A DNA stretch of 64,000 nucleotides from Chitinophagaceae bacterium. GTDB taxonomy: Bacteria; Bacteroidota; Bacteroidia; Chitinophagales; Chitinophagaceae. The notes below the pieces were generated by a model. That model did not search any database. It saw only the letters and a list, made by a program, of their open reading frames with translations, and was not told the DNA's origin. Position 1 is the stretch's first letter, and each line of letters begins with the position of its first letter. This document shows, in pieces, positions 1-64,000 of this stretch. The DNA lies in assembly GCA_036564845.1 (NCBI GenBank), contig DATCOF010000331.1, positions 944 through 64,943 of the forward strand, in the 5' to 3' direction. A program made the translations under genes and the position numbers.

Positions 1-773
1 AAATAATAACTAAAAGCATTAAAGCGTTTGGCTAATTTTTCTCCCTGGTAACGCTGATATGATGAAGTTTTAAAATTTTCTAATTTGTCATTCACTTCTT
101 CACTCTGGCTTGCATTGTAAGTAATATAATTGCGGTAAGAGATCAGCGCAATACTTCTTGCCACTTTCATTCCTCCTATCCCTGCATTTTCATTTTTTTC
201 TTTCCATGTTGCATCACATTCAATGCTTAATCTTTGCGATTCATTAAATGCAATGCCCCATGCTGAATGAACTGCATTAGTTGCAAGCGGAAAAATAAAT
301 TCAAATAATTCAGGTTCTTCAATTGCCCACTCCAATAATTGTTGTCCGCCCATTGAGCCGCCAATGCCAACATGAATTTTTCTAATTCCTAAAAATTCTT
401 TTAGCGGCTGATACGCTTTTATCATATCCCTTACTGTGAAGAAAGGAAAATCATGATAGTATGGAGAATTTGTTTCAGGATCAATATCGAGCGGGCCGAT
501 GCTTCCGTAACAACTGCCGGGCATGTTCACACCAATTATAAAATAATTTGAGGGATCAAATAATTTTCCTTCACCAACTAAACCATGCCACCATTCTGCT
601 GCATCACTATTTGCTGTAAGCGCATGAAACACCCATACAACATTATCTTTTGTTTCATTTAATTCTCCATGTGTGGTATACGCAAGATGTATGTCGGGTA
701 GTACTCTTCCTGACTCCAGCGTAAATGGTTTGCCTGTTGAAAATGTGTTGTAAGCCAAATTTGATTCGTTCAA
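1..773 (-). CDS. metX: Homoserine O-acetyltransferase (alpha/beta hydrolase), 3' end runs off the window
   Basis: Hand translation from TTG at 773 gives ...HLAYTTHGELNETKDNVVWVFHALTANS...GIGGSMGGQQLLEW... (GGSMGG nucleophile elbow). Lies downstream of metY. Absent from the ORF track because there is no stop in the window. Start codon uncertain. Confidence 0.85.
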   Translation of the reverse strand, partial: MNESNLAYNTFSTGKPFTLESGRVLPDIHLAYTTHGELNETKDNVVWVFHALTANSDAAEWWHGLVGEGKLFDPSNYFIIGVNMPGSCYGSIGPLDIDPETNSPYYHDFPFFTVRDMIKAYQPLKEFLGIRKIHVGIGGSMGGQQLLEWAIEEPELFEFIFPLATNAVHSAWGIAFNESQRLSIECDATWKEKNENAGIGGMKVARSIALISYRNYITYNASQSEEVNDKLENFKTSSYQRYQGEKLAKRFNAFSYY

Positions 774-814
774 TATTTTAGAAATAAAAATCTATCGATA
801 TGTTTAAAAAAATT

Positions 815-892
815 ACGCAAAGCCGCAAAGAAAAAATAAGGAGCAAATTGTTTATAATCTTTTGCGTCTTTGCTTCTTTATTTCTTTGCGTG
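815..892. repeat. Long imperfect inverted repeat built from CGCAAAG units between metY and metX
   Basis: acgcaaagccgcaaagaaaaaataaggagcaaa (815-847) versus tttgcgtctttgcttctttatttctttgcgtg (861-892). Confidence 0.7.
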
Positions 893-899
893 AAATTTT

Positions 900-2234
<1,335 letters not shown>

Positions 2235-2289
2235 TTAAATGATGAGAATTTTTAAGAAAATATAGTAAAGTAATATGTAGATGCGGAAA

Positions 2290-2322
2290 GCCGTAAGGGC
2301 TATAGAATATATGCCTTACGGC
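2290..2322 (-). promoter_or_regulatory. 9-bp hairpin overlapping the stop codon of the Cys/Met leader; putative attenuator or pause element
   Basis: Minus strand reads GCCGTAAGG-N15-CCTTACGGC, followed by TTTCC. Confidence 0.6.
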
Positions 2323-2381
2323 ATAATACAACAACAGATCATGTTGCAGCAAAAGAAAATATGTGTTGATGTTGTTTTCAT
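2316..2381 (-). CDS. Putative Cys/Met-rich leader peptide MKTTSTHIFFCCNMICCCIMP upstream of metY
   Basis: Hand translation gives 21 aa with 5 Cys and 3 Met. It starts just downstream of a TAATTTTG promoter element and ends inside a hairpin. Confidence 0.7.
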   Translation of the reverse strand: MKTTSTHIFFCCNMICCCIMP

Positions 2382-2388
2382 TCCTGTA

Positions 2389-2420
2389 CAAAATTATTAC
2401 TTTTTTGATAAAATGGCTAA
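2389..2420 (-). promoter_or_regulatory. Bacteroidota sigmaA-type promoter for the met leader
   Basis: -7 element TAATTTTG (complement of 2389-2396) and a TTAG -33-like element 20 nt upstream. Confidence 0.6.
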
Positions 2421-2456
2421 AATATTTATGTCCATGACAATCAGCTGTAATTTTTT

Positions 2457-2488
2457 TTTGTTTGAATGGCTATTCATCCTTTACTTTG
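2457..2488 (+). promoter_or_regulatory. Putative promoter for the his leader/operon
   Basis: TTTG (2457-2460), 20-nt spacer, then TTACTTTG (2481-2488), one mismatch to TAnnTTTG. Confidence 0.45.
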
Positions 2489-2496
2489 CATAAACA

Positions 2497-2544
2497 ATGA
2501 AACTATTTATACATATCCATCATCATTCTCTGCCCCTCGGGTAG
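2497..2544 (+). CDS. hisL: His operon leader peptide MKLFIHIHHHSLPLG
   Basis: 15 aa with 4 His codons, 3 of them consecutive. Directly upstream of a terminator and hisG. Confidence 0.78.
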   Translation: MKLFIHIHHHSLPLG

Positions 2545-2576
2545 GCTATGTTGATATATGTGTTAAACATATTCTC

Positions 2577-2607
2577 AAAAGGGCTTACAAAACGTAAGTC
2601 CTTTTTT
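2577..2607 (+). terminator. Attenuator terminator of the his operon
   Basis: AAAAGGGCTTAC-AAAAC-GTAAGTCCTTTTTT: stem-loop with a U-tract, 28 nt before the hisG start. Confidence 0.8.
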
Positions 2608-2635
2608 ATTTTTATGAACTTTTGAAATAATTAGT

Positions 2636-3487
2636 ATGCTAAAAATTGCTATTCAAAAATCGGGAAGGTTGTATGAGGATTCAATAAAACTTTTAAAAGA
2701 ATGTGGCATTGAATTTAATAATGGTAACAAACAATTAAAAGCTGTGGCTTATAATTTTCCTGTAGAAGTTTATTTTTTCAGGGACGATGACATTCCGCAA
2801 TATGTATATGACGGAGTTGCCGATATAGGTTTTGTTGGTGAAAATGTTTTGCTTGAAAAAGAAAAGGATGTTGACCTTGTTTATCGTCTCGGATTTGGAA
2901 GATGCAGACTGAGTATTGCTGTTCCAAAAAGTATGGCATATAATTCGATCAATGATCTTGATGGATTAAAAATTGCAACTTCCTATTCCTCGATTTTACA
3001 AAAATTTCTCTCAGGGAAAAAAGTGAATGCCGAAATTCATGAGATAAGTGGTTCTGTTGAAATAGCGCCTGGCATTGGGTTAGCAGATGCTATCTGTGAT
3101 TTGGTTAGCAGTGGCAGCACACTTTTTACGAATGGATTAAAAGAAGTTGAAGTTATTTTGCGGTCTGAAGCAGTGTTGTGTGCCAATAAAAATTTATCGG
3201 AAGAGAATAAGAATATTTTGGAAAAATTATTGCTTAGAATTAATGCAGTTAAAGCAGCAAAGAATAACAAATACATATTATTGAATGCCCCCAATCATCA
3301 ACTGAAAAATATTGCTGCAGTGCTGCCCGGCATGAAAAGCCCTACTGTAGTGCCTTTGGCGGAAGAAGGTTGGAGTAGTGTGCAGAGTGTAATAAATGAA
3401 AATGTATTTTGGGAGGTAATCGAAAAATTAAAAGCATTGGGGGCAGAAGGGATTTTAGTTGTACCCATTGAAAAGATGATAATGTAA
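2636..3487 (+). CDS. hisG: ATP phosphoribosyltransferase (long form)
   Basis: LKIAIQKSGRL, RDDDIPQYV, GSVEIAPGIGLADAICDLVSSGSTL. Confidence 0.97.
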   Translation: MLKIAIQKSGRLYEDSIKLLKECGIEFNNGNKQLKAVAYNFPVEVYFFRDDDIPQYVYDGVADIGFVGENVLLEKEKDVDLVYRLGFGRCRLSIAVPKSMAYNSINDLDGLKIATSYSSILQKFLSGKKVNAEIHEISGSVEIAPGIGLADAICDLVSSGSTLFTNGLKEVEVILRSEAVLCANKNLSEENKNILEKLLLRINAVKAAKNNKYILLNAPNHQLKNIAAVLPGMKSPTVVPLAEEGWSSVQSVINENVFWEVIEKLKALGAEGILVVPIEKMIM

Positions 3488-3520
3488 ACCCCTCTAAATC
3501 TCCCCTAAAGGGGAGACTTT
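3486..3520. repeat. CCCCT-AAA-GGGGAG palindromic element, copy 1 (hisG-hisD spacer)
   Basis: aaacccctctaaatctcccctaaaggggagacttt; nearly identical to 51577-51607. Confidence 0.85.
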
Positions 3521-3535
3521 AAAGATTGAAATACT

Positions 3536-4816
3536 ATGCAAATATTTATAAATCCTTCAAGAGAAAAATGGGCTGAGATAATTGAGCGTCCAAAGATCAA
3601 TGATGCCGAACTGAAATTTATTGTCGCTGATATTTTAAAGGATATAAAAGAAAATGGTGATGAGGCAATAAAAAAATACTGCCTGCAGTTTGGCAAAGTT
3701 TTGTTGCACGATCTAAAAGTAAGTGATGCTGAAATTGATGAGGCTGTTAAACTGGTAGATGAAGACCTGAAAGCTGCAATTCAATTAGCGAAAAAAAATA
3801 TTGAAAAATTTCATGCAGCGCAAAAACAGGAAGAGAAAAAAATTGAAACTGCAAAAGGAGTCTTGTGTTGGCGTAAATCTGTAGCCATAGAAAAAGTTGG
3901 CTTATATATTCCCGGTGGGACTGCGCCTCTTTTTTCAACCTTACTAATGCTTGGGATACCCGCTGTGATGGCTGGCTGCAAAGAAATTGTTATTTGTACA
4001 CCATCGGATACTAATGGGAATATCAATCCTGTTATTTTATACACTGCGCAATTATTAGGATTAAAAAATATTTATAAAGTTGGAGGCGTTCAGGCAATTG
4101 CAGCAATGGCTTATGGAAGTGAAAGCATTGAAAAAGTGTATAAAATTTTTGGTCCGGGAAATCAATTTGTTACCTGTGCAAAACAAATGATAAACATGGA
4201 TGGGGTGGCCATTGATATGCCTGCAGGCCCAAGTGAAGTAGCCGTGTATGCTGATGAAAGTTGTGAGCCGGCTTTTGTTGCTTCAGATCTTTTAAGCCAG
4301 GCAGAACATGGCGTTGACAGCAATGTGTTATTAGTTGCTTCATCAGAAAGTATAGTTGAAAAAGTGAAGGAAGAGATCAATGTTCAAATAAAAGATCTGC
4401 CAAGAAAAAATGTAGCTGAAGCAGCCCTCTCAAAAAGTAATTTAGTTGTGATGCAAGATGTTGATGAAGCATTTTGTTTATTGAATGAATATGCAGCAGA
4501 ACATTTGATACTGGCATCTGATAATGCTTCGCAGCTTTCAGAAAAAGTGGTAAATGCAGGCAGTGTTTTTCTCGGAAATTATTCTCCTGAAAGTGTTGGT
4601 GATTATGCATCAGGAACCAATCATACTTTGCCTACCAATGGTTATGCAAAAGCTTATTCAGGCGTTTCGCTGGATAGTTTTGTAAAGAAAATTACTTTTC
4701 AAAAATTAAGTAAAGAAGGACTAAAAAATATTGGTAACGCTGTAGAGCTGATGGCCGCTGCTGAAGGGCTTGATGCACATAAGAATGCAGTATCAATTCG
4801 TTTGAAAAATTTATGA
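3536..4816 (+). CDS. hisD: Histidinol dehydrogenase
   Basis: VGLYIPGG, KIFGPGNQFV, DMPAGPSEV, DLLSQAEH, GDYASGTNHTLPT. Confidence 0.97.
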   Translation: MQIFINPSREKWAEIIERPKINDAELKFIVADILKDIKENGDEAIKKYCLQFGKVLLHDLKVSDAEIDEAVKLVDEDLKAAIQLAKKNIEKFHAAQKQEEKKIETAKGVLCWRKSVAIEKVGLYIPGGTAPLFSTLLMLGIPAVMAGCKEIVICTPSDTNGNINPVILYTAQLLGLKNIYKVGGVQAIAAMAYGSESIEKVYKIFGPGNQFVTCAKQMINMDGVAIDMPAGPSEVAVYADESCEPAFVASDLLSQAEHGVDSNVLLVASSESIVEKVKEEINVQIKDLPRKNVAEAALSKSNLVVMQDVDEAFCLLNEYAAEHLILASDNASQLSEKVVNAGSVFLGNYSPESVGDYASGTNHTLPTNGYAKAYSGVSLDSFVKKITFQKLSKEGLKNIGNAVELMAAAEGLDAHKNAVSIRLKNL

Positions 4817-5871
4817 GTGTTATGAAATTTGAGTTGCAAAAATTGATAAGAGATAATATAAGGAAGCTTACACCTTATTCATCCGCACGCCATGAATTTA
4901 AAGGCGAAGCATCAGTATTTTTAGATGCTAATGAAAATAGTTTTGGCTCGCCGCTGCCTGAAAGTTTTAATCGCTACCCTGATCCTTTGCAATGGCAATT
5001 AAAATTTGAGTTGGCAAAAATTAAAGGAGTTCCTGCAGAATATATTTTTATTGGCAACGGAAGTGATGAAGTTATCGATCTTGCTTATAGGATTTTTTGC
5101 AATCCTAAAAAGGATAATGTGATCCTCTGCCCACCCACTTATGGTATGTATGAAGTGAGTGCGAACATCAATGATGTTGAAATAAGAAAAGTAAATCTTA
5201 CAGAAAATTTTCAATTGGATGTCGATGGGATATTAGCCGCTACTGATCAAAACACAAAACTTCTTTTTATTTGTTCTCCCAACAATCCTACGGGCAATAA
5301 CATGAAAAGGGCAGATGTTGAATTGCTGCTGAATAATTTCCCTGGGATCGTAATTATTGATGAAGCGTATATAAATTTTTCAAGACAAAAAACTTTTATA
5401 CAGGAACTTACTGAATATGAAAATCTCATTGTTATGCAAACGCTTTCAAAAGCATGGGGGCTTGCTTCATTGCGCCTTGGGCTTGCGTTTGCTTCATTGC
5501 CAATAATCGAGATCTTTAATAAGGTAAAACCACCTTACAACATAAATAAAGCATCGCAGGCGTTGGCGATTGAGGCTTTACAAAATACGCAACAGGTTAA
5601 TGACTGGATAAAACAAACAGTTGAGCAAAGAGAATTTCTTATAAAAAAATTATCCGGTTTTTCTTTTGTTAAAAAAATATTTGAGAGTGATGCCAATTTT
5701 TTATTGGTAAGAGTTGGGGATGCACGTGCGTTGTATAATTATCTCTCGCAAAATAAAATTATTGTAAGAAACAGGAGCAAGGAAATAATGTGTGATAATT
5801 GTTTGCGGATAACGATAGGTACTCCTGCAGAAAATCTTGACCTGATAAAAGCATTAAAAAATTATGAGTAA
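4813..5871 (+). CDS. hisC: Histidinol-phosphate aminotransferase
   Basis: [32 protein letters not shown]. Confidence 0.96.
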
Positions 5872-7006
5872 AAAAATATTATTTATCGACAGGGACGGAA
5901 CATTAATTAAAGAGGCACCGCCAACTTATCAGCTGGATTCATTTCCTAAACTGGAGTTTTATCCGCACATGTTTGAATACATGACGAAGATCGCCAAGGA
6001 ACTGGATTATGAATTGCTGATGGTTACAAACCAGGATGGGCTTGGCACTGAGGTGTTTCCTGAAAATACCTTTTGGCCTGTTCATGATTTTATTATGAAG
6101 AGCTTGGAGAATGAAGATATTTTTTTTGATAAAGTATTTATCGACCGAACATTTCCTGCAGACAATGCCCCAACAAGAAAACCGGGGACAGCAATGTTGA
6201 CTGAATATCTCAACAATGAAAATTATGATATCGCAAATTCTTTTGTAATTGGTGATCGCATTACAGATGTTTTGTTGGCAAAAAATATCGGATGTAAAGC
6301 ATTGTGGTTAAATAATCATGATGATCTCGGTGCTACTGAAGTCAAAGCATCAAGCGACGAATTAAAGAATACAATTGCTCTTGAAACAATCAGATGGAAG
6401 GATATTTATGAATTTCTAAAACTTCCATCCCGTAAAGTTTTTCATGAGCGAAATACGAATGAAACAAAAATTGCAATAGAATTAAATTTAGATGGAACGG
6501 GAAAGGCTGATATAAAAACAGGCCTTGCTTTTTTTGATCACATGCTGGAGCAAATTGCAAAGCATGGCAATATTGATCTTGCAATTAAGTGTAATGGTGA
6601 TCTTCATATTGATGAACATCATTCTATTGAAGATGTTGGTATCGCACTTGGAGAAGCCATGGCAAAGGTTTTGGGAAACAAAAGAGGAATTGAACGTTAC
6701 GGATTTTTATTGCCAATGGATGATTGCCTTGCACAGGTCGCTCTTGATTTTGGAGGAAGAAGTTGGCTGGTTTGGGATGCTGAATTTAAAAGAGAAAAGA
6801 TTGGAGAGATGCCGACAGAAATGTTCTATCATTTTTTTAAGTCATTTAGCGATGCTTCAAAATCTAATCTCAATATTAAAGCAGAAGGGCAAAATGAGCA
6901 TCATAAAATTGAATCTATTTTTAAAGCGTTTGCCAAAGCAATAAAAATGGCAGCGAAAAGAGATATAAATAATAATTCACTTCCATCAACAAAGGGAATT
7001 TTATAA
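5864..7006 (+). CDS. hisB: Bifunctional histidinol-phosphatase / imidazoleglycerol-phosphate dehydratase
   Basis: N-terminal HAD motif FIDRDGTL; C-terminal [12 protein letters not shown] and [12 protein letters not shown]. Confidence 0.96.
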
Positions 7007-7600
7007 ATGAATATTACGATCATAAAATATAATGCAGGCAACGTGCAAAGTGTTCAATATGCTTTGGAGAGGTTAGGCTATAATGCAATTGTAACTGATG
7101 ATCATGCTGCGATACAAAATGCAGACAAAGTAATTTTTCCGGGAGTGGGGAATGCTTATTCTGCGATGGAAAGTCTTAAAGAAAAAAATCTTGACGAAGT
7201 TATTAAAAGCCTTACGCAACCTGTGTTAGGAATATGTGTTGGTATGCAATTAATGTGCAATCATTCTGAAGAAAATGATACAACCGGATTAGGTATTATA
7301 GATCTGAATGTAAAAAAATTTATTGCAGAAGATAAAAAATATAAGATACCTCAAATGGGATGGAATAATATTTATAATTTATCATCCCCCTTGTTTGAAG
7401 GTGTAAAAGAAAATTCATTTGTTTATTATGTACACAGCTTTTATGCTGAGTATGGAAAAGAAACGATCGCGACTTCCGATTATATTTTCCCTTATAGTGC
7501 AGTAGTTCAAAAGAATAATTTTTATGGCGTTCAGTTTCATACTGAGAAGTCCGCAGAAGTTGGCGACAAAATTTTATTGAATTTTTTAAATTTAAAATAG
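7007..7600 (+). CDS. hisH: Imidazole glycerol phosphate synthase, glutaminase subunit
   Basis: LGICVGMQL and GVQFHTEKS class I amidotransferase triad. Confidence 0.96.
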   Translation: MNITIIKYNAGNVQSVQYALERLGYNAIVTDDHAAIQNADKVIFPGVGNAYSAMESLKEKNLDEVIKSLTQPVLGICVGMQLMCNHSEENDTTGLGIIDLNVKKFIAEDKKYKIPQMGWNNIYNLSSPLFEGVKENSFVYYVHSFYAEYGKETIATSDYIFPYSAVVQKNNFYGVQFHTEKSAEVGDKILLNFLNLK

Positions 7601-8322
7601 TGCAAATAATTCCTGCGATAGATATCATTAATGGTAAGTGTGTAAGACTCACCAAAGGTGATTACGACAAGAAAATAATTTATCATGATGATCCGCTTGA
7701 TGCTGCCAGATCGTTTGAAGACGCTGGTTTGCAGCGTTTGCATATTGTAGATCTTGATGGAGCAAAAGCAGGAAGTATACAAAATTTGAAAGTGCTTGAA
7801 TCAATTGCAACTAATACAAAACTGGTAATTGATTTTGGAGGCGGCATAAAAAATATCAACGATGTAAGTAGTGTTTTTAATGCCGGTGCTTCTATGATTA
7901 CGTTGGGTAGTATTGCAGTTAAACATCCGGAAGTTGTTGAGGAATGGCTGATGGAATTTGGCGCTGATAAAATTTTAATTGGCGCAGATGTTTTGGATGA
8001 AAAAATAAAGATCAGTGGATGGATAGAGGATGCAGGGATTTCTGTTTTTGATTTTATTGCGAAGATGCTTGCGTTAGGAGCATTGCATATATTTTGTACT
8101 GACATTGCAAAAGATGGAGTGATGACCGGGCCTTCTGTTGAATTGTATAAAAATATTATGGAAAAATTTCCCTCGCTGCAATTTATTGCCAGCGGGGGTG
8201 TTAGTAGAATTGATGATGTTATTGAATTGCAAAATATTGGTTGCAGCGGAGTAATTATTGGTAAAGCTATTTATGAAGGAAAAATAACTTTAGAACAATT
8301 AAAAGATTTTATGATCACGTGA
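7600..8322 (+). CDS. hisA: ProFAR isomerase
   Basis: IIPAIDIINGKCVRL, HIVDLDGA, TDIAKDG, IASGGV. GTG start overlaps the hisH stop. Confidence 0.96.
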   Translation: MQIIPAIDIINGKCVRLTKGDYDKKIIYHDDPLDAARSFEDAGLQRLHIVDLDGAKAGSIQNLKVLESIATNTKLVIDFGGGIKNINDVSSVFNAGASMITLGSIAVKHPEVVEEWLMEFGADKILIGADVLDEKIKISGWIEDAGISVFDFIAKMLALGALHIFCTDIAKDGVMTGPSVELYKNIMEKFPSLQFIASGGVSRIDDVIELQNIGCSGVIIGKAIYEGKITLEQLKDFMIT

Positions 8323-8343
8323 CGAATATTTTAAAAACTGAGT

Positions 8344-9162
8344 ATGAATAATAGTGGCGATAACAGCACATTTCTCAATCTCCCCTTTAGGGGGGCAGGG
8401 GGTGGGTTAACAAAAAGGATCATTCCATGTTTGGATATTAAAGACGGCAGAACCGTAAAGGGTATCAATTTTGAAAATATCCGTGATGCCGGTGATCCGG
8501 TAGAACTCGCAAAATTTTATTCACAGCAGGGCGCAGATGAATTGGTTTTTCTTGATATTACTGCTACGATTGAAAAAAGAAAAACACTTGTTGAGTTTGT
8601 AAAAAAACTCGCTCATAATATCAACATTCCGTTTACAGTTGGTGGTGGAATTTCTTCTGTAGAAAACGTGGCTGAACTTCTGCAACATGGCGCTGATAAG
8701 ATATCTGTTAACACTGCCGCTTATAAAGGTCCTGAGTTAATAAAAAAAATCGCAGATGAATTTGGAAGTCAATGTGTGGTTCTCGCAATTGATACGAAAA
8801 GAGAAGATGATGGAGAATGGTATGTTTATTTAAATGGCGGCAGAACAAAAACGGATACAAAAACAATTGATTGGGCAAAGCACGCTGTTGATCTGGGGGC
8901 TGGCGAAATTTTGCTTACATCAATGAATAATGATGGAACTAAAAACGGATTTGCATTGGACATCACTTCGCTATTGTCAAACGCACTTCCTGTCCCGGTA
9001 ATCGCTTCCGGCGGCGCAGGAACAATGGCACACTTTGTAGAAGTATTTAACAAAGCCAGTGCTGATGCAGCTTTGGCGGCAAGCATCTTTCATTATAAAG
9101 AAATTGAAATACCTGTATTAAAAAATTATTTAAAAGAGAACAATATAAATGTAAGAATATGA
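8344..9162 (+). CDS. hisF: Imidazole glycerol phosphate synthase, cyclase subunit, with a ~20-aa N-terminal extension
   Basis: [39 protein letters not shown]. Confidence 0.96.
8378..8408. repeat. Palindromic element, copy 2, read in frame inside the hisF 5' end
   Basis: atctcccctttaggggggcagggggtgggtt encodes LPFRGAGGG. Its reverse complement shares the cccctaaaggggag core with copy 1. Confidence 0.75.
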
Positions 9163-9764
9163 ATGACCTTAAACCTGATTTTTTAAAGTATGCTGATGGA
9201 TTGATCCCTGCAGTAGTACAGGATGCAGATACTAGTATTGTATTGATGCTTGGATTTATGAATGAAGAAGCATTACAAAAAACTATAGAAACAAAATTGG
9301 TTACTTTTTTCAGCAGGGCAAAACAGCGTTTATGGACCAAAGGAGAAACGAGTGAAAATTATTTACATCTTATTGATATAAAAATTGATTGTGATAATGA
9401 TACACTTTTAATAAAAGCAAAACCGGACGGGCCTGTTTGCCACACAGGTGCTGATACATGTTTTAATGAAAAAAATATCGGCACAAATTTTCTTTCTCGT
9501 CTTGAAAAAATAATTCAATCCCGAAAAATTAATGGGACGGAAACTTCTTATGTAAATTCTCTTTTTAAAAAAGGGATAAATAAAATTGCCCAGAAAGTGG
9601 GTGAAGAAGCTGTGGAACTGGTGATCGAAGCGAAAGACAGCAATGATGAATTATTTATTAATGAAGCTGCAGATCTTTTATTTCATTACCTCATTTTACT
9701 AAACGCAAAAGGACTTGTGCTTGATGATGTTGTTACTGTTTTAAAAGAACGGCATTCAAAATAG
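9159..9764 (+). CDS. hisIE: Bifunctional phosphoribosyl-AMP cyclohydrolase / phosphoribosyl-ATP pyrophosphatase
   Basis: [35 protein letters not shown]. Confidence 0.96.
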
Positions 9765-11063
9765 TTATTTAGCCAATAAGAATTCTTTAAAAGAAGCATA
9801 ATCAACATTCATTTTAATGCTTTTCTTTTTTTCTTTCAACAGATCTTTTATTGCGGAAGGCATAGGAACTGCCTGTTCAATTATAGGTTCTACAACATCA
9901 TAAAATTTTACAGGATGTGCTGTCTCCAAAAATATTCCCTGTAGGTCAGGATGAATTTGTAAATATTTTTTTAGCGCTACATATCCAACAGCACCATGCG
10001 GATCGAGTAAATAATTTTTATTTAGAAAAACATCTTTTAGAACTGATCTCGTTTCTTCATCCGAAATGCTATAGCTCGTCAAAACTTTTTTAAGAGAAAT
10101 AAATTCCCTATTAAAAATTTCGAGAATGCGGATAAAATTACTTGGATCACCAACATCCATTGCATTTGATATTGTTGCAACAGATTTTTTAGTAGTATAC
10201 TTTTCTGTTTGCATGTAACTGGGAACAATATCGTTTGCATTACAAGCTGCAATAAAATGCTGTACCGGCAAGCCAGATCGATGCGCTAATATTCCTGCAC
10301 AAATATTTCCGAAATTGCCGCTGGGCACGCTTATTACGGGAAAGTGATCTTTATCCTTCCATTGTTGATAAGCGAAAAAATAATAGAACTGTTGTGGAAG
10401 CCAGCGTGCAACATTGATAGAATTAGCCGAAGTAAGAAATAATTTTTTATTTATTTCATCATCTGTAAAAGCTTTTTTTACCAGCGCCTGGCAATCATCA
10501 AATGTTCCGTCAACTTCTAATGCAGTTATGTTTTTTTCTAAAGTAGTTAATTGTAATTCCTGAACACTGCTCACTTTTCCTGATGGATACAAGATAACAA
10601 CATCAACTCCTTCCACATCATAAAAACCATTGGCAACAGCCCCGCCTGTGTCACCTGAAGTTGCAACAAGAACAGTTATTTTTTTGTTTTGATCTTTTAC
10701 AAAATAGCCAAGACAACGGCTCATAAATCTTGCGCCAACATCTTTAAATGCAAGCGTGGGACCATGAAATAATTCGAGAGAGAAAATATTTTCTTCAACC
10801 TTAACTAATGGAAATTCAAAATTGATTGTTTCTGCAACAATTCTTTCCAATTCATTTTTTGGAATTACATCGCCTATGTAAGGTTGAATAACTGTGTATG
10901 CAATTTCTTCTTTAGAAAGTTTATCAATATTATTGATAAAAATTTCAGATACCTGCGGAATGCTTTCAGGAAAGTATAATCCTTTGTCCGGCGCCTGTCC
11001 TTTGATGGTCGCTTCTTTAAAGTTTACTATTGGCGAGTTATGATTGGTACTGTGGTAAAGCAT
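9765..11063 (-). CDS. thrC: Threonine synthase
   Basis: ELFHGPTLAFKDVGARF, ATSGDTG, SVPSGNFGN, LETAHPVKF. Confidence 0.97.
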   Translation of the reverse strand: MLYHSTNHNSPIVNFKEATIKGQAPDKGLYFPESIPQVSEIFINNIDKLSKEEIAYTVIQPYIGDVIPKNELERIVAETINFEFPLVKVEENIFSLELFHGPTLAFKDVGARFMSRCLGYFVKDQNKKITVLVATSGDTGGAVANGFYDVEGVDVVILYPSGKVSSVQELQLTTLEKNITALEVDGTFDDCQALVKKAFTDDEINKKLFLTSANSINVARWLPQQFYYFFAYQQWKDKDHFPVISVPSGNFGNICAGILAHRSGLPVQHFIAACNANDIVPSYMQTEKYTTKKSVATISNAMDVGDPSNFIRILEIFNREFISLKKVLTSYSISDEETRSVLKDVFLNKNYLLDPHGAVGYVALKKYLQIHPDLQGIFLETAHPVKFYDVVEPIIEQAVPMPSAIKDLLKEKKKSIKMNVDYASFKEFLLAK

Positions 11064-11091
11064 TGTGATATTTTAATATTTTCTGTCTTTT

Positions 11092-11149
11092 GGTTTGGTG
11101 ATGACACCAACCGCGGAGAGCCGCCGTGACCGGTGTCCCCACCAGTCAC
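11092..11149. repeat. Pair of short REP-like hairpins (GGTG-N4-CACC core) between thrB and thrC
   Basis: ggtttggtg-atga-caccaacc (11092-11112) and gtgaccggtg-tccc-caccagtcac (11126-11149). Confidence 0.6.
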
Positions 11150-11162
11150 TTCTAAGATTGGT

Positions 11163-12089
11163 CTATGATTCTTCTGTAATTGTAATCCCGTGGTTATTTA
11201 TTGTTGTAACATAAGTATGGTAGGCCAATCTCATGCTGTCATAAATTTCTTTCATTATAATTTCTACATCATGGGCAATATTTTCTTGCTTGCATAACAT
11301 AAAAATAGAAGGTCCTGAACCCGCAATGCCACCGCCTAATGCACCTGCTTCCATACATCTTTTCTTTACTTCATCAAAGCCGGGAATTAAAATACTTCTG
11401 ACAGGTTCAATGATCACATCTTCAAGACTGCGACTAATTAATCCATAATCATTCTGCATAAAACCTGTAACCAGTCCTGCAATATTTCCCCATTGTTTAA
11501 TAGCATCTTTCAACAAAACTTCTTTACGAAGGATTTCTCTTGCATCAGAAGTCTTTACTTCTATCTGCGGATGCACAACTGCTACAAACATTGGCGGAGC
11601 ATGCAAAGGAATTATATCCAAAGGAAAAATAGAACGGATAAGTGTTACGCCCCCATAAATACATGGTGAAATATTATCCGCATGTTTTACGCCGGATGCA
11701 AGTTTTTCTCCTGCCATCGCAAAGCGAACAAGGTCTTCTTTAGAAAATTTATTTCCAAGTAAATGATTGGCTGCAACAACAACCCCTGCTGCGCTTGCAG
11801 CGCTGGAGCCAAGGCCACTACCGGGTTTTATATGTTTTTCTATGATGATATCGAAGCCAACCGGAGTATCCAATTCCTGTATTAATTCGAGCAGTGAAAC
11901 GCCTGCAACATTTTTTTCAGGAATTGTGGGGAGATTGTAAATGTCATTGTGCTGAATACGAACACCGGGTTCATCACTAAGTGTGATCTGCATAATATCC
12001 TGCGGATCATTTAATGCCATACCTATCACATCAAAACCACAAACTAAATTGGCAATAGTTGCAGGTGATTTTATTTTTACAGATGTCAT
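11163..12089 (-). CDS. thrB: Homoserine kinase
   Basis: PATIANL, GHMP-kinase motif IKPGSGLGSSAAS, HADNISP, GSGPS. Confidence 0.96.
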   Translation of the reverse strand: MTSVKIKSPATIANLVCGFDVIGMALNDPQDIMQITLSDEPGVRIQHNDIYNLPTIPEKNVAGVSLLELIQELDTPVGFDIIIEKHIKPGSGLGSSAASAAGVVVAANHLLGNKFSKEDLVRFAMAGEKLASGVKHADNISPCIYGGVTLIRSIFPLDIIPLHAPPMFVAVVHPQIEVKTSDAREILRKEVLLKDAIKQWGNIAGLVTGFMQNDYGLISRSLEDVIIEPVRSILIPGFDEVKKRCMEAGALGGGIAGSGPSIFMLCKQENIAHDVEIIMKEIYDSMRLAYHTYVTTINNHGITITEES

Positions 12090-12094
12090 AATAA

Positions 12095-14548
12095 TTAATT
12101 TGAAGGAGCCGCCGCTCTTATGATATCTGCAAAAACACCGGCCGCTGTTACCTCTGCACCTGCACCTGCACCTTTAACTACCAATGGTTGCTCAGCGTAA
12201 CGATTGGTATAAAAAAGCACCGCATTATCTTTTCCGTACAAATGATAAAAATCGTGTTGCGGATCAATATGCTGAAGGCCCACAGAGGCTTTCCCATTCT
12301 CATATTTTGCAACGAACTTTAATTTTTTCTCTACCTTCTTTGCTTCATCAACTAATTTTTTAAAATGGCCTTCATGCTTTTCCATTTCTTTATAAAAATT
12401 TTCAACATCACCTTTCATGCATGCTTCAGGCATAAAAGATTTGTTAGTAATGTCTTCCATTTCTATTTTTTCACCTGTCTCTCTTGCCAATATCATTATT
12501 TTACGCATCACATCTGTTCCACTTAGATCAAGCCTTGGATCAGGTTCCGTGTAACCTTCTTCCTGCGCCTGCCTTACAACACTTGCAAAACTTTTTTCTC
12601 CTGTATAATTATTAAAAACAAAATTAAGTGTGCCGCTTAATACAGCTTCTATGCGGTTTACTTTGTCACCACTTCTCAAAAGATCATTCAATGTTCCTAT
12701 CACCGGTAAACCTGCGCCAACATTTGTTTCAAAAAGAAACAACGCATTAAATTCCCGTGCAAGATCCTTTAGGTTTTTATAATATTCATAAGAAGATGAG
12801 CAGGCGATCTTATTACACGCAACCACTGAAATACTTTTTTCTAAAAAATGAGGATATATTTTTGCTACTTCTGCATTGGCGGTAATGTCGATGAATACTG
12901 AGTTTCGTAAATTCTTTTTTTGAATGACAGAAATAAGATCTTTCATGTTCATCTCATCACCTGTTTGTAAAAGTTCTTTCCATTTTAAAAGATCAATGCC
13001 ATCATCATTGTAAAACATTTTTTTGCTGTTGGCAATTCCTGCAACACGAACCTGCAAACGCAGGTGATCGTGTAAATATTCAATTTGTTGTTGTAATTGT
13101 GCCAGCAGCCTGCTTCCAACGTTTCCTGTACCACTTACAAAAAGATTGACCTGCTTATATGTTGTTTCAAAAAACTCTTCATGCAAAACGTTAATAGCTT
13201 TTTTTACATCCTTTGTTGCTATCACCGCTGAAATATTTTTTTCAGAAGAGCCTTGTGCGATGGCTCTTATGTTAACACCATTCTTTCCCAGAACACTAAA
13301 CATCTTTCCGCTAATGCCCGGATGATTTTTCATGCTATCTCCAACGAGTGCAACAATTGCAAGATCTTTTTCAACTATTAATGGTTCAACTTTTTTTATT
13401 TCTATCTCATAAGCAAATGAGTTGTCAATAGCATCCTTTGCTGCACCAGCATTTATTTCTTCAATACCAACACAAATGGAATGCTCTGAAGAGCTTTGCG
13501 TGATGAGCACAACATTTATTTTTTCATTTGACAATGCTTCAAACAAGCGCTTTGAAAATCCCGGGATGCCCACCATGCCACTGCCTTCAAGGCTTAGTAA
13601 TGCAAGTTTATTAATGCTGGAAATTCCGCGAATGTTTCCGCCATCTTTGGAAGTTGTGTTTTCAATTAATGTTCCTGCATCCTGCGGAGCAAAAGTATTT
13701 TTTATCCAAACCGGAATACGTTTGTTCATCACCGGTTGTATGGTAGGCGGATAAATTACTTTAGCACCGAAGTGAGAAAGTTCCATCGCTTCCTGGTAAG
13801 AAATTTTTTCTATGATCTTTGCATTGCTTACCAGCCGTGGATCTGCGGTCATCATTCCTGAAACATCAGTCCATATTTCAACAGCTGACGCATTTAACGC
13901 TGCAGCAATAATTGCTGCGGTATAATCGGAGCCGCCTCTTCCCAATGTAGTAGTGTTTCCATTTTTATCTGATGAAATAAAACCGGGAATAACACAAACA
14001 AGACTTTGTAAGGGAAAAAAGAAAGACTGAATGTTTTTATTCGTAGTTGTAAAATCAACATTTGCTGAACCGAATTGCGAATCGGTAATGATAAGTTCTC
14101 TTGCATCTTTCCATGTACTGTCTATGTCAAGTGATCTTAACTTGTCTGCAAATATTTGAGAAGATAATAATTCGCCATTACTTATGATAGAATCTTTTGT
14201 TCGCTGTGATAATTCTTTTAATAAGTAAACACCGTTGCAGGTGTCTTCAATATTATTAAAGGTTTTTTTTACCATGCTAAGCACACTGCTTTGCTGATCG
14301 ATAGGGATCAGTTCCTTTACAGTTGTAAGATGCCTCTGCTCTATGTTGTGGAGTTTCTCTTTATAAAATATATCTGTATTGGAAGCAAGTTCTGCAACTT
14401 CTAATAACGCATCAGTAACGCCGCCTAATGCGGATAGAATAATAATGATGTTATTATTCTTTTTTGTTGACTGCTGAACAATTGCAATTACTTCATTTAT
14501 ATTTTTTGCATTGGCAACAGAACTGCCCCCAAATTTTAAAACCTGCAT
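12095..14548 (-). CDS. thrA: Bifunctional aspartokinase / homoserine dehydrogenase I
   Basis: VLKFGGSSV, LGRGGSDYTA, two ACT domains, FETNVGAGLPVI, GYTEPDPRLDLSG. Confidence 0.97.
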   Translation of the reverse strand: MQVLKFGGSSVANAKNINEVIAIVQQSTKKNNNIIIILSALGGVTDALLEVAELASNTDIFYKEKLHNIEQRHLTTVKELIPIDQQSSVLSMVKKTFNNIEDTCNGVYLLKELSQRTKDSIISNGELLSSQIFADKLRSLDIDSTWKDARELIITDSQFGSANVDFTTTNKNIQSFFFPLQSLVCVIPGFISSDKNGNTTTLGRGGSDYTAAIIAAALNASAVEIWTDVSGMMTADPRLVSNAKIIEKISYQEAMELSHFGAKVIYPPTIQPVMNKRIPVWIKNTFAPQDAGTLIENTTSKDGGNIRGISSINKLALLSLEGSGMVGIPGFSKRLFEALSNEKINVVLITQSSSEHSICVGIEEINAGAAKDAIDNSFAYEIEIKKVEPLIVEKDLAIVALVGDSMKNHPGISGKMFSVLGKNGVNIRAIAQGSSEKNISAVIATKDVKKAINVLHEEFFETTYKQVNLFVSGTGNVGSRLLAQLQQQIEYLHDHLRLQVRVAGIANSKKMFYNDDGIDLLKWKELLQTGDEMNMKDLISVIQKKNLRNSVFIDITANAEVAKIYPHFLEKSISVVACNKIACSSSYEYYKNLKDLAREFNALFLFETNVGAGLPVIGTLNDLLRSGDKVNRIEAVLSGTLNFVFNNYTGEKSFASVVRQAQEEGYTEPDPRLDLSGTDVMRKIMILARETGEKIEMEDITNKSFMPEACMKGDVENFYKEMEKHEGHFKKLVDEAKKVEKKLKFVAKYENGKASVGLQHIDPQHDFYHLYGKDNAVLFYTNRYAEQPLVVKGAGAGAEVTAAGVFADIIRAAAPSN

Positions 14549-14635
14549 ATATAGTTATAGTGTTTATTAATAAAATTAAGAGATATGTTTTGTTCGAGAT
14601 AATTCCTTTGAGGGGTAGCTATATGTGAGGCTTGA

Positions 14636-15892
14636 TTAAACCAGGTAACCAAAGGCATTATCATCTTGTTTCAGTTCAGTGTAATTTACTTGATATGCAT
14701 CCAGGTTATTTAATAACCTGTAGTAATCTTCTCTTGATCTTAATTCGATTCCCACTAATGCAGGGCCGGATTCTTTATTATGTTTTTGAACATACTCAAA
14801 CCTTGTGATATCATCCGAAGGCCCCAGTACCTGATTAACAAATTCCTTTAAAGCTCCAGGCCTTTGTGCAAACCGGATGAGAAAATAATGTTTTAATCCT
14901 TCGTATTGCAGGGAGCGTTCTTTTATTTCCTGCATCCTGTCAATATCATTATTGCTTCCGCTTACAATGCAAACAACATTCTTACCTTTTATTTCATTTG
15001 CATAATCATCTAATGCGGTAATTGATAAAACGCCTGCGGGTTCTACTACCATTGCGTCTTCGTTATATAATTTCAGGATCGTTGTACAAACTTTTCCTTC
15101 CGGCACCAAATGCATATCTGATAAAACTTCTTTACAAATTGAAAAAGTTATGTTGCCCACACGCTTTACAGAAGCACCATCTACAAATTGCTCAATATTA
15201 TCGAGCGTAACCGGCTGACCGGCTTCCAGGGCAGCTTTCATTGAAGGAGCACCTTCGGGTTCAACACCAATTATTTTTGTTTGAGGAGAAAAAGTTTTAA
15301 AATAACTGCCAACTCCGGAACACAAACCACCGCCACCTACAGGAACAAATAAATAATCTATTGCTGACAGGTCTTCCAGAATTTCAAGACCAACTGTGCC
15401 CTGCCCTTCAATGATCTTATAATCATCAAAAGGATGGACATAGGTCATTTGATTTTCTTCAGTGTATTGTTTTGCTGCAACCGCACATTCATCGTATGAA
15501 TCACCGATCAATTTTATTTCTACGAAATCTTCGCCAAACATTTTTGTCTGACTGATTTTTTGATTGGATGTAATAACAGGCATAAACACCACACCTTTTA
15601 CACCCAGTTTTTTACATGAATATGCAAAGCCCTGTGCATGATTTCCGGCGCTGGCACATACAACTCCTTTTTGCAATTGCTCCTTCGATAAACTGCTCAT
15701 CATGTTATATGCACCACGAATTTTATAAGAGCGAACCACCTGCAGATCTTCTCTTTTCAAATAAATATTTGCCTGGTATTTTTTTGAAAGATTATGATTG
15801 AGAACAAGTGGCGTTCTGTAAATGACATTTTTTAGCCGGTTTGCTGCTGCATTAAAATCAAGCATCGGAATTGTATGTGCGGATGTATTCAT
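14636..15892 (-). CDS. ilvA: Threonine dehydratase (biosynthetic, short form)
   Basis: LKREDLQVVRSYKIRGA, ASAGNHAQG, VPVGGGGL. Confidence 0.96.
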   Translation of the reverse strand: MNTSAHTIPMLDFNAAANRLKNVIYRTPLVLNHNLSKKYQANIYLKREDLQVVRSYKIRGAYNMMSSLSKEQLQKGVVCASAGNHAQGFAYSCKKLGVKGVVFMPVITSNQKISQTKMFGEDFVEIKLIGDSYDECAVAAKQYTEENQMTYVHPFDDYKIIEGQGTVGLEILEDLSAIDYLFVPVGGGGLCSGVGSYFKTFSPQTKIIGVEPEGAPSMKAALEAGQPVTLDNIEQFVDGASVKRVGNITFSICKEVLSDMHLVPEGKVCTTILKLYNEDAMVVEPAGVLSITALDDYANEIKGKNVVCIVSGSNNDIDRMQEIKERSLQYEGLKHYFLIRFAQRPGALKEFVNQVLGPSDDITRFEYVQKHNKESGPALVGIELRSREDYYRLLNNLDAYQVNYTELKQDDNAFGYLV

Positions 15893-15903
15893 TAGTCTTG
15901 TAA

Positions 15904-17007
15904 TTATTTGACAGCTTCTTTTACATTCTTGTCTTTAAGCTGCGGAGAATCTTCAACAGGCTTTTGGTTTTCGGGACGTAAACTTCTTACCGTCTTTCCT
16001 GTCTGCCACAATTCACTGTCACGCAATTCTTTTAGTTCCACTTCCAGTTTTTCCCTGTAATCCGCTTTGCTGTTGCTTTCTATTGAACGTGTTGCTTCTC
16101 TGCCTGCAGCAACTTCAGCATATAATTCTTTAAACACCGGCGATGTTGCATCACGGAATTTTTTCCACCAATCCAAAGCACCACGCTGTGCTGTAGTTGA
16201 ACAATTTGCATACATCCAATCCATACCATTCTCTGCAACCAATGGCATTAATGATTGTGTAAGTTCTTCAACAGTTTCATTAAATGCTTCGGAAGGAGAG
16301 TGGCCATTTGCTCTCAACACATCATATTGTGCTGCAAATATTCCCTGTATCGCACCCATAAGTGTTCCTCTTTCTCCGGTGAGATCTGAGTAAACTTCTT
16401 TCTTGAAATTTGTTTCAAATAAATATCCTGAACCAATTGCAATGCCTAATGCAGCAACTCTTTCAAAAGCTCTTCCTGTTGCATCCTGGAAGATCGCATA
16501 ACTACTATTCAATCCACGTCCCTGCAAAAACATTCTGCGTAAAGATGTTCCTGAACCTTTTGGTGCTACTAAAAAAACGTCAACATCTTTTGGTGGAATA
16601 ATGCCTGTTTGATCATTATAGGTTATGCCAAAGCCATGAGAAAAATATAAGGCTTTGCCCGGTGTTAAATGTTTTTTTACCGTTGGCCACATTGCAATTT
16701 GTGCAGCATCACTAAGTAAATAACAAATGATGGTTCCTTTCTCCAAAGCTTCTTCAATTTCAAAAAGTGTTTTGCCTTCTACAAAACCATCACGTACGGC
16801 TTTGTCCCAGCTTTTTGAATTTTTTCTCTGCCCTACAATTACATTTATGCCGTTTTCTTTTTGATTTAGCGCCTGTCCCGGTCCCTGAACACCGTAGCCA
16901 ATAACCGCTACCACTTCATCTTTCAGTACTTCCTGTGCTTTTGATAATGGGAATTCTTCACGGGTTACCACATTCTCCTGTGTGCCGCCAAAATTTAATG
17001 TTGCCAT
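15904..17007 (-). CDS. ilvC: Ketol-acid reductoisomerase
   Basis: IGYGVQGPGQALN, VAPKGSG, SDLTGERGTLMG. Confidence 0.96.
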   Translation of the reverse strand: MATLNFGGTQENVVTREEFPLSKAQEVLKDEVVAVIGYGVQGPGQALNQKENGINVIVGQRKNSKSWDKAVRDGFVEGKTLFEIEEALEKGTIICYLLSDAAQIAMWPTVKKHLTPGKALYFSHGFGITYNDQTGIIPPKDVDVFLVAPKGSGTSLRRMFLQGRGLNSSYAIFQDATGRAFERVAALGIAIGSGYLFETNFKKEVYSDLTGERGTLMGAIQGIFAAQYDVLRANGHSPSEAFNETVEELTQSLMPLVAENGMDWMYANCSTTAQRGALDWWKKFRDATSPVFKELYAEVAAGREATRSIESNSKADYREKLEVELKELRDSELWQTGKTVRSLRPENQKPVEDSPQLKDKNVKEAVK

Positions 17008-17047
17008 TGTATTAGTTTTTAGTTTGTTATTTATGAGATGTTATTAA

Positions 17048-17638
17048 TTACATTGTAAATACTTCGTCCTGCTTATCAAGAAATTCATTCTCCACCAATT
17101 CATCACCCGGTCCGGCATTTTCGTATTCTTTTAATTTTTCGTGAAAGCCGCTGCTGGCTTTTATTACAGCTACTCTTGCGCTTCGCACAAATTCTATCAA
17201 TCCATAAGGCTCTAAAAATTTTACAAGACGATCAGTTTCTTCTCTATGCCCGGTGGTTTCAAAAATGGTATAGTCTTTACGAATTGTTACTGCACGTGCG
17301 CCATATTCCCTTAGCAATCTTTCTACTTTTATTTTTTCAGCGATCTCATCTGTAGGCACTTTATACAGCGCCATTTCCTGCCAAACAATTTCATCTTCGG
17401 TATTATAAAATGCTTTTAAAACATCTACCTGTTTTTCAATTTGCCGGCAAAGTTTGCGCACCACATCTTCTGTTTCATTTATCACAATTGTGAATCGGTG
17501 TACACTATCTACTTCAGTGGGAGATGTATTTAAACTGTCCACATTAATTTTTCTGCGTGAAAAAATAATTGCGATACGGTTCAATAATCCAACCTGGTTT
17601 TCAGTATAAACGGTGATCGTATATTCCAGTTTACTCAT
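17048..17638 (-). CDS. ilvN: Acetolactate synthase small (regulatory) subunit
   Basis: ACT domain ENQVGLLNRIAIIFSRRKINVDSL; GLIEFVRSARVA. Confidence 0.93.
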   Translation of the reverse strand: MSKLEYTITVYTENQVGLLNRIAIIFSRRKINVDSLNTSPTEVDSVHRFTIVINETEDVVRKLCRQIEKQVDVLKAFYNTEDEIVWQEMALYKVPTDEIAEKIKVERLLREYGARAVTIRKDYTIFETTGHREETDRLVKFLEPYGLIEFVRSARVAVIKASSGFHEKLKEYENAGPGDELVENEFLDKQDEVFTM

Positions 17639-17643
17639 AAAAA

Positions 17644-19410
17644 TTATTTAAGTCTTATTTCCGAAACACTGCATCCCTGCGGCACCATAGGGAATACATT
17701 ATTTTCTTTTCCTACCATCACTTCCAATAAATAAGGGCCGTTGTGATCCAACATTTCTTTCAATGCATTCTTCAAATTTTCTCTCTCTGAAACTTTTTGT
17801 CCTGAGATATTATATGCTTTTGCAAGTGCAACAAAATCCGGGCTCTGAATGTCAGTGAATGAATATCTTCTTTCAAGAAACAGCTCCTGCCACTGGCGAA
17901 CCATTCCGAGAAACTGGTTATTGAGAATTATTATTTTTACATCAATATTATTTTGCATGATAGTTCCCATTTCCTGTAATGTCATTTGAAAACCACCATC
18001 ACCAATCACGGCGATAACAGTTCTTTCAGGTGCGCCAAATTTTGCACCGATCACAGCAGGTAAAGCAAAACCCATTGTTCCTAATCCCCCTGATGTAACA
18101 TTGCTTTTTGATTGATTGAATTTTGCATAACGGCAAGCTACCATCTGGTGCTGGCCAACATCTGTTACAATGATCGCATCGCCGCCTGTTAATTCATTTA
18201 GCAGGTTGATAACTTCACCCATTGTCAGGATTTCTGTATCAGGGTGTAACTCAGGCTGGATGCAGGTTTCCTCTTCCTGTTTTTTATGCTCACTAAATTT
18301 TTGTAACCATTGCGGATGCACTTTTTGTTCTACGAGTTCAGTAAGCAACGGCAATGTTTCTTTACAATCACCCCAAACAGAAACAGTTGTTTTTACATTC
18401 TTATCAATTTCCGAAGGGTCAATGTCAAGATGAATAACTTTTGCCTGCTTTGCATATTTATCTAACCGCCCGGTAACACGATCATCGAAACGCATACCGA
18501 TCGCGATCAACACATCACATTCATTCGTTAAAACATTTGGCCCATAATTACCATGCATGCCAAGCATACCAACTCCCAATGGATGATCAGTTGGAATAGC
18601 GCTCATACCCATGATTGTCCATGCTGCAGGGATGCCGGCCTTCTCAATAAATTGTTTGAATTCTTTTTCTGCTTCGCCTAGAATAATGCCCTGGCCAAAG
18701 ATCACAAATGGTTTTTCTGCAGTATTGATAAGCTTTGCAGCTTCTTCAATATATTTTTTTCTAATGATCGGTTTAGGGCGATAGCTGCGAATGTGATCAC
18801 ATTTTTTATAACCTTCATAATTAAACTTTTGTAACTGTGCATTCTTAGTTATGTCAATCAAAACAGGCCCGGGCCTGCCGCTACCGGCGATATAAAATGC
18901 TTTTGCAAGAACAGAAGGTATTTCTGTTGCATCAGTGATCTGGTAATTCCATTTGGTAACAGGCGTTGTAATATTAATAACATCCGTTTCCTGGAAAGCA
19001 TCTGTTCCTAACAAATGAGCAAACACTTGTCCGGTGATGCACACTAATGGAGTACTATCTATCATGGCATCAGCCAAACCTGTCACAAGATTTGTAGCGC
19101 CGGGGCCACTGGTAGCAATCACAACTCCTGTTTTTCCTGAAGCTCTTGCAAACCCTTGTGCAGCGTGGATTGCGCCCTGCTCATGGCGAACAAGAATATG
19201 ATTCAGTCTGTCATGATAATCATACAATGCATCATAGATCGGCATGATCGCTCCGCCGGGATAGCCAAAGATCACGTCAACATCTTCTGCAAGAAATGCC
19301 TGTAACACTGCCTGTGAGCCACTCAATTCAATCACCTCCGAATTCTGTAAAGGAAACTCAGCAGTTGCTTCTTCTTTTTTCGACGTTGGTATATTTTGTA
19401 CTAAAGGCAT
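17644..19410 (-). CDS. ilvB: Acetolactate synthase large subunit
   Basis: FGYPGGAIMP, RHEQGA, TSGPGATN, ThDP motif GDGGFQMT...NN, GMVRQWQ. Confidence 0.96.
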   Translation of the reverse strand: MPLVQNIPTSKKEEATAEFPLQNSEVIELSGSQAVLQAFLAEDVDVIFGYPGGAIMPIYDALYDYHDRLNHILVRHEQGAIHAAQGFARASGKTGVVIATSGPGATNLVTGLADAMIDSTPLVCITGQVFAHLLGTDAFQETDVINITTPVTKWNYQITDATEIPSVLAKAFYIAGSGRPGPVLIDITKNAQLQKFNYEGYKKCDHIRSYRPKPIIRKKYIEEAAKLINTAEKPFVIFGQGIILGEAEKEFKQFIEKAGIPAAWTIMGMSAIPTDHPLGVGMLGMHGNYGPNVLTNECDVLIAIGMRFDDRVTGRLDKYAKQAKVIHLDIDPSEIDKNVKTTVSVWGDCKETLPLLTELVEQKVHPQWLQKFSEHKKQEEETCIQPELHPDTEILTMGEVINLLNELTGGDAIIVTDVGQHQMVACRYAKFNQSKSNVTSGGLGTMGFALPAVIGAKFGAPERTVIAVIGDGGFQMTLQEMGTIMQNNIDVKIIILNNQFLGMVRQWQELFLERRYSFTDIQSPDFVALAKAYNISGQKVSERENLKNALKEMLDHNGPYLLEVMVGKENNVFPMVPQGCSVSEIRLK

Positions 19411-19428
19411 AGAAATATTTTTATTTTT

Positions 19429-21147
19429 TTAAAATACCCTGTTATGTTTTACATCATGAAATTTTGGCGCTTCATCTGTTACACATCCTTCGGCTGCATT
19501 GGTAACACAAGTTGCATATTTAAACAGAACTCCTTTTGTTGCTTTTAGTGCAGGTTGCTGCCAATCCTTTTTTCTTTCCTGTATCTCTTCATCATCAATT
19601 TTTAATGTCATCGTATGATCCACTGCATCCAGTTCAATGATGTCATTATCTTTTACAAATGCTATCAATCCACCGTCATATGCTTCAGGTGTAATATGCC
19701 CTACAACAAAGCCATGTGTGCCGCCGCTGAATCTTCCATCAGTTATCAATGCGACTGATTTCCCCAGGCCTGCACCGATTATCGCTGATGTAGGTTTCAG
19801 CATCTCAGGCATACCCGGACCACCTTTTGGCCCAACGTATCTTATAACAACAACATCGCCTTCTTTAATTTTTCCTGAATTAATTCCTTCGATTAATTCA
19901 AACTCTCCATCAAAAACTCTTGCAAGCCCTGTAAATTTTTCGCCTTCTTTACCTGAGATCTTTGCAACACTTCCGCCTTCTGCGAGATTGCCATATAATA
20001 TTTGTAAGTGACCTGTTTGTTTAATTGGTTTTTCAACAGGGAAAATAATTTTTTGTGCATCAAAATTTAATTCAGGAACATCTTTTAAATTTTCTTCGAT
20101 TGTTTTTCCTGTAACAGTGAGACAATCGCCATGCAATAAATTTTGTTGCAATAAATATTTCATCACAGCAGGTACACCGCCAATGTTATGCAGGTCTTCC
20201 ATCAAATATTTCCCGCTTGGTTTTAAGTCTGCTAAAACAGGAGTTTTATCACTGATAATTTGGAAATCATCCTGGGTTAAAACGACAGCTACACTTTTCG
20301 CCATTGCGATCAAATGCAATACTGCATTGGTGCTGCCGCCCAAAGCCATTATCACGGTCACGGCATTTTCAAATGCTTTTCTTGTCATGATGTGAGAAGG
20401 CTTTATATCTTTTTCTATAAGCAAACGAATAGCTTTTCCTGCAGCGTGGCATTCATTTTTTTTCTCCTCACTGAGAGCAGGATTTGATGATGAATAAGGC
20501 AGGCTCATGCCCAGTGCTTCAATAGCACTTGACATTGTATTTGCTGTGTACATGCCGCCACATGCACCTGCGCCGGGACATGAATGCTTTATAATTTCTT
20601 TAAAATCTTCGGGAGAAATTTCACCTTTTATTTTTTTGCCTAATGCCTCAAAGGCAGAAACAATATTTAGATCTTCCCCTTTATAATGACCCGGGTGAAT
20701 AGATCCGCCATACACCATTATCGACGGACGGTTTAATCTTCCCATTGCCATAATTGAGCCCGGCATATTTTTATCACAACCCGGAACCGCGATCAATGCA
20801 TCATAATATTGTGCACCGCAAACTGCTTCAATTGAATCGGCAATTATATCGCGGCTTACCAACGAATAACGCATTCCGTCTGTACCATTGCTGATGCCAT
20901 CACTCACACCAATTGTATTAAAGATCAAACCAACAAGATTATTATCCCACACTCCCTGTTTTACAAGTTTTGCTAATTCATTCAAATGCATGTTGCAGGT
21001 ATTGCCTTCGTAGCCCATGCTCACGATACCTACCTGTGCTTTTGTAAGATCATCTTCAGTTAACCCAATGCCGTACAGCATTGCCTGTGCTGCAGGTTGT
21101 GTAACATCCTGCGTAATTACTTTGCTGTATTTGTTTAGTTCGTTCAT
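19429..21147 (-). CDS. ilvD: Dihydroxy-acid dehydratase
   Basis: [42 protein letters not shown]. Confidence 0.97.
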
Positions 21148-22052
21148 GCGCTTTCTAATTCTCTTTTAATTTCTTTTGTATATTCTTTGTCAATTACTTT
21201 GTGCATGTATGCTTCCTGGATAATTTTTCCGGCAGTTTCATTCCATGGTTTAGGAAACTTTGTATCATCAAGGCTTTCCCATCCTATCACTTCTGCGGCA
21301 GTACCACAAAAGAAGGCAGCATCTGCATCTTTCAATTCATCTATCGTGAATTGTTTTTCTTCTACAGGTATTTGCAATTCACTGCATATTTCAAAAACGG
21401 TTGCTCTTGTAATTCCCGGTAAAATATTTCCTAATGATGGTGTAAATAATTTTCCATCTTTCTCAAAAAAAACATTTGCTCCAGGGCCTTCTGCAACAAA
21501 ATCATCCATGTCTAATAACAATGCTTCATCAAAGCCATTTGCTTTTGCTTCCTGGCTTGCAAGAATTGAATTTACATAATGGCCGGCTGCCTTTGCCTCT
21601 ATTTTAAAACCTTTAGGGTTGGGGCGTTGAAATGATGATGTCATAACCCGCAATAATTTATCTCCTAAAAATGGTTGCATCTGCCAACCTTGAATAACAA
21701 TAAATGATTTTTTGTTTTTTATAAAACTCATATTGGCCGGCGCATACACAACAGGGCGTATGTACGCATCCTGTAAATTATTTCTTTTTAAAACTTCATA
21801 CGTGGCATCTATCAATCCTTCTGAAGTCCAGTGGTAGGGCATATTTAAAGCATCTGCAGAATTCTTTAATCTTTCAAAATGTTCTAACGCTTTAAATATT
21901 TTTGTTTCGTTGTTCACAGTTTTATAAGAACGGATGCCTTCAAAAACAGAATAGCCATAATGAAGACTCTGGCTATAGAGATCCATTTTTGCATCTACTG
22001 CTTTTACGAATTCTCCGTTTAAATAAAGTATTGTGTTTTCATTATAATACAT
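21144..22052 (-). CDS. ilvE: Branched-chain amino acid aminotransferase
   Basis: [42 protein letters not shown]. Confidence 0.96.
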
Positions 22053-22054
22053 AA

Positions 22055-23170
22055 CTAAATAATAGTTGATTTTCTTAATTCAATATTTTTTTTATTAAAT
22101 GTTCCCGGAATTCTTCCATTCACATAATCAATTATCAGGTCGCCGATAGTTGACATGAAATAAAAATTTATGGGATCAATATCTTTTGTGACCATTCCAT
22201 TATTTATTGTCCATTCTACTGCTTTCCTTACCAAGTCTGCTTCTTCATGTAAATTAAAATGATCGAGCATCATTGCTGCTGATAAAATTGAGCCTAATGG
22301 ATTGGCAATGTCTTTACCTGCAGCCTGCGGATAAGAACCATGGATCGGTTCAAACAATGCTGATGAATTTCCGATAGAAGCTGATGGCAATAATCCTAAA
22401 GAGCCACTGATAACACTTGCTTCATCACTTAAAATATCTCCAAACATATTTTCAGTTAGCATAACATCAAACTGTTTTGGATTAACAATTATCTGCATGG
22501 CAGCATTGTCAACAAACATATAATCAACGGTAATATCTGCGTACGAAGGCGCAATTTCCTGAACCGTTTTTCTCCATAGCCTTGATGTTTCCAAAACGTT
22601 TGCTTTGTCAACAAGCGTTAATTTTTTTCTTCTTGTTTGCGCAGCCTTAAATGCTAAGTGTGTGATGCGTTCTATTTCTGTTTTGTTGTAAGTGCAGAGG
22701 TCAGATGCTTCGGTAAGATCTTCGCTCAATTCTTTTTTACCAAAATAAATCCCTCCTGTCAGTTCCCGGTAAATTACAAAATCAACTTCTTCAAGTTGCT
22801 TGCTTTTTAAAGGAGACAAGTGTTGCAAAGAAGGATAAGTTGTAACAGGACGAATGTTTGCAAACAGTTGCAGCGTTTTTCTTATTTTAAGCAAACCCTG
22901 TTCAGGCCTTACTTTCGCGGTAGGGTCGTTATCATATTTTGGATGACCGATAGCGCCAAACAAAATGGCATCGCTGTTTAAACAAACTTCTATAGTTTCA
23001 TTGGGAAGAGGGTTTCCGGTTTTGTCAATTGCATCAGCGCCCATTAAACAGTAAGTGTAATTAAACTCGTGGTCGAACCTTTCTGCTACGGCGTTCAATA
23101 TTTTTACTGATTGTTGTGTTACTTCCGGACCAATTCCGTCTCCCGGTATTACTGCAATATTTTTGACCAT
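22055..23170 (-). CDS. leuB: 3-isopropylmalate dehydrogenase
   Basis: GDGIGPEV, RELTGGIYFG, DKANVL, NMFGDILSD, EPIHGSYP. Confidence 0.97.
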   Translation of the reverse strand: MVKNIAVIPGDGIGPEVTQQSVKILNAVAERFDHEFNYTYCLMGADAIDKTGNPLPNETIEVCLNSDAILFGAIGHPKYDNDPTAKVRPEQGLLKIRKTLQLFANIRPVTTYPSLQHLSPLKSKQLEEVDFVIYRELTGGIYFGKKELSEDLTEASDLCTYNKTEIERITHLAFKAAQTRRKKLTLVDKANVLETSRLWRKTVQEIAPSYADITVDYMFVDNAAMQIIVNPKQFDVMLTENMFGDILSDEASVISGSLGLLPSASIGNSSALFEPIHGSYPQAAGKDIANPLGSILSAAMMLDHFNLHEEADLVRKAVEWTINNGMVTKDIDPINFYFMSTIGDLIIDYVNGRIPGTFNKKNIELRKSTII

Positions 23171-23202
23171 TGATTTGAATGATTTGAATGATTAAAATGA
23201 TT
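23171..23202. repeat. Tandem 9-mers tgatt(tg/aa)aa between leuD and leuB
   Basis: tgatttgaa tgatttgaa tgattaaaa tgatt; the last unit overlaps the leuD stop. Confidence 0.55.
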
Positions 23203-23785
23203 CTGCTTTTTGTTTTTCAAAATTTATTATTTCTTCTTCAATGCTTACTAAATAATCAATATCATCATAGCCGTTTAGCAGGCAATTTTTTTTGTAGCTG
23301 TTGATCTCAAATGTTTCTTCTTCCCCTGTGCTGTCAATTATTATTTTTTGACTTTCCAGATCTACAGTTAATGCTGAATGATTATCCTGCTTAAATATTT
23401 TTTGTAAAAATTCATCGCTTACCTGCACCGGTATAACACCATTGTTTAAAGAATTTCCTTTAAAGATGTCTGCAAAAAAGCTGGAGACAACTACAGTAAA
23501 TCCGGCATCAAGTAAAGCCCATGCTGCGTGTTCACGTGAAGAACCACAACCAAAATTTTTTCCTGCCACCAAAATTTTTCCTTCGTATTCAGGCTGGTTC
23601 AACACAAAATCTTTTTTAGGATTTGTTTCATCGTTATCAAGGTAACGCCAGTCGCGAAAAAGATTTTTTCCAAAACCTTCACGGGTGGTGGCTTTTAAAA
23701 AGCGTGCTGGAATTATTTGATCCGTATCAACGTTCTCCAATGGTAAGGGAACAAACCTGCTATGTATAATTTTTACTGATTCCAT
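23192..23785 (-). CDS. leuD: 3-isopropylmalate dehydratase small subunit
   Basis: [24 protein letters not shown]. Confidence 0.97.
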
Positions 23786-23788
23786 TTT

Positions 23789-25261
23789 TTAATTTAAAAG
23801 AGTTCTTACATCTGTTACAACACCTGTTATTGCTGAGGCTGCTGCCGTTAAAGGACTTGCCAATAACGTTCTTGCACCTGCTCCCTGTCTTCCTTCAAAA
23901 TTTCTATTGCTGGTAGAGATGCAATATTCGCCTGCAGGAATTTTATCTTCATTCATTCCCAAACATGCGCTGCATCCGGCTTGCCGCACTTCAAAGCCTG
24001 CGGCTTCAAAAACTTTGTCAAGACCTTCAGCTATAATTTGTGCGGCCACCTGTTGCGATCCGGGCACGATCATCACCTTTACATTATCACTTTTCTTTTT
24101 GCCTTTTACAACACCTGCTACCAAGCGAAGATCTTCTATCCTTGAATTGGTGCAGCTTCCTATAAAAATATTTTGCACCGGCATCCCCAATAAAGTTTTG
24201 CCTTGTTGCAGTCCCATATATTCAAGCGCTTTTAAAATATTTTTTCTTTCGCCTTCATCAGGAATACTTTCTGCAGTTGGTATCAATCCATTTATCGCGA
24301 TGCCTAACCCGGGGTTGGTGCCGTAAGTTATCATCGGCTCAATGTCTGCTGCATTTATATTTATTTCCTTGTCAAAAACTGCATTATCATCTGTGCGCAG
24401 TTCCTTCCATTCTTTTAATTTTTTATCCCACTCTTCTCCCTGCGGAGCAAACTTTCTTCCTTTTATATAATCGAATGTTACTTCGTCTGGCGCTATCATT
24501 CCGCCTCTTGCACCCATCTCGATACTCATGTTACAAATGGTCATTCTTGCTTCCATAGATTGCGCCCTGATAGCAGAACCTGCATACTCTACAAAATATC
24601 CTGTTGCACCACTTGCTGTTATTTTTGAAATGATGTAAAGAATAATATCTTTTGAAACAACACCTTTGTTTAACTCGCCATTAATATTTATCCTCATCAC
24701 TTTTGGCCTGCTTTGCAAAACACATTGTGATGCAAAAACCATTTCAACTTCTGATGTTCCGATACCGAAAGCAATTGAACCAAATGCACCATGGGTAGAT
24801 GTATGGCTATCGCCGCAAACGATTGTCATTCCCGGTTGAGTGATCCCTAACTCAGGTCCTATCACATGAACTATTCCCTGGTAAGGGTGACCCAAACCAT
24901 ACAATTCTATCCCATGTTTATTGCAGTTGGTAATTAATTGGTCTACCTGTAATCTTGATAACATATCTTTTATAGGCAGCTGTTGATTTACGGTGGGCAC
25001 ATTGTGATCGGCAGTGGCTACAATGTTTTGCGGACGAAATAATTTAAATCCTCTTTTCTCAATTCCGGCAAATGCCTGCGGGCTTGTTACTTCGTGGATA
25101 AAATGTTTGTCGATATAAATAACATCAGGCCCTTCAGGGATTGTTTTTACCAAATGCTTTTGCCAAATTTTTTGAAATAAAGTAGTAGCCTCCCCTAAAT
25201 TCCCTCCGGTGGAGGGGCCTTTTGAAGATCCTAATTCTTTGCCGTTCTTTTCTATTTCCAA
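23789..25261 (-). CDS. leuC: 3-isopropylmalate dehydratase large subunit, with a ~24-aa N-terminal extension
   Basis: [54 protein letters not shown]. Confidence 0.97.
25188..25222. repeat. Palindromic element, copy 3, read in frame inside the leuC 5' end
   Basis: gcctcccctaaattccctccggtggaggggccttt encodes [12 protein letters not shown] on the minus strand. Confidence 0.72.
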
Positions 25262-25282
25262 TTTTATAAATTTTATTAATTA

Positions 25283-25317
25283 TTTACATCATACATCACA
25301 CCTCGTATATCACACAT
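25283..25317. repeat. Five degenerate heptamers between leuA and leuC
   Basis: tttacat catacat cacacct cgtatat cacacat. Confidence 0.6.
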
Positions 25318-25320
25318 TGG

Positions 25321-26493
25321 TCACGCAATACTTGGTTCAGACTTTTTGTATTGTTTTGCAAGTTGTAATAAATTCTCTTCTTTTATTTCTTTGTGTATGT
25401 CAGCTAATTTTAAAAACTCTTCATATAACACATCAATATCATTGCGTGTAAATTCATATCCTAAGTTTTTAAACCGGAATGCAAGTGCACTGCGGCCACT
25501 TCTGGCAGTAAGTACAATTTTGCTTTCTTCAGCGCCAACTTCTTCAGGGTCGATACTTTCGTAAGTGAGTTTATCTTTTAAAAATCCATCCTGGTGAATA
25601 CCTGAAGAATGCGAAAATGCATTTGACCCCACAATTGCTTTGTTAGGTTGCACGGGCATACGCATGGTATCAGAAACGAGTTTGCTCATAGGGTTCAGCA
25701 TCTTTGCGTTGATGTTTGTATAAAGCCCAAGATGTTTGTGTTGCCTTAATATCATCACAACTTCTTCAAGAGAAGTGTTGCCGGCTCTTTCTCCCAAACC
25801 ATTTATCGTACACTCAATTTGGCGTGCACCATTTATAACACCTTCAATAGAATTTGCTGTTGCCAAACCCAGATCGTTATGGCAATGACAGGAGATTACG
25901 GCTTTATCAATGTTGGGAACATTGTTGACGAGGTAAGCGATCTTTTCTCCATACTGTTGTGGAAGGCAATAACCTGTTGTGTCAGGAATATTTACTGTTG
26001 TTGCGCCAGCTTTAATAACCGCTTCAATTACTCTTGCCAAATATTCATTGTCGGTTCTTCCTGCATCCTCGGCATAAAATTCTACATCATCAGTAAAATT
26101 GCGTGCCCATTTTACACATTGGATCGCTCTTTCCAAAATCTCATTCTGTGTGGAATTAAATTTACTTTTTATGTGATGATCTGACGTGCCGATACCTGTG
26201 TGAATTCTTGGGCGCTTTGCATATCGTAAAGCTTTTGCCGCTACTTCAATATCATTTTGAACAGCACGGGTTAGTGCACAAACGGTGGCATTTTTAATTA
26301 TGCGTGATATTTCGGTCACCGATTCAAAATCGCCGGGGCTTGAAACAGGAAATCCGGCCTCAAGAATATCCACTCCAAGTGCTTCAAGCTCTAAAGCGAG
26401 TTCAGTTTTCTCTTTTGTATTTAACTTACACCCCGGAACCTGTTCGCCATCCCGTAGCGTTGTGTCAAAAATGAAGACTTTATTTTCATGCAT
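25321..26493 (-). CDS. leuA: 2-isopropylmalate synthase, short form lacking the C-terminal regulatory domain
   Basis: [31 protein letters not shown]. Ends at 390 aa. Confidence 0.92.
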
Positions 26494-26617
26494 TGTGCTA
26501 TGATTTTATGCGGAATTATCAGTATTAAAATAATATTCCGGATCTCAGAATAGAGGCTTTTATAAAAATAGGTTCTATGTAAAAGAATGTCTAATTAATA
26601 TATAGTCATCTTTACAC

Positions 26618-26632
26618 TACTTAAATTAAGTA
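26618..26632. promoter_or_regulatory. Perfect 7-1-7 palindrome (candidate operator) in the divergent leuA / 515-aa gene spacer
   Basis: TACTTAA-A-TTAAGTA. It is AT-rich, so it could be chance. Confidence 0.35.
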
Positions 26633-26682
26633 AAATGGATAAAACGCTTACTGACAGTGAAGTTAAGAATAAATAAATTACG

Positions 26683-28230
26683 ATGCCCAACCGATCAACA
26701 GATGCACTTTTTCAATTAATACATTCGCTTCAAAAGCAGGAGAAGCGCAATTTTAAGCTATACGTAAAACGAAATTCATCTAATGAAGATATGAAGGTCA
26801 TCCAGCTATTTGATGCTTTGGATGCCATGAATGAATATGATGAAGAGGTTTTATTGAAGAAAGCAAGCTCTTTAAAAAAGCAACAACTCTCCAACACAAA
26901 AGCCCATTTATATAAACAGGTTTTAGCAAGCCTGCGGGTGTTAGAAAATAAAAATATTGACATACAGCTTCACGAGCAACTAGATAATGCAAGAATTCTT
27001 TACAACAAAGGCCTTTACCTGCAAAGCCTTAAAGTGCTGGATAAAATAAAGGAAACAGCAAATGCCAACAACCAGGTAAGCATGCTTGTACAGGTATTGT
27101 TCCTGGAGAAAAAAATTGAAAGCCTTCATATAACCCGAAGCCTAAAAGACAGGGCAGCGCAGCTTATTACAGAGGCAGATGATGTGAATGAGCATTTGAT
27201 ACAGATAACAAAACTTTCCAATCTCTCTTTATTATTGTATAGCTGGTATATTAATAATGGCCATGCAAGAAATGAGAATGATGAAATTGAAATAGATAAT
27301 TATTTTCAATCGTATTTGTCGGATGATCTAAAAAAAGCCAATGATTTTTATGCGAAGCTTTACCTCTATCAAAGTTATTGCTGGTATGCATTCATTCGCC
27401 AGGATTTTATAATGTATTACCGCTACACGCAACATTGGGTTGATCTTTTTCACCAGGAACGTTTAATGATAGAGATAGAAACGACAAGTTACATAAAAGG
27501 TGTTCACAATTTATTGAATGCACATTTTACAGTTCGCAATTATGCAAAGTTTGAAAAAGAGCTAAAAGAATTTGAAGCATTCGCTAATTCAGATATTGTA
27601 AAACGAAGTGATAATAACCGCATACAGGTTTTTGTGTATTTATATATTGCAAAGATCAATCAACATTTTTTGGACGGAACATTTGCACAAGGAATATTGT
27701 TGGTGCCCGAAATTGAAAGCAAGCTAAAAGAATTTCAACTTCATCTTGACAGGCATCGCATACTTGTATTTTATTATAAAATTGCCTCGCTGTATTTTGG
27801 CGGCGGAGACTTTGGCAGCAGCATAGATTACCTGAATAAAATAATTAACTGGAAGGTTGATCTGAGGAACGATCTGCAATGTTATGCCCGCCTGCTGCAC
27901 CTTATAGCACATTATGAACTGGGAAATTTTGACCTGATGGAATACCTTGTAAAATCTGTTTACAGGTTCATGGCCAAGATGGAAAATCTTAGTTTGGTAG
28001 AAGAAGAAATGTTTAAGTTCCTGCGCAAATCATTTCATTTGGCGCCTAAACTTTTAAAACCTGAATTTAAAAAGCTTTTAGAAAAACTTAAACAGTTTGA
28101 AAAGAGCCGTTTTGAAACACGTGCATTTGTTTACCTGGATATTATTTCGTGGCTGGAAAGTAAAGTGTATGAGAAGCCTGTTTACGAGATCATCAGGGAG
28201 AAATATTTGGAAAGCAAAAAATCAAACTAA
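26683..28230 (+). CDS. Hypothetical 515-aa all-alpha (TPR-like) protein divergent from the leu-ilv-thr operon
   Basis: Long ORF with amphipathic helical patterns (ARILYNKGLYLQSLKVL, IASLYFGGGDFGSSIDYLNKII). No enzyme motif recognised. Confidence 0.8.
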   Translation: MPNRSTDALFQLIHSLQKQEKRNFKLYVKRNSSNEDMKVIQLFDALDAMNEYDEEVLLKKASSLKKQQLSNTKAHLYKQVLASLRVLENKNIDIQLHEQLDNARILYNKGLYLQSLKVLDKIKETANANNQVSMLVQVLFLEKKIESLHITRSLKDRAAQLITEADDVNEHLIQITKLSNLSLLLYSWYINNGHARNENDEIEIDNYFQSYLSDDLKKANDFYAKLYLYQSYCWYAFIRQDFIMYYRYTQHWVDLFHQERLMIEIETTSYIKGVHNLLNAHFTVRNYAKFEKELKEFEAFANSDIVKRSDNNRIQVFVYLYIAKINQHFLDGTFAQGILLVPEIESKLKEFQLHLDRHRILVFYYKIASLYFGGGDFGSSIDYLNKIINWKVDLRNDLQCYARLLHLIAHYELGNFDLMEYLVKSVYRFMAKMENLSLVEEEMFKFLRKSFHLAPKLLKPEFKKLLEKLKQFEKSRFETRAFVYLDIISWLESKVYEKPVYEIIREKYLESKKSN

Positions 28231-28243
28231 ACTTAAAAGCAAA

Positions 28244-28263
28244 AGTCCCGATTTCTCGGGACT
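28244..28263 (+). terminator. Hairpin after the 515-aa gene
   Basis: AGTCCCGA-TTTC-TCGGGACT. No clean U-tract on the plus strand. Confidence 0.5.
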
Positions 28264-28275
28264 AATAATTTTTGC

Positions 28276-28370
28276 GGGTTTTTTTGGATATTCTTTAGGA
28301 TATTGGATAAAAAAAGCGAAGTTGGTTGATACTGGATTTTTATTTGGTTTTTCGGGTGGATATGGATTTA
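28276..28370. repeat. Degenerate GG(T)TTTT...GGATA(T/C)(T)GGAT repeat tract
   Basis: ggatattctttaggatattggat, ttgatactggatttt, ggtttttcgggtggatatggattt; strongly G/T-skewed. Confidence 0.45.
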
Positions 28371-28587
28371 AACAACAATTATTATCATATAAAATCAAGT
28401 TCAAAAACTAAGATCAATGCTACTACATCAATCAACTTCTAATACAAAGATACTCTCATGTATATTGGTGTACAAGAGCGCAATCACGCTTTTTTAAAGG
28501 TGTGGAATTTACTGGCAGCTATCGTAAATTAACGATGTATGAAAAAATTAGTAATGATCAATATAACAATTATTTTAAATAAAAAAA

Positions 28588-28977
28588 ATGATAGAACAAA
28601 CCGAACTTGTAGTAACCAACTGGCACTACCATCCTGCATCTGCTGCGATTGAAAAGGATGAAAAAATTTCTCAATTAATATCACTGGATGTTATGAGAAA
28701 AAGCGCATCAACAAAAAAAGGAATTGCATGTAGATTTACCTGCCGCTTTACTATCGCAGATGAAACTATCCTTGAATATGTTGGAGAAGATTCTTATGTA
28801 ATAGACCTTGAAGATGTAGTTGATAGAAATGAACTGCTCACCATGATCCGTAATTCCTATTCAAAATTCAAAGAGAAATTTGATCTTAGAAAAATTGGTA
28901 CAGAGCTACAGGATAGCTCGTTGAGAACTTTGGATGAATCTAAAATAGATGTTGATGCAATACTTCCGCTGCTTTAA
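28588..28977 (+). CDS. Hypothetical 129-aa protein
   Basis: ORF with an A-rich translation-initiation region; beta-strand-then-helix pattern. Confidence 0.7.
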   Translation: MIEQTELVVTNWHYHPASAAIEKDEKISQLISLDVMRKSASTKKGIACRFTCRFTIADETILEYVGEDSYVIDLEDVVDRNELLTMIRNSYSKFKEKFDLRKIGTELQDSSLRTLDESKIDVDAILPLL

Positions 28978-29060
28978 TCTGCTTCAGTAAAAGCAATTTT
29001 ATGTTCTGTAAGAAATGCTTTTATTTCATCCAGATGGATTCTGCGATACCAATCCGCCAT
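28974..29060 (-). pseudogene. Small ORF or gene remnant MADWYRRIHLDEIKAFLTEHKIAFTEAD
   Basis: Hand-translated. Protein-like amphipathic composition. Its stop overlaps the convergent stop at 28975-28977. Confidence 0.3.
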
Positions 29061-29131
29061 ACGTTCTTGAAATTGTATGTAATGGCCTTGTAAATTCTAA
29101 CGCTTTTTCTATTGCTTTCTTAAACATATAA

Positions 29132-29548
29132 TTATGTGAATTTTATTTTATCATCTTCACATTCCTTTAGTTCAGCTTCTTTTATTTTGGTTTCAATTTT
29201 TTCCTTTTTCATTCCTACCCGTACAATGCCAAATAAGCTGATATAAATATTTGCGATCCACACCAGTGCAAAAAATGAAATAATATATCCACGCCAGTCA
29301 TTGTACAGCAGGTGATACCGCGTAATTATCAAAAAGAACAAGGTTATGTAATGACTAAAACAATATTCGCAGGTAAATAAATAAAATAGTTTTCGTTGTA
29401 AAAGAGTTTTACATTCTTTTGATTTTCTCTCACAGTATTCTCTTGGCTCTCTGAATATTTCCTCATGTGTAACCGTCCATACAATAGATGCGATGGGCAA
29501 GGCCATAATAAAAAGATAAATGATCTGGTACTGTAACGTTAATGGCAT
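29132..29548 (-). CDS. Small membrane protein with a CxxC motif (DUF1360-like)
   Basis: Three hydrophobic segments and LFTCEYCFSHY; Lys/Glu-rich tail. Family assignment is from memory. Confidence 0.65.
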   Translation of the reverse strand: MPLTLQYQIIYLFIMALPIASIVWTVTHEEIFREPREYCERKSKECKTLLQRKLFYLFTCEYCFSHYITLFFLIITRYHLLYNDWRGYIISFFALVWIANIYISLFGIVRVGMKKEKIETKIKEAELKECEDDKIKFT

Positions 29549-29572
29549 TTTCGAGTAATTATAAACTAATTA

Positions 29573-30010
29573 TTAATGATTATTTTTTACCCATTCATCT
29601 AACCTGGGAGGAATTGGAGTTCCGTTTTCAGAATACGTTTTTACAACTTCTTCTTCACGAATGCCAACATACATTTTATCGTTTTTAAAATCGTAGATGA
29701 TCATGAAATTAGTAACATCACAATTATGCGCCTGGCATGCGTAAGCAATAAAATTGTCTCCTGCAATTTCAATCGGTGATTCAACATCCCAATATTTTTT
29801 TAATAAAGAATACCTCGTGCCTGTTAAGGCTTTTACTCTATTCACAAACTGGGGTTTGGAAAAAAGTTTAACCTCATTGGGATATTTTTCGTTGTAATTT
29901 TTAAGATATGCAAGAGATGTGCTGGCCTTGGGTTTTAGTTTAGAATTGTTTTGTGCAACACAGCCAACTGCAATAAAAAGAGAGAGCAATAACAGGAATA
30001 AATTTTTCAT
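29573..30010 (-). CDS. Exported or lipoprotein, Ivy-like c-type lysozyme inhibitor
   Basis: Signal peptide with a lipobox-like IAVG-C. CQAHNC resembles the Ivy CKPHDC loop. Confidence 0.6.
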   Translation of the reverse strand: MKNLFLLLLSLFIAVGCVAQNNSKLKPKASTSLAYLKNYNEKYPNEVKLFSKPQFVNRVKALTGTRYSLLKKYWDVESPIEIAGDNFIAYACQAHNCDVTNFMIIYDFKNDKMYVGIREEEVVKTYSENGTPIPPRLDEWVKNNH

Positions 30011-30082
30011 GTATGTAAAGTTTACAGGTTTCTGAAAGATCTACAAAAGAAAATCATATCACATCACGTTGTACTTTATTAT

Positions 30083-32467
30083 TTATTCAACTTTTAAAAA
30101 TCCCAACTCATACACTTGAGGTTGTAATTTTTCAGTCAACGCTTTATAAGCATCTTCAAAGGGTTTAAAACTTACAGGTGCAAAATCACCACTGGCATTA
30201 CGGGCTTGCAACGCTTTTCTTATTTGATACCAGCCTACGTCTGCACGGTTTAATTTTAATTCATCTCTCACTGTTCTTACGTCCGTATGTGCAAAATACG
30301 CTTGCCATAATATTTTACCCTCATGCAAAACTTTAGTTGCTTCATCGGATAGTGTTTTATCTCTTAAGTATTGCACCATAAAATCAGATTCAAAACGGTC
30401 AGGTGCATTAACTTCTTCTTCGGTGTAGGGAATAAAATGATTTACTATGCTCCATTTTTTACTGTTCCACTCAAGGTCGTTTGCACTGGCAGTTAAATTG
30501 CCTCCATTGAATAACATCCAAATCAAAGAATCATTCTTAAATTCTTCTGTAAGAGGTTGGGAAGGTTGCAGAAATTGATCACGATTATTAAGCCAAGTAG
30601 GTTTAACTAATTTTCTAACAGAGAAAACAATCGCTATCTGCCAAAGATTTTTAGTTGTAATAAATATGGTTCCAGCACTTCCATATCCTGATGAAAGAAT
30701 AGCTTGAGTTGAGGCGTTTTGAACATCAGGACCTTTTATTATTAAACAACCTATGGTATCATCAGCCCATTTAGTACCACGCAAATCTTTGCTTGCAGTA
30801 GCTGGGGTGGTTGCATTTTTCAAAGGGATAACATCAACCTTATTTGCCTTTGGTCTAATTATCCAGTTACTTAATAAGTTTTCACTTGCAACATTTTGAA
30901 ATTTCTTTTCACCAATTGCATTCGCATTTTTATCTAAGACTTCAGTTGTAATTTCAATTATAGGTTTCTTTTTATTTGTTGTTTGATTAGTCGCCCACAC
31001 TAAGAACCCTATTGGAAAATTTCCATTCAATCCATCAAAGGCTTTACTGTGTACCACAAATCCACCTAAGTATTTTGCATTCCATATTTCACGAAAATTT
31101 TCAAAATTAGAAGAGTTTACATATTTGAGTGTGCTAAACATTGCCAATGTTGCCTTAGGGATTTCTTGAGCAATACGAGCTACAAATTGTATAAACAATT
31201 CACGTTTGGCATAGCCATATTGATTCATGCTTTTTGAAATACGGGTATTTGCTACATCTGTTTTTGCCTCACTTCCTAATGTATCCCCCGATTCCGCATA
31301 AGGCGGATTCATCAACACTAAAATCTTTTTACCATCTGCAATTGCTTTGCGCAAAGCTGCTGGTATTTTATTAGTTAGTGTGTAATCTATTTTTCCATCA
31401 TCCGTTATATCATCATTCAGGTAATCGTATTGAAAACGTTGTGCAGCCACACAGGTTTTAGTGGCTTTCATTACATCCACATCTGCCTGGTCCAATGTGC
31501 TCATATATATATTGCGGGGGTTGCTGTGCTTCACTTCGAGGTTGCCTACTCCGCAACACATATCCCAAACTATGTATTCTTTCTGCCAGTTTTTGCCTAA
31601 GGTTTCTGTTAGTTTATCATATGCCTTATCCACTACAGCTAAAGGTGTATAGAAGGCACCTTTAAAACTACGTTCATCCAGTGGTATTAAACTATCACGC
31701 CTTTCAAGTAAATAATTGCGGTACTCTGCTTTTGGTGGTTTATGATAAATTGCCCAAAACTGGCGGTAACCTTCTTTGTTTCCAAGTTCATAAATATGTC
31801 CACCCAAACTAAATACAGGGGAACCATTTTTATGCATGAGTGCTGCGGTTAAATAATCATGAGTAGATAGTGTGCCGTCATGCATAATATCGGCAAAAAA
31901 TAAAAGCGCATAATCTTCTTCTGCAACACCTTTAATTTCTCTACCTATCATTACAACCCATTTATCAAAAACTTGTTTAAGATTGTCGGGGGTAATTTGT
32001 GTACGGATTATATCACCATTTTTTATAGCATTCTTTATGGTGCTTATAAATTCATCTTCATGAGTTTCTATTTTAAATGAAACGAAGTGAGTGCCAATGT
32101 GAGCAGAAACAGTATCTAATGCTTCCTGTGTATAGCCGCTTGCAGACTTGCCCCATTTAATTGTTTTTTTGGCAAGAAATGGCAACACATCTTCACTCTT
32201 CATGATGGCAGCTTTGGCGGTATCTATCACTGCTAAAAAAGGTGGAACGTAATCACCTTTATTCAATGCATCTTGAACATAGTGCATCAATTGAGTAAAC
32301 ATAACGTAGGTGGAGTGCTTACTTGTATCTTTTGCTTCAAACCAAATTTCTTTAGTTTGTATATCAATCAGATTCTTGGAATATCCTTTTAAGCCAAGAG
32401 CTTTAATATATGCATCCTTGACATCTTCTTCACTTCTAACTTGTTGCAACTTTTCATAGAGCTTCAT
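30083..32467 (-). CDS. Single-chain restriction-modification-like protein (N-terminal PD-(D/E)xK-like nuclease fused to an N6-adenine methyltransferase)
   Basis: N-terminal E..D..FEAK, GAFYTP, motif I WDMCCGVGNL, motif IV NPPY, and a long C-terminal putative target-recognition region. Confidence 0.75.
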   Translation of the reverse strand: MKLYEKLQQVRSEEDVKDAYIKALGLKGYSKNLIDIQTKEIWFEAKDTSKHSTYVMFTQLMHYVQDALNKGDYVPPFLAVIDTAKAAIMKSEDVLPFLAKKTIKWGKSASGYTQEALDTVSAHIGTHFVSFKIETHEDEFISTIKNAIKNGDIIRTQITPDNLKQVFDKWVVMIGREIKGVAEEDYALLFFADIMHDGTLSTHDYLTAALMHKNGSPVFSLGGHIYELGNKEGYRQFWAIYHKPPKAEYRNYLLERRDSLIPLDERSFKGAFYTPLAVVDKAYDKLTETLGKNWQKEYIVWDMCCGVGNLEVKHSNPRNIYMSTLDQADVDVMKATKTCVAAQRFQYDYLNDDITDDGKIDYTLTNKIPAALRKAIADGKKILVLMNPPYAESGDTLGSEAKTDVANTRISKSMNQYGYAKRELFIQFVARIAQEIPKATLAMFSTLKYVNSSNFENFREIWNAKYLGGFVVHSKAFDGLNGNFPIGFLVWATNQTTNKKKPIIEITTEVLDKNANAIGEKKFQNVASENLLSNWIIRPKANKVDVIPLKNATTPATASKDLRGTKWADDTIGCLIIKGPDVQNASTQAILSSGYGSAGTIFITTKNLWQIAIVFSVRKLVKPTWLNNRDQFLQPSQPLTEEFKNDSLIWMLFNGGNLTASANDLEWNSKKWSIVNHFIPYTEEEVNAPDRFESDFMVQYLRDKTLSDEATKVLHEGKILWQAYFAHTDVRTVRDELKLNRADVGWYQIRKALQARNASGDFAPVSFKPFEDAYKALTEKLQPQVYELGFLKVE

Positions 32468-32606
32468 TTATATTTATTTTTTGATAGACATAACACTAAA
32501 TATTTGTACATATCTTAATCAGGATATTTTTTTCCATTTTAGCACTAAATATTTTTCATTTAGCAATTTGCTTTATCATTTTATTATTTGATCATCAACG
32601 TTAGCT

Positions 32607-33890
32607 TCACACCACTTTCACTAACCAATAATTCTTCTTGCCCTTTTGTACTAACAGATATTTTTGATTAAGCAACTGAGTAGTATCCACTCTAAACTCA
32701 GCACTTTCAACTTTTAATTTATTAATACTTACTCCGCCGGCCTGCACCATTTTTTTTGCTTCGCCTTTGCTGGAAAAAATTTTTGTATCGGCAAGAAATG
32801 AGATGATGTCAACACCTAAATTTTGTTTTGCAAACTCAACCATTGGTACACCATCCATCACCTGCAGTAATTCTTCTTCGTTAAGTTGTTTTAAAATTTC
32901 TGCAGTTTCATTGCTGAATAAAATTTGTGAGGCCTGCACAGCAAAATCATATTCTTTTTTTGAGTGAACAAACGTGGTTACTTCTTCTGCCAGTTTTTGC
33001 TGTAATATGCGAAGGTGCTCATTTCCATGATGTTGCTCTTTTAATTTTTCTATTTCTTCTTTATTTAAAAACGTAAATGTTTTTAAATATCTTTCTGCAT
33101 CTTCATCAGCAGCGTTCAACCAAAATTGATAGAATTGATATGGAGAAGTTTTTTTTGCATCCAACCAAACATTTCCTTTTTCTGTTTTACCAAATTTTCC
33201 TCCATCGGCTTTTGTCATCAGCGGGCAGGTAAATGCAAATGCTTCGCCGCCACTTTTTCTTCTTATCAGTTCTGTTCCTGTAACAATATTTCCCCATTGA
33301 TCGCTGCCGCCCATTTGCAGTTTGCAATTCTTGTTTTTGTAAAGCCAGTAAAAATCATAACCCTGCACTAATTGATAAGTAAATTCAGTAAAGCTCATCC
33401 CGGTTTCGCCTTCAACTCTTTTCTTCACGCTATCTTTTGCAAGCATATAGTTTATCGAAATATGCTTACCTACGTCTCTTATAAAATCAAGGAAAGTAAT
33501 TTCTTTAAACCAGTCGTAGTTGTTTACCATTTCTGCGCCGTTAGGTTTTGCAGAATCAAAATCCAAAAATTTTTCCAATTGTTTTTTTACGCATGAAAGG
33601 TTGTGCTGCAAAACATCTTCACTCAACAAATTTCTTTCTTCACTTTTACCTGAGGGGTCGCCAACCATTCCTGTTGCGCCGCCAATAAGTGCGATCGGTT
33701 TATGTCCGCATCTTTGTAAAAAAGACAATAACATTATGGGTACAAGGTTACCGATGTGCAGACTGTCAGCAGTGGGGTCAAAACCCACATAAGCGCTGGT
33801 TATTTCTTTATTTAATTGCTCTTCGGTGCCGGGCATAATATCCTGGATAAGCCCCCGCCATTTTAATTCTTCTATCAAATTCTTCATCAA
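32607..33890 (-). CDS. tyrS: Tyrosine--tRNA ligase
   Basis: [13 protein letters not shown] (HIGH), [14 protein letters not shown] (KMSKS), C-terminal S4 domain. Confidence 0.98.
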
Positions 33891-33911
33891 AAAATATATT
33901 CAGATAAGCGT

Positions 33912-33919
33912 CAAAATTA
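33912..33919 (-). promoter_or_regulatory. -7 promoter element for tyrS
   Basis: CAAAATTA on the plus strand is TAATTTTG on the minus strand, ~20 nt upstream of the ATG. Confidence 0.55.
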
Positions 33920-34282
33920 ATGTATAAAAATCCCGGCTTACCAGAATTTCTTTCATTGTCACATGGGGACCGTCAGACAATGTTTGTATAAAACCCCTGA
34001 ATTGTCACCATTTCTCACTAAGTTTGTTTACCCCAAAAATCTAACCCCATCTTGCGCTCAACTATCATCAACAACCGTATAAAATGCAATCCTGTAATCA
34101 TTGACTTTATAAGCAAATGGTTAGGAAATAATTTGATCAGCGATCATTTACTAATAAATGCAGGTATCGGTGCAGCCTTTTATAGTGTAATGGTATCTTC
34201 TAAAATAGATTTCAAGTGCAATATATATGATTATAAACCGTTTTTAACTGACACAGAATCTATTACCTATTGATTTAAGACT

Positions 34283-35386
34283 ATGAAACTAACTTACGCG
34301 ACAAGGTTAATATGCTTACTGGTATTGCCTTTGTCAGTTTTTTCCCAGTTCAGAAAGTATTCCAACGAATTTTTAAATATTGGTGCAGGAGCCCGTGGAC
34401 TTTCTATGGGAAGTGCACAGGTTGCCTCTGTAAAAGATGGTACTGCAGGTTATTGGAATCCCGCAGGATTAACGGGAGTTGAATATTCAACTGTGAATTT
34501 TATGCACGCCAGTTATTTTTCAAACATTGCCAAATACGATTATGCAAGTGTGGCAATACCGGTAAGTGATAATAAGCGAACCATTGGTGTTTCAGTTTTA
34601 CGATTTGCTGTAGATGATATTCCTAATACTCTGTTTTTGGTAGAGCCTGACGGCAGCATTAACTATAATAATATTCAAACATTTTCTTCGGCTGACTATG
34701 CATTTTTATTTTCGTTTGCTCAAAAAATAAAAGATGAGGATGATTATAAAATGAGCTTTGGCGCCAATGCAAAAATTATCTATCGTAAAGTTGGGCATTT
34801 TGCAAAAGCGTTAGGCTTTGGCCTGGATGCAGGTTTCAGGATTCAAAAAGATAACTGGAGCATAGGTGTTGTTGCAAAAGACATCACCACAACTTTTAAT
34901 GCATGGACATTTGATTTTACCGAAAAAGAAAAAGAAGTTTTGTACCTCACTAAAAATGATATTCCTATAAAGTCAACAGAGCTTACTGCTCCAAGGCTAA
35001 CAATAGGTGGCGGCTATAATTTTGTTTTTGGCAGTTCTTTTAGTTTACTTGCCGAAGCTGATCTTGATGTAACGTTTGATGGTAAAAGAAATACTGTCAT
35101 CAGCGGAAAATCTATTAGTGCAGATCCGCACCTGGGCCTTGAAGCATCCATCAATGATGTATTTTTTATAAGAGCCGGCATCACAAATTTTCAACAGGCA
35201 CTTGCTGATGGTGATACAACCAATCAAAAAAAGGTGTGGATATATCAACCAAGTCTTGGTGCAGGATTCAAAGTAAAAAATATAAGTATTGATTATGCTT
35301 TTTCAAATCTTGCTAACCAATCAAATCCTTTATACTCACATATTTTTTCATTAAAATTTGATCTGAACAGAAAAGATAAAAATTAA
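34283..35386 (+). CDS. PorV/FadL-like outer-membrane beta-barrel (T9SS PorV paralogue, PorV2-like)
   Basis: Signal peptide, FLNIGAGARGLSMG, YWNPAGL, alternating beta-strands, IDYAF near the C-terminus. Confidence 0.8.
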   Translation: MKLTYATRLICLLVLPLSVFSQFRKYSNEFLNIGAGARGLSMGSAQVASVKDGTAGYWNPAGLTGVEYSTVNFMHASYFSNIAKYDYASVAIPVSDNKRTIGVSVLRFAVDDIPNTLFLVEPDGSINYNNIQTFSSADYAFLFSFAQKIKDEDDYKMSFGANAKIIYRKVGHFAKALGFGLDAGFRIQKDNWSIGVVAKDITTTFNAWTFDFTEKEKEVLYLTKNDIPIKSTELTAPRLTIGGGYNFVFGSSFSLLAEADLDVTFDGKRNTVISGKSISADPHLGLEASINDVFFIRAGITNFQQALADGDTTNQKKVWIYQPSLGAGFKVKNISIDYAFSNLANQSNPLYSHIFSLKFDLNRKDKN

Positions 35387-35399
35387 TTTTTCTACACGT

Positions 35400-38300
35400 A
35401 TGAAAAAACTATTACTCCCTATATTCATTGTTATTTCAATAGCCGGTTATTGCCAGACAAACAATAGCTGGATAGATTATAATAAAACTTATTACAAATT
35501 TAAAGTTGGCTCAACAGGCTTATATAGAATTTCACAAGCAACATTATCTTCTATTGGGTTAGGAAATATTTCTGCAGATCAATTTCAATTATGGAGAAAT
35601 GGTGAGGAAGTAAGATTGTATACAACCTCTGCCGGCGTGCCTTTGGCGTCATCAGGTTACATTGAATTTTGGGGTGTAATGAATGATGGTAAAAAGGATA
35701 CTAAACTTTATTTAAATACAGATTACCAGTTATCAGATCACTGGAGCCTTGTAACAGATACGGCTTCCTATTTTTTAACTGTTAACCCGGGAAGTAATTT
35801 AAGATATAATGATGCAGCAAATAATGTTGCCGGAACTATACTAACTCCTGAGCCATATTTTATGAACACCCGTGGAGCTTATTACAGAGACAAAATAAAT
35901 CCGGGGTTTGCGCAAGTAGTGGGAGAATATGTATACTCCTCTGCATACGATATAGGCGAAGGATGGTCAACGAATGATATTGCGCCGGGTTTTGATCTTT
36001 CAAATGTATTTGATACAATCAATTTATATAGCGCTGGCCCTTCTGCAACTTTTCGTATAGCCGCATCAGGCAATGCATTAAACAGCAGGAGAGTTAAGGT
36101 AAAGTTATACGGCACAACAATTTTAGATAGTGCGATGGATTACTTTGGATACCTAAAAGCAACTGTTACCAATATCCCTATATCAACTTTTCTAAGCACT
36201 GATATTGCAGGAATTAGTGTTCAAAATACAGCGGGAGTAGGAAGTGACAGAATGGTAGTTTCATTTATGGAACTTACTTATCCCGGTAAATTTAATTTTA
36301 ATAATCAAAAGAATTATTATTTTGAATTACCCGCTTCCACTACAGGTAATTATTTAGTAATAGATAATTTTAATAATGGCGGTACAGCTCCTGTCCTCAT
36401 GGATATAGTTACCGGCAACAGGTACACCGGGGATATTTCCACCATCGGAAAAGTAAAATTTGTTTTGCCTGCATCAGCGATAACGCTTCGCAAATTTATT
36501 TTGGTAAGCGAGGATGCAGCTAATGTAAAAAATATTTCAAATGCTGTTCAGCGCAATTTTGTAAACTATTCAATTGCTGCTAACCAGGCAAATTATTTGA
36601 TCATCAGTCATCCAAGTTTATATAACAATGGAGCGGGACAAAATTATGTTGATCAATACAGGGCATACAGAAGTTCAACCGCAGGTGGAAGCTACAATGC
36701 AAAAGTGTACGACATAGATCAGCTTAATGATCAGTTTGGATATGGAATAAAAAATCATCCTTCATCAGTTAAAGATTTTTTACAGTTTGCAAAAACGAAT
36801 TTTACACAGGCACCCAAATTTGTTTTTCTTATTGGCAAGGGAGTTAGTTATTATGATTATTCTTTTATACAAACAAGTCCTACTGCTGATAGATTAGATC
36901 TTATACCAACATTTGGTTATCCGGCTTCAGATATTCGTCTTGCATCAGGTTACAATAGTTTGGTTCCGGATGTTCCGGTTGGAAGATTGTCAGTAATTAC
37001 AGGAAACGAAGTTGGAAATTATCTTGTAAAAATGAAGCAATACGAGCAGGCCCAGGCCTCTACTTCGCAAACAGTTGCAGACAAAGGATGGATGAAGAAC
37101 ATAGCGCATGTGATCGGTGGTAAAGACAATTCTGAGAGCGATCTTTTTTCAATTTACATGAACAGCTATAGGCAAATTATCCAGGACACTTTATTTGGAG
37201 GCACAGTAGAAACTTTTTCAAAATCATCAACCGCTGCTGTGCAGATCATCGCAAGCCAGCGCATAGAAGAATTGTTCAATGAAGGCCTTAGCATGGTTAG
37301 TTATTTTGGTCACTCTTCTGCCAATACTCTGGAATTTAATTTAAGCAGTCCTGAAACATATAATAATCTTGGCAGGTATCCATTCTTTGATGTTAGCGGA
37401 TGTACAGCAGGAAACAATTACACTGCAGATACATTGCGCCTGCAGGGTGTAATGTCTCTTTCAGAAAAATATGTTTTGGCAAATCAACGGGGAAGCATTG
37501 CATTTTTGGCAAGTACACATTTGGGCATACCTCCATTCCTCAACAATTATCAATATGAATTTTATAAACAAACAGGCGTAACAAGTTATGGTAGCCCTGT
37601 AGGTAATATTATAAGAAATGTAATTCAGAATTTGGGCGGAGCAAATCCTGCGCTTGATTTTTTTGTAAGGATGCATCTTGAAGAAATGAATCTAAATGGA
37701 GATCCGGCATTAACAATTAATTCGCATCCAAAACCGGATTATGTAATTGAGGAGCCGATGATAAAAATAAATCCTGCAATAATTTCAGTAGCGGATAATA
37801 CGTTCAGCATTCAGGTAAACATGCTTAATATCGGCAAGGCTATAACAGATTCTATAAGGGTTATTGTAAAAAGAACATTGCCGGATAATAGTGTTGTTGT
37901 TTTATTCAACCAGAATATTGCTGCAATAAAACATTCTGATTCTTTGTTGTTTGTTACACAGATAAATCCTTTAACTGATAAAGGTTTGAATAAAATAACA
38001 GTAATACTTGATGCAGATAATCGTGTAAGTGAAATGTCTGAGTTGAACAATACAGTAACAAAAGATTTCGTCATTTTTGAAGATGAAGTACGGCCTGTTT
38101 ATCCTTATAATTTTTCTATTGTAAATAATCAGAACGTAAGTTATTACGGTTCTACAGCAAATCCTCTTACTGCACAACGGCAGGTGATGATGGAAGTTGA
38201 TACAACTGAATTATTTAATTCACCATTTAAAAAATCATTCAATACAACATCATCAGGTGGTGTTATAGAGTTTAAACCTTTAATAACTTATAGTGACAAC

Positions 38301-40439
38301 ACTGTTTATTATTGGCGTATCGCAATGCAGCCATTGAGTGGGCCGATCATCTGGAATGGTTCATCATTTATTTATTTACAAAATGGCGGAACAGGATTTA
38401 ATCAATCCGGTTATTACCAGTTCTTAAAAGATAATTATACGCAAATGCATTTAGGTACTAATGGTGTATTTGATTTTAATGTTGCGGCCAGGAGCTTAAC
38501 TATCCGCACAGGGTTGTATCCATATTATCTATTTGACAGGATAGATGTTAATCTTGATTTTACCAGGATCGAAAACTACGGCTGTAAGTATAACAGCTTG
38601 CAATTTTATGTTTTTGATTCATCAACATTAGCGGCTATGCCTAATTATGATGTTGGAGGAAGCGGTAGATTTGGAAGCTTTACGCCTGCGTGTAAACCTG
38701 CTCCAATAAGATACTTTTTTGAGTTTCCTTATACAGATCCACTTTACAGAAAAAGAGCAATGGATTTTCTTGACAGTATCCCCGCAGGGAAATATGTTGC
38801 CATTACCAATTTAGGAATGATAAGCAATACATCATTTATTGATACTTGGAAGAGCGATACAGCAACTTTGGGTTCGGGTAATTCATTATACCATAAATTA
38901 AAATCCATCGGTTTTACACAGATAGATAGCTTCACAAGAAATTTGCCGTTTTTATATTTTTATCAAAAGGGAATTCCGGCGTATGCGCCACAGCAGTTTG
39001 TTGGTGCAGTAGATGAGCAGGTAAATCAATCATTTATTTTACAGGCAAAATATAAAGACGGTAGTGTTGAATGGACACAGGTTGGTCCTGCGAAAGTATG
39101 GACAGTACTGCATTGGAGAGGAAAAGACTTAGAGCCTTCTGTTCCCGATACTGTTTCAATTGAAGTATATGGCATCACTGCAACGGGCAGTAAAGTAAAA
39201 CTTGCAACGGTGCAATCAAAAGATACAACCCTTGCATTTATTGATGCAAAAACATATCCGTACCTGGGTTTAAAAATGCTTAACAGCGATCAAACGTATG
39301 CTACGCCAAATCAATTACAATACTGGAGAATAAATGCAGATTATGTTCCGGAAGGTGCAATAGCGCCGAACATAGTTCTGAAAATGAAAGACACTGTTGA
39401 AGTGGGAGAGAAGATAAATTTTTCAATTGCATTTAAAAATATCAGCGCAACAGCATTTGATAGTTTGAAAATTAAATTTACTATCACCGACAGAAATAAT
39501 GTTCCGCATGATATTTTTATTCCTAAAGGAAAAGCATTGCTTGCCGGCGATACGTTAACTGTGAATTATACAATTGACACAAAGGATTATTATGGAATGA
39601 ATACTTTGTATGTTGAAGTAAATCCTGATAATGATCAGCCTGAGCAATATCATTTCAACAATTTTATTTACAAGAATTTTTTTGTGAAGGGTGATAATCT
39701 TAATCCATTACTGGATGTAACATTTGATGGCGTTCACATCTTAAGCCGTGATATCGTTTCTGCACGGCCGCATATTCTTATCAAATTAAAAGATGAAAGC
39801 AAATATCTTGCGTTAAGTGATACTTCGTTCTTGAAAGTGCAACTGCGCTTGCCTGATGGTACGCTAAAAAGTTACAGGTTTGATAACGACACAATGCGGT
39901 TCACACCTGCAAACCTTGCCAATGGTGAAAACACCGCAACGATAGATTTTACACCACTCTTAAGCGGAGATGATGCTGAGTATGAGCTTATCGTTTCAGG
40001 AAAGGATGTTGTCGGAAATAAAGCAGGGGATGTTGAGTACCATGTTATATTCCGTGTTATAAACAAACCGATGATTTCAAATCTGCTGAATTATCCAAAT
40101 CCATTTACAACATCAACAGCATTTGTATTTACGGTTACGGGCACACAGCCACCGCAGAATATGAGGATACAAATTCTTACTATCACAGGTAAGGTTGTTA
40201 AAGAAATAACCAGCAATGAATTGGGGCCAATACATATCGGCAGAAACATTACAGAATACAAATGGGATGGTACAGATATGTATGGACAAAAACTTGGTAA
40301 TGGTGTTTACCTGTATAGAGTGCTTACAAATTTAAATGGCAAGAGTCTTGATAAATTTAAAGATGCCGGTGATGATACTGATAAATATTTTACAAAAGGA
40401 TATGGAAAAATGTATCTCTTAAATTCTACCAAGTATTAA
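35400..40439 (+). CDS. Large C25 (gingipain-family) cysteine peptidase, PorU-like sortase paralogue with a T9SS C-terminal domain
   Basis: Signal peptide, YLIISHP, FVFLIGKG, VGRLSV, candidate catalytic His (YFGHSS) and Cys (SGCTAG), LNGDPAL, Ig/CARDB-like segments, and CTD YPNPFT...WDGTD...GVYLYRV. Confidence 0.85.
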   Translation: MKKLLLPIFIVISIAGYCQTNNSWIDYNKTYYKFKVGSTGLYRISQATLSSIGLGNISADQFQLWRNGEEVRLYTTSAGVPLASSGYIEFWGVMNDGKKDTKLYLNTDYQLSDHWSLVTDTASYFLTVNPGSNLRYNDAANNVAGTILTPEPYFMNTRGAYYRDKINPGFAQVVGEYVYSSAYDIGEGWSTNDIAPGFDLSNVFDTINLYSAGPSATFRIAASGNALNSRRVKVKLYGTTILDSAMDYFGYLKATVTNIPISTFLSTDIAGISVQNTAGVGSDRMVVSFMELTYPGKFNFNNQKNYYFELPASTTGNYLVIDNFNNGGTAPVLMDIVTGNRYTGDISTIGKVKFVLPASAITLRKFILVSEDAANVKNISNAVQRNFVNYSIAANQANYLIISHPSLYNNGAGQNYVDQYRAYRSSTAGGSYNAKVYDIDQLNDQFGYGIKNHPSSVKDFLQFAKTNFTQAPKFVFLIGKGVSYYDYSFIQTSPTADRLDLIPTFGYPASDIRLASGYNSLVPDVPVGRLSVITGNEVGNYLVKMKQYEQAQASTSQTVADKGWMKNIAHVIGGKDNSESDLFSIYMNSYRQIIQDTLFGGTVETFSKSSTAAVQIIASQRIEELFNEGLSMVSYFGHSSANTLEFNLSSPETYNNLGRYPFFDVSGCTAGNNYTADTLRLQGVMSLSEKYVLANQRGSIAFLASTHLGIPPFLNNYQYEFYKQTGVTSYGSPVGNIIRNVIQNLGGANPALDFFVRMHLEEMNLNGDPALTINSHPKPDYVIEEPMIKINPAIISVADNTFSIQVNMLNIGKAITDSIRVIVKRTLPDNSVVVLFNQNIAAIKHSDSLLFVTQINPLTDKGLNKITVILDADNRVSEMSELNNTVTKDFVIFEDEVRPVYPYNFSIVNNQNVSYYGSTANPLTAQRQVMMEVDTTELFNSPFKKSFNTTSSGGVIEFKPLITYSDNTVYYWRIAMQPLSGPIIWNGSSFIYLQNGGTGFNQSGYYQFLKDNYTQMHLGTNGVFDFNVAARSLTIRTGLYPYYLFDRIDVNLDFTRIENYGCKYNSLQFYVFDSSTLAAMPNYDVGGSGRFGSFTPACKPAPIRYFFEFPYTDPLYRKRAMDFLDSIPAGKYVAITNLGMISNTSFIDTWKSDTATLGSGNSLYHKLKSIGFTQIDSFTRNLPFLYFYQKGIPAYAPQQFVGAVDEQVNQSFILQAKYKDGSVEWTQVGPAKVWTVLHWRGKDLEPSVPDTVSIEVYGITATGSKVKLATVQSKDTTLAFIDAKTYPYLGLKMLNSDQTYATPNQLQYWRINADYVPEGAIAPNIVLKMKDTVEVGEKINFSIAFKNISATAFDSLKIKFTITDRNNVPHDIFIPKGKALLAGDTLTVNYTIDTKDYYGMNTLYVEVNPDNDQPEQYHFNNFIYKNFFVKGDNLNPLLDVTFDGVHILSRDIVSARPHILIKLKDESKYLALSDTSFLKVQLRLPDGTLKSYRFDNDTMRFTPANLANGENTATIDFTPLLSGDDAEYELIVSGKDVVGNKAGDVEYHVIFRVINKPMISNLLNYPNPFTTSTAFVFTVTGTQPPQNMRIQILTITGKVVKEITSNELGPIHIGRNITEYKWDGTDMYGQKLGNGVYLYRVLTNLNGKSLDKFKDAGDDTDKYFTKGYGKMYLLNSTKY

Positions 40440-40454
40440 TATAGCAGAAAAATT

Positions 40455-41561
40455 TTATAATCTATCCTTCAGTTTTAGAAAGTAGCTTTCAAAATAGCGA
40501 AAGCTAATGTGTGAGATGAATATGGTTGTTAGCAATGTAATGGCAGCCTGAAATAAACTCTTATAAAAAGGTTGCCCAGCATTAAAAAAGTAAAATACTT
40601 TTATCATGAACGAGGCTATTAATAAGTGATAAATATAAAGCCCATATGAAATCCTCCCTAAGTAATTGATCGTCTTAAATTTTCCTGCATTAAAAATTCT
40701 ACTATCATTGAACGTCTGGTCAAAAAGTATCAATGCATAACAAATGCTGTTAAAAACCATTGAAGCGATAATATCAAAATGAGTTATCCCGGTATTTTGA
40801 GTAACAAAGAAAGTTATCAGTAAAAAATAAACAGAGGCATAAAAAAGATTAGATAATCTTTTTAAAAAAGTAAAATTATTTTTTCTCCCCTGGCAAATTA
40901 TGGCTATCAATGCTCCAAAACAAAAGTCAGGTAACGCATACAATGAATGAATTTTTAAATTCATTGCTTTATTATGCCACACATACAAATAGTAGTAACA
41001 AAAAATAAGAGAGCCCGCCAGTAAAATTAATATAAGAGGAATAAGATATCGCCTGCAATATTTAAGCATTAGCCCCCAGAAAATATAAAATTGTTCTTCT
41101 ATAGCCAGTGACCATAAGATAGTAAGAGCTGAGATAAAATTCACCCCATAATCTATCATATAAAAATTTGACCAGAAAAAGATGAATGGAAGAATGTTAG
41201 GCAATGTTGGTTTTTCTAAATTCAATGCAGTAAATAAATTAGGGATCAACAGAAAACAAATAAGTATCAATAAAAAATAACCAGGCCATATACGTAATCC
41301 TCTTTTTAGATAAAATTTCAGCAGTTGTATATCATTAATTTTTTTGTGATCTTCTAATAGTCTGTAGGTAATTAAAAAACTGGAAAGAGTAAAAAAGAAT
41401 GGAACTCCAAGATAAGAGAAGGAAAATGCAGAAATAAGTATATCAATAATATTTACAGACTGGGCAGATGAATATATGGGCAAAGTATGTGAAGTAAAAA
41501 CTCCTAAAAATGCCAAAAATCTTAATGCATCAAGGTTTTTAAAAAATAATCTGTCTTGCAT
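40455..41561 (-). CDS. Acyltransferase family 3 (OafA-like) membrane O-acyltransferase
   Basis: LDALRFLAF..V..SH, FFFTLSSFLIT, RGLRIWP, WSLAIEEQFY, GRISYGLYIYH. Confidence 0.9.
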   Translation of the reverse strand: MQDRLFFKNLDALRFLAFLGVFTSHTLPIYSSAQSVNIIDILISAFSFSYLGVPFFFTLSSFLITYRLLEDHKKINDIQLLKFYLKRGLRIWPGYFLLILICFLLIPNLFTALNLEKPTLPNILPFIFFWSNFYMIDYGVNFISALTILWSLAIEEQFYIFWGLMLKYCRRYLIPLILILLAGSLIFCYYYLYVWHNKAMNLKIHSLYALPDFCFGALIAIICQGRKNNFTFLKRLSNLFYASVYFLLITFFVTQNTGITHFDIIASMVFNSICYALILFDQTFNDSRIFNAGKFKTINYLGRISYGLYIYHLLIASFMIKVFYFFNAGQPFYKSLFQAAITLLTTIFISHISFRYFESYFLKLKDRL

Positions 41562-41641
41562 AAGCCATTATTGGTAAGCGTTGAAGATAATAATATTACT
41601 CTTCTTTTTTTAATCCTGTTATTATTGGTAATGCTTATTAG

Positions 41642-41649
41642 TAAATTTG
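41642..41649 (+). promoter_or_regulatory. -7 promoter element for hscA
   Basis: TAAATTTG, 18 nt before the ATG. Confidence 0.5.
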
Positions 41650-41667
41650 CTTTTTAAATAATAGTAA

Positions 41668-43554
41668 ATGGCAAAAATAGGGATCAACATTGCAACCGGT
41701 AGTTTGCAAAAAGAAGAAATAATTGTTGGGATCGATCTTGGCACCACCAATAGCCTTATAGCAATCATACACCCGGAAACCAAACAGGCAGTGGCTTTAA
41801 AGGAACACAACAGCAGTTCATTGGTTCCATCAATTGTTTATTTTGATGAGCAGGGAAATGTAACTGTTGGCGAAGAAGCAAAACAATATTTGATCACTGA
41901 ACCACAGAACACGATTTTTTCTGCAAAACGATTGATGGGAAAATCTTACAATGACATCAAGAGCAACAGTTCATTTTTTACTTATAAAATTATTGATGAT
42001 AATACAGAGAGCCTTGTAAAAATTCAGGTAGGAAATAAATTTTATTCACCGGTTGAACTGTCTTCTTTTATTTTAAAAGAACTAAAACAAAGAGCTGAGC
42101 ACATTTTAAAAACACCGGTGAACAAAGCTGTAGTTACAGTTCCTGCATATTTTAATGATGCACAGAGACAGGCAACACGTGATGCCGGAAAGCTTGCCGG
42201 GCTTGATGTTTTAAGGATCATCAATGAGCCAACAGCAGCCAGTCTTGCATATGGAATTGGGCTGCATAAAGAAGATCACAAAACAATTGCAGTGTATGAT
42301 CTTGGTGGTGGCACTTTTGATATTTCTATTTTAAGGATATCAAACGGCATCTTTGAAGTGCTTTCCACCAACGGCGATACTTATCTTGGCGGTGATGATT
42401 TTGATAATGCAATAGTAAAGTTTTGGTTGCAGCAATTATCGGTTAGTGAAGATGAATTAAAGAATAATAAAGAGTTTGCACAAGCCATCAGGCTAAAGGC
42501 TGAAGAAGCAAAAAAATACCTTTCTGATAATGAAATTTTTGTGGGTGAGGTGCTTTACTCCTTCCCCTCCGGGGGAGGTTGGGAGGGGGCTTTAAAAATT
42601 TCCAAAACAGAATTTGAAGAACTCATTCGTCCATCAATTGATAAAACAATTGCAGCGTGTAAAAATGCTTTGAAGGATGCAAACCTTACAGCAACAGATA
42701 TTGAAGTGATAGTAATGGTTGGCGGTTCAACAAGAATTCCTTTTGTGAATAAAACCATTTCTGATTTTTTTGGAAAGCAGGTAAATGATTCAATGAACCC
42801 TGAAGAAGTGGTTGCTCTGGGAGCTGCGCTGCAGGCCGATATTTTAGCAGGAAATAATAAAGATTTTTTGTTACTGGATATTACGCCTCTTTCATTAGGT
42901 ATTGAAACTCGTGGAGGATTGATGGACATTTTAATTCCGAGAAATTCCAAGATTCCAACAAAGGCATCGCGGCAATATACAACACAGGTTAACGGGCAAA
43001 GCGGAATTAAAATTTCTGTTTTCCAGGGAGAAAGAGATCTTGTAAATGATAATAGGAAGCTTGCTGAATTTAATTTAACCAACATACCGGCAATGCCTGC
43101 GGGGTTGCCAAAAGTTGAGATCTCTTTTTTAATAAATGCTGACGGTATTTTAATTGTAAAAGCGAAAGAACTAAGAAGTAGTGTTGAGCAAAGTATTGAA
43201 GTGCAGCCGCAGTATGGGTTAACAGATCAGCAGGTTGAACAAATGTTACTGGAATCTATCACGCATGCAAAAGATGATATTGCCACAAGAGCCTTGCTGG
43301 AAGCAAGAACAGAAGGAGAGCAATTGTTGGAAACTACTGAAAAGTTTATTCAAAAAAATGCCAAAGAGTTATCGTCTGAAGAACTGGTTACGACTGCAGA
43401 AGCTATGCAGGCTTTGCAATTGGCGCTTACAATGGAGGACAAAGATCTTATTCATTCAAAGATCGAAGAACTTAATAATCTCTCACGGCCATATGCAGAA
43501 AGAATAATGGATAAGGCTGTATCAAAAGCTATGAAGGGGAAAGCGATCTCCTGA
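41668..43554 (+). CDS. hscA: Hsp70-family chaperone, HscA-like
   Basis: [44 protein letters not shown]. The N-terminus [11 protein letters not shown] and short C-terminus differ from DnaK. Confidence 0.82.
42558..42593. repeat. Palindromic element, copy 4, in-frame insertion inside hscA
   Basis: ctccttcccctccgggggaggttgggagggggcttt is a GC-rich island in an AT-rich gene and encodes [11 protein letters not shown]. Confidence 0.75.
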
Positions 43555-45625
43555 TAAATGCAGGATTAATTAAAAGAAGAATCACAACCATTGAAAAAAA
43601 GATAAGACTGATAAGCATTGCAACCTTTACTTTTTGTGGCTCGAATGTTATCTCAATTTTGTTTTCACCTTTTGCTATTGGCACTGCAATAAAATTTGTT
43701 GCATATTGTTGAACTTCCTTTTTTTCTTTCCCATTATCATAAAACCAAAATGGATAAAACGCTTGCTGGTAAATGATTCTGCCTGTATCTGCAGCGTTTA
43801 CTGTGAACACTATTTTATTTCCGGTAAAAGATATTACAATAGGTTTTGTGTCGTTTAAGTTTTTTGAAAAAAGGAAATCGTTTTGAGCAAGAGATAAAGA
43901 AGGATTGGTTTCAACAGTGTCAAAATATTTTATTGTATTGTTTAACCTGATAGGGTAGGAGACTTCTCGTGTAACGCCAATTTGTTTATTGTATAAACTC
44001 CAGTCGCCAACCAATCCTTTTTCATAAATACTTATAGTATCATTTTTAATAACAGGTTGTAATGCAGGGATAGGAATACCTTTTGAAGATTTGTTTAAAA
44101 CCCGCTGCACGTCTGCAACAGAAGCCTGCCCAACACCTGTAAAAGGCAGATTTAATAATGTTGCAAGAACGATATCTGCGACAACAATTCTTGCTAAATA
44201 ATTCCAATTTCGTTGTATCAAACACCATTTTATTCCCCAAATTAAAAACAGTTGTATAATGCCCTGCAACCATAAGGCATCGTAAAAAGTTATTGAATCG
44301 ATCAGCGCTTTTAATTTTAATGATGATCCATTTTGTGATGCAATATTTTTAAAAGAATACAGAATCCCCTGGTGGTTATTTATCGTTTTGTATAATCCAA
44401 AAGCTATACATACAAACAGTATGATCTCAAAGGAATAGTAGATCCATTTGATCCTGCCTTTAAATTCCTTTTGTTCAACAATAAATTTGTTCAATTCAAT
44501 AGCAGCAATTATTATAAAACACAGCAGTGAAAAAATAATGAACTCTCCGTTCAATCTTACATAACCAATAAGCGGAATAAATTTATAAGCAAAGGTTTTA
44601 AAAATTCCTCCTGATGAAAGCAGCAAAAATGCAATGCCCGTATACAAGAAAAATTTTTGCCAACTGTTTTTTTGAAAGATTGATAAAAAGAAAAACAACA
44701 ACAGTGTAAGAGAGAAATAAATGTTTCTCATAGAAATATCTGTTGCAAAAAAACTATCATTTTTTGTGGTGGTTAAAGGCAGCAAAGCTGATATCCAGCT
44801 TTGCGGAGAAGCAGGACTCTTCAGGCTTTCAGTCAGCAATACTTTATCACCCCGGCTGAAGTATGGCAAAATATCCATATAGCCAACTATCATTCCTGCG
44901 CTAAGTATTATCAAAACAATAAGTAAAACGGAATTGGTTATTACGAACTTTTTTATCCTTTTAGTAAGCCCTGATTCATTCTTATTTTTAAAGAATAGAA
45001 ATATTGATAGTGCTATAAAAAAATAAAAAGCGCCTATCGTTATGCCTGGATGCGCTGAAGAAATAAACAAATAAAACAGTAATACACTTTGTAAAATATT
45101 TTTAATAGAAAAATTTTGCTGTAATAATAAATAACTCCATACACACCATGGCAAAAATGCTGCACCACTCAGCCAGTTAAAATGCTGCAGATGACCAACA
45201 TTATAGCCGCAACACATGTATGCAATGGCTGCAATAAATCTTACTTTGTTTTGTAATTTAAAGTAACCACACAGTTTATACATTCCAATTCCTCCAATAA
45301 AAAGATAAGCAAGAACTTCAATTGTAAAAGTATATACGTTGTAACCAACAGTGCCTGCAATGAGCCATGTGAGCGGGTTCCAGTAACCACTGCTCATGTC
45401 GCCATATTGTGGAATGCCATAGTTTATGTATGGATTCCACAAAGGAAGGTGACCTGCATGAAGACTTTCACTCATAAAAAACTTGGGCGGAAAGTAACCG
45501 TTAAAGGCATCGTTCTTGATAAAAAAGAGAAACGTAGAAACCGGCAGGTATGCAACAAACAATATCAATAAGAAGGCAAAAATTGTTTTTACAGATTGCC
45601 TCTTTGAATTTGTGTAAACTTGCAT
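43529..45625 (-). CDS. YfhO-like polytopic membrane protein (putative GT-C glycosyltransferase)
   Basis: [14 protein letters not shown], many TM segments, C-terminal periplasmic domain ending [16 protein letters not shown] plus a last TM. The stop overlaps the hscA 3' end. Confidence 0.75.
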
Positions 45626-45651
45626 TTGCTAAAAATACATTTTTACAATAT

Positions 45652-46365
45652 ATGACTGAAAGAAGTTTTGATGATTTTGACGCGTATGCAAAAGATTATC
45701 GTAGTATTCATACAGAGAATGTAAAAATCTCAGGGGCTGATAGTTTCTATTTTGCCGAAATGAAAGTGAAGTTGTTACAGCAATTTGAACCAGATGTTCC
45801 CTTAAAAGTTTTGGATGTTGGATGTGGAGATGGTGCTACCGAAATGTTTATGAATAAATACTTCCCGTTATGGCAGATAGGTGCAATAGATATATCAGGG
45901 CAAAGTATTGAAGAAGCAAAAAATAAAAATATTCTTAACTGCAATTTTCAAACGTATGATGGTAAATGGATTCCTTTTGCAGATAAAAGCTTTGATATGG
46001 TTTTTATGGCGGGTGTACTGCATCATATTAATTTTAGTTTGCACAATGATCTTGTAAAAGAAATCAGCAGGGTTTTAAAACAAGATGGAAGATTTTATTT
46101 GTTTGAGCACAATCCACTTAATCCTGTTACAAAACATTTAGTTAATACATGCGTATTCGACAAAGATGCAAAGCTTTTAAAAAGTGCTTACACCGCAAGA
46201 ATGTTAAGAGAAAATAATTTCGATATTAAGAAAAAAAAGTTTGTCATCTTTTTTCCAAGAAAAGGTATTTTATCAAAGCTTATTTTCTTAGAAAAATATT
46301 TACACTGGCTCCCGATAGGAGGGCAATATTTTATAGTTGCCAACAAAAAAGCTAATCAATATTAA
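45652..46365 (+). CDS. Class I SAM-dependent methyltransferase (likely start MTERSFD at 45652 rather than 45550)
   Basis: VLDVGCGDG, IPFADKSFDMV, VLHH, RVLKQDG. The upstream start would overlap the divergent gene. Confidence 0.85.
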   Translation: MTERSFDDFDAYAKDYRSIHTENVKISGADSFYFAEMKVKLLQQFEPDVPLKVLDVGCGDGATEMFMNKYFPLWQIGAIDISGQSIEEAKNKNILNCNFQTYDGKWIPFADKSFDMVFMAGVLHHINFSLHNDLVKEISRVLKQDGRFYLFEHNPLNPVTKHLVNTCVFDKDAKLLKSAYTARMLRENNFDIKKKKFVIFFPRKGILSKLIFLEKYLHWLPIGGQYFIVANKKANQY

Positions 46366-47269
46366 TTTTTTTGTCGATCAAAAACAGCGGACGGTTTTTG
46401 CTTTCTACAAAAAGGCTGGCAATATATTCTCCTAATAAACCAATGGCTAATAGTTGTGTTCCTCCTAAAAACATTATAGCAATTATTGTAGACGCCCAAC
46501 CGGGAACTGTGTTTCCTTTATAATAAGAAACCAGTGCAAATATTCCAAAAGAAAATGCAGCCAATGAAATTATTGATCCTATAAAAATGGCTACCCGCAA
46601 AGGTTTAAAGCTAAACGAAGTGATTCCTTTTAATGCCAGCTTGGTCATTTTTCCAAATGAATATTTTGTTTTCCCAAAGCGCCGCTCCGGTGCATCAAAA
46701 TTTATTGTGGTGGTTTTAAATCCTATCCAGCTAAAAATTCCGCGTAAAAAAAGTTCTCTTTCTTTAAACAGTAAAATATTGGTTAATACTTTTTTATTGA
46801 ATGCTCTAAAGTCAGAAGCATTGGGTTCAATGTATGTATCAGAAATTGAATTAATAAAACGATAAAATATTTTTGAGAAAATATTTTTAACTACTCCCGC
46901 ATTATTTGTTCTATTTCGTTTGGTAATTACAATATCATATCCTTCATTTAATTTTTCAACCATAGTTTGAATAAGAGAAGGAGGATGTTGCAGGTCGCCA
47001 TCCATTGTAATTATATAATCTCCTTTTGCATGTTGAAGCCCAGCCATCAATGCATTCTGGTGTCCAAAATTCCTTGAAAGAGAAATGCATTTAATATTAT
47101 TGTTTGCATTGGATAATTGCTGTATCTCTAAAAAAGTGTTGTCTGTACTGCCATCATCAATAAAAATTAATTCATCTGTAGAAGATAAATACTTTTTGAT
47201 CTCATCATAAAGCGGTACAATGTTTTTCTCCTCATCAAAAACCGGGATTATTACAGAAACAAACGCCAT
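46352..47269 (-). CDS. GT2 glycosyltransferase, GtrB/ArnC-like (polyprenyl-phosphate sugar synthase)
   Basis: VIIPVFDEE, IDDGSTD, SRNFGHQNAL, MDGDLQHPP, RRFGKTKYS, two C-terminal TMs. Confidence 0.9.
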   Translation of the reverse strand: MAFVSVIIPVFDEEKNIVPLYDEIKKYLSSTDELIFIDDGSTDNTFLEIQQLSNANNNIKCISLSRNFGHQNALMAGLQHAKGDYIITMDGDLQHPPSLIQTMVEKLNEGYDIVITKRNRTNNAGVVKNIFSKIFYRFINSISDTYIEPNASDFRAFNKKVLTNILLFKERELFLRGIFSWIGFKTTTINFDAPERRFGKTKYSFGKMTKLALKGITSFSFKPLRVAIFIGSIISLAAFSFGIFALVSYYKGNTVPGWASTIIAIMFLGGTQLLAIGLLGEYIASLFVESKNRPLFLIDKKINID

Positions 47270-47297
47270 GCAGATAGTTTAGATGTAAATTTATAAT

Positions 47298-47879
47298 TTA
47301 GGCTAATAATCTTTGCACATATTTCCCCAGCATATCAAATTCTATATTAACTTTTGAACTTTCTTCAACAGATGATAAGTTAGTATGTTCTAAAGTGTAA
47401 GGTATAATTGCAACCGTAAACTTTTTTTTGCGGACATTAAAAGCAGTCAGGCTTATGCCATTTACACAAACTGAGCCTTTTTCAATAATTAATGAAGCAA
47501 ATTTCTTTTTAAATGTAAAAGTAAACTCAGTACTTCCATTTAGTATTTTTTTGTCAATGCAAATTGCTGTTGTATCTACATGGCCCTGTACAATATGCCC
47601 ATCTATCCGGCCATTCATTTGCATTGGCCTTTCAAGATTTACAATGTCACCTACTTTCCAATCATCCAAATTAGTTTTAATAAGGGTTTCATTGATGGCA
47701 GTTACTTTATGAGCGCTTTCTTTTATTTCTTCTATAGTAAGGCAAACACCATCATGGCTTATACTTTCATCAATATTTAATTGTGAGGATATAGGGCTTT
47801 CTATCCAAAATGTTTTATTAGATCCATTTATACTTATACTTTTTATCTTCCCCAGGTCTTCAATAATTCCGGTAAACAT
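47298..47879 (-). CDS. ribE: Riboflavin synthase alpha chain
   Basis: Diagnostic MFTGII N-terminus, VNLER, GHIVQGHVD, VNIEFD. Confidence 0.96.
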   Translation of the reverse strand: MFTGIIEDLGKIKSISINGSNKTFWIESPISSQLNIDESISHDGVCLTIEEIKESAHKVTAINETLIKTNLDDWKVGDIVNLERPMQMNGRIDGHIVQGHVDTTAICIDKKILNGSTEFTFTFKKKFASLIIEKGSVCVNGISLTAFNVRKKKFTVAIIPYTLEHTNLSSVEESSKVNIEFDMLGKYVQRLLA

Positions 47880-47942
47880 GTTAATTATTTATGCGAATTT
47901 CGTATTTCATTATTAGAATTTCGATAATTAAAAATTTCCAAT

Positions 47943-47950
47943 TACCTTTG
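47943..47950 (+). promoter_or_regulatory. -7 promoter element for rpsU
   Basis: TACCTTTG matches TAnnTTTG. Confidence 0.65.
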
Positions 47951-47983
47951 TCCTCCAAAAAATAATAAAAAGAAAAATATTTT

Positions 47984-48181
47984 ATGCTCATTATTGATTC
48001 TAAAGACTGCGAAAACATAGACAAAGCACTTAAAAAGTACAAAAAGAAATTTGAGAAAAGTAAAGTTCTATTGCAGCTAAGAGAGCGCCAGGCATTTATT
48101 AAGCCATCTATCCGCCGCAGGGGACAGGTTTTAAAAGCCGTTTATAAGCAGCAAATAGCAAGCGGTAAAATAGAAATTTAA
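47984..48181 (+). CDS. rpsU: 30S ribosomal protein S21
   Basis: ENIDKALKKYKKK...LRERQAFIKPSIRRR. Confidence 0.93.
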   Translation: MLIIDSKDCENIDKALKKYKKKFEKSKVLLQLRERQAFIKPSIRRRGQVLKAVYKQQIASGKIEI

Positions 48182-48253
48182 TATGTAGATATTTCAACCA
48201 GCATTATATTGCCGGTAGCTTTTAAGGTTTAACTTTGGGCTTCCGGTTTTTTT

Positions 48254-49153
48254 ATGCACTCAACCCAAACCTCTATACAAACCTTTTTAGATTATCTCAA
48301 ATTTCAAAAACGGTATTCACAGCATACAATTATTTCGTATGAAAATGATCTAAAAGATTTTTTTGATTTTATAGAAACCAACTACGGACAACTTTCTTTA
48401 ACCGAGATCTCCACTACATTAGTAAGAACCTGGCTTGCAAATTTGAAGCAGAATAAAATTGTACCTAAAAGTATCAATAGAAAAATATCAACATTAAAAT
48501 CATTTTTTAAATACCAGTTAAGAAAAGAAACGATTGCTGTAAGCCCCATGGCTACTATTGTTTCGCTTAAAGTAAACAAGCGTTTACCATCTTTTATTGA
48601 AGAAAAAGATATGGACACTTTATTTCAGCATGTTGAATTTCCTGATACGTGGGAAGGGAAAACCAATCGCCTGATGTTGCAAATATTTTATCAAACCGGT
48701 GTGCGGTTAAGTGAACTGATTAATTTAAAAGAATCGCAAATTGATAAGGGCTATAGTAATTTAAAAGTTTTAGGGAAAAGAAATAAAGAAAGAATAATCC
48801 CGATAAACAATTTATTGCTTTACCCGATTTTGGAATATATAAATGCAAAGAGAAATAATATTGAAATTTTTGATACTGAATATTTGTTGATAAGCGAAAA
48901 AGGGAAAAAATTACAGCCGAAATATGTGTATAATAAAGTAAAACAATATCTCGGATACGTAACTACCAACGAAAGAAAGAGTCCGCATATTTTACGCCAC
49001 AGCTTTGCCACTCACTTAACTAATAATGGCGCTGACATTAATGCGGTAAAGGAATTGCTGGGGCACAGCAGTTTAGCTGCTACTCAAATTTATACGCATA
49101 ACAGTATTGAAAAACTAAAAGATATTCATAAAAAAACACATCCTAAATCCTGA
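48254..49153 (+). CDS. xerC: Tyrosine recombinase XerC-like (chromosomal)
   Basis: R-K-H-R-H-Y residues in GVRLSEL, GKRNKER, HILRHSFATH, LLGHSS and TQIY. Conserved rpsU-xer-hpf context. Confidence 0.8.
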   Translation: MHSTQTSIQTFLDYLKFQKRYSQHTIISYENDLKDFFDFIETNYGQLSLTEISTTLVRTWLANLKQNKIVPKSINRKISTLKSFFKYQLRKETIAVSPMATIVSLKVNKRLPSFIEEKDMDTLFQHVEFPDTWEGKTNRLMLQIFYQTGVRLSELINLKESQIDKGYSNLKVLGKRNKERIIPINNLLLYPILEYINAKRNNIEIFDTEYLLISEKGKKLQPKYVYNKVKQYLGYVTTNERKSPHILRHSFATHLTNNGADINAVKELLGHSSLAATQIYTHNSIEKLKDIHKKTHPKS

Positions 49154-49316
49154 AAATTTCATATTCAATAAAACAATATTTTGAAAAAATCGTTCATAAT
49201 CCTAACTTCATGATCTTAACTACATAATCCAATTGCATACATAATCCCATTTGCCTATGCCCTTGTAAATTTTACCTTCTAATTATTATTGTTCACTGAT
49301 TAAATTTAAGATTACT

Positions 49317-49616
49317 ATGAACGTAAACATTCAAACATTGCATTTTGAGGCAGACACAAAACTGGTATCGTATGTAGAGAAAAAGCTCTCGAAGCTTGCC
49401 CAGTTTCATGAAAGAATTACAAAAGTTGATGTATTTTTAAAACTAGACAATGTAGTTCACAACATTAAAGACAAGATCGCAGAAATTAAAGTACATGTTC
49501 CCCGCCATGATTTTTTTGTAAAACATTCTTCTAAATCTTTTGAAGAAAGTTTTGATACAGCTCTCGATTCTGTTATCACACAAATAAAACGAAAGAAAGA
49601 AAAATTAGCAGCTTAA
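49317..49616 (+). CDS. hpf: Ribosome hibernation promoting factor (HPF/RaiA family)
   Basis: 99 aa; YVEKKLSKL...FEESFDTALDSVITQIKRKKEK. Confidence 0.88.
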   Translation: MNVNIQTLHFEADTKLVSYVEKKLSKLAQFHERITKVDVFLKLDNVVHNIKDKIAEIKVHVPRHDFFVKHSSKSFEESFDTALDSVITQIKRKKEKLAA

Positions 49617-49620
49617 TAAT

Positions 49621-49652
49621 AAAAAATCTCCCGAAACCGGGAGATTTTTTTT
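49621..49652 (+). terminator. Intrinsic terminator after hpf
   Basis: AAAAAATCTCCCG-AAAC-CGGGAGATTTTTTTT. Confidence 0.88.
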
Positions 49653-49745
49653 GCCATTCACTTTTTATCTTTTTGCAGTGAAATTTATTCTGCGATTCTA
49701 CATTAAAATTTCTATTTCAAAATTTTTGCATTAAACATTTTCCAT

Positions 49746-49753
49746 TACCTTTG
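49746..49753 (+). promoter_or_regulatory. -7 promoter element for the tRNA-tuf operon
   Basis: TACCTTTG, with TTTTG about 20 nt upstream. Confidence 0.65.
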
Positions 49754-49828
49754 CCTTCCCAAAAAACACCCTGTAAAAGTTTGTTTTAACGGGAAGTTCT
49801 TTGCAGGTGTGAGTTTAACATTAAATAT

Positions 49829-49848
49829 CAGTGTAGCTCAGTTGGTCA
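49829..49848 (+). repeat. 20-nt duplicate of the 5' end of tRNA-Thr(TGT)
   Basis: cagtgtagctcagttggtca versus cagtgtagctcagttggcca at 49917-49936 (19/20 identical). Confidence 0.8.
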
Positions 49849-49914
49849 TTGCTTTCCCAATATTGTTGAGATAATTAAGTTTTGAAACAATTTTTTTGAG
49901 AAAATTAATAAAAT

Positions 49915-49988
49915 GCCAGTGTAGCTCAGTTGGCCAGAGCAGCTGATTTGTAATCAGCTGGTCGGGGGTTCGAATCCCTCCACTGGCT
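49915..49988 (+). tRNA. tRNA-Thr(TGT)
   Basis: Acceptor stem GCCAGTG/CACTGGC, anticodon arm gctga-tt-TGT-aa-tcagc, GTTCGAA T-loop. No encoded CCA. Confidence 0.95.
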
Positions 49989-49998
49989 CTAAAAAATT

Positions 49999-50081
<83 letters not shown>

Positions 50082-50133
50082 CAGTTCTTTGAATTCCAAA
50101 ATTGGAATTTCAAATTTTGAAATTAGGTAATAA

Positions 50134-50206
50134 GCGGAAGTAGCTCATTTGGTAGAGCGGTAGCCTTCCAAGCTTCAGGTGGCCGGTTCGAGCCCGGTCT
50201 TCCGCT
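50134..50206 (+). tRNA. tRNA-Gly(TCC)
   Basis: GCGGAAG/CTTCCGC, anticodon loop ct-TCC-aa, one U-U mismatch in the anticodon stem. Confidence 0.9.
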
Positions 50207-50222
50207 CATACTTTTTTATCAA

Positions 50223-50294
<72 letters not shown>

Positions 50295-50388
50295 CTAATT
50301 TTTTTGAGCATTCCTGAGTAGGGAATTTATTAGAATCAAAAAATTATAAAATAATCTTTTTAATAAACAATTATAAAACAAAAATAAA

Positions 50389-51576
50389 ATGGCAAAAGAG
50401 AACTTTAAAAGGGATAAACCCCACGTTAACGTTGGTACTATCGGTCACGTTGATCATGGTAAAACAACATTGACCGCCGCTATAACCGATATTTTGTCTA
50501 AAAAAGGTTTGGCGGAAAAGAAAAATTATGATGAGATTGATGGTGCACCTGAAGAAAAGGAAAGGGGTATCACTATTAATACAGCTCACGTTGAATATGC
50601 AACGGTTGCCCGTCACTATGCACACGTTGATTGTCCGGGGCACGCCGATTATGTGAAGAACATGATCACAGGTGCTGCTCAAATGGATGGCGCAATCTTA
50701 GTAGTTGCTGCTACGGATGGTCCTATGCCGCAAACTAAAGAACACATTCTTTTGGCTCGCCAGGTTGGTGTTCCAAGAATCGTTGTATTTATGAATAAAG
50801 TTGATCTTGTTGATGACCCGGAATTATTGGAACTGGTAGAAATGGAAATTCGTGAGTTACTAACTTCTTACGGATTTGATGGTGATAATACACCTATCAT
50901 CCAGGGTTCTGCAACAGGAGCTTTAGCAGGAGATGAAAAGTGGACAGCAAAAATCGATGAATTAATGGATGCTGTTGATACTTATATTCCATTACCTCCA
51001 CGTCCGGTTGATCAACCATTCCTTATGAGTGTTGAGGATGTATTCTCAATTACAGGTCGTGGTACAGTTGCTACAGGTCGTATTGAAAGAGGAAGAATTA
51101 AAGTTGGTGAGCCAGTTGAAATTGTAGGTTTAATGGAAAAGCCATTACAATCTGTAGTTACAGGTGTTGAGATGTTTAAGAAACTTTTGGATGAAGGTGA
51201 AGCTGGCGATAACGCAGGGTTGTTATTACGTGGTATTGAGAAGAACCAGATCCGTCGTGGAATGGTACTTTGTAAGCCGGGTTCAATTACTCCGCATACT
51301 GAATTTAAAGGTGAGGTTTACGTATTAAGCAAAGAAGAAGGTGGACGTCATACTCCATTCTTCCAAAAGTACCGCCCTCAGTTTTATTTCCGTACTACAG
51401 ATGTTACCGGTGAAGTAGAACTTAACCCTGGAACTGAAATGGTTATGCCTGGGGATAACACGAACCTTACTGTTAAGTTGATTCAGCCAATTGCAATGGA
51501 AAAAGGTTTGAAGTTTGCAATTCGTGAAGGTGGCCGTACAGTAGGTGCAGGACAGGTTACAGAAATTTTAAAATAA
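50389..51576 (+). CDS. tuf: Elongation factor Tu
   Basis: [23 protein letters not shown]. Confidence 0.99.
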
Positions 51577-51607
51577 AAACCCTCTAAATCTCCCTAAAGG
51601 GAGACTT
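51577..51607. repeat. Palindromic element, copy 5, immediately after the tuf stop
   Basis: aaaccctctaaatctccctaaagggagactt. Confidence 0.85.
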
Positions 51608-51628
51608 AGGAAAGTTTCATAAATTTGC

Positions 51629-51660
51629 AAAGTACCTTGGGGTAATACCTTTGGTACTTT
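51629..51660 (+). terminator. Hairpin after tuf
   Basis: AAAGTACC...GGTACTTT followed by gttatt. Confidence 0.6.
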
Positions 51661-51700
51661 GTTATTAATAAAAGTTCTTTAAATAATTCGAACCTTCATA

Positions 51701-51730
51701 AGCCTCCCTTTAGGGAGGTTTGGAGGGTTT
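51701..51730. repeat. Palindromic element, copy 6, inverted relative to copy 5, 3 nt before tRNA-Trp
   Basis: agcctccctttagggaggtttggagggttt; reverse complement aaaccctccaaacctccctaaagggaggct. Confidence 0.85.
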
Positions 51731-51733
51731 CTT

Positions 51734-51804
51734 ACGGGCATAGTTCAATGGTAGAATAGAGGTCTCCAAAACCTTTGATCAGGGTTCGAATCCTTGTGCC
51801 CGTG
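51734..51804 (+). tRNA. tRNA-Trp(CCA)
   Basis: ACGGGCA/TGCCCGT, gaggt-ct-CCA-aa-acctt. Confidence 0.94.
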
Positions 51805-51810
51805 CAAAGG

Positions 51811-51868
51811 AATTTGAAATTTGAAATTTGATCAGAGGTTTTTAATCTCAAATTTTTAATCTCAAATT
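51811..51868. repeat. Heptamer array (aatttga x3) followed by a partly complementary 14-mer doublet
   Basis: aatttga x3 (51811-51831); tttttaatctcaaa x2 (51839-51866). Confidence 0.65.
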
Positions 51869-51881
51869 AGAAATAAAAAAT

Positions 51882-52076
51882 ATGAATAAGATATCAGCAT
51901 ACATCAGAGACTCCTACAAAGAGATGGGAGAAAAAGTAACCTGGCCAAACTGGGAACAATTACAACAGTCTACCATGATCGTTTTGGTGGCAACTCTTTT
52001 TATAACAGCTATCGTTGGCGTTATGGACTTTGGACTTAATGGGATACTAAAATTTGTTTATTCTTTATTTAAATAA
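51882..52076 (+). CDS. secE: Preprotein translocase subunit SecE
   Basis: KVTWPNW motif, one TM, tRNA-Trp-secE-nusG synteny. Confidence 0.93.
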   Translation: MNKISAYIRDSYKEMGEKVTWPNWEQLQQSTMIVLVATLFITAIVGVMDFGLNGILKFVYSLFK

Positions 52077-52078
52077 AA

Positions 52079-52813
52079 ATGCAAGACATAGATAACATAG
52101 AAGAAAGTAACGAGGTAGAAGAAGCAATTTCTGAAAACGAAGGAGCGATTACTGAAGATACTTCTGAAAACGATTCACCAGTTGCCAAAGAAACTTCTGA
52201 AAACGAACCAACAGTAAACGAAAGTACTTCTGTAACAGAAGTAGCGCCTGAAAAGGAAAGCAAATGGTATGTGCTTCGCGTTGTTAGTGGCAAAGAGCGT
52301 AAAGTAAAAGAGTATTTGGATAAAGACATCATCCGTAATGGATGGGCTACTATCATAAAGCAAATATTTTTACCGGTAGAGAAAGTATACAAAGTTCAGA
52401 ACGGTAAAAAAGTAATGAGAGAAAGAAATTTCTATCCGGGTTATGTAATGATAGAAGTGGAGCATGGAAAACTTTCTGATGAAATGGTTCAGCATCTCAG
52501 CAACATTAGTAACGTAATGCATTTTTTAACTGATGGCAAAGGTTCAAAAGGAATGATCATTTCTCTTCGCAAAGCTGAGGTTAACAAAATGCTTGGCAAG
52601 GTTGATGAAATGGCTGATGCAAGCGGTATTAAAATGAGTGAGCCATTTATTATTGGTGAAACAATTAAGATCATAGATGGACCGTTCAACGATTTTAATG
52701 GTGTGATTGAAGAAGTAAATGATGAAAAAAAGAAATTAAAAGTCCAGGTAAAAATATTTGGAAGAGCGACTCCTGTAGAACTCAATTATATGCAGGTAGA
52801 AAAATTAGTATAA
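52079..52813 (+). CDS. nusG: Transcription termination/antitermination factor NusG with a ~60-aa acidic N-terminal extension
   Basis: KWYVLRVVSGKE, FYPGYV, KOW domain IIDGPFNDFNG...IFGRATPVEL. Confidence 0.95.
   Translation: MQDIDNIEESNEVEEAISENEGAITEDTSENDSPVAKETSENEPTVNESTSVTEVAPEKESKWYVLRVVSGKERKVKEYLDKDIIRNGWATIIKQIFLPVEKVYKVQNGKKVMRERNFYPGYVMIEVEHGKLSDEMVQHLSNISNVMHFLTDGKGSKGMIISLRKAEVNKMLGKVDEMADASGIKMSEPFIIGETIKIIDGPFNDFNGVIEEVNDEKKKLKVQVKIFGRATPVELNYMQVEKLV
52129..52239 (+). repeat. 33-nt-period repeat in the nusG N-terminal extension
   Basis: ttctgaaaacga at 52129, 52162 and 52195, and a degenerate ttctgtaacaga at 52228. Confidence 0.8.
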
Positions 52814-52819
52814 ACTTTT

Positions 52820-52844
52820 AAGAGCCGCATTTTGTGGCTCTTTT
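52820..52844 (+). terminator. Intrinsic terminator after nusG
   Basis: AAGAGCCGC-ATTTT-GTGGCTCTT followed by TT. Confidence 0.7.
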
Positions 52845-52863
52845 GTTTAAAAAAGCTATTGAT

Positions 52864-53331
52864 TTGAAAAAATTATTTTTATTTATTTCTATTCTTATAG
52901 CTTCCTTAAATGTTATTGCGCAACCTCCTGAAGGCCCTGCAAACAAAGGGATGAACTTTGGTGTTGCAATAACAGAAAAAGGTGCTGTTAATGCAAGTGG
53001 TCTGACTTCTTTATTAGATCCTAAAGAATCAAAAGAAATAAAAGTAAAAGGCATAGTAGTTGAAGTTTGTAAAGCCGAAGGCTGTTGGCTGCGCATTGAA
53101 ACAGCAAGCGGAACAATGATGGTAATAATGAAAGACCATTCGTTTTTTGTGCCCGTTTCAATGACAGGAAAAACCATTGTTGCAGATGGAACAGCAACAG
53201 TAAAAGAAACGTCTGTTGAAATGCTTCGCCATTATGCAGAAGATGGTGGAAAATCTAAAGAAGAAATTGCTGCAATTAAAGAACCCAAAAAAGAAATTGT
53301 ACTCCAGGCAAAAGGAATACTCGTATTGTAA
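52864..53331 (+). CDS. Exported DUF4920-like protein (likely TTG start at 52864; the track's GTG lies inside the terminator)
   Basis: Signal peptide, then VEVCKAEGCWL, KDHSFFVP, SVEMLRHYAED. Family name is from memory. Confidence 0.75.
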   Translation: MKKLFLFISILIASLNVIAQPPEGPANKGMNFGVAITEKGAVNASGLTSLLDPKESKEIKVKGIVVEVCKAEGCWLRIETASGTMMVIMKDHSFFVPVSMTGKTIVADGTATVKETSVEMLRHYAEDGGKSKEEIAAIKEPKKEIVLQAKGILVL

Positions 53332-53385
53332 AACACCCTTCTGGATTATCTTTCAAAAATTGATTGCACAATAAAATTATTTACC

Positions 53386-53393
53386 TACCTTTG
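53386..53393 (+). promoter_or_regulatory. -7 promoter element for rplK
   Basis: TACCTTTG, with TTG 19 nt upstream. Confidence 0.65.
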
Positions 53394-53428
53394 CCCTCCC
53401 AAAAAAGTTCTTTTAGAATAATATTGAA

Positions 53429-53466
53429 TTGGGAGTCCTGAGCTTGTCGACGGACGCTAAAACCAA
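53429..53466 (+). promoter_or_regulatory. L1-binding autoregulatory mRNA element in the rplK leader
   Basis: TTGGGAG-TCC-loop-GGA-CGCTAAAACCAA has the same architecture as the E. coli rplK leader (GGGGAG-stem-CGUUAUUACCC), recalled from memory. Confidence 0.7.
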
Positions 53467-53476
53467 AAATTAAAAT

Positions 53477-53920
53477 ATGGCAAAAGAAGTAACAGGCTTT
53501 GTCAAACTCCAATGCAAAGGAGGTCAAGCCAACCCGGCACCACCAATTGGTCCGGCACTAGGTTCCAAAGGAATCAACATCATGGAGTTCTGCAAACAAT
53601 TTAATGCAAGAACCCAGGATAAACAGGGAAAAGTTCTTCCCGTTCTCATTACAGTTTATGGTGATAAATCGTTTGATTTTGTAATTAAAACACCTCCGGC
53701 TGCAGTACAATTAAAAGACGCTGCAAAAATTGCAAGCGGCAGTAAAGAACCCAATCGCTCAAAAGTTGGTAAAGTAACCTGGGATCAGGTTGAAGAAATT
53801 GCTAAAGACAAAATGGAAGATCTAAATGCTTTCAGTCTTAACAGCGCCATGAGAATGATTGCAGGTACAGCACGCAGTATGGGTTTAACCGTTGATGGTA
53901 AAGCTCCCTGGGAAAATTAA
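53477..53920 (+). CDS. rplK: 50S ribosomal protein L11
   Basis: [25 protein letters not shown]. Confidence 0.99.
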
Positions 53921-53956
53921 TTACAACATCTGCCGCAAGGCGAAAAATAATTTACA

Positions 53957-54646
53957 ATGATCACTAAAAAAAGAAAAGTTGTTAATGCTAAAATAGAGAA
54001 GGATAAAACTTACTCTCTAAAAGAAGCATCTACTTTGGTAAAAGAAATTAATACAACAAAATTTGATAGCTCTGTTGATCTGCATATCCGTTTAGGTGTT
54101 GATCCTAAAAAAGCAGACCAGGCAGTTAGAGGAACAGTTTCGCTTCCTCATGGTACCGGAAGAACTAAAAGGGTTTTGGTGCTTTGTACTCCTGATAAAG
54201 AAGAAGCTGCAAAAGCTGCAGGTGCTGATTATGTGGGATTAGATGAATACATCGCAAAGATCGAAGGTGGATGGACAGATGTTGATGTAATTGTTGCTAC
54301 ACCTTCGGTGATGCCTAAGATTGGTAGATTAGGTAAAGTGCTTGGCCCACGTAACCTTATGCCAAACCCTAAAACCGGTACAGTAACAAATGATGTTGCT
54401 GCTGCAGTTAACGATGTAAAAGGTGGTAAAATTTCTTTTAAAGTAGATAAGGTTGGAATTATTCATGCTTCTGTTGGTCGTGTGAGTTTTTCACCTGATA
54501 AGATCGAAGCTAATAGTCAGGAACTTATCAATACGATAATGAAACTAAAACCTTCCAGTTCAAAAGGTACTTACCTTAAAGGATTGAGCATGGCAAGCAC
54601 AATGAGCCCTGGTATTGCAATTGATACTAAATCTGTGCAGAACTAA
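53957..54646 (+). CDS. rplA: 50S ribosomal protein L1
   Basis: [36 protein letters not shown]. Confidence 0.99.
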
Positions 54647-54691
54647 TTTTAATACGCATGGTTTGTGAAAACAAATCTTAAAAATAATTTT

Positions 54692-55327
54692 ATGACAAAA
54701 GAACAAAAGCAGGAAGTTATTGAGGCTTTGAAAAGCAAATTCAGCCAATACAATAATTTCTACATTACTGACACGGAGAATTTATCTGTTGCACAAATCA
54801 CCAATTTACGCAGGCATTGCTTTAACAAGCAGGTTGAAGTAAAAGTGGCTAAAAATACATTGATAAAAAAGGCATTGGAAAGTTTAGATAATGAAAAGTA
54901 TGCAGGTGTATACGATTCATTGCATAAGGTTACTGCACTAATGTTTAGCGAAAATCCTAAAGATCCTGCAGTTATTATCAGCAGTTTCCGCAAACAAATA
55001 AACGGGGAAAAACCACTTTTAAAAGCGGCGTTTCTTAATGGTGATATTTTTGTTGGTAATGATCAGTTATTGGCTTTGACTAAGATCAAAACTAAAAATG
55101 AATTGATCGGTGAAGTTATCAGTTTGTTACAATCACCAATTCAACGTGTACTTGGCGCATTGCAAAACAGGCCTGAGGCTGGAGATAATGCAACTCCAAC
55201 TGAAGGTACATCTGAAGCTACGGCTAAAACTGAACCGGCAAATACCGAAGAAGCAGCAAGTGCACCTGAAACAACTAACCCCGAACCAACTGCTGACGCA
55301 GCTCCGGAAACAAAACCAGAAGCATAA
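54692..55327 (+). CDS. rplJ: 50S ribosomal protein L10 with a ~50-aa Ala/Glu/Thr/Pro-rich C-terminal tail (likely start MTKEQK)
   Basis: VAKNTLIKKAL, LIGEVISLLQSP, rplA-rplJ-rplL synteny. Confidence 0.94.
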   Translation: MTKEQKQEVIEALKSKFSQYNNFYITDTENLSVAQITNLRRHCFNKQVEVKVAKNTLIKKALESLDNEKYAGVYDSLHKVTALMFSENPKDPAVIISSFRKQINGEKPLLKAAFLNGDIFVGNDQLLALTKIKTKNELIGEVISLLQSPIQRVLGALQNRPEAGDNATPTEGTSEATAKTEPANTEEAASAPETTNPEPTADAAPETKPEA

Positions 55328-55356
55328 TAAATAATTTTTAATAAACCATCCGGCGG

Positions 55357-55372
55357 ATCCGCCTAAGGCGGA
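55357..55372. repeat. Short GC-rich palindrome TCCGCC-TAA-GGCGGA between rplJ and rplL
   Basis: Direct reading; single copy in the window. Confidence 0.5.
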
Positions 55373-55399
55373 GCAGAAGTCGGAAATAAAACAAAAAAC

Positions 55400-55774
55400 A
55401 TGGCAGACGTAAAACAATTAGCTGAAAACTTAGTAGGCTTAACAGTAAAAGAAGTTCAGGAATTAGCTGAATTCTTAAAATCAGAATATGGTATTGAACC
55501 GGCAGCAGTGTCAGTTGCAGCAGGTCCAAGTGATGGCGGTGGTGCAGCAGCAGTTGAAGAAAAAACATCTTTTGATGTTATTCTTAAATCTCCGGGTGCT
55601 AATAAATTAGGTATCGTTAAGATCGTTAAAGAACTTACAGGCCTTGGTTTAAAAGAAGCAAAAGATCTTGTTGACGGAGCTCCAAAAGCAATAAAAGAAG
55701 GTGTTGATAAAGCAACTTCTGAAGAGATAAAGAACAGGCTTACAGAAGCCGGTGCTGACGTAGAGATTCAATAA
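55400..55774 (+). CDS. rplL: 50S ribosomal protein L7/L12
   Basis: [35 protein letters not shown]. Confidence 0.99.
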
Positions 55775-55791
55775 TTTGAATAAAGATGCTT

Positions 55792-55821
55792 TAAAAGCCG
55801 GGGAGAAATCTCTGGCTTTTA
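55792..55821 (+). terminator. Intrinsic terminator after rplL
   Basis: AAAAGCCGGGGA-GAAA-TCTCTGGCTTTT. Confidence 0.8.
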
Positions 55822-55920
55822 TACGTTGATAAAAATGGCAAAAGGTGATGGATAATTACAAAATTTAATTAAATTTATTCCGATAAAGAATACTATATTA
55901 AATTTTTGGATATTTTCCCT

Positions 55921-55928
55921 TACTTTTG
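55921..55928 (+). promoter_or_regulatory. -7 promoter element for rpoBC
   Basis: TACTTTTG, about 90 nt upstream of rpoB. Confidence 0.6.
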
Positions 55929-56018
55929 CACTCCTTTAATTTTGGATTAAGTGGCTTTATGCCTTGTTTTTAAATCCGGTTACAGGCACTTCTACACTTT
56001 AAAAGTTTTAACTACAAT

Positions 56019-59000
56019 ATGGCTTCAACTAAAGTAGCTCCTGCTAAAAGAATCAACTTCGGAAAAATTGAACATCTGGCTGAGACTCCCGATCTGCTTG
56101 GAATACAAATCCAATCATTTAAAGATTTTTTTCAATTAGAAACAACTCCTGACAAAAGAAATGTTGAGGGTTTATTTCGTGTGTTTAAGGAAAATTTTCC
56201 TATCACCGATACCCGTAACATTTTCGTTCTTGAGTTTCTGGATTATTTCGTTGATCCACCACGTTACACAATTGAAGAATGTATTGAAAGAGGTTTAACC
56301 TATGCTGTTCCTCTTAAAGCAAAGCTTCGCCTTAGCTGTAATGATGAAGAGCACGTAGATTTCCAAACCATTGTTCAGGATGTGTTCTTAGGAAACATTC
56401 CTTACATGACGCCCCGTGGTACTTTTGTTATCAATGGTGCTGAAAGGGTAGTAGTTTCCCAGTTACACCGTTCACCGGGTGTATTCTTTGGTCAGTCAGT
56501 TCATCCAAACGGTACCAAGATTTACTCTGCAAGAGTAATTCCATTTAAAGGTGCATGGATGGAATTTGCAACTGACATCAACAATGTGATGTATGCATAT
56601 ATTGATCGTAAGAAAAAATTTCCTGTAACAACATTGCTTCGTTCTATCGGTTATGAAACTGATAAAGACATTCTTGAATTATTCGGAATGGCTGTAGAAG
56701 TTAAAGCAGATAAAAAAACATTACATGCCAACATCGGTAAAAGATTAGCGGCCCGTGTTCTTCGTAGCTGGGTTGAAGATTTTGTGGATGAAGATACCGG
56801 AGAGGTTGTTAGTTTAGAAAGAAACGAGATCGTTCTTGAAAGAGATACAATTCTTGATGAAGAGAATGTTGCAATGATCCTTGAGCTGAGTGTGAAAAGT
56901 GTTTTCATCCAGAGAGAAGAGGTGAGCGGCGATTATGCGATCATCTACAATACATTAAATAAAGATACTTCCAACAGTGAAATAGAAGCAGTACAGCACA
57001 TTTACCGCCAGTTGCGTGGTGCTGATGCTCCCGATGATGAAACTGCAAGAGGTATAATTGATAAATTATTCTTTAGTGATAAGCGTTATGACCTTGGTGA
57101 AGTGGGTCGTTATAAGATCAACAGAAAGCTAGGTTTAAATTACCCTATTGAGAAAAAGACATTAACCAAAGAAGATATAATTGCGATCATAAAATACCTG
57201 GTGTTGTTAACCAATGCTAAAAGTGAGATCGATGATATTGATCATTTAAGTAACCGTCGTGTACGTACAGTGGGAGAGCAATTATACGCTCAGTTCGGTG
57301 TTGGTCTTGCACGTATGGCTCGTACCATTCGCGAAAGAATGAACGTTCGTGACAATGAGGTATTTACTCCTGTTGATCTTATCAATGCGAGAACATTATC
57401 TTCTGTTATCAATTCATTCTTTGGTACATCGCAATTATCACAATTCTTAGATCAGACAAATCCATTGTCAGAGATAACGCACAAGCGTCGTATCTCAGCA
57501 CTTGGGCCCGGTGGTTTAAGTCGTGAGAGAGCCGGTTTCGAGGTTCGTGACGTTCACTATTCTCACTACGGTCGTCTTTGTACAATTGAAACTCCTGAAG
57601 GACCAAACATTGGTTTGATATCTACACTTTGTGTTCATGCCAAGATCAATGAAATGGGCTTTATCGAAACTCCTTATCATAAGGTTAGTGATGGTAAAGT
57701 AGATATGAAAAAAGTTACTTTCCTTAGTGCTGAAGAAGAAGACACAAAGAAGATTGCACAGGCAAACGTTGGGGTTGATGATAAAGGAAACTTTATAGAA
57801 GATAAAATAAAATCAAGGCAAACAGGCGACTTCCCGATATTAGATAAAGGTGAAGTTGAATACATGGATGTTGCGCCAAATCAAATTGTTGGTTTGAGTG
57901 CTTCTCTTATTCCTTTCCTTGAGCATGATGATGCTAACCGTGCTTTGATGGGTTCAAACATGCAACGTCAGGCAGTTCCATTGATCCGTCCGCAGGTTCC
58001 AATTGTTGGAACAGGATTGGAAGCTAAGGCTGCACGTGATGCAAGAATCCAGATCCATGCTGATGGTGATGGTGTAATTGAATTTGTTGATGCTAACGAA
58101 ATTCATGTTCGTTACAACAGGAATCAAACTCAAAAATTAATAAGCTTTGATGAAGATCTTATCATTTACAAGCTTACTAAATTTATAAAAACAAACCAGG
58201 CAACCTGTATCAATCTTCGTCCTGCTGTTAAAAAAGGACAGGTTGTAAAAGAAGGAGATTTCTTAACGGAAGGTTATGCAACAAAAGATGGCGAATTAGC
58301 GCTGGGACGTAATCTTAAAGTGGCATTCATGCCATGGAAAGGTTACAACTTTGAGGATGCTATCGTTATCAGTGAGAAAGTTGTTAAGGAAGATCTTTTT
58401 ACTTCAATCCATATTGATGAATTTGAATTGGAAGTGCGTGATACAAAATTAGGTGAAGAAGAATTGACTCCGGATATTCCTAATGTAAGTGAAGAAGCTA
58501 CAAAAGATCTGGATACAAATGGTGTTATAAGAATTGGTGCTCATGTAAAAGAAGGTGATATCATCATCGGAAAAATTACTCCAAAAGGTGAAAGCGATCC
58601 AACTCCTGAAGAGAAGTTGTTGAGAGCGATCTTTGGTGATAAAGCCGGTGATGCAAAAGATGCTTCTTTAAAAGCACCGAGCGGAACAGAGGGCGTTGTG
58701 ATAGATAAAAAATTATTCCAGAGAGCTAAGAAAGATAAGAACGGAAAAGTAAAAGAAAAAGCTTCTTTAGAAAAGATTGAAAAAACACATGAGAAAAACG
58801 AAGCTGATATTTTAGAAGTATTAATAAGCAAATTGCTTACTCTTACTAAAGATAAAAATTCAGCAGGCATCAGCAACAATTTTGGCGAGATATTGATTGG
58901 TAAAGGCGCTAAGGTAACGGCTAAAAACCTTGCTGGTATTGATTATCAGAACGTAAATCCTTTGGGATGGACTGCTGATGCAAAAGTTGATGATCACATC

Positions 59001-59828
59001 AATACTTTGTTGCACAACTACAACATTAAGTACAACGAAGAATTAGGAAGATACAAGAGAGAGAAATTCAACATCTCTATCGGTGATGAATTACCGGCTG
59101 GTGTTTTAAAACTTGCTAAAGTTTATTTGGCTGTTAAGCGTAAACTAAAAGTGGGTGATAAGATGGCGGGTCGTCACGGTAATAAAGGAATCGTTGCAAA
59201 AATTGTTCGCCAGGAAGATATGCCTTTCCTTGAAGACGGAACACCTGTTGATATCGTATTGAATCCATTAGGTGTACCGAGCAGGATGAACCTTGGACAG
59301 ATATATGAAACTGTTCTTGGATGGGCCGGCGAAAAATTAGGTTGCCGTTTTGCAACACCAATTTTTGATGGTGCTTCTGTTGATGAAATTGCTGAGCAGG
59401 TTGCTAAAGCAGGTCTTCCATTATTCGGTCATACTTATTTGTATGATGGAGAAACAGGAGATCGCTTTGATCAGAAAGCAACAGTTGGTATCATTTACAT
59501 TATTAAACTTCACCACATGGTTGATGATAAGATGCATGCCCGTTCAATCGGACCATACAGCTTAATTACACAACAACCTTTAGGTGGTAAGGCACAGTTT
59601 GGTGGCCAGCGATTTGGTGAGATGGAAGTATGGGCTTTGGAAGCATACGGTGCATCAAACATTTTACAGGAGTTGTTGACTTTGAAATCAGATGATATCA
59701 TCGGAAGAGCTAAGACTTATGAGGCGATCGTTAAAGGTGATAATATTCCAAAACCAGGTGTTCCTGAATCATTCAATGTATTGGTTCATGAATTAAGAGG
59801 TCTTGGATTGGATCTGAAATTTGAGTAG
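56019..59828 (+). CDS. rpoB: DNA-directed RNA polymerase beta subunit
   Basis: [48 protein letters not shown]. Confidence 0.99.
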
Positions 59829-59837
59829 AAGAAAACC

Positions 59838-59931
59838 AGCTATGAGCTTTGAGCCATGAGCTGTGAGTTAAAAAAATTATTAAACAAAAAATGCCGAGAG
59901 CTCATAGCTCGAAGCTGATAGCTAAAAGCTG
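59838..59931. repeat. Inverted pair of heptamer arrays between rpoB and rpoC
   Basis: agctatg agctttg agccatg agctgtg (59838-59865) and ctcatag ctcgaag ctgatag ctaaaag (59901-59928). Confidence 0.85.
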
Positions 59932-59938
59932 ATTTAAT

Positions 59939-62900
59939 ATGCAAAAAAAAGAAAATCGTCCACGTCCAACGTTTTCTCAGATTACAATTGGTTTGGCTTC
60001 GCCTGATTCTATTTTAGAAAGAAGTTATGGTGAAGTTTTAAAGCCTGAAACTATTAACTACCGTACTTACAAACCTGAAAGAGATGGTTTGTTTTGCGAA
60101 AGAATTTTTGGGCCTGTAAAAGATTATGAGTGTGCCTGCGGAAAGTACAAACGTATCCGTTACAAGGGTATTGTTTGCGACCGTTGCGGTGTTGAGGTTA
60201 CAGAGAAAAAAGTTCGTCGTGAAAGAATGGGACACATCAAATTGGTAGTGCCTGTTGTTCACATTTGGTATTTTAAATCTCTTCCAAATAAAATTGGTTA
60301 TTTGTTGGGTATGAGCTCTAAGAAATTAGAGACCATCGTGTATTATGAAAGATTCGTGGTGATACAATCAGGTATCCGTGCTGATAAAGGACAAAATTAT
60401 TCTGATCTTTTAACGGAAGAAGAATACCTGGATATTTTGGATACACTTCCAAAAGATAACCAACATTTGCCTGATGAAGATCCTGATAAATTTATTGCAA
60501 AGATGGGTGCGGAAGCAGTTCATGATATGTTGCAACGAATCGATCTTGATCAATTGTCTTTCGATCTTCGTAATGCAGCAGCAACAGAAACATCTCAACA
60601 ACGTAAGGCAGATGCATTAAAGCGTCTTTCTGTTGTAGAAAGTTTCCGTGATGCAAATACAAGAATTAACAACCGTCCTGAGTGGATGGTAATGCAATAT
60701 ATTCCTGTTATTCCACCGGAGCTTCGTCCTCTTGTTCCTTTGGATGGTGGCCGTTTTGCATCATCTGATCTTAATGATCTTTATCGCCGTGTTATCATTC
60801 GTAACAACCGTTTAAAAAGATTATTAGAGATCAAAGCGCCTGAAGTAATACTTAGAAATGAAAAAAGGATGTTGCAGGAAGCAATCGATTCATTGTTTGA
60901 TAATTCACGTAAATCAAATGCTGTAAAAGCAGAAGGTGGCCGTGCATTGAAATCTTTGAGTGATGTATTAAAAGGTAAGCAGGGACGTTTCCGTCAGAAT
61001 CTTTTGGGTAAGCGTGTTGATTACTCAGGTCGTTCTGTAATTGTGGTAGGACCGGAATTAAAAATGCACGAATGTGGTTTGCCGAAAGACATGGCTGCAG
61101 AATTATTCAAGCCATTTATAATACGCAAGCTTATTGAAAGAGGTATTGTAAAAACAGTAAAGAGTGCAAGAAAATTAGTTGATAAAAAAGAAGCGATCAT
61201 TTGGGATATTCTTGAAAATATTTTAAAAGGGCATCCTATCATGTTGAACAGGGCTCCAACACTTCACCGTTTGTCAATCCAAGCTTTCCAGCCAAAATTG
61301 ATCGAAGGTAAAGCGATACAATTGCACCCGTTGGTAACAACAGCGTTCAACGCGGATTTTGATGGTGATCAGATGGCAGTTCACGTGCCTTTGAGCAACG
61401 CCGCAGTATTGGAAGCGCAGGTTTTGATGTTGTCTTCACACAACATTTTAAATCCTCAGAATGGTACACCAATAACCCTTCCTTCACAGGACATGGTATT
61501 GGGATTGTATTATATCACTAAAGGAAAAAAATCAACTCCTGAATTAAAAGTAAAAGGCGAAGGGAAATCATTCTATTCTCCTGAAGAAGTTATCATCGCT
61601 TATAATGAGCAGGTGATAGATTTGCATGCTAACATAAAAGTAAAAGTGAATGTTCGTAATGACGATGGCACTTTTCAAAATAAACTTTTAGAAACAACAG
61701 TTGGCCGTGTAATATTTAACCAGCATGTACCAAAAGGCGCAGGTTATATAAATGCATTGCTTACTAAAAAAGCGTTGAGAGAAATTATTGGTGACATTAT
61801 TAAATGGACCAATATTCCTGCAACTGCAAAATTCCTGGATGATATTAAAACACTTGGATTCCGTATGGCATTCCGTGGTGGATTATCATTCAACATCAAC
61901 GATCTTATTATTCCTGATACAAAACAGGAAATGATAGATAATGCAACAGGAGAAGTTGATGAAGTTTGGGATAACTACAACTCAGGTTTAATTACAAATA
62001 ACGAACGTTACAATGGTATCATTGATATCTGGAGCCGTGTTGATACACGTCTTACAGAAACTTTGATCCGTGAACTTGCAGCAGATAAACAGGGTTTCAA
62101 TTCTGTTTACATGATGCTTGACTCGGGTGCGAGGGGTTCTAAACAACAGATCAAACAGCTTGCAGGTATCAGGGGTTTGATGGCCAAGCCACGTAAATCA
62201 GGTAGTTCAGGAAGTGAGATCATTGAAAACCCGATTCTTTCCAACTTTAAAGATGGACTGAATGTATTGGAATATTTTATCTCTACGCACGGTGCCCGTA
62301 AAGGTCTTGCGGATACAGCATTAAAAACTGCAGATGCCGGTTATCTTACAAGAAGATTGGTTGACGTTGCACAGGATGTTGTTATCCTTGATGAAGATTG
62401 CGGAACACTGCGTGGTATTGCAACTTCAGCATTAAAAGATAATGAAGATGTGATTGAACCATTGTTGGACAGGATAGTTGGCAGAACATCATTGCATAAT
62501 GTTTTCAATCCTGTAAATGATGAGATAATTGTAGAAGCAGGTGTAGAAATAACAGATGAAATTGCGCAGAAGATTGATGAGGCAGGCGTTGAAACAGTTG
62601 AGATACGTTCTGTACTAACCTGCGAAGCAAAGCGTGGTGTTTGTGTAAAATGTTATGGTAAGAATTTAGCTTCAGGATATACCGCACAGCGTGGTGATTC
62701 AGTAGGAATTATTGCAGCACAATCAATCGGTGAACCGGGAACACAGTTAACACTGCGTACGTTCCACGTGGGTGGTGTGGCAGGTTCTGCATCTGTTGAA
62801 TCAACATTAGTTGCAAAGTTTGATGGTACTGTTCAGTTCGATGGTTTAAGAATTGTTGATGCAGTTGCTAATGATAAATCAAAAATAAAAGTTGTTATTG

Positions 62901-64000
62901 GCCGTACTGGTGAAGTAAGAATTATGGATGTGAAGAATGATCGTTTGTTAATTACAAACAACATTCCTTACGGTGCAACTTTAAATGTAAAAGATGGTCA
63001 GAAAGTAGTTAAGGGTGATATACTTTGCACATGGGATCCGTTCAACAATGTTATCGTTTCTGAAATTGATGGTAACGTTAAGTTTGAGCATATTGTAGAA
63101 GGTATTACCTATCGTGAAGAAGCTGATGAGCAAACAGGTCACAGGGAAAAAGTGGTTATCGAAACAAAAGATAAAGCACGTATCCCATCATTGATCATCG
63201 AAAATAAAAAAGAAAGCAAAGGCTATAATTTACCTGTAGGTTCTCACATCATCATGGAAGAGCAGGAAGAAGTAAAAGCCGGCCAGGTGGTTGTAAAAAT
63301 TCCACGTGTGTTAGGAAAGCTTCGTGATATCACAGGTGGTTTGCCAAGAGTAACAGAATTATTTGAAGCAAGAAATCCCGGTAACCCTGCAGTAGTTTCT
63401 GAGATCGATGGTGTGGTTTCTTTCGGTAACATCAAGCGTGGTAACAGGGAAATAATTGTGGAAGCAAGAGATGGTGTTGTTAGAAAATATCTTGTTCCGC
63501 TTACCCGCCAGATTCTTGCACAGGATGGTGACTTTATAAAAGCAGGTATCGCATTGAGCGACGGGCAGATTGCTCCCGCAGATATTTTGTCTATCAAAGG
63601 TCCGTTTGCAGTACAGGAATATGTTGTAAATGAAATTCAGGAAGTTTACAGATTACAAGGTGTAAAAATAAATGATAAGCACATCGAAGTTATTGTTAGG
63701 CAGATGATGCGTAAGGTAACTATCGAAGATGCAGGTGATACAAAATTCTTGGAAGGAGATACAGAAGACCGTTACGATTTTAATGTTGAGAACGACTGGA
63801 TCTTTGATAAAAAAGTTGTTACAGAAGCAGGTGATTCTCAAAAGATGAGACCGGGACAAATTATTACACTTCGTGAAGTAAGAGAAGAGAATTCAATTTT
63901 ACGCCGTGCTGATAAAACAGTAGTTGAGTTCCGTGATGCAAGGCCGGCAACATCTTCACCGTTGTTGTTGGGTATTACAAAAGCATCATTGGGTACACAT
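59939..64000 (+). CDS. rpoC: DNA-directed RNA polymerase beta' subunit (runs off the window)
   Basis: Hand translation [10 protein letters not shown]...[19 protein letters not shown] and [10 protein letters not shown]. The frame at the window end reads [13 protein letters not shown]. Absent from the ORF track because there is no stop. Confidence 0.98.

Follow-up and report, generated by a model that had tools for sequence, protein, structure and literature searches.

Leader-peptide control is usually regarded as a proteobacterial and actinobacterial device. In the classical attenuators (trpL, hisL, leuL, thrL and the Rfam family Bacteroid-trp, RF01692), a biosynthesis operon is preceded by a short ORF in which codons for one amino acid are clustered. 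At E. coli pyrBI and pyrE, a ribosome following close behind the polymerase blocks the terminator hairpin, while a lagging ribosome permits it to form. For Actinobacteria, leaders with Cys codons had been predicted earlier (Seliverstov et al. 2005, PMC1262725). In mycobacteria, poly-Cys leaderless sORFs, described with Ms5788A and a "Cys ribulon", raise gene expression at starvation (Canestrari et al., bioRxiv 10.1101/834739). In Rhodobacterales, the motif uORFC-8-2 upstream of cysS has been proposed as an attenuator that acts through the ribosome (Brewer et al. 2021, PMC8632094). A literature search of searchable full texts returned Cys-codon leaders in Actinobacteria and Rhodobacterales only and none for Bacteroidota or metY, and the element described below may or may not be unpublished.

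The window analyzed here is a stretch of 64,000 nt (64 kb) from a Chitinophagaceae bacterium. On its minus strand it carries metY (2222..900), encoding an O-acetylhomoserine sulfhydrylase of 440 aa (TIGR01326, E 5e-204, 677 bits vs a cutoff of 495), followed by metX (791..1), which is assigned from its translation as homoserine O-acetyltransferase and whose frame is open to the window edge. In the related locus L009, the metX orthologue matches TIGR01392/NF001209, and homoserine dehydrogenase comes next. Upstream of metY, a promoter-like -7 box TAATTTTG (= UAAUUUUG; 2396..2389, minus strand) lies 7 nt from the ATG of a short leader ORF, the gap being UACAGGA. The box fits TAnnTTTG, which we take to be the Bacteroidota -7 consensus; its position and the distance to the transcription start presumed to be usual would imply a leader 5' UTR of ~0–3 nt. 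Initiation in Bacteroidota is not led by Shine-Dalgarno sequences.

The leader ORF MKTTSTHIFFCCNMICCCIMP* (2381..2316, minus strand) comprises 21 codons and a UAA stop (2318..2316). It contains five Cys codons (11, 12, 16, 17 and 18; 2351..2346 and 2336..2328) and two internal Met codons (14 and 20; 2342..2340 and 2324..2322), so that consecutive Cys codons, CC at 11–12 and CCC at 16–18, lie near the ORF end. The operon metY-metX(-hom) makes homocysteine and methionine, and the leader codons are Cys plus one or two Met, hence the clustered codons are not those of a cognate product. Between the 9-bp hairpin T (see below) and the metY start extends an untranslated spacer of 67 nt (2289..2223, minus strand; A23 C13 G1 U30), and the distance between stop codon and metY is narrowly distributed in relatives (mostly 81–118 nt). 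The C-rich and G-poor composition is compatible with a Rho utilisation site, although not diagnostic of one. All elements named in the original prediction, i.e., promoter, near-leaderless Cys/Met ORF, 9-bp hairpin, UUUCC tail and G-poor spacer, are present on the minus strand. It had overlooked the hairpins over the stop codon (P1) and between the two Cys clusters (2351..2327) and a His leader on the opposite strand.

By itself, the evidence from the window is modest. Among dinucleotide shuffles of the intergenic region, 0.76% contain an ATG-to-stop ORF that has five or more Cys within no more than 45 codons (P ~0.008). No other poly-Cys leader was found in the 64-kb window; its sole other frame with five Cys lies in a region of large, rpoB-size ORFs. 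The significance of the element derives from conservation among relatives and not from window statistics.

A leader-type ORF with an ATG start and 17–32 codons occupies the same position in ~47 of 80 genome loci, each covering 7 kb, and in ~104 of 108 metagenome matches. It contains two to eight Cys at positions -9 to -3 relative to the stop and commonly ends in Cys-Met-Pro-stop. More than 100 distinct leader sequences come from Chitinophagaceae of soil, freshwater and wastewater, and a divergent version occurs in Cytophagales. Cultivable carriers include Terrimonas sp. R1 (L023) and Chryseolinea serpens DSM 24574 (L050). The leader always lies upstream of metY (metX in two cases), and none was found away from metY/metX. 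In the Cys frame, 98/102 sequences have an in-frame ATG and at least 10 open codons, compared with 6/102 and 22/102 for the two alternative frames. Over its N-terminal two-thirds the peptide is variable, while start codon, length, frame and the Cys window are kept. The proposal of a conserved Cys-rich leader tied to metY-metX, to be checked across Bacteroidota, is therefore strongly borne out for the Cys codons. For Met the outcome is different: the Cys-Met-Pro-stop C-terminus is kept and other residues are unconserved, but the same nucleotides form the stem of P1 and co-vary with it. Since the conserved Met-Pro-stop ending is largely explained by this stem, it does not by itself point to Met sensing. 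A Pro codon before the stop is known to slow termination, which would bear on a TnaC-like, Rho-dependent control by a nascent peptide that arrests the ribosome there. The near-leaderless character holds for the subfamily of the window (gap 7–9 nt) but not beyond it, where the gap is 11–20 nt and the Cytophagales ORF follows a SAM-I aptamer; of 102 unique relatives, 49 have an exact TAnnTTTG 4–30 nt ahead of the in-frame ATG, the gaps being 7–20 nt.

Three hairpins of the window involve the ORF. The Cys11-Cys12-Asn13 codons UGCUGCAACA pair with the Cys16–18 codons UGUUGUUGUA in a local hairpin (2351..2327, minus strand; -6.3 kcal/mol), for which ACAACAUCAACA (2375..2364, minus strand) is an alternative partner. 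This hairpin is the window version of a family helix, P0, between the 5' part of the ORF and the Cys run, which across the family reaches -13.15 kcal/mol vs -9.75 kcal/mol for shuffled sequences (p = 4e-13). Hairpin P1, UAUGCC-GUAA-GGCAUA (2325..2310, minus strand), has 6 bp and -7.4 kcal/mol, bears the stop codon in its loop and is followed by UAUUCUAUAG; it was flagged as terminator-like. Its 5' arm covers codons 19–21. The family form, GUAUGCC-GUAA-GGCAUAC, again has the stop codon in the loop, which is UAA, UGA or UAG depending on the lineage. P1 is nearly invariant among Chitinophagaceae leaders, with compensatory changes in four of them (L036, L072, L023 and L018); 89% of cells are paired, three pairs are changed on both sides, and the covariation score was reached by 2 of 500 shuffles. 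P1 is the conserved RNA core of the leader family. RNAalifold applied to MAFFT alignments of the post-stop region recovers only P1 in Chitinophagaceae and H1/H2 in Cytophagales, the second hairpin of the majority type (P2) being too variable to align.

The third hairpin, T (2322..2290, minus strand), is the 9-bp hairpin that the original prediction had described. It pairs GCCGUAAGG (2322..2314) with CCUUACGGC (2298..2290) at -15.5 kcal/mol across a loop of 15 nt and is followed by UUUCCGCAUC, with UUUCC at 2289..2285. Its 5' arm consists of the last base of codon 20 (the G of Met20), the Pro21 codon, the stop codon and GG, and P1 and T are mutually exclusive. While T is present as described, it is P1 that is conserved in the family: the T pairing, with quite different loops, is restricted to a small subfamily (the window, L010, L114, L121, L143, L048 and L002). 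As a 9-bp stem by itself T is not significant, a perfect stem of at least 9 bp occurring in 10.8% of dinucleotide shuffles (P ~0.11). The terminator features of the window are limited to the 9 bp of T with its UUUCC tail and to the 6 bp of P1 with the sequence that follows. A run of 5–7 U directly follows P1 in L010, L114, L143 and L048, and U tracts are absent after the hairpins in most family members and in Cytophagales. The His leader and SAM-I platform terminators of this lineage have long U tracts, unlike T and P1. In the same intergenic region, 120 nt away and on the opposite strand, a classical His leader with a canonical terminator is located at 2497..2544, which argues that attenuation works in this organism; the Rfam Bacteroidete Trp-leader model gives a weak, sub-threshold match on it. 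No Leu leader was seen upstream of the leuA-like gene at 26.5 kb.

How does this anatomy compare with the described systems? The metY leader and the mycobacterial sORFs are both very short ORFs at or near the transcript 5' end with a Cys run adjoining the stop codon. Both lack a classical terminator/antiterminator and precede a pyrimidine-rich stretch upstream of the first gene of a sulfur amino-acid pathway, and in both the proposed signal is ribosome pausing at Cys codons. However, they belong to different phyla without sequence relationship, and the target here is metY-metX-hom instead of cys genes. Moreover, the metY leader has a hairpin with the stop codon in its loop, its Cys run pairs with the 5' part of its own ORF, and it often stands in tandem with SAM-I. 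Pairing between the Cys tract and the ribosome binding site, as in mycobacteria, is predicted for the window sequence itself, but duplex energies and accessibilities do not extend it to the family. From the classical attenuators the window differs by the absence of an antiterminator and of a canonical U-tract terminator. In addition, its regulatory codons are placed towards the 3' end of the ORF, next to or within the hairpin, and they are Cys codons in front of a homocysteine/methionine operon. In uORFC-8-2, a stem likewise contains tandem Cys codons of an upstream ORF; it is unrelated in sequence and architecture, with two stems of which the first holds two Cys codons, a clear U-tract terminator and a tRNA synthetase gene under its control. 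The likeness of pyrBI/pyrE to the model favoured below lies in a terminator whose 5' arm is reachable by the ribosome that translates the leader. The variable there is the speed of the polymerase through UTP-dependent pausing, whereas at the metY leader it is proposed to be the speed of the ribosome at Cys codons, and the pyr leader ORF runs through the terminator while the metY leader ORF ends inside the hairpin.

SAM-I (RF00162) shares the regulatory slot upstream of metY in sister genomes, but it is a metabolite-binding RNA without an ORF and is absent from the window. Covariance-model searches found no SAM riboswitch in the 64 kb at the Rfam gathering threshold and none in 2200..2640 at E<=10, in agreement with the earlier reading of the sequence, while the same search places SAM-I within 3 kb upstream in 62 of 80 related loci. 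The leader stands either in tandem with SAM-I, in which case it is downstream of the aptamer, or in the place of SAM-I. No Rfam family corresponds to the leader: Rfam 15 matched only the SAM-I model in these sequences, and the conserved hairpin H2 of Cytophagales had no Rfam match. In metatranscriptomes of relatives, leader and metY are found on one RNA contig; the contig ends follow k-mer overlaps and are uninformative on the 5' or 3' ends of the transcript. DNA runs with the window sequence exist, and no RNA runs with it were found.

Taken as a translated regulatory leader that reads the decoding of Cys codons, the element is very probably interpreted correctly. In the mechanism that we favour for it, transcription would begin a few nucleotides upstream of the leader ATG, and the pioneer ribosome would translate the 21-codon ORF while the polymerase is still transcribing the leader. 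The speed of this ribosome through the Cys (possibly also Met) codons would be set by charged tRNA-Cys and would decide whether the last codons are occupied when the polymerase has just made P1 and, in the subfamily, T. A ribosome keeping pace would hide the 5' arms of P1/T, so that the polymerase continues into metY-metX(-hom). If the ribosome is delayed at Cys11, 12, 16 or 17, or is missing altogether, the arms would be free, P1 or T would form, and transcription might pause or stop, either at a weak intrinsic terminator or with the assistance of Rho on the G-poor spacer. As a whole, we give this explanation a probability of roughly 0.4.

The geometry and the folding predictions are consistent with this mechanism. 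The footprint of a ribosome at the leader end takes in the 5' arms of both hairpins, from the last base of codon 20 onward for T and over codons 19–21 for P1. The distance from the ribosomal P site to the polymerase active site is at least ~34 nt, and this spacing would bring a coupled ribosome onto the final codons exactly when the polymerase has moved 7–9 nt beyond T. In constrained folds of the window, T forms with the A site at Cys11, 12 or 16 and is lost with the A site at Cys18 or the stop codon, and four of the five Cys codons leave T free when occupied. No antiterminator appeared in folds in which a ribosome footprint was blocked at the first, middle or last Cys codon, a Met codon or the stop codon, in the window and 34 relatives. 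A long-range closing helix between the mRNA 5' end and the conserved UAUUGCC tail after P2 was no better than in shuffled or permuted sequences. The absence of an antiterminator excludes a classical attenuator of the trp/his type; since no upstream segment pairs with the hairpin arms, only the ribosome can prevent P1/T. The non-classical logic in the original prediction is matched by this anatomy, in which an antiterminator is missing and hairpins over the stop codon are hidden, in the constrained folds, by a ribosome at the ORF end.

The direction of the response is the weakest step of the mechanism, and we prefer the occlusion direction tentatively, at less than even odds. The corresponding functional claim, a reverse-logic attenuator that acts as a sulfur-sufficiency gate and switches the operon off at Cys (sulfide) shortage, is in our view doubtful. 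Several observations count against occlusion. To our knowledge, all characterised amino-acid-codon leaders switch genes on at starvation, and the reverse is, as far as we know, unprecedented. A ribosome stalled at Cys codons of positions -5 to -3 would sit on P1 itself, where it mimics a ribosome that arrives on time. With reverse logic, the Met codon conserved within the cluster would give rise to a detrimental positive feedback. Finally, the tails of T and P1 are weak beside the long U tracts of the clear terminators of the lineage.

The opposite direction is a strong competitor, which we consider only slightly less probable than occlusion. According to this alternative, starvation for Cys or Met stalls the ribosome on the last Cys/Met codons, P1/T is held open or the mRNA is stabilised, and metY-metX expression rises; when Cys is plentiful, the ribosome would complete the ORF and depart, allowing the hairpins to close and expression to drop. 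As output, termination or pausing at a later step, loading of Rho onto the G-poor spacer and post-transcriptional effects are all conceivable. Such a direction is shared by every known codon-run leader, including the mycobacterial poly-Cys leaderless sORFs, and it is the only one that gives physiological sense to a conserved Met inside the Cys cluster. About half of the Cys positions are -5 to -3, and together with Met at -2 these are the positions at which a stalled ribosome covers the 5' arm of P1; in L010, L114, L121 and L143 the Cys codons directly abut Met-Pro-stop. Furthermore, leader-only, SAM-I-only and tandem arrangements are exchanged among close relatives, and the swapping of SAM-I-only and leader-only control suggests a similar job for both, i.e., end-product repression. 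Yet no RNA relay was found that would lead from an open P1 to a downstream decision point: P2 is equally probable in every ribosome state, the accessibility of the metY start changes from 0.55 to only 0.57, and pairing of the Cys run with the metY start is equal or worse in leader compared to leaderless loci. During transcription, a coupled ribosome in the replete state would hide T at least as well as a stalled one, thus T cannot signal that replete means stop, and four of the five Cys codons of the window leave T free when occupied. In tandem with SAM-I, expression would moreover require low SAM and low Cys/Met-tRNA together.

Translational attenuation of the mycobacterial type, in which the UGU/UGC run pairs with the metY start region AUGAGCAACAA and a stalled ribosome frees this region, is improbable. 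It has an experimental precedent in Ms5788A, and the long-range helix is part of the minimum-energy folds predicted for the full-length sequences of both the window and L114, the window duplex reaching -11.0 kcal/mol. The metY starts also pair with the Cys runs better than shuffled sequences do (-8.84 vs -7.76 kcal/mol, p = 5e-5). However, the Cys runs pair with their own metY no better than with metY from leaderless loci (-8.84 vs -9.45 kcal/mol), so the complementarity reflects the conserved Met-Ser-Asn-Asn codons. The competing partner within the ORF, P0, is stronger (-13.15 kcal/mol), and with the Cys run blocked, the start region gained more than 0.15 in predicted accessibility in only 5 of 107 sequences. 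The idea that the Cys run sequesters the metY start was accordingly rejected, since the pairing is not specific to leader loci and barely affects accessibility. Least probable of all, and very unlikely, is a functional Cys-rich micropeptide (e.g., a metal/sulfur carrier) or a structured 5' region with an incidental ORF, neither sensing tRNA charging: translation of the ORF is predicted from sequence only, the C-terminal Cys-Met-Pro is conserved and P0, P1 and P2 could act without translation, but the N-terminal two-thirds are free to vary while start, length and frame are kept, Met-Pro is explained by the P1 stem and co-changes with it, and the element is never found apart from metY/metX and takes the slot of a riboswitch.

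Whichever direction applies, the leader adds a regulator to Bacteroidota, a phylum with few known ones. The leader ORFs are unannotated, and without them the stretch would pass for an ordinary promoter region. The family is sizeable and clearly delimited, and all its members lie upstream of the step by which sulfide enters methionine synthesis, which they putatively control. Because the textbook mode of attenuation is impossible without an antiterminator, the family lends itself to asking, in a natural setting, how the position of the ribosome can be read out on its own. Through the alternation and fusion with SAM-I, the replacement of one regulator by another and the integration of two signals on one leader can be approached in a tractable case. 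If the favoured occlusion mechanism is true, the operon from sulfide to homocysteine would be expressed only while tRNA-Cys is charged, a feed-forward gate beside the feedback exerted by SAM-I. In tandem relatives, SAM-I and leader would then form an AND gate that responds to low product together with available substrate. Repression on starvation by an amino-acid-codon leader would be a first, as would a natural tandem of riboswitch and leader peptide acting as a two-input gate.

The 413-nt divergent intergenic region between the metY and his operons houses the metY leader, a short Cys-rich ORF on the minus strand. Downstream of it lie metY, which encodes O-acetylhomoserine sulfhydrylase (2222 to 900, minus strand; TIGR01326, E 5e-204), and metX, with a reading frame that stays open between 791 and the window edge (minus strand). 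A promoter-like box, UAAUUUUG (2396..2389, minus strand), which we take to fit the Bacteroidota -7 promoter consensus TAnnTTTG, is found 7 nt before the AUG of the leader ORF MKTTSTHIFFCCNMICCCIMP (2381..2316, minus strand; AUG AAA ACA ACA UCA ACA CAU AUU UUC UUU UGC UGC AAC AUG AUC UGU UGU UGU AUU AUG CCG UAA). The ORF is followed by GGCAUAUAUUCUAUAGCCCUUACGGC and then UUUCC, and the 67-nt spacer to the metY AUG contains a single G. Two mutually exclusive hairpins overlap at the ORF end, namely P1, UAUGCC-GUAA-GGCAUA with the stop codon in its loop (2325..2310, minus strand; -7.4 kcal/mol), and the 9-bp hairpin T, GCCGUAAGG / CCUUACGGC (2322..2290, minus strand; -15.5 kcal/mol). A local hairpin, GCAACA:UGUUGU (2351..2327, minus strand), joins both Cys clusters.

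The same intergenic region holds, divergent from the metY leader, a classical histidine leader MKLFIHIHHHSLPLG (2497..2544, plus strand, closed by a stop codon) and its terminator (2577..2605, plus strand; 12-pair hairpin, tail TTATTTTTAT, ~30 nt upstream of hisG). The divergent plus-strand his operon begins with hisG (2636..3487) and hisD, followed by ORFs sized as hisC, hisB, hisH and hisA. No Rfam family reaches threshold for this leader, and the sole match is weak (Bacteroid-trp, E 6.5). Elsewhere in the window, a long same-strand ORF run (9765..26493, minus strand), whose sizes suggest leu/ilv/thr biosynthesis genes and whose first ORF resembles 2-isopropylmalate synthase, has no obvious Leu-rich leader in the 190 nt upstream (26494..26682). 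Five tRNA genes, the fourth and fifth separated by an EF-Tu-sized ORF (395 aa), are followed by smaller ORFs and one of rpoB size (1269 aa); this ordinary conserved neighbourhood covers 49915..51804 and 50389..59828 (plus strand).

By itself, the window is only a moderate case: dinucleotide shuffles of the intergenic region contain an ATG-to-stop ORF with five Cys codons in 0.76% of cases and a perfect stem of 9 bp or more in 10.8%. The comparison across relatives is decisive. A MetY-based scan with one genome per species gave 80 loci, mostly Chitinophagaceae and some Cytophagales (e.g., Chryseolinea, Ohtaekwangia), and the most conserved 20-mer, TGYTGYATGCCGTAAGGCAT, run against metagenome contigs, gave 108 stretches, four of them chance matches in unrelated G+C-rich DNA. 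The original prediction had called for a check on conservation of Cys/Met codons upstream of metY, and a conserved Cys-rich ORF is what we find: in ~47 of the 80 genome loci a densely Cys-clustered ORF starts with ATG and terminates 58-160 nt upstream of metY, three further genome loci (L010, L048, L026) have lower-Cys leaders, and nearly all of the 108 metagenome matches carry an ATG-started ORF in this position. metY lies downstream in all remaining metagenome stretches with sufficient downstream sequence, bar two metX cases; in contigs L157 and L163, metY is deleted save for a 19-codon 5' stub, and an intact leader with P1 and a second hairpin, P2, stands directly before metX.

Several features suggest that the ORF is read as such. 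In the Cys frame, 98 of 102 unique sequences have an in-frame ATG with 10 or more open codons; the counts for the remaining two frames are 6 and 22. The ORFs span 17-32 codons (median 25) with 2-8 Cys (median 5) located at -9 to -3 relative to the stop, mostly with Met at -2 and Pro at -1, while the N-terminal two-thirds of the peptide vary freely in sequence. An exact TAnnTTTG occurs 7-20 nt upstream of the ATG in about half of the sequences. The gap is shortest in the window subfamily (7-9 nt), which would render the leader effectively leaderless there; the near-leaderless ORF proposed originally thus applies to this subfamily and not to the rest of the family, with gaps of up to 20 nt. We put the probability that the leader is a translated regulatory leader reading Cys-codon decoding at roughly 85%. 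Wastewater and soil metatranscriptome contigs of relatives cover the leader and extend into metY, and one (X46 record 15) continues from the gene upstream of the leader. This is consistent with co-transcription of leader and metY in relatives; contig ends, however, follow k-mer overlaps and do not mark transcript ends, and DNA carry-over may contribute. The window sequence itself is present in soil metagenomes and genome runs of one organism and in no RNA run.

P1 is the conserved core of the family, (U)GUAUGCC-GUAA-GGCAUAC, spanning Cys-Met-Pro-stop. Its pairing is kept by double changes (AUGUC/GACAU in L036, AUGU/ACAU in L072 and L018, AUGUG/CGCAU in L023): 89% of cells are paired, three pairs are changed on both sides, the covariation score is reached by only 2 of 500 shuffles and slid controls collapse. 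Because the pairing is conserved with covariation, the Met-Pro ending appears to be largely an RNA constraint of P1. The loop carries UAA, UGA or UAG depending on lineage; in L012, L059 and L061 the stop is absent from the loop and the peptide is 4-5 codons longer. ACA/AAC/CAA codons (Thr, Asn, Gln, His) abound in the 5' part of the ORF, which is significantly complementary to the Cys run (P0; -13.15 kcal/mol versus -9.75 in shuffles, p = 4e-13). P2 lies 10-14 nt 3' of P1 in most members, is highly variable in sequence and has a U-rich tail in about half. In majority-type leaders (e.g., L084, L090, L097, L160) P2 is followed by a conserved tail, YUUUAUUGCC(N)GCCAUU, plus a U run; this tail sits ~45-60 nt past the leader stop and resembles the P1 5' arm plus one U, and no significant pairing partner was found for it. 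The window subfamily (the window locus, L010, L114, L121, L143, L048, L002) is without P2; a segment complementary to GCCGUAAGG(C) makes T, and the relatives carry a U5-7 run directly 3' of P1. In a variant class (L029, L033, L077, L026) the P1 motif is absent, two Arg codons form the hairpin 5' arm, the inner stem/loop contains the Cys codons and stop, and the peptides end in RRCCC plus IL, VL or KD, or in RRCCTSY.

The Cytophagales ORF (~45 codons) starts ~10 nt past a SAM-I aptamer (L050:2622-2947; also L049, L053, L058, L060, L063, L064, L068, L073, L076, L079, L080) and looks like it passes through the putative riboswitch terminator hairpin. Its N-terminal peptide SGSSVQRLRAYF seems conserved, and this coincides with that hairpin. 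The ORF ends in a Cys/Met cluster, CMCCCC..CCC (CMCCCCACCC). The last Cys codons pair with downstream CAGCAACAC (H1), followed by a conserved hairpin (H2; L050:2904-2947) with the near-invariant loop CCARGUGACAGG and no Rfam match; a U tract is absent. Common to all classes is a terminal Cys-codon run of a short ORF and a predicted hairpin whose 5' strand is those codons and whose 3' strand lies past the stop.

Of the 80 loci, 62 have a SAM-I match in Rfam upstream of metY. SAM-I stands near metY without a leader in 12; precedes the leader, probably on a single transcript, in 13 (Cytophagales; aptamer end 233-301 nt upstream of metY); has its own strong terminator, followed after ~190 nt and a promoter-like box by the leader, in 19 (Chitinophagaceae, by alignment); and precedes a cystathionine gamma-lyase/synthase-family gene and then the leader in seven. 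Eleven loci have a leader without SAM-I, the window among them: as first noticed, no signature is present there, Rfam returning only tRNAs for the 64 kb and no credible match for 2200..2640 up to E<=10. L003, L005 and L006 keep SAM-I, have no Cys cluster and show leader-region remnants ~260 nt upstream of metY (promoter-like box, CCCC..GG..UAUUG(A/G)CC; a CM codon pair in L006) that look like decayed leaders. From these arrangements and remnants, the leader fills the slot of a feedback riboswitch or directly trails one. The operon downstream is metY-metX-hom. In L039:1266-2773 and L023:1268-2780 (also L018, L035, L036, L047) SAM-I stands before the lyase/synthase-family gene directly upstream of the leader and this operon, and thus two RNA regulators lie in series along one sulfur-metabolism cluster.

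For the mechanism, we mimicked ribosome positions on the window and 34 relatives by blocking a 28-nt footprint at different codons during folding. T forms with the A site at Cys11, 12 or 16 and is lost only at Cys18 or the stop, and in the majority type P2 probability is equal in every ribosome state. The antiterminator required of a classical attenuator is absent from all these folds, and the leader codons are not cognate to the operon product; a long-range closing helix was looked for and none exists. Mycobacterial-type pairing of Cys codons with the start of the next gene is unsupported as a family feature: complementarity to metY AUGAGCAACAA is real, yet equally good in loci lacking the leader. 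Hence, direct ribosome action on P1 and T remains. The leader probably belongs to ribosome-mediated leader control, a known kind, and is distinguished by its stop-codon hairpin, the missing antiterminator and its alternation or fusion with a riboswitch. Among known systems, the poly-Cys leaderless sORFs of mycobacteria come nearest; the defining tests place the metY leader neither with their duplex mechanism nor in the SAM-I family. Rfam has no family for it, and full-text literature searches yielded no Cys-codon leader for Bacteroidota or upstream of metY.

The ribosome footprint extends ~12 nt beyond the A site, and the P site and the polymerase active site are a minimum of ~34 nt apart. Once polymerase has cleared T by 7-9 nt, a tightly coupled ribosome would have its A site at Pro21 or the stop and cover the T 5' arm; with polymerase just past P1, it would be within the Cys run, its leading edge on the P1 5' arm. 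A replete ribosome would not yet be gone when P1 and T are made, and therefore the hairpins could not signal that replete means terminate. They would signal only a late or absent ribosome, and Cys shortage would lower read-through into metY. We favor this reverse response only tentatively, at less than even odds. Its nearest mechanical analogue is pyrBI attenuation, which shares the principle, the variable being ribosome speed here and polymerase speed there. The His leader terminator and SAM-I platforms have long U tracts, whereas T has only UUUCC and most family members nothing comparable, so P1 and T are poor terminators by the lineage's own standard. Thus, polymerase may pause, or may terminate with Rho on the G-poor spacer, or the output may be post-transcriptional.

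Induction by starvation through some relay is a serious rival reading, only slightly less probable. All characterised codon-run leaders behave this way, and among them are the mycobacterial ones with their similar architecture; a ribosome stalled at half of the Cys positions (-5 to -3), or at the conserved Met at -2, sits on P1; and leader-only and SAM-I-only arrangements swap among close relatives, which is most readily explained if both repress at sulfur amino-acid plenty. One point favors the reverse response: arranged one after the other, a pair of starvation-ON devices would shut off methionine synthesis at cysteine plenty. Translational sequestration of the metY start by the Cys run is improbable: the window's own minimum-energy fold does contain the helix, but with the Cys run blocked the predicted accessibility of the start site hardly changes (0.55 to 0.57). 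A leader with no sensing role, set beside the frame bias and P1 covariation, is about as improbable. If the reverse response is true, the tandem with SAM-I would be a sensible gate, opening when product is low and sulfur is available.

Follow-up and report, generated by a model that had tools for sequence, protein, structure and literature searches.

Six copies of a GC-rich repeat of about 35 bases lie in the window, the whole 64,000-nt stretch of DNA analyzed here. On balance, we favor the view that they are nuclease-less members of a triplex-type repeat family found throughout Bacteroidota, whose complete form, two inverted elements together with a DUF559 gene, is probably an autonomous selfish element. 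The repeat architecture itself is already described in the BoxC/PIT/TMECO intrastrand-triplex repeats of E. coli (PMC4666352). The literature searched held no report of a link between the repeat and DUF559 or of coding copies, and the DUF559 link seems to be undescribed.

Architecture and distribution of the repeat

A first-pass annotation had reported six copies of a palindromic element, and we confirm all six where it placed them. A hairpin is indeed present, but the element is not merely a palindrome: on the G-rich strand, each copy comprises a C-arm, a loop, a G-arm, a spacer, and a third arm that mirrors the G-arm, and is therefore a hairpin plus a mirror arm. Copy 1 (3486..3520, arms 3489-3516; G-rich strand minus) is a perfect triplex-type element, TCTCCCC-TTTA-GGGGAGA-TTTA-GAGGGG, read on the plus strand as CCCCTC-TAAAT-CTCCCC-TAAA-GGGGAG-ACTTT; it occupies the 48-nt hisG/hisD spacer of the his operon, beginning 2 nt past the hisG stop (3485-3487). 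Copy 2 (8378..8408, arms 8380-8406; plus), CTCCCC-TTTA-GGGGGG-CA-GGGGGTGGG, is degenerate: it has one G.T wobble, and its third arm is imperfect. Copy 3 (25188..25222, arms 25189-25217; minus) reads CCCTCC-ACC-GGAGGG-AATTTA-GGGGAGG, and copy 4 (42558..42591, arms 42566-42589; plus) reads CCTCC-GGG-GGAGG-TT-GGGAGGGGG. Copies 5 (51577..51610, arms 51580-51604; minus) and 6 (51700..51731, arms 51703-51727; plus) are both perfect, the former beginning 3 nt past the tuf stop (51574-51576) and the latter ending 2 nt before tRNA-Trp (51734-51805). Together they form an inverted pair (51577..51731) that encloses about 90 nt without a reading frame, which is the layout of a DUF559 unit without its nuclease; the syntenic spacer of a close relative (L002) has neither copy.

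The window was scanned for a pyrimidine arm, a loop of 3–7, a complementary purine arm, a loop of 2–7, and a mirror third arm. Five copies were recovered at arm length 5 and four at length 6, against chance expectations (means of 200 dinucleotide-matched simulations) of 0.04 and 0.0, respectively; a relaxed scan returned the same five copies and no others. We therefore give almost no credence to a chance likeness of G/C runs, an objection that the first-pass annotation had raised against itself, or to a peptide motif conserved by protein-level selection. The sequence is of low complexity and the hisF copy is weak when taken alone, but the excess over expectation, the recurrence of the same architecture in non-coding spacers, and a nucleotide-level family spanning hundreds of loci all argue otherwise, and this explanation is already contradicted by intergenic copies and by orthologs whose sites are empty.

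A genome scan with one sequence pattern, which yields proportions among the matches listed rather than genome-wide counts, recovered at least 120 stretches with the repeat, almost all from Bacteroidota among the matches listed. On these sequence matches, the family is Bacteroidota-wide and not confined to the lineage in which the first-pass annotation had inferred that new protein segments arise. In 15 stem variants outside the selection imposed by the search pattern, the third arm changes with the stem and mirrors it (G/A/T rules); asymmetric stems gave 41 mirror against 2 direct arrangements, a direct repeat occurring in only two variants. At the two positions that the pattern leaves free as Y, the bases co-vary in 135 of 136 matches, and the matching purine follows in 124. 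The data support a dispersed repeat whose presence or absence differs between close relatives.

The placement of intergenic copies lends some weight to a host-serving signal, either a terminator or a 3'-end mRNA stabilizer, that spread by its usefulness and entered coding regions by accident. Intergenic copies prefer gene 3' ends (15 convergent versus 3 divergent), 28 share the direction of the upstream gene against 17 in the opposite direction, the co-directional ones lie a median of 3.5 nt past the stop codon, copies 1 and 5 directly follow hisG and tuf, and a T run often follows the C-form. Nevertheless, we regard such a signal as quite improbable: the his and leu operons contain copies 1, 2, and 3 (at hisG/hisD, hisA/hisF, and leuA/leuC), and a terminator there would be harmful; the PIT/TMECO repeats, moreover, showed neither promoter nor terminator activity (PMC4666352). 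It would also leave the mirror arm, the DUF559 flanking, and the in-frame copies unexplained.

Coding copies in hscA, hisF, and leuC and across the phylum

Three copies had been annotated as lying inside housekeeping proteins, a description that fits hscA but not hisF or leuC. The hscA gene (41668..43554, plus), encoding an HSP70-family Fe-S cluster chaperone, hosts copy 4 as an internal in-frame insert at about residues 297–308 of 628, a net gain of 27 nt over empty orthologs. The search for empty sites proposed by the first-pass annotation was positive, as the site is empty in L002 and L003 (94% identical at the protein level), while L004 carries a clean 36-nt insert. Among the 120 best relatives, the site is filled in 11, in a patchy pattern implying at least eight state changes on the protein tree. 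Sequence comparison thus identifies this copy as a true insertion inside a protein, the sole such case among the three.

The hisF and leuC copies, by contrast, sit at the very 5' end of their reading frames, on the ancestral start codon, and are best read from their sequence as N-terminal extensions that arose at the old start codon, not as intra-protein insertions. In hisF (8344..9162, plus), ATG 8344 is the only available in-frame start; copy 2 reads LPFRGAGGG within a 22-codon N-terminal extension, GGG now stands where the ancestral Met was encoded, and the frame offers no further start past the copy. In leuC (23789..25261, minus), no in-frame start other than TTG 25261 precedes the conserved N-terminus, and copy 3, read on the minus (coding) strand, has leuA (25321-26493) on one side and the conserved start region of leuC (TLFQKIW) on the other. 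Because the ancestral start codon is lost in both genes, the upstream start must read through copies 2 and 3. Relatives of HisF and LeuC likewise divide into short forms and extended forms bearing element peptides.

As first annotated, the three coding copies share an orientation, with the G-rich strand coding in all three, and give the Pro/Gly peptides originally quoted. Translation of the inserts is deduced from frames that stay open and from the lack of other usable start codons. On the sequence evidence, conserved proteins would gain Pro/Gly-rich segments wherever a copy lies in frame. At the phylum level, 30 of 167 elements (low-GC loci, among the matches listed), or about one-fifth, lie deep in open frames of at least 200 codons, in hosts that include SMC, IleS, LeuS, MetH-like, and alpha-2-macroglobulin-like proteins. 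The G strand is coding in 20 of these and the C strand in 10. One frame dominates, in 21 of 43 pattern matches, giving the G-strand peptide VSPxGGDLEGA. The G-rich strand in this frame would encode a flexible Ser/Pro/Gly linker, which would account for the shared orientation and related peptides of HisF, LeuC, and HscA. Nine candidate interrupted genes were rejected as separate neighboring genes, and none of the nine was a gene split out of frame by an element.

Coding copies might in principle be left untranslated, either skipped by ribosomal bypass, as with mitochondrial byp and T4 gene 60, or cut from the RNA. Magnusiomyces mitochondria, whose AT-rich genes contain GC-rich hairpin inserts that are bypassed, offer a precedent. 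We nonetheless hold this to be very improbable, since the host frame is open on both sides in every deep coding copy and in all 27 embedded DUF559 units described below, HscA inserts differ among relatives by whole codons (9, 12, or 14 residues), element-encoded peptides drift as protein sequence does, and no element was found to break a host gene out of frame.

DUF559 nuclease units bracketed by inverted copies

The window contains no nuclease or transposase gene, DUF559 included, in agreement with the first-pass annotation, which had also suggested looking for a nuclease gene flanked by copies. Outside the window, exactly this arrangement was found: DUF559 (Vsr-like) genes bracketed by inverted repeat copies. 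In 59 DUF559 loci gathered by protein similarity alone, element density is 3.90/kb within 200 bp of the gene versus 0.15/kb elsewhere, a 26-fold enrichment. Orientation is polar around the gene (36:5 upstream, 36:8 downstream), and canonical ends are present on both sides in 24 of the 59 loci and on at least one side in 42. About one-quarter of the 59, the more distant genes, have no detectable elements. In a complete unit, the third arms face outward around a gene of 110–130 codons, whose motif is conserved and which contains internal stops in no copy; the closest solved structure to its product is 3HRL (E=2e-20). Such flanking also occurs in Deinococcus and on cyanobacterial plasmids. Nearly half of the units (27 of 57) are embedded in frame in host genes encoding IleS, LeuS (two sites), MetRS, MetH, an IcmF-like mutase, and restriction-modification proteins.

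Could the repeat be of the usual REP or MITE kind and depend for its movement on a classical transposase encoded elsewhere (RAYT/IS200-type or another IS enzyme), with DUF559 only a frequent passenger or neighbor? Inverted pairs do resemble REPINs or MITEs, elements are absent at some DUF559 genes, and DUF559 occurs in only 2 of about 120 element-selected loci (among the matches listed), so that solo copies vastly exceed units, by roughly 80 to 1. However, the families recurring beside elements in the 120 listed loci are ABC ATPases, histidine kinases, SDRs, and SusC, with no recurrent transposase family, and the elements do not carry the GTAG/CGTC tag of REPs (PMC3733652). The polar both-ends layout, in which elements lie 1–60 bp away from the DUF559 frame, was observed in four phyla and is hard to reconcile with a passenger gene. 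A transposase-driven origin is accordingly unlikely in our assessment.

A somewhat more plausible, though still rather unlikely, alternative is that the solo copies of hscA, hisF, and leuC, along with most others, were never self-mobilized but are footprints of full DUF559 units that lost their middle. A shared site in the MetH linker holds a solo copy in one locus (L070) and a full unit in another (L158), in-frame inverted pairs can lie only eight codons apart (L066), and 'two-armed' elements (L130, L143, and L154) have a single hairpin with a third arm on either side. Moreover, the hairpins of two inverted ends are mutual direct repeats, which would permit slippage deletion. Against this, no unit-sized insert was found among the best 120 relatives each of HscA, HisF, and LeuC, solo copies far outnumber units, and spacers as small as the 48-nt hisG/hisD interval hold perfect solo copies.

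We prefer the autonomous-element explanation, in which a single G-rich DNA strand could fold as a purine-motif intrastrand triplex, for which the E. coli repeats offer in vitro precedent, and might do so in vivo. The DUF559 gene, encoding a Vsr-like PD-(D/E)XK endonuclease, and its two inverted elements would constitute the autonomous unit; the nuclease would recognize the folded ends and presumably catalyze movement. Solo elements and short inverted pairs, such as that at 51577-51731, would be MITE-like or deletion derivatives. Their mobilization in trans, proposed in the first-pass annotation, is an assumption that we retain, and some solo copies may instead be remnants of full units; the interpretation offered there is, overall, partly supported. 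Copies would last where harm is least, namely directly past stop codons, in intra-operon spacers, in variable loops, and at protein N-termini, and coding copies would survive only if their length and frame leave the host frame open. The elements showed neither a target-site duplication nor a defined cleavage site.

Relation to known repeats and mobile elements

The Vsr/DUF559 group includes the homing endonuclease I-Bth0305I (PMC3239194), whose fold is likewise Vsr-related, and the units resemble homing endonuclease genes, including those in inteins, in placing a nuclease gene in frame at conserved sites of essential genes (aminoacyl-tRNA synthetases and MetH). Unlike inteins, the junctions (...NPA/PSKSPP... 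and ...LEGA/EYAY... in L031) lack splicing residues. No intron is present either, and the insert apparently remains part of the host protein, joined via repeat-encoded Pro/Gly linkers.

The Rickettsia RPE elements, invoked in the first-pass annotation, are also non-autonomous palindromic repeats that lie in frame in conserved genes and add peptide segments, but they are roughly 100–150 bp long, confined to Rickettsia, and without a mirror third arm or nuclease gene. To our knowledge, no mobilizing enzyme is known for them. No sequence relation is expected, and the analogy would be one of outcome, not of structure or size. REP/REPIN repeats with RAYT are likewise GC-rich imperfect palindromes of 20–40 bp, single or in inverted pairs, and in both families the repeats derive from the flanks of a single-copy gene whose product would mobilize copies in trans; the Bacteroidota repeat differs in its PD-(D/E)XK (DUF559) rather than Y1 HUH transposase partner, in the missing GTAG/CGTC tag, in its third mirror arm, and in its common coding copies. 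Yeast mitochondrial GC clusters and fungal or sponge mitochondrial hairpin elements (PMC2800124) are also short GC-rich hairpins of AT-rich genomes, sometimes in frame in genes, but they are organellar and unrelated in sequence, with no mirror arm or nuclease partner described.

The E. coli BoxC/PIT/TMECO repeats share a C-rich arm, a loop of 3–6, a complementary G-rich arm, a short loop (often TTA), and a second G-rich arm under purine-motif rules, along with many dispersed copies, frequent inverted pairs, and transposase-free surroundings. Earlier work on them is said to be that of Bachellier in the 1990s and of Hoyne and Maher in 2000. The TMECO consensus, CCCTCNCCC-N3-6-GGGNGAGGG-N3-GGGNGAGGG, forms a triplex in vitro; Holder et al. 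(2015) saw none when the DNA was double-stranded, nor by footprinting in vivo, and noted no mobility genes nearby (PMC4666352). Bacteroidota variants L121 and L095 (CCCTCT-cctttgg-AGAGGG-tt-GGGTGAGG) are nearly identical to the E. coli sequence. The arms are 5–7 nt in the Bacteroidota repeat versus 9 nt in E. coli, and the E. coli repeats are described as always intergenic, whereas about one-fifth of the listed Bacteroidota copies lie in frame inside genes. Published work on BoxC/PIT/TMECO makes no connection to DUF559 (ycjD) or any mobility gene. The ycjD gene occupies a single fixed locus in 3378 of 5426 E. coli genomes and hence shows no sign of recent movement there. It is the only DUF559 gene of K-12, where a BoxC is found about 170 nt to its 3' side and a remnant overlaps its stop codon.

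Three-block architecture and distribution of the repeats

All six repeats claimed by the first-pass annotation are present in the window: between hisG and hisD (copy 1, 3486), in hisF (copy 2, 8378), leuC (copy 3, 25188) and hscA (copy 4, 42558), and between tuf and tRNA-Trp (copies 5 and 6, 51577 and 51701). Read on the G-rich strand, each copy opens with a pyrimidine arm, CTCCCC or nearly so, which a loop of 3-4 nt separates from its purine complement, GGGGAG. Next come a short spacer of TTTA, ATTTA or TT and then a second purine arm, GAGGGG, which is the mirror image of the first purine arm and not its complement. At 36% G+C, this stretch contains few runs of five C (8 in 64 kb) or of five G (12 in 64 kb). 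A scan of the window for this layout recovered five of the six copies at an arm length of 5 and four at a length of 6, against means of 0.04 and 0 for the identical scan on 200 simulated sequences with the dinucleotide content of the window; a relaxed scan of the window added nothing to the five strict copies. The simple palindrome initially proposed has to be redrawn as a hairpin followed by a mirror arm. The mirror rule (G opposite G; A or T opposite A) is strictly observed in five of the six copies. The hisF copy is decayed, with one G.T wobble and an imperfect third arm, and, overall, divergence is greater in the three coding copies than in the three intergenic ones, which are all perfect.

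Searching the window against Rfam at gathering thresholds returned five tRNAs and no match on the elements, and Rfam has no family for such a triplex-type element, i.e., a C-arm/G-arm hairpin with a third arm mirroring the G arm. Two further features of the window were noted in passing. A GC-rich island of 39 nt (CACCAACCGCGGAGAGCCGCCGTGACCGGTGTCCCCACC) at 11105-11143, between the minus-strand ORFs 9765-11063 and 11163-12089, matches no Rfam family and does not qualify as a triplex-type element. After the ORF 49317-49616, assigned to the ribosome hibernation factor family in the database locus L001, an ordinary terminator-like hairpin (49628-49650; CTCCC-gaaacc-GGGAG, then T8) has the CTCCC/GGGAG arms in common with the elements but lacks the third arm.

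Judged by its architecture in sequence, the window repeat belongs to the BoxC/PIT/TMECO kind. Repeats of this kind have been known for about 30 years, and to our knowledge no origin, mobility gene or function has been assigned to them. The E. coli BoxC, renamed PIT and then TMECO, reads CCCTCNCCC-N3-6-GGGNGAGGG-N3-GGGNGAGGG; as single-stranded DNA it forms a stable intrastrand triplex by CD and NMR, a structure undetected in duplex DNA or in vivo, and its 23 occurrences in K-12 all fall between genes and include five inverted pairs; neither promoter nor terminator activity, nor any mobility gene accompanying the repeat, was found (PMC4666352). The three-block layout itself is therefore already described, in a study that mentions neither Bacteroidetes nor coding copies (PMC4666352). 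Common to BoxC/PIT/TMECO and the window repeats are the C-rich pyrimidine arm, the loop of 3-6 nt and the complementary purine arm, in all six copies, and the second purine arm mirroring the first, strictly so in five of the six. Unlike the 9-nt-arm pattern of BoxC/PIT/TMECO, the window arms measure 5-7 nt and differ in sequence (CTCCCC/GGGGAG), and some variants at other Bacteroidota loci come close to the E. coli BoxC sequence itself.

A genome-collection search with a pattern taken from copies 1, 5 and 6 matched at least 120 stretches, nearly all from Bacteroidota among the matches listed (Mucilaginibacter, Chitinophagaceae, Prevotella, Prolixibacteraceae, Paludibacter, Flavobacteriaceae and Sphingobacterium), and the repeat, first described as a feature of this lineage, is accordingly a phylum-wide family. 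In the flank profiles of the matches listed, conservation extends from A(G/A)CC to (A/G)CTT(T), a unit of about 35-39 nt; across loci, the elements measure 30-40 bp. A target motif at insertion sites was considered and dismissed, as the only conserved sequence is that of the ends A(G/A)CC...(A/G)CTT and the sequence outside them is random. Covariation within the element is directly visible: two free positions of the pattern vary together (TT or CC) in 135 of the 136 matches listed, and the purine opposite them follows in 124 of the 136. Among hairpins outside the pattern selection, the third arm mirrors the stem in 41 cases, representing 15 distinct stem sequences, against 2 in which it repeats the stem directly and none in which it is on the wrong side; at A.T pairs, it carries A or T. 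Neither Watson-Crick pairing nor a symmetric protein dimer can explain such a mirror relation, and the third-arm rules are those of antiparallel purine-motif triplexes. Literature searches with the element sequence found no paper, and those on palindromic in-frame elements in Bacteroidetes found nothing.

Copies in spacers, at gene starts and within genes

Among the intergenic copies of the window, copy 1 lies two bases 3' of the hisG stop codon in the 48-nt hisG|hisD spacer, and copy 5 three bases 3' of the tuf stop codon. Copy 6, inverted with respect to copy 5, ends two bases 5' of tRNA-Trp, the two forming a nuclease-less inverted pair at 51577-51731. Both are absent from the syntenic relative L002, which has a different tuf-tRNA spacer. 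The sequencing runs in which the window occurs are DNA metagenomes; metatranscriptome contigs matching the tuf region belong to diverse relatives and are uninformative about the element. Metagenome contigs were also compared with window positions 41000-52500 in search of empty sites. In contigs of relatives from three sequencing runs (X7, X9 and X15; metagenome and metatranscriptome), the tuf end is joined to tRNA-Trp with 51579-51732 skipped, the joint boundaries not being exact. With three of its copies located within the his and leu operons, the window speaks against the elements being strong terminators.

The hscA gene (41668-43554) hosts copy 4, which is truly internal, and encodes a protein of 628 residues, compared with 619 in most close relatives. 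The first-pass annotation had proposed looking for empty orthologous sites, and these are directly observed for hscA: the 94% identical HscA protein P0004 has no counterpart in the alignment to the 12-residue window segment, and, at the DNA level, the locus L004 carries a clean 36-nt insert that is missing from L002 and L003. The site is filled in 11 of the best 120 relatives, with position, orientation and frame always identical; mapped onto a neighbour-joining tree of HscA, the filled and empty states require at least eight changes, and the nearest neighbours of the window protein, P0004 and P0005, are both empty. This patchy one-site pattern fits homing-like copying, allele exchange and repeated precise loss alike. 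An AlphaFold model of HscA built from a shallow alignment (poor, with a mean pLDDT of 55) locates the insert at a beta-hairpin tip, where pLDDT falls below 50 at residues 302-304, a hint that the insert may form a loop.

Relatives of HscA also harbor a second, unrelated mini-element that is absent from the window, a perfect GC hairpin of 21 bp (CTGCCTGCCGGACAGGCAGGT) that translates as LPAGQAG or LSTGQAG and, across relatives, is inserted in frame at three distinct HscA sites. It occurs at positions 10151-10171 and 10391-10411 of L185 (HscA relative P0034), in the protein relatives P0042, P0045, P0054, P0056, P0106, P0113 and P0120, and in the LeuC relative P0250; in one LeuC relative it is nested within a triplex element (GGDL-PTGQAGL-AEA). 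A further insert of 9-10 residues, NARLNDTVGQ, is present at another site (HscA alignment columns 102-110) in the HscA relatives P0035 and P0069.

The hisF and leuC copies occupy the very 5' start of their reading frames. Relatives of both proteins come in a short form (MGKTLFEKIW in LeuC) and an extended form with an extra 16-30 residues, which include the element-encoded peptides SPPSGGFRG and VSPxGGDLEGA. One LeuC relative (P0241) retains the old Met directly 3' of the element, which places the original insertion immediately upstream of the start codon. The window has lost the ancestral start codon in both genes (GGG in hisF, ACT in leuC), and the sole in-frame starts are ATG 8344 (hisF) and TTG 25261 (leuC); translation through the element would thus be the only reading that yields functional HisF and LeuC, and we infer that both copies are translated. 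The earlier claim of three coding copies consequently holds insofar as all three lie in reading frames, with the qualification that those of hisF and leuC sit at the frame start and are not internal.

Of 167 elements sampled from loci of at most 46% G+C, 91 are intergenic and 30 are located deep inside stop-free frames at least 200 codons long; a further 20 occupy the margin of such frames, in most cases the N-terminal one, like the hisF and leuC copies. Reading-frame copies, comprising three of the six in the window and these 30 of 167 elsewhere, set the elements apart from the strictly intergenic copies of E. coli K-12. Their in-frame state is directly apparent from the translations, which identify SMC, IleS, LeuS, MetH-like, anthranilate-synthase-like and alpha-2-macroglobulin-like proteins as hosts, along with an IcmF-like mutase bearing three copies. 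Twenty of the 30 deep copies are read with the G-rich strand as coding strand, and the dominant frame, (K)[VA]SPxGG[DG]LEGA, which is also that of the window HscA and LeuC peptides, accounts for 21 of the 43 matches listed; since stop codons exclude just one frame per orientation, this bias exceeds what stop avoidance alone would produce. A model in which bypass or splicing rescues interrupted genes could have drawn on nine apparent split genes; on inspection, all nine proved to be separate neighbouring genes, some of them terminated by the TAA of the element, which leaves that model unsupported and gives no sign of tolerated out-of-frame insertions. Among the matches listed, intergenic copies show a preference for gene ends, lying between convergent genes in 15 cases versus 3 between divergent genes, and copies co-directional with the upstream gene lie a median of 3.5 nt 3' of the stop codon. 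At some loci (e.g., L010, 4233-4261), the TAA of the element (CCC CTC TAA) is itself the stop codon of the upstream gene, whose last residues, P-L, are element-encoded.

In-frame copies in conserved protein genes, together with orthologues lacking the copy (HscA and many other hosts), are common to these elements and the Rickettsia RPEs. The resemblance is one of outcome only: RPEs measure ~100-150 bp and are limited to Rickettsia, whereas the elements described here measure 30-40 bp and extend over Bacteroidota and beyond.

DUF559 nuclease genes bracketed by inverted elements

Recurrent neighbours in the 120 element-selected loci listed were common families alone, with no transposase. The partner nuclease flanked by copies that the first-pass annotation had suggested seeking was found outside the window. 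In a Mucilaginibacter LeuS gene (L031), two inverted elements surround an in-frame segment of 165 residues that corresponds to a DUF559 domain (PF04480, E=2e-32), and at L016 two elements lie 5' of DUF559. As a control for bias, we fetched loci by DUF559 protein similarity alone, which yielded 59 metagenome loci. Within 200 bp of the DUF559 match, element density was 3.90 per kb, against 0.15 per kb in the other 284 kb; at least one element lay within 150 bp at 42 of the 59 loci, and both canonical ends were present at 24, even with a strict detector. The flanking is polar, with the C-rich strand on the strand of the gene upstream (36 versus 5) and the G-rich strand downstream (36 versus 8). 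In these DUF559 units, i.e., nuclease genes bracketed by two inverted elements, the hairpins face inside and the third arms outward. The two ends of a unit can differ in sequence subtype with the architecture kept, a situation akin to the pairs of type A and type B BoxC in E. coli.

Embedding in large host frames, directly observed as continuous in-frame reading, applies to 27 of 57 DUF559 units. Units in IleS occupy, at five loci, a site between AMPYAQWHYPF and ADFIAEGVDQTR, and those in LeuS two different sites, both occupied in L155. Among the metagenome LeuS genes, L155 carries two DUF559 insertions, and L143 and L144 one unit each plus extra solo elements elsewhere in the LeuS protein. 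Other hosts are MetRS, MetH, an IcmF-like mutase, and type I and type IIG restriction-modification proteins; the same MetH linker is occupied in L070 by a solo element and in L158 by a full unit. The motif RRQH..D.(I/V)DF...E.DG..H...D..R is conserved in 47 DUF559 sequences, none of which contains an internal stop. The nearest solved structure is 3HRL, an endonuclease-like protein of N. gonorrhoeae (PDB, E=2e-20). According to a survey of PD-(D/E)XK enzymes, VSR, DUF559 and DUF2726 form a single group that also includes the homing endonuclease I-Bth0305I (for the latter, see PMC3239194). Like inteins, the units reside in essential genes; unlike them, the embedded junctions lack the intein splicing residues (N-terminal Cys/Ser; C-terminal His-Asn then Cys/Ser/Thr) and consist of repeat-encoded Pro/Gly/Ser linkers.

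The association extends beyond Bacteroidota. On a Deinococcus plasmid, a DUF559 gene within the paa operon has perfect inverted elements on both sides, and on cyanobacterial plasmids DUF559 is bracketed by C5/G5-type motifs, in one case embedded in a 4.8-kb gene. Literature mentioning DUF559, in which subscription journals are thinly covered and an earlier description is possible, yielded no link to repeats or mobility. Repeats and whole nuclease units sit routinely in frame within essential proteins of Bacteroidota; comparably to Rickettsia RPEs and inteins, but with a different mechanism, they give rise to new protein segments and to domain insertions. For annotation they are a trap, as they produce spurious N-terminal extensions, aminoacyl-tRNA synthetases of unusual length and low-complexity 'SPxGGxLEGA' peptides.

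Candidate origin of the repeats and relation to known elements

Our overall proposal, whose truth we regard as evenly poised, is that DUF559 with inverted triplex-type repeats constitutes a widespread, undescribed class of selfish elements in Bacteroidota, Cyanobacteriota, Deinococcota and Pseudomonadota, able to sit in frame in IleS, LeuS, MetRS and MetH without an intein or intron and with the repeat ends as peptide linkers, and that E. coli BoxC/PIT/TMECO and the six window copies are its nuclease-less derivatives. The DUF559 unit would be the autonomous element, and its nuclease would act on the folded element ends; variable sequence combined with constant architecture suggests recognition of structure. 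Solo copies and short inverted pairs could derive from mobilisation in trans or from units that lost their middle part; in a unit, the hairpin of one inverted end is a direct repeat of the hairpin at the other, and two-armed elements are also seen. Selection would then retain only those copies that lie in spacers or 3' of stop codons, or that are in frame within loops and N-termini able to tolerate them, with the G-strand frame encoding a flexible linker in the retained coding copies. The outline of the initial interpretation (a non-autonomous repeat that yields new protein segments, with its nuclease elsewhere) survives, and its account of the structure, the taxonomic range and two of the three coding copies does not.

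We consider the DUF559 link the most valuable result, as it offers a testable origin for a long-unexplained class of repeats; by tying them to an uncharacterised nuclease family that includes E. coli YcjD, it opens that origin to biochemistry and mobility assays. The logic of repeats flanking a single enzyme gene recalls REP/RAYT, with another enzyme class: no Y1 (IS200/IS605-like) transposase recurs in the element flanks, and the flanked gene is DUF559. The GTAG or CGTC end tetranucleotide of REP/REPIN is likewise absent, the conserved ends being A(G/A)CC...(A/G)CTT. As in MITEs, terminal inverted repeats are common to the enzyme-encoding units and the nuclease-less pair at 51577-51731; unlike in MITEs, neither the filled/empty pair at hscA nor the flank profiles of the elements show a target-site duplication.

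In E. coli K-12, ycjD is the only DUF559 gene. A remnant arm overlaps its stop codon, and a bona fide BoxC lies about 170 nt 3' of it in the canonical orientation, a proximity that is unlikely to be due to chance (roughly 0.003 by our own estimate from 23 copies in 4.6 Mb). In 3378 of 5426 E. coli genomes the gene is found at a single, fixed position, which lends no support to recent movement in this species. Between ycjD and BoxC in the K-12 ycjD-fabI region (L184, about 16290-16370), a ~80-nt duplicated fragment of the ycjD 3' end suggests a past rearrangement at the E. coli unit. In N. gonorrhoeae (L186, 2007-2705), a tandem array with a period of ~281 bp lies 3' of a DUF559 gene and bears several triplex-type motifs per unit.
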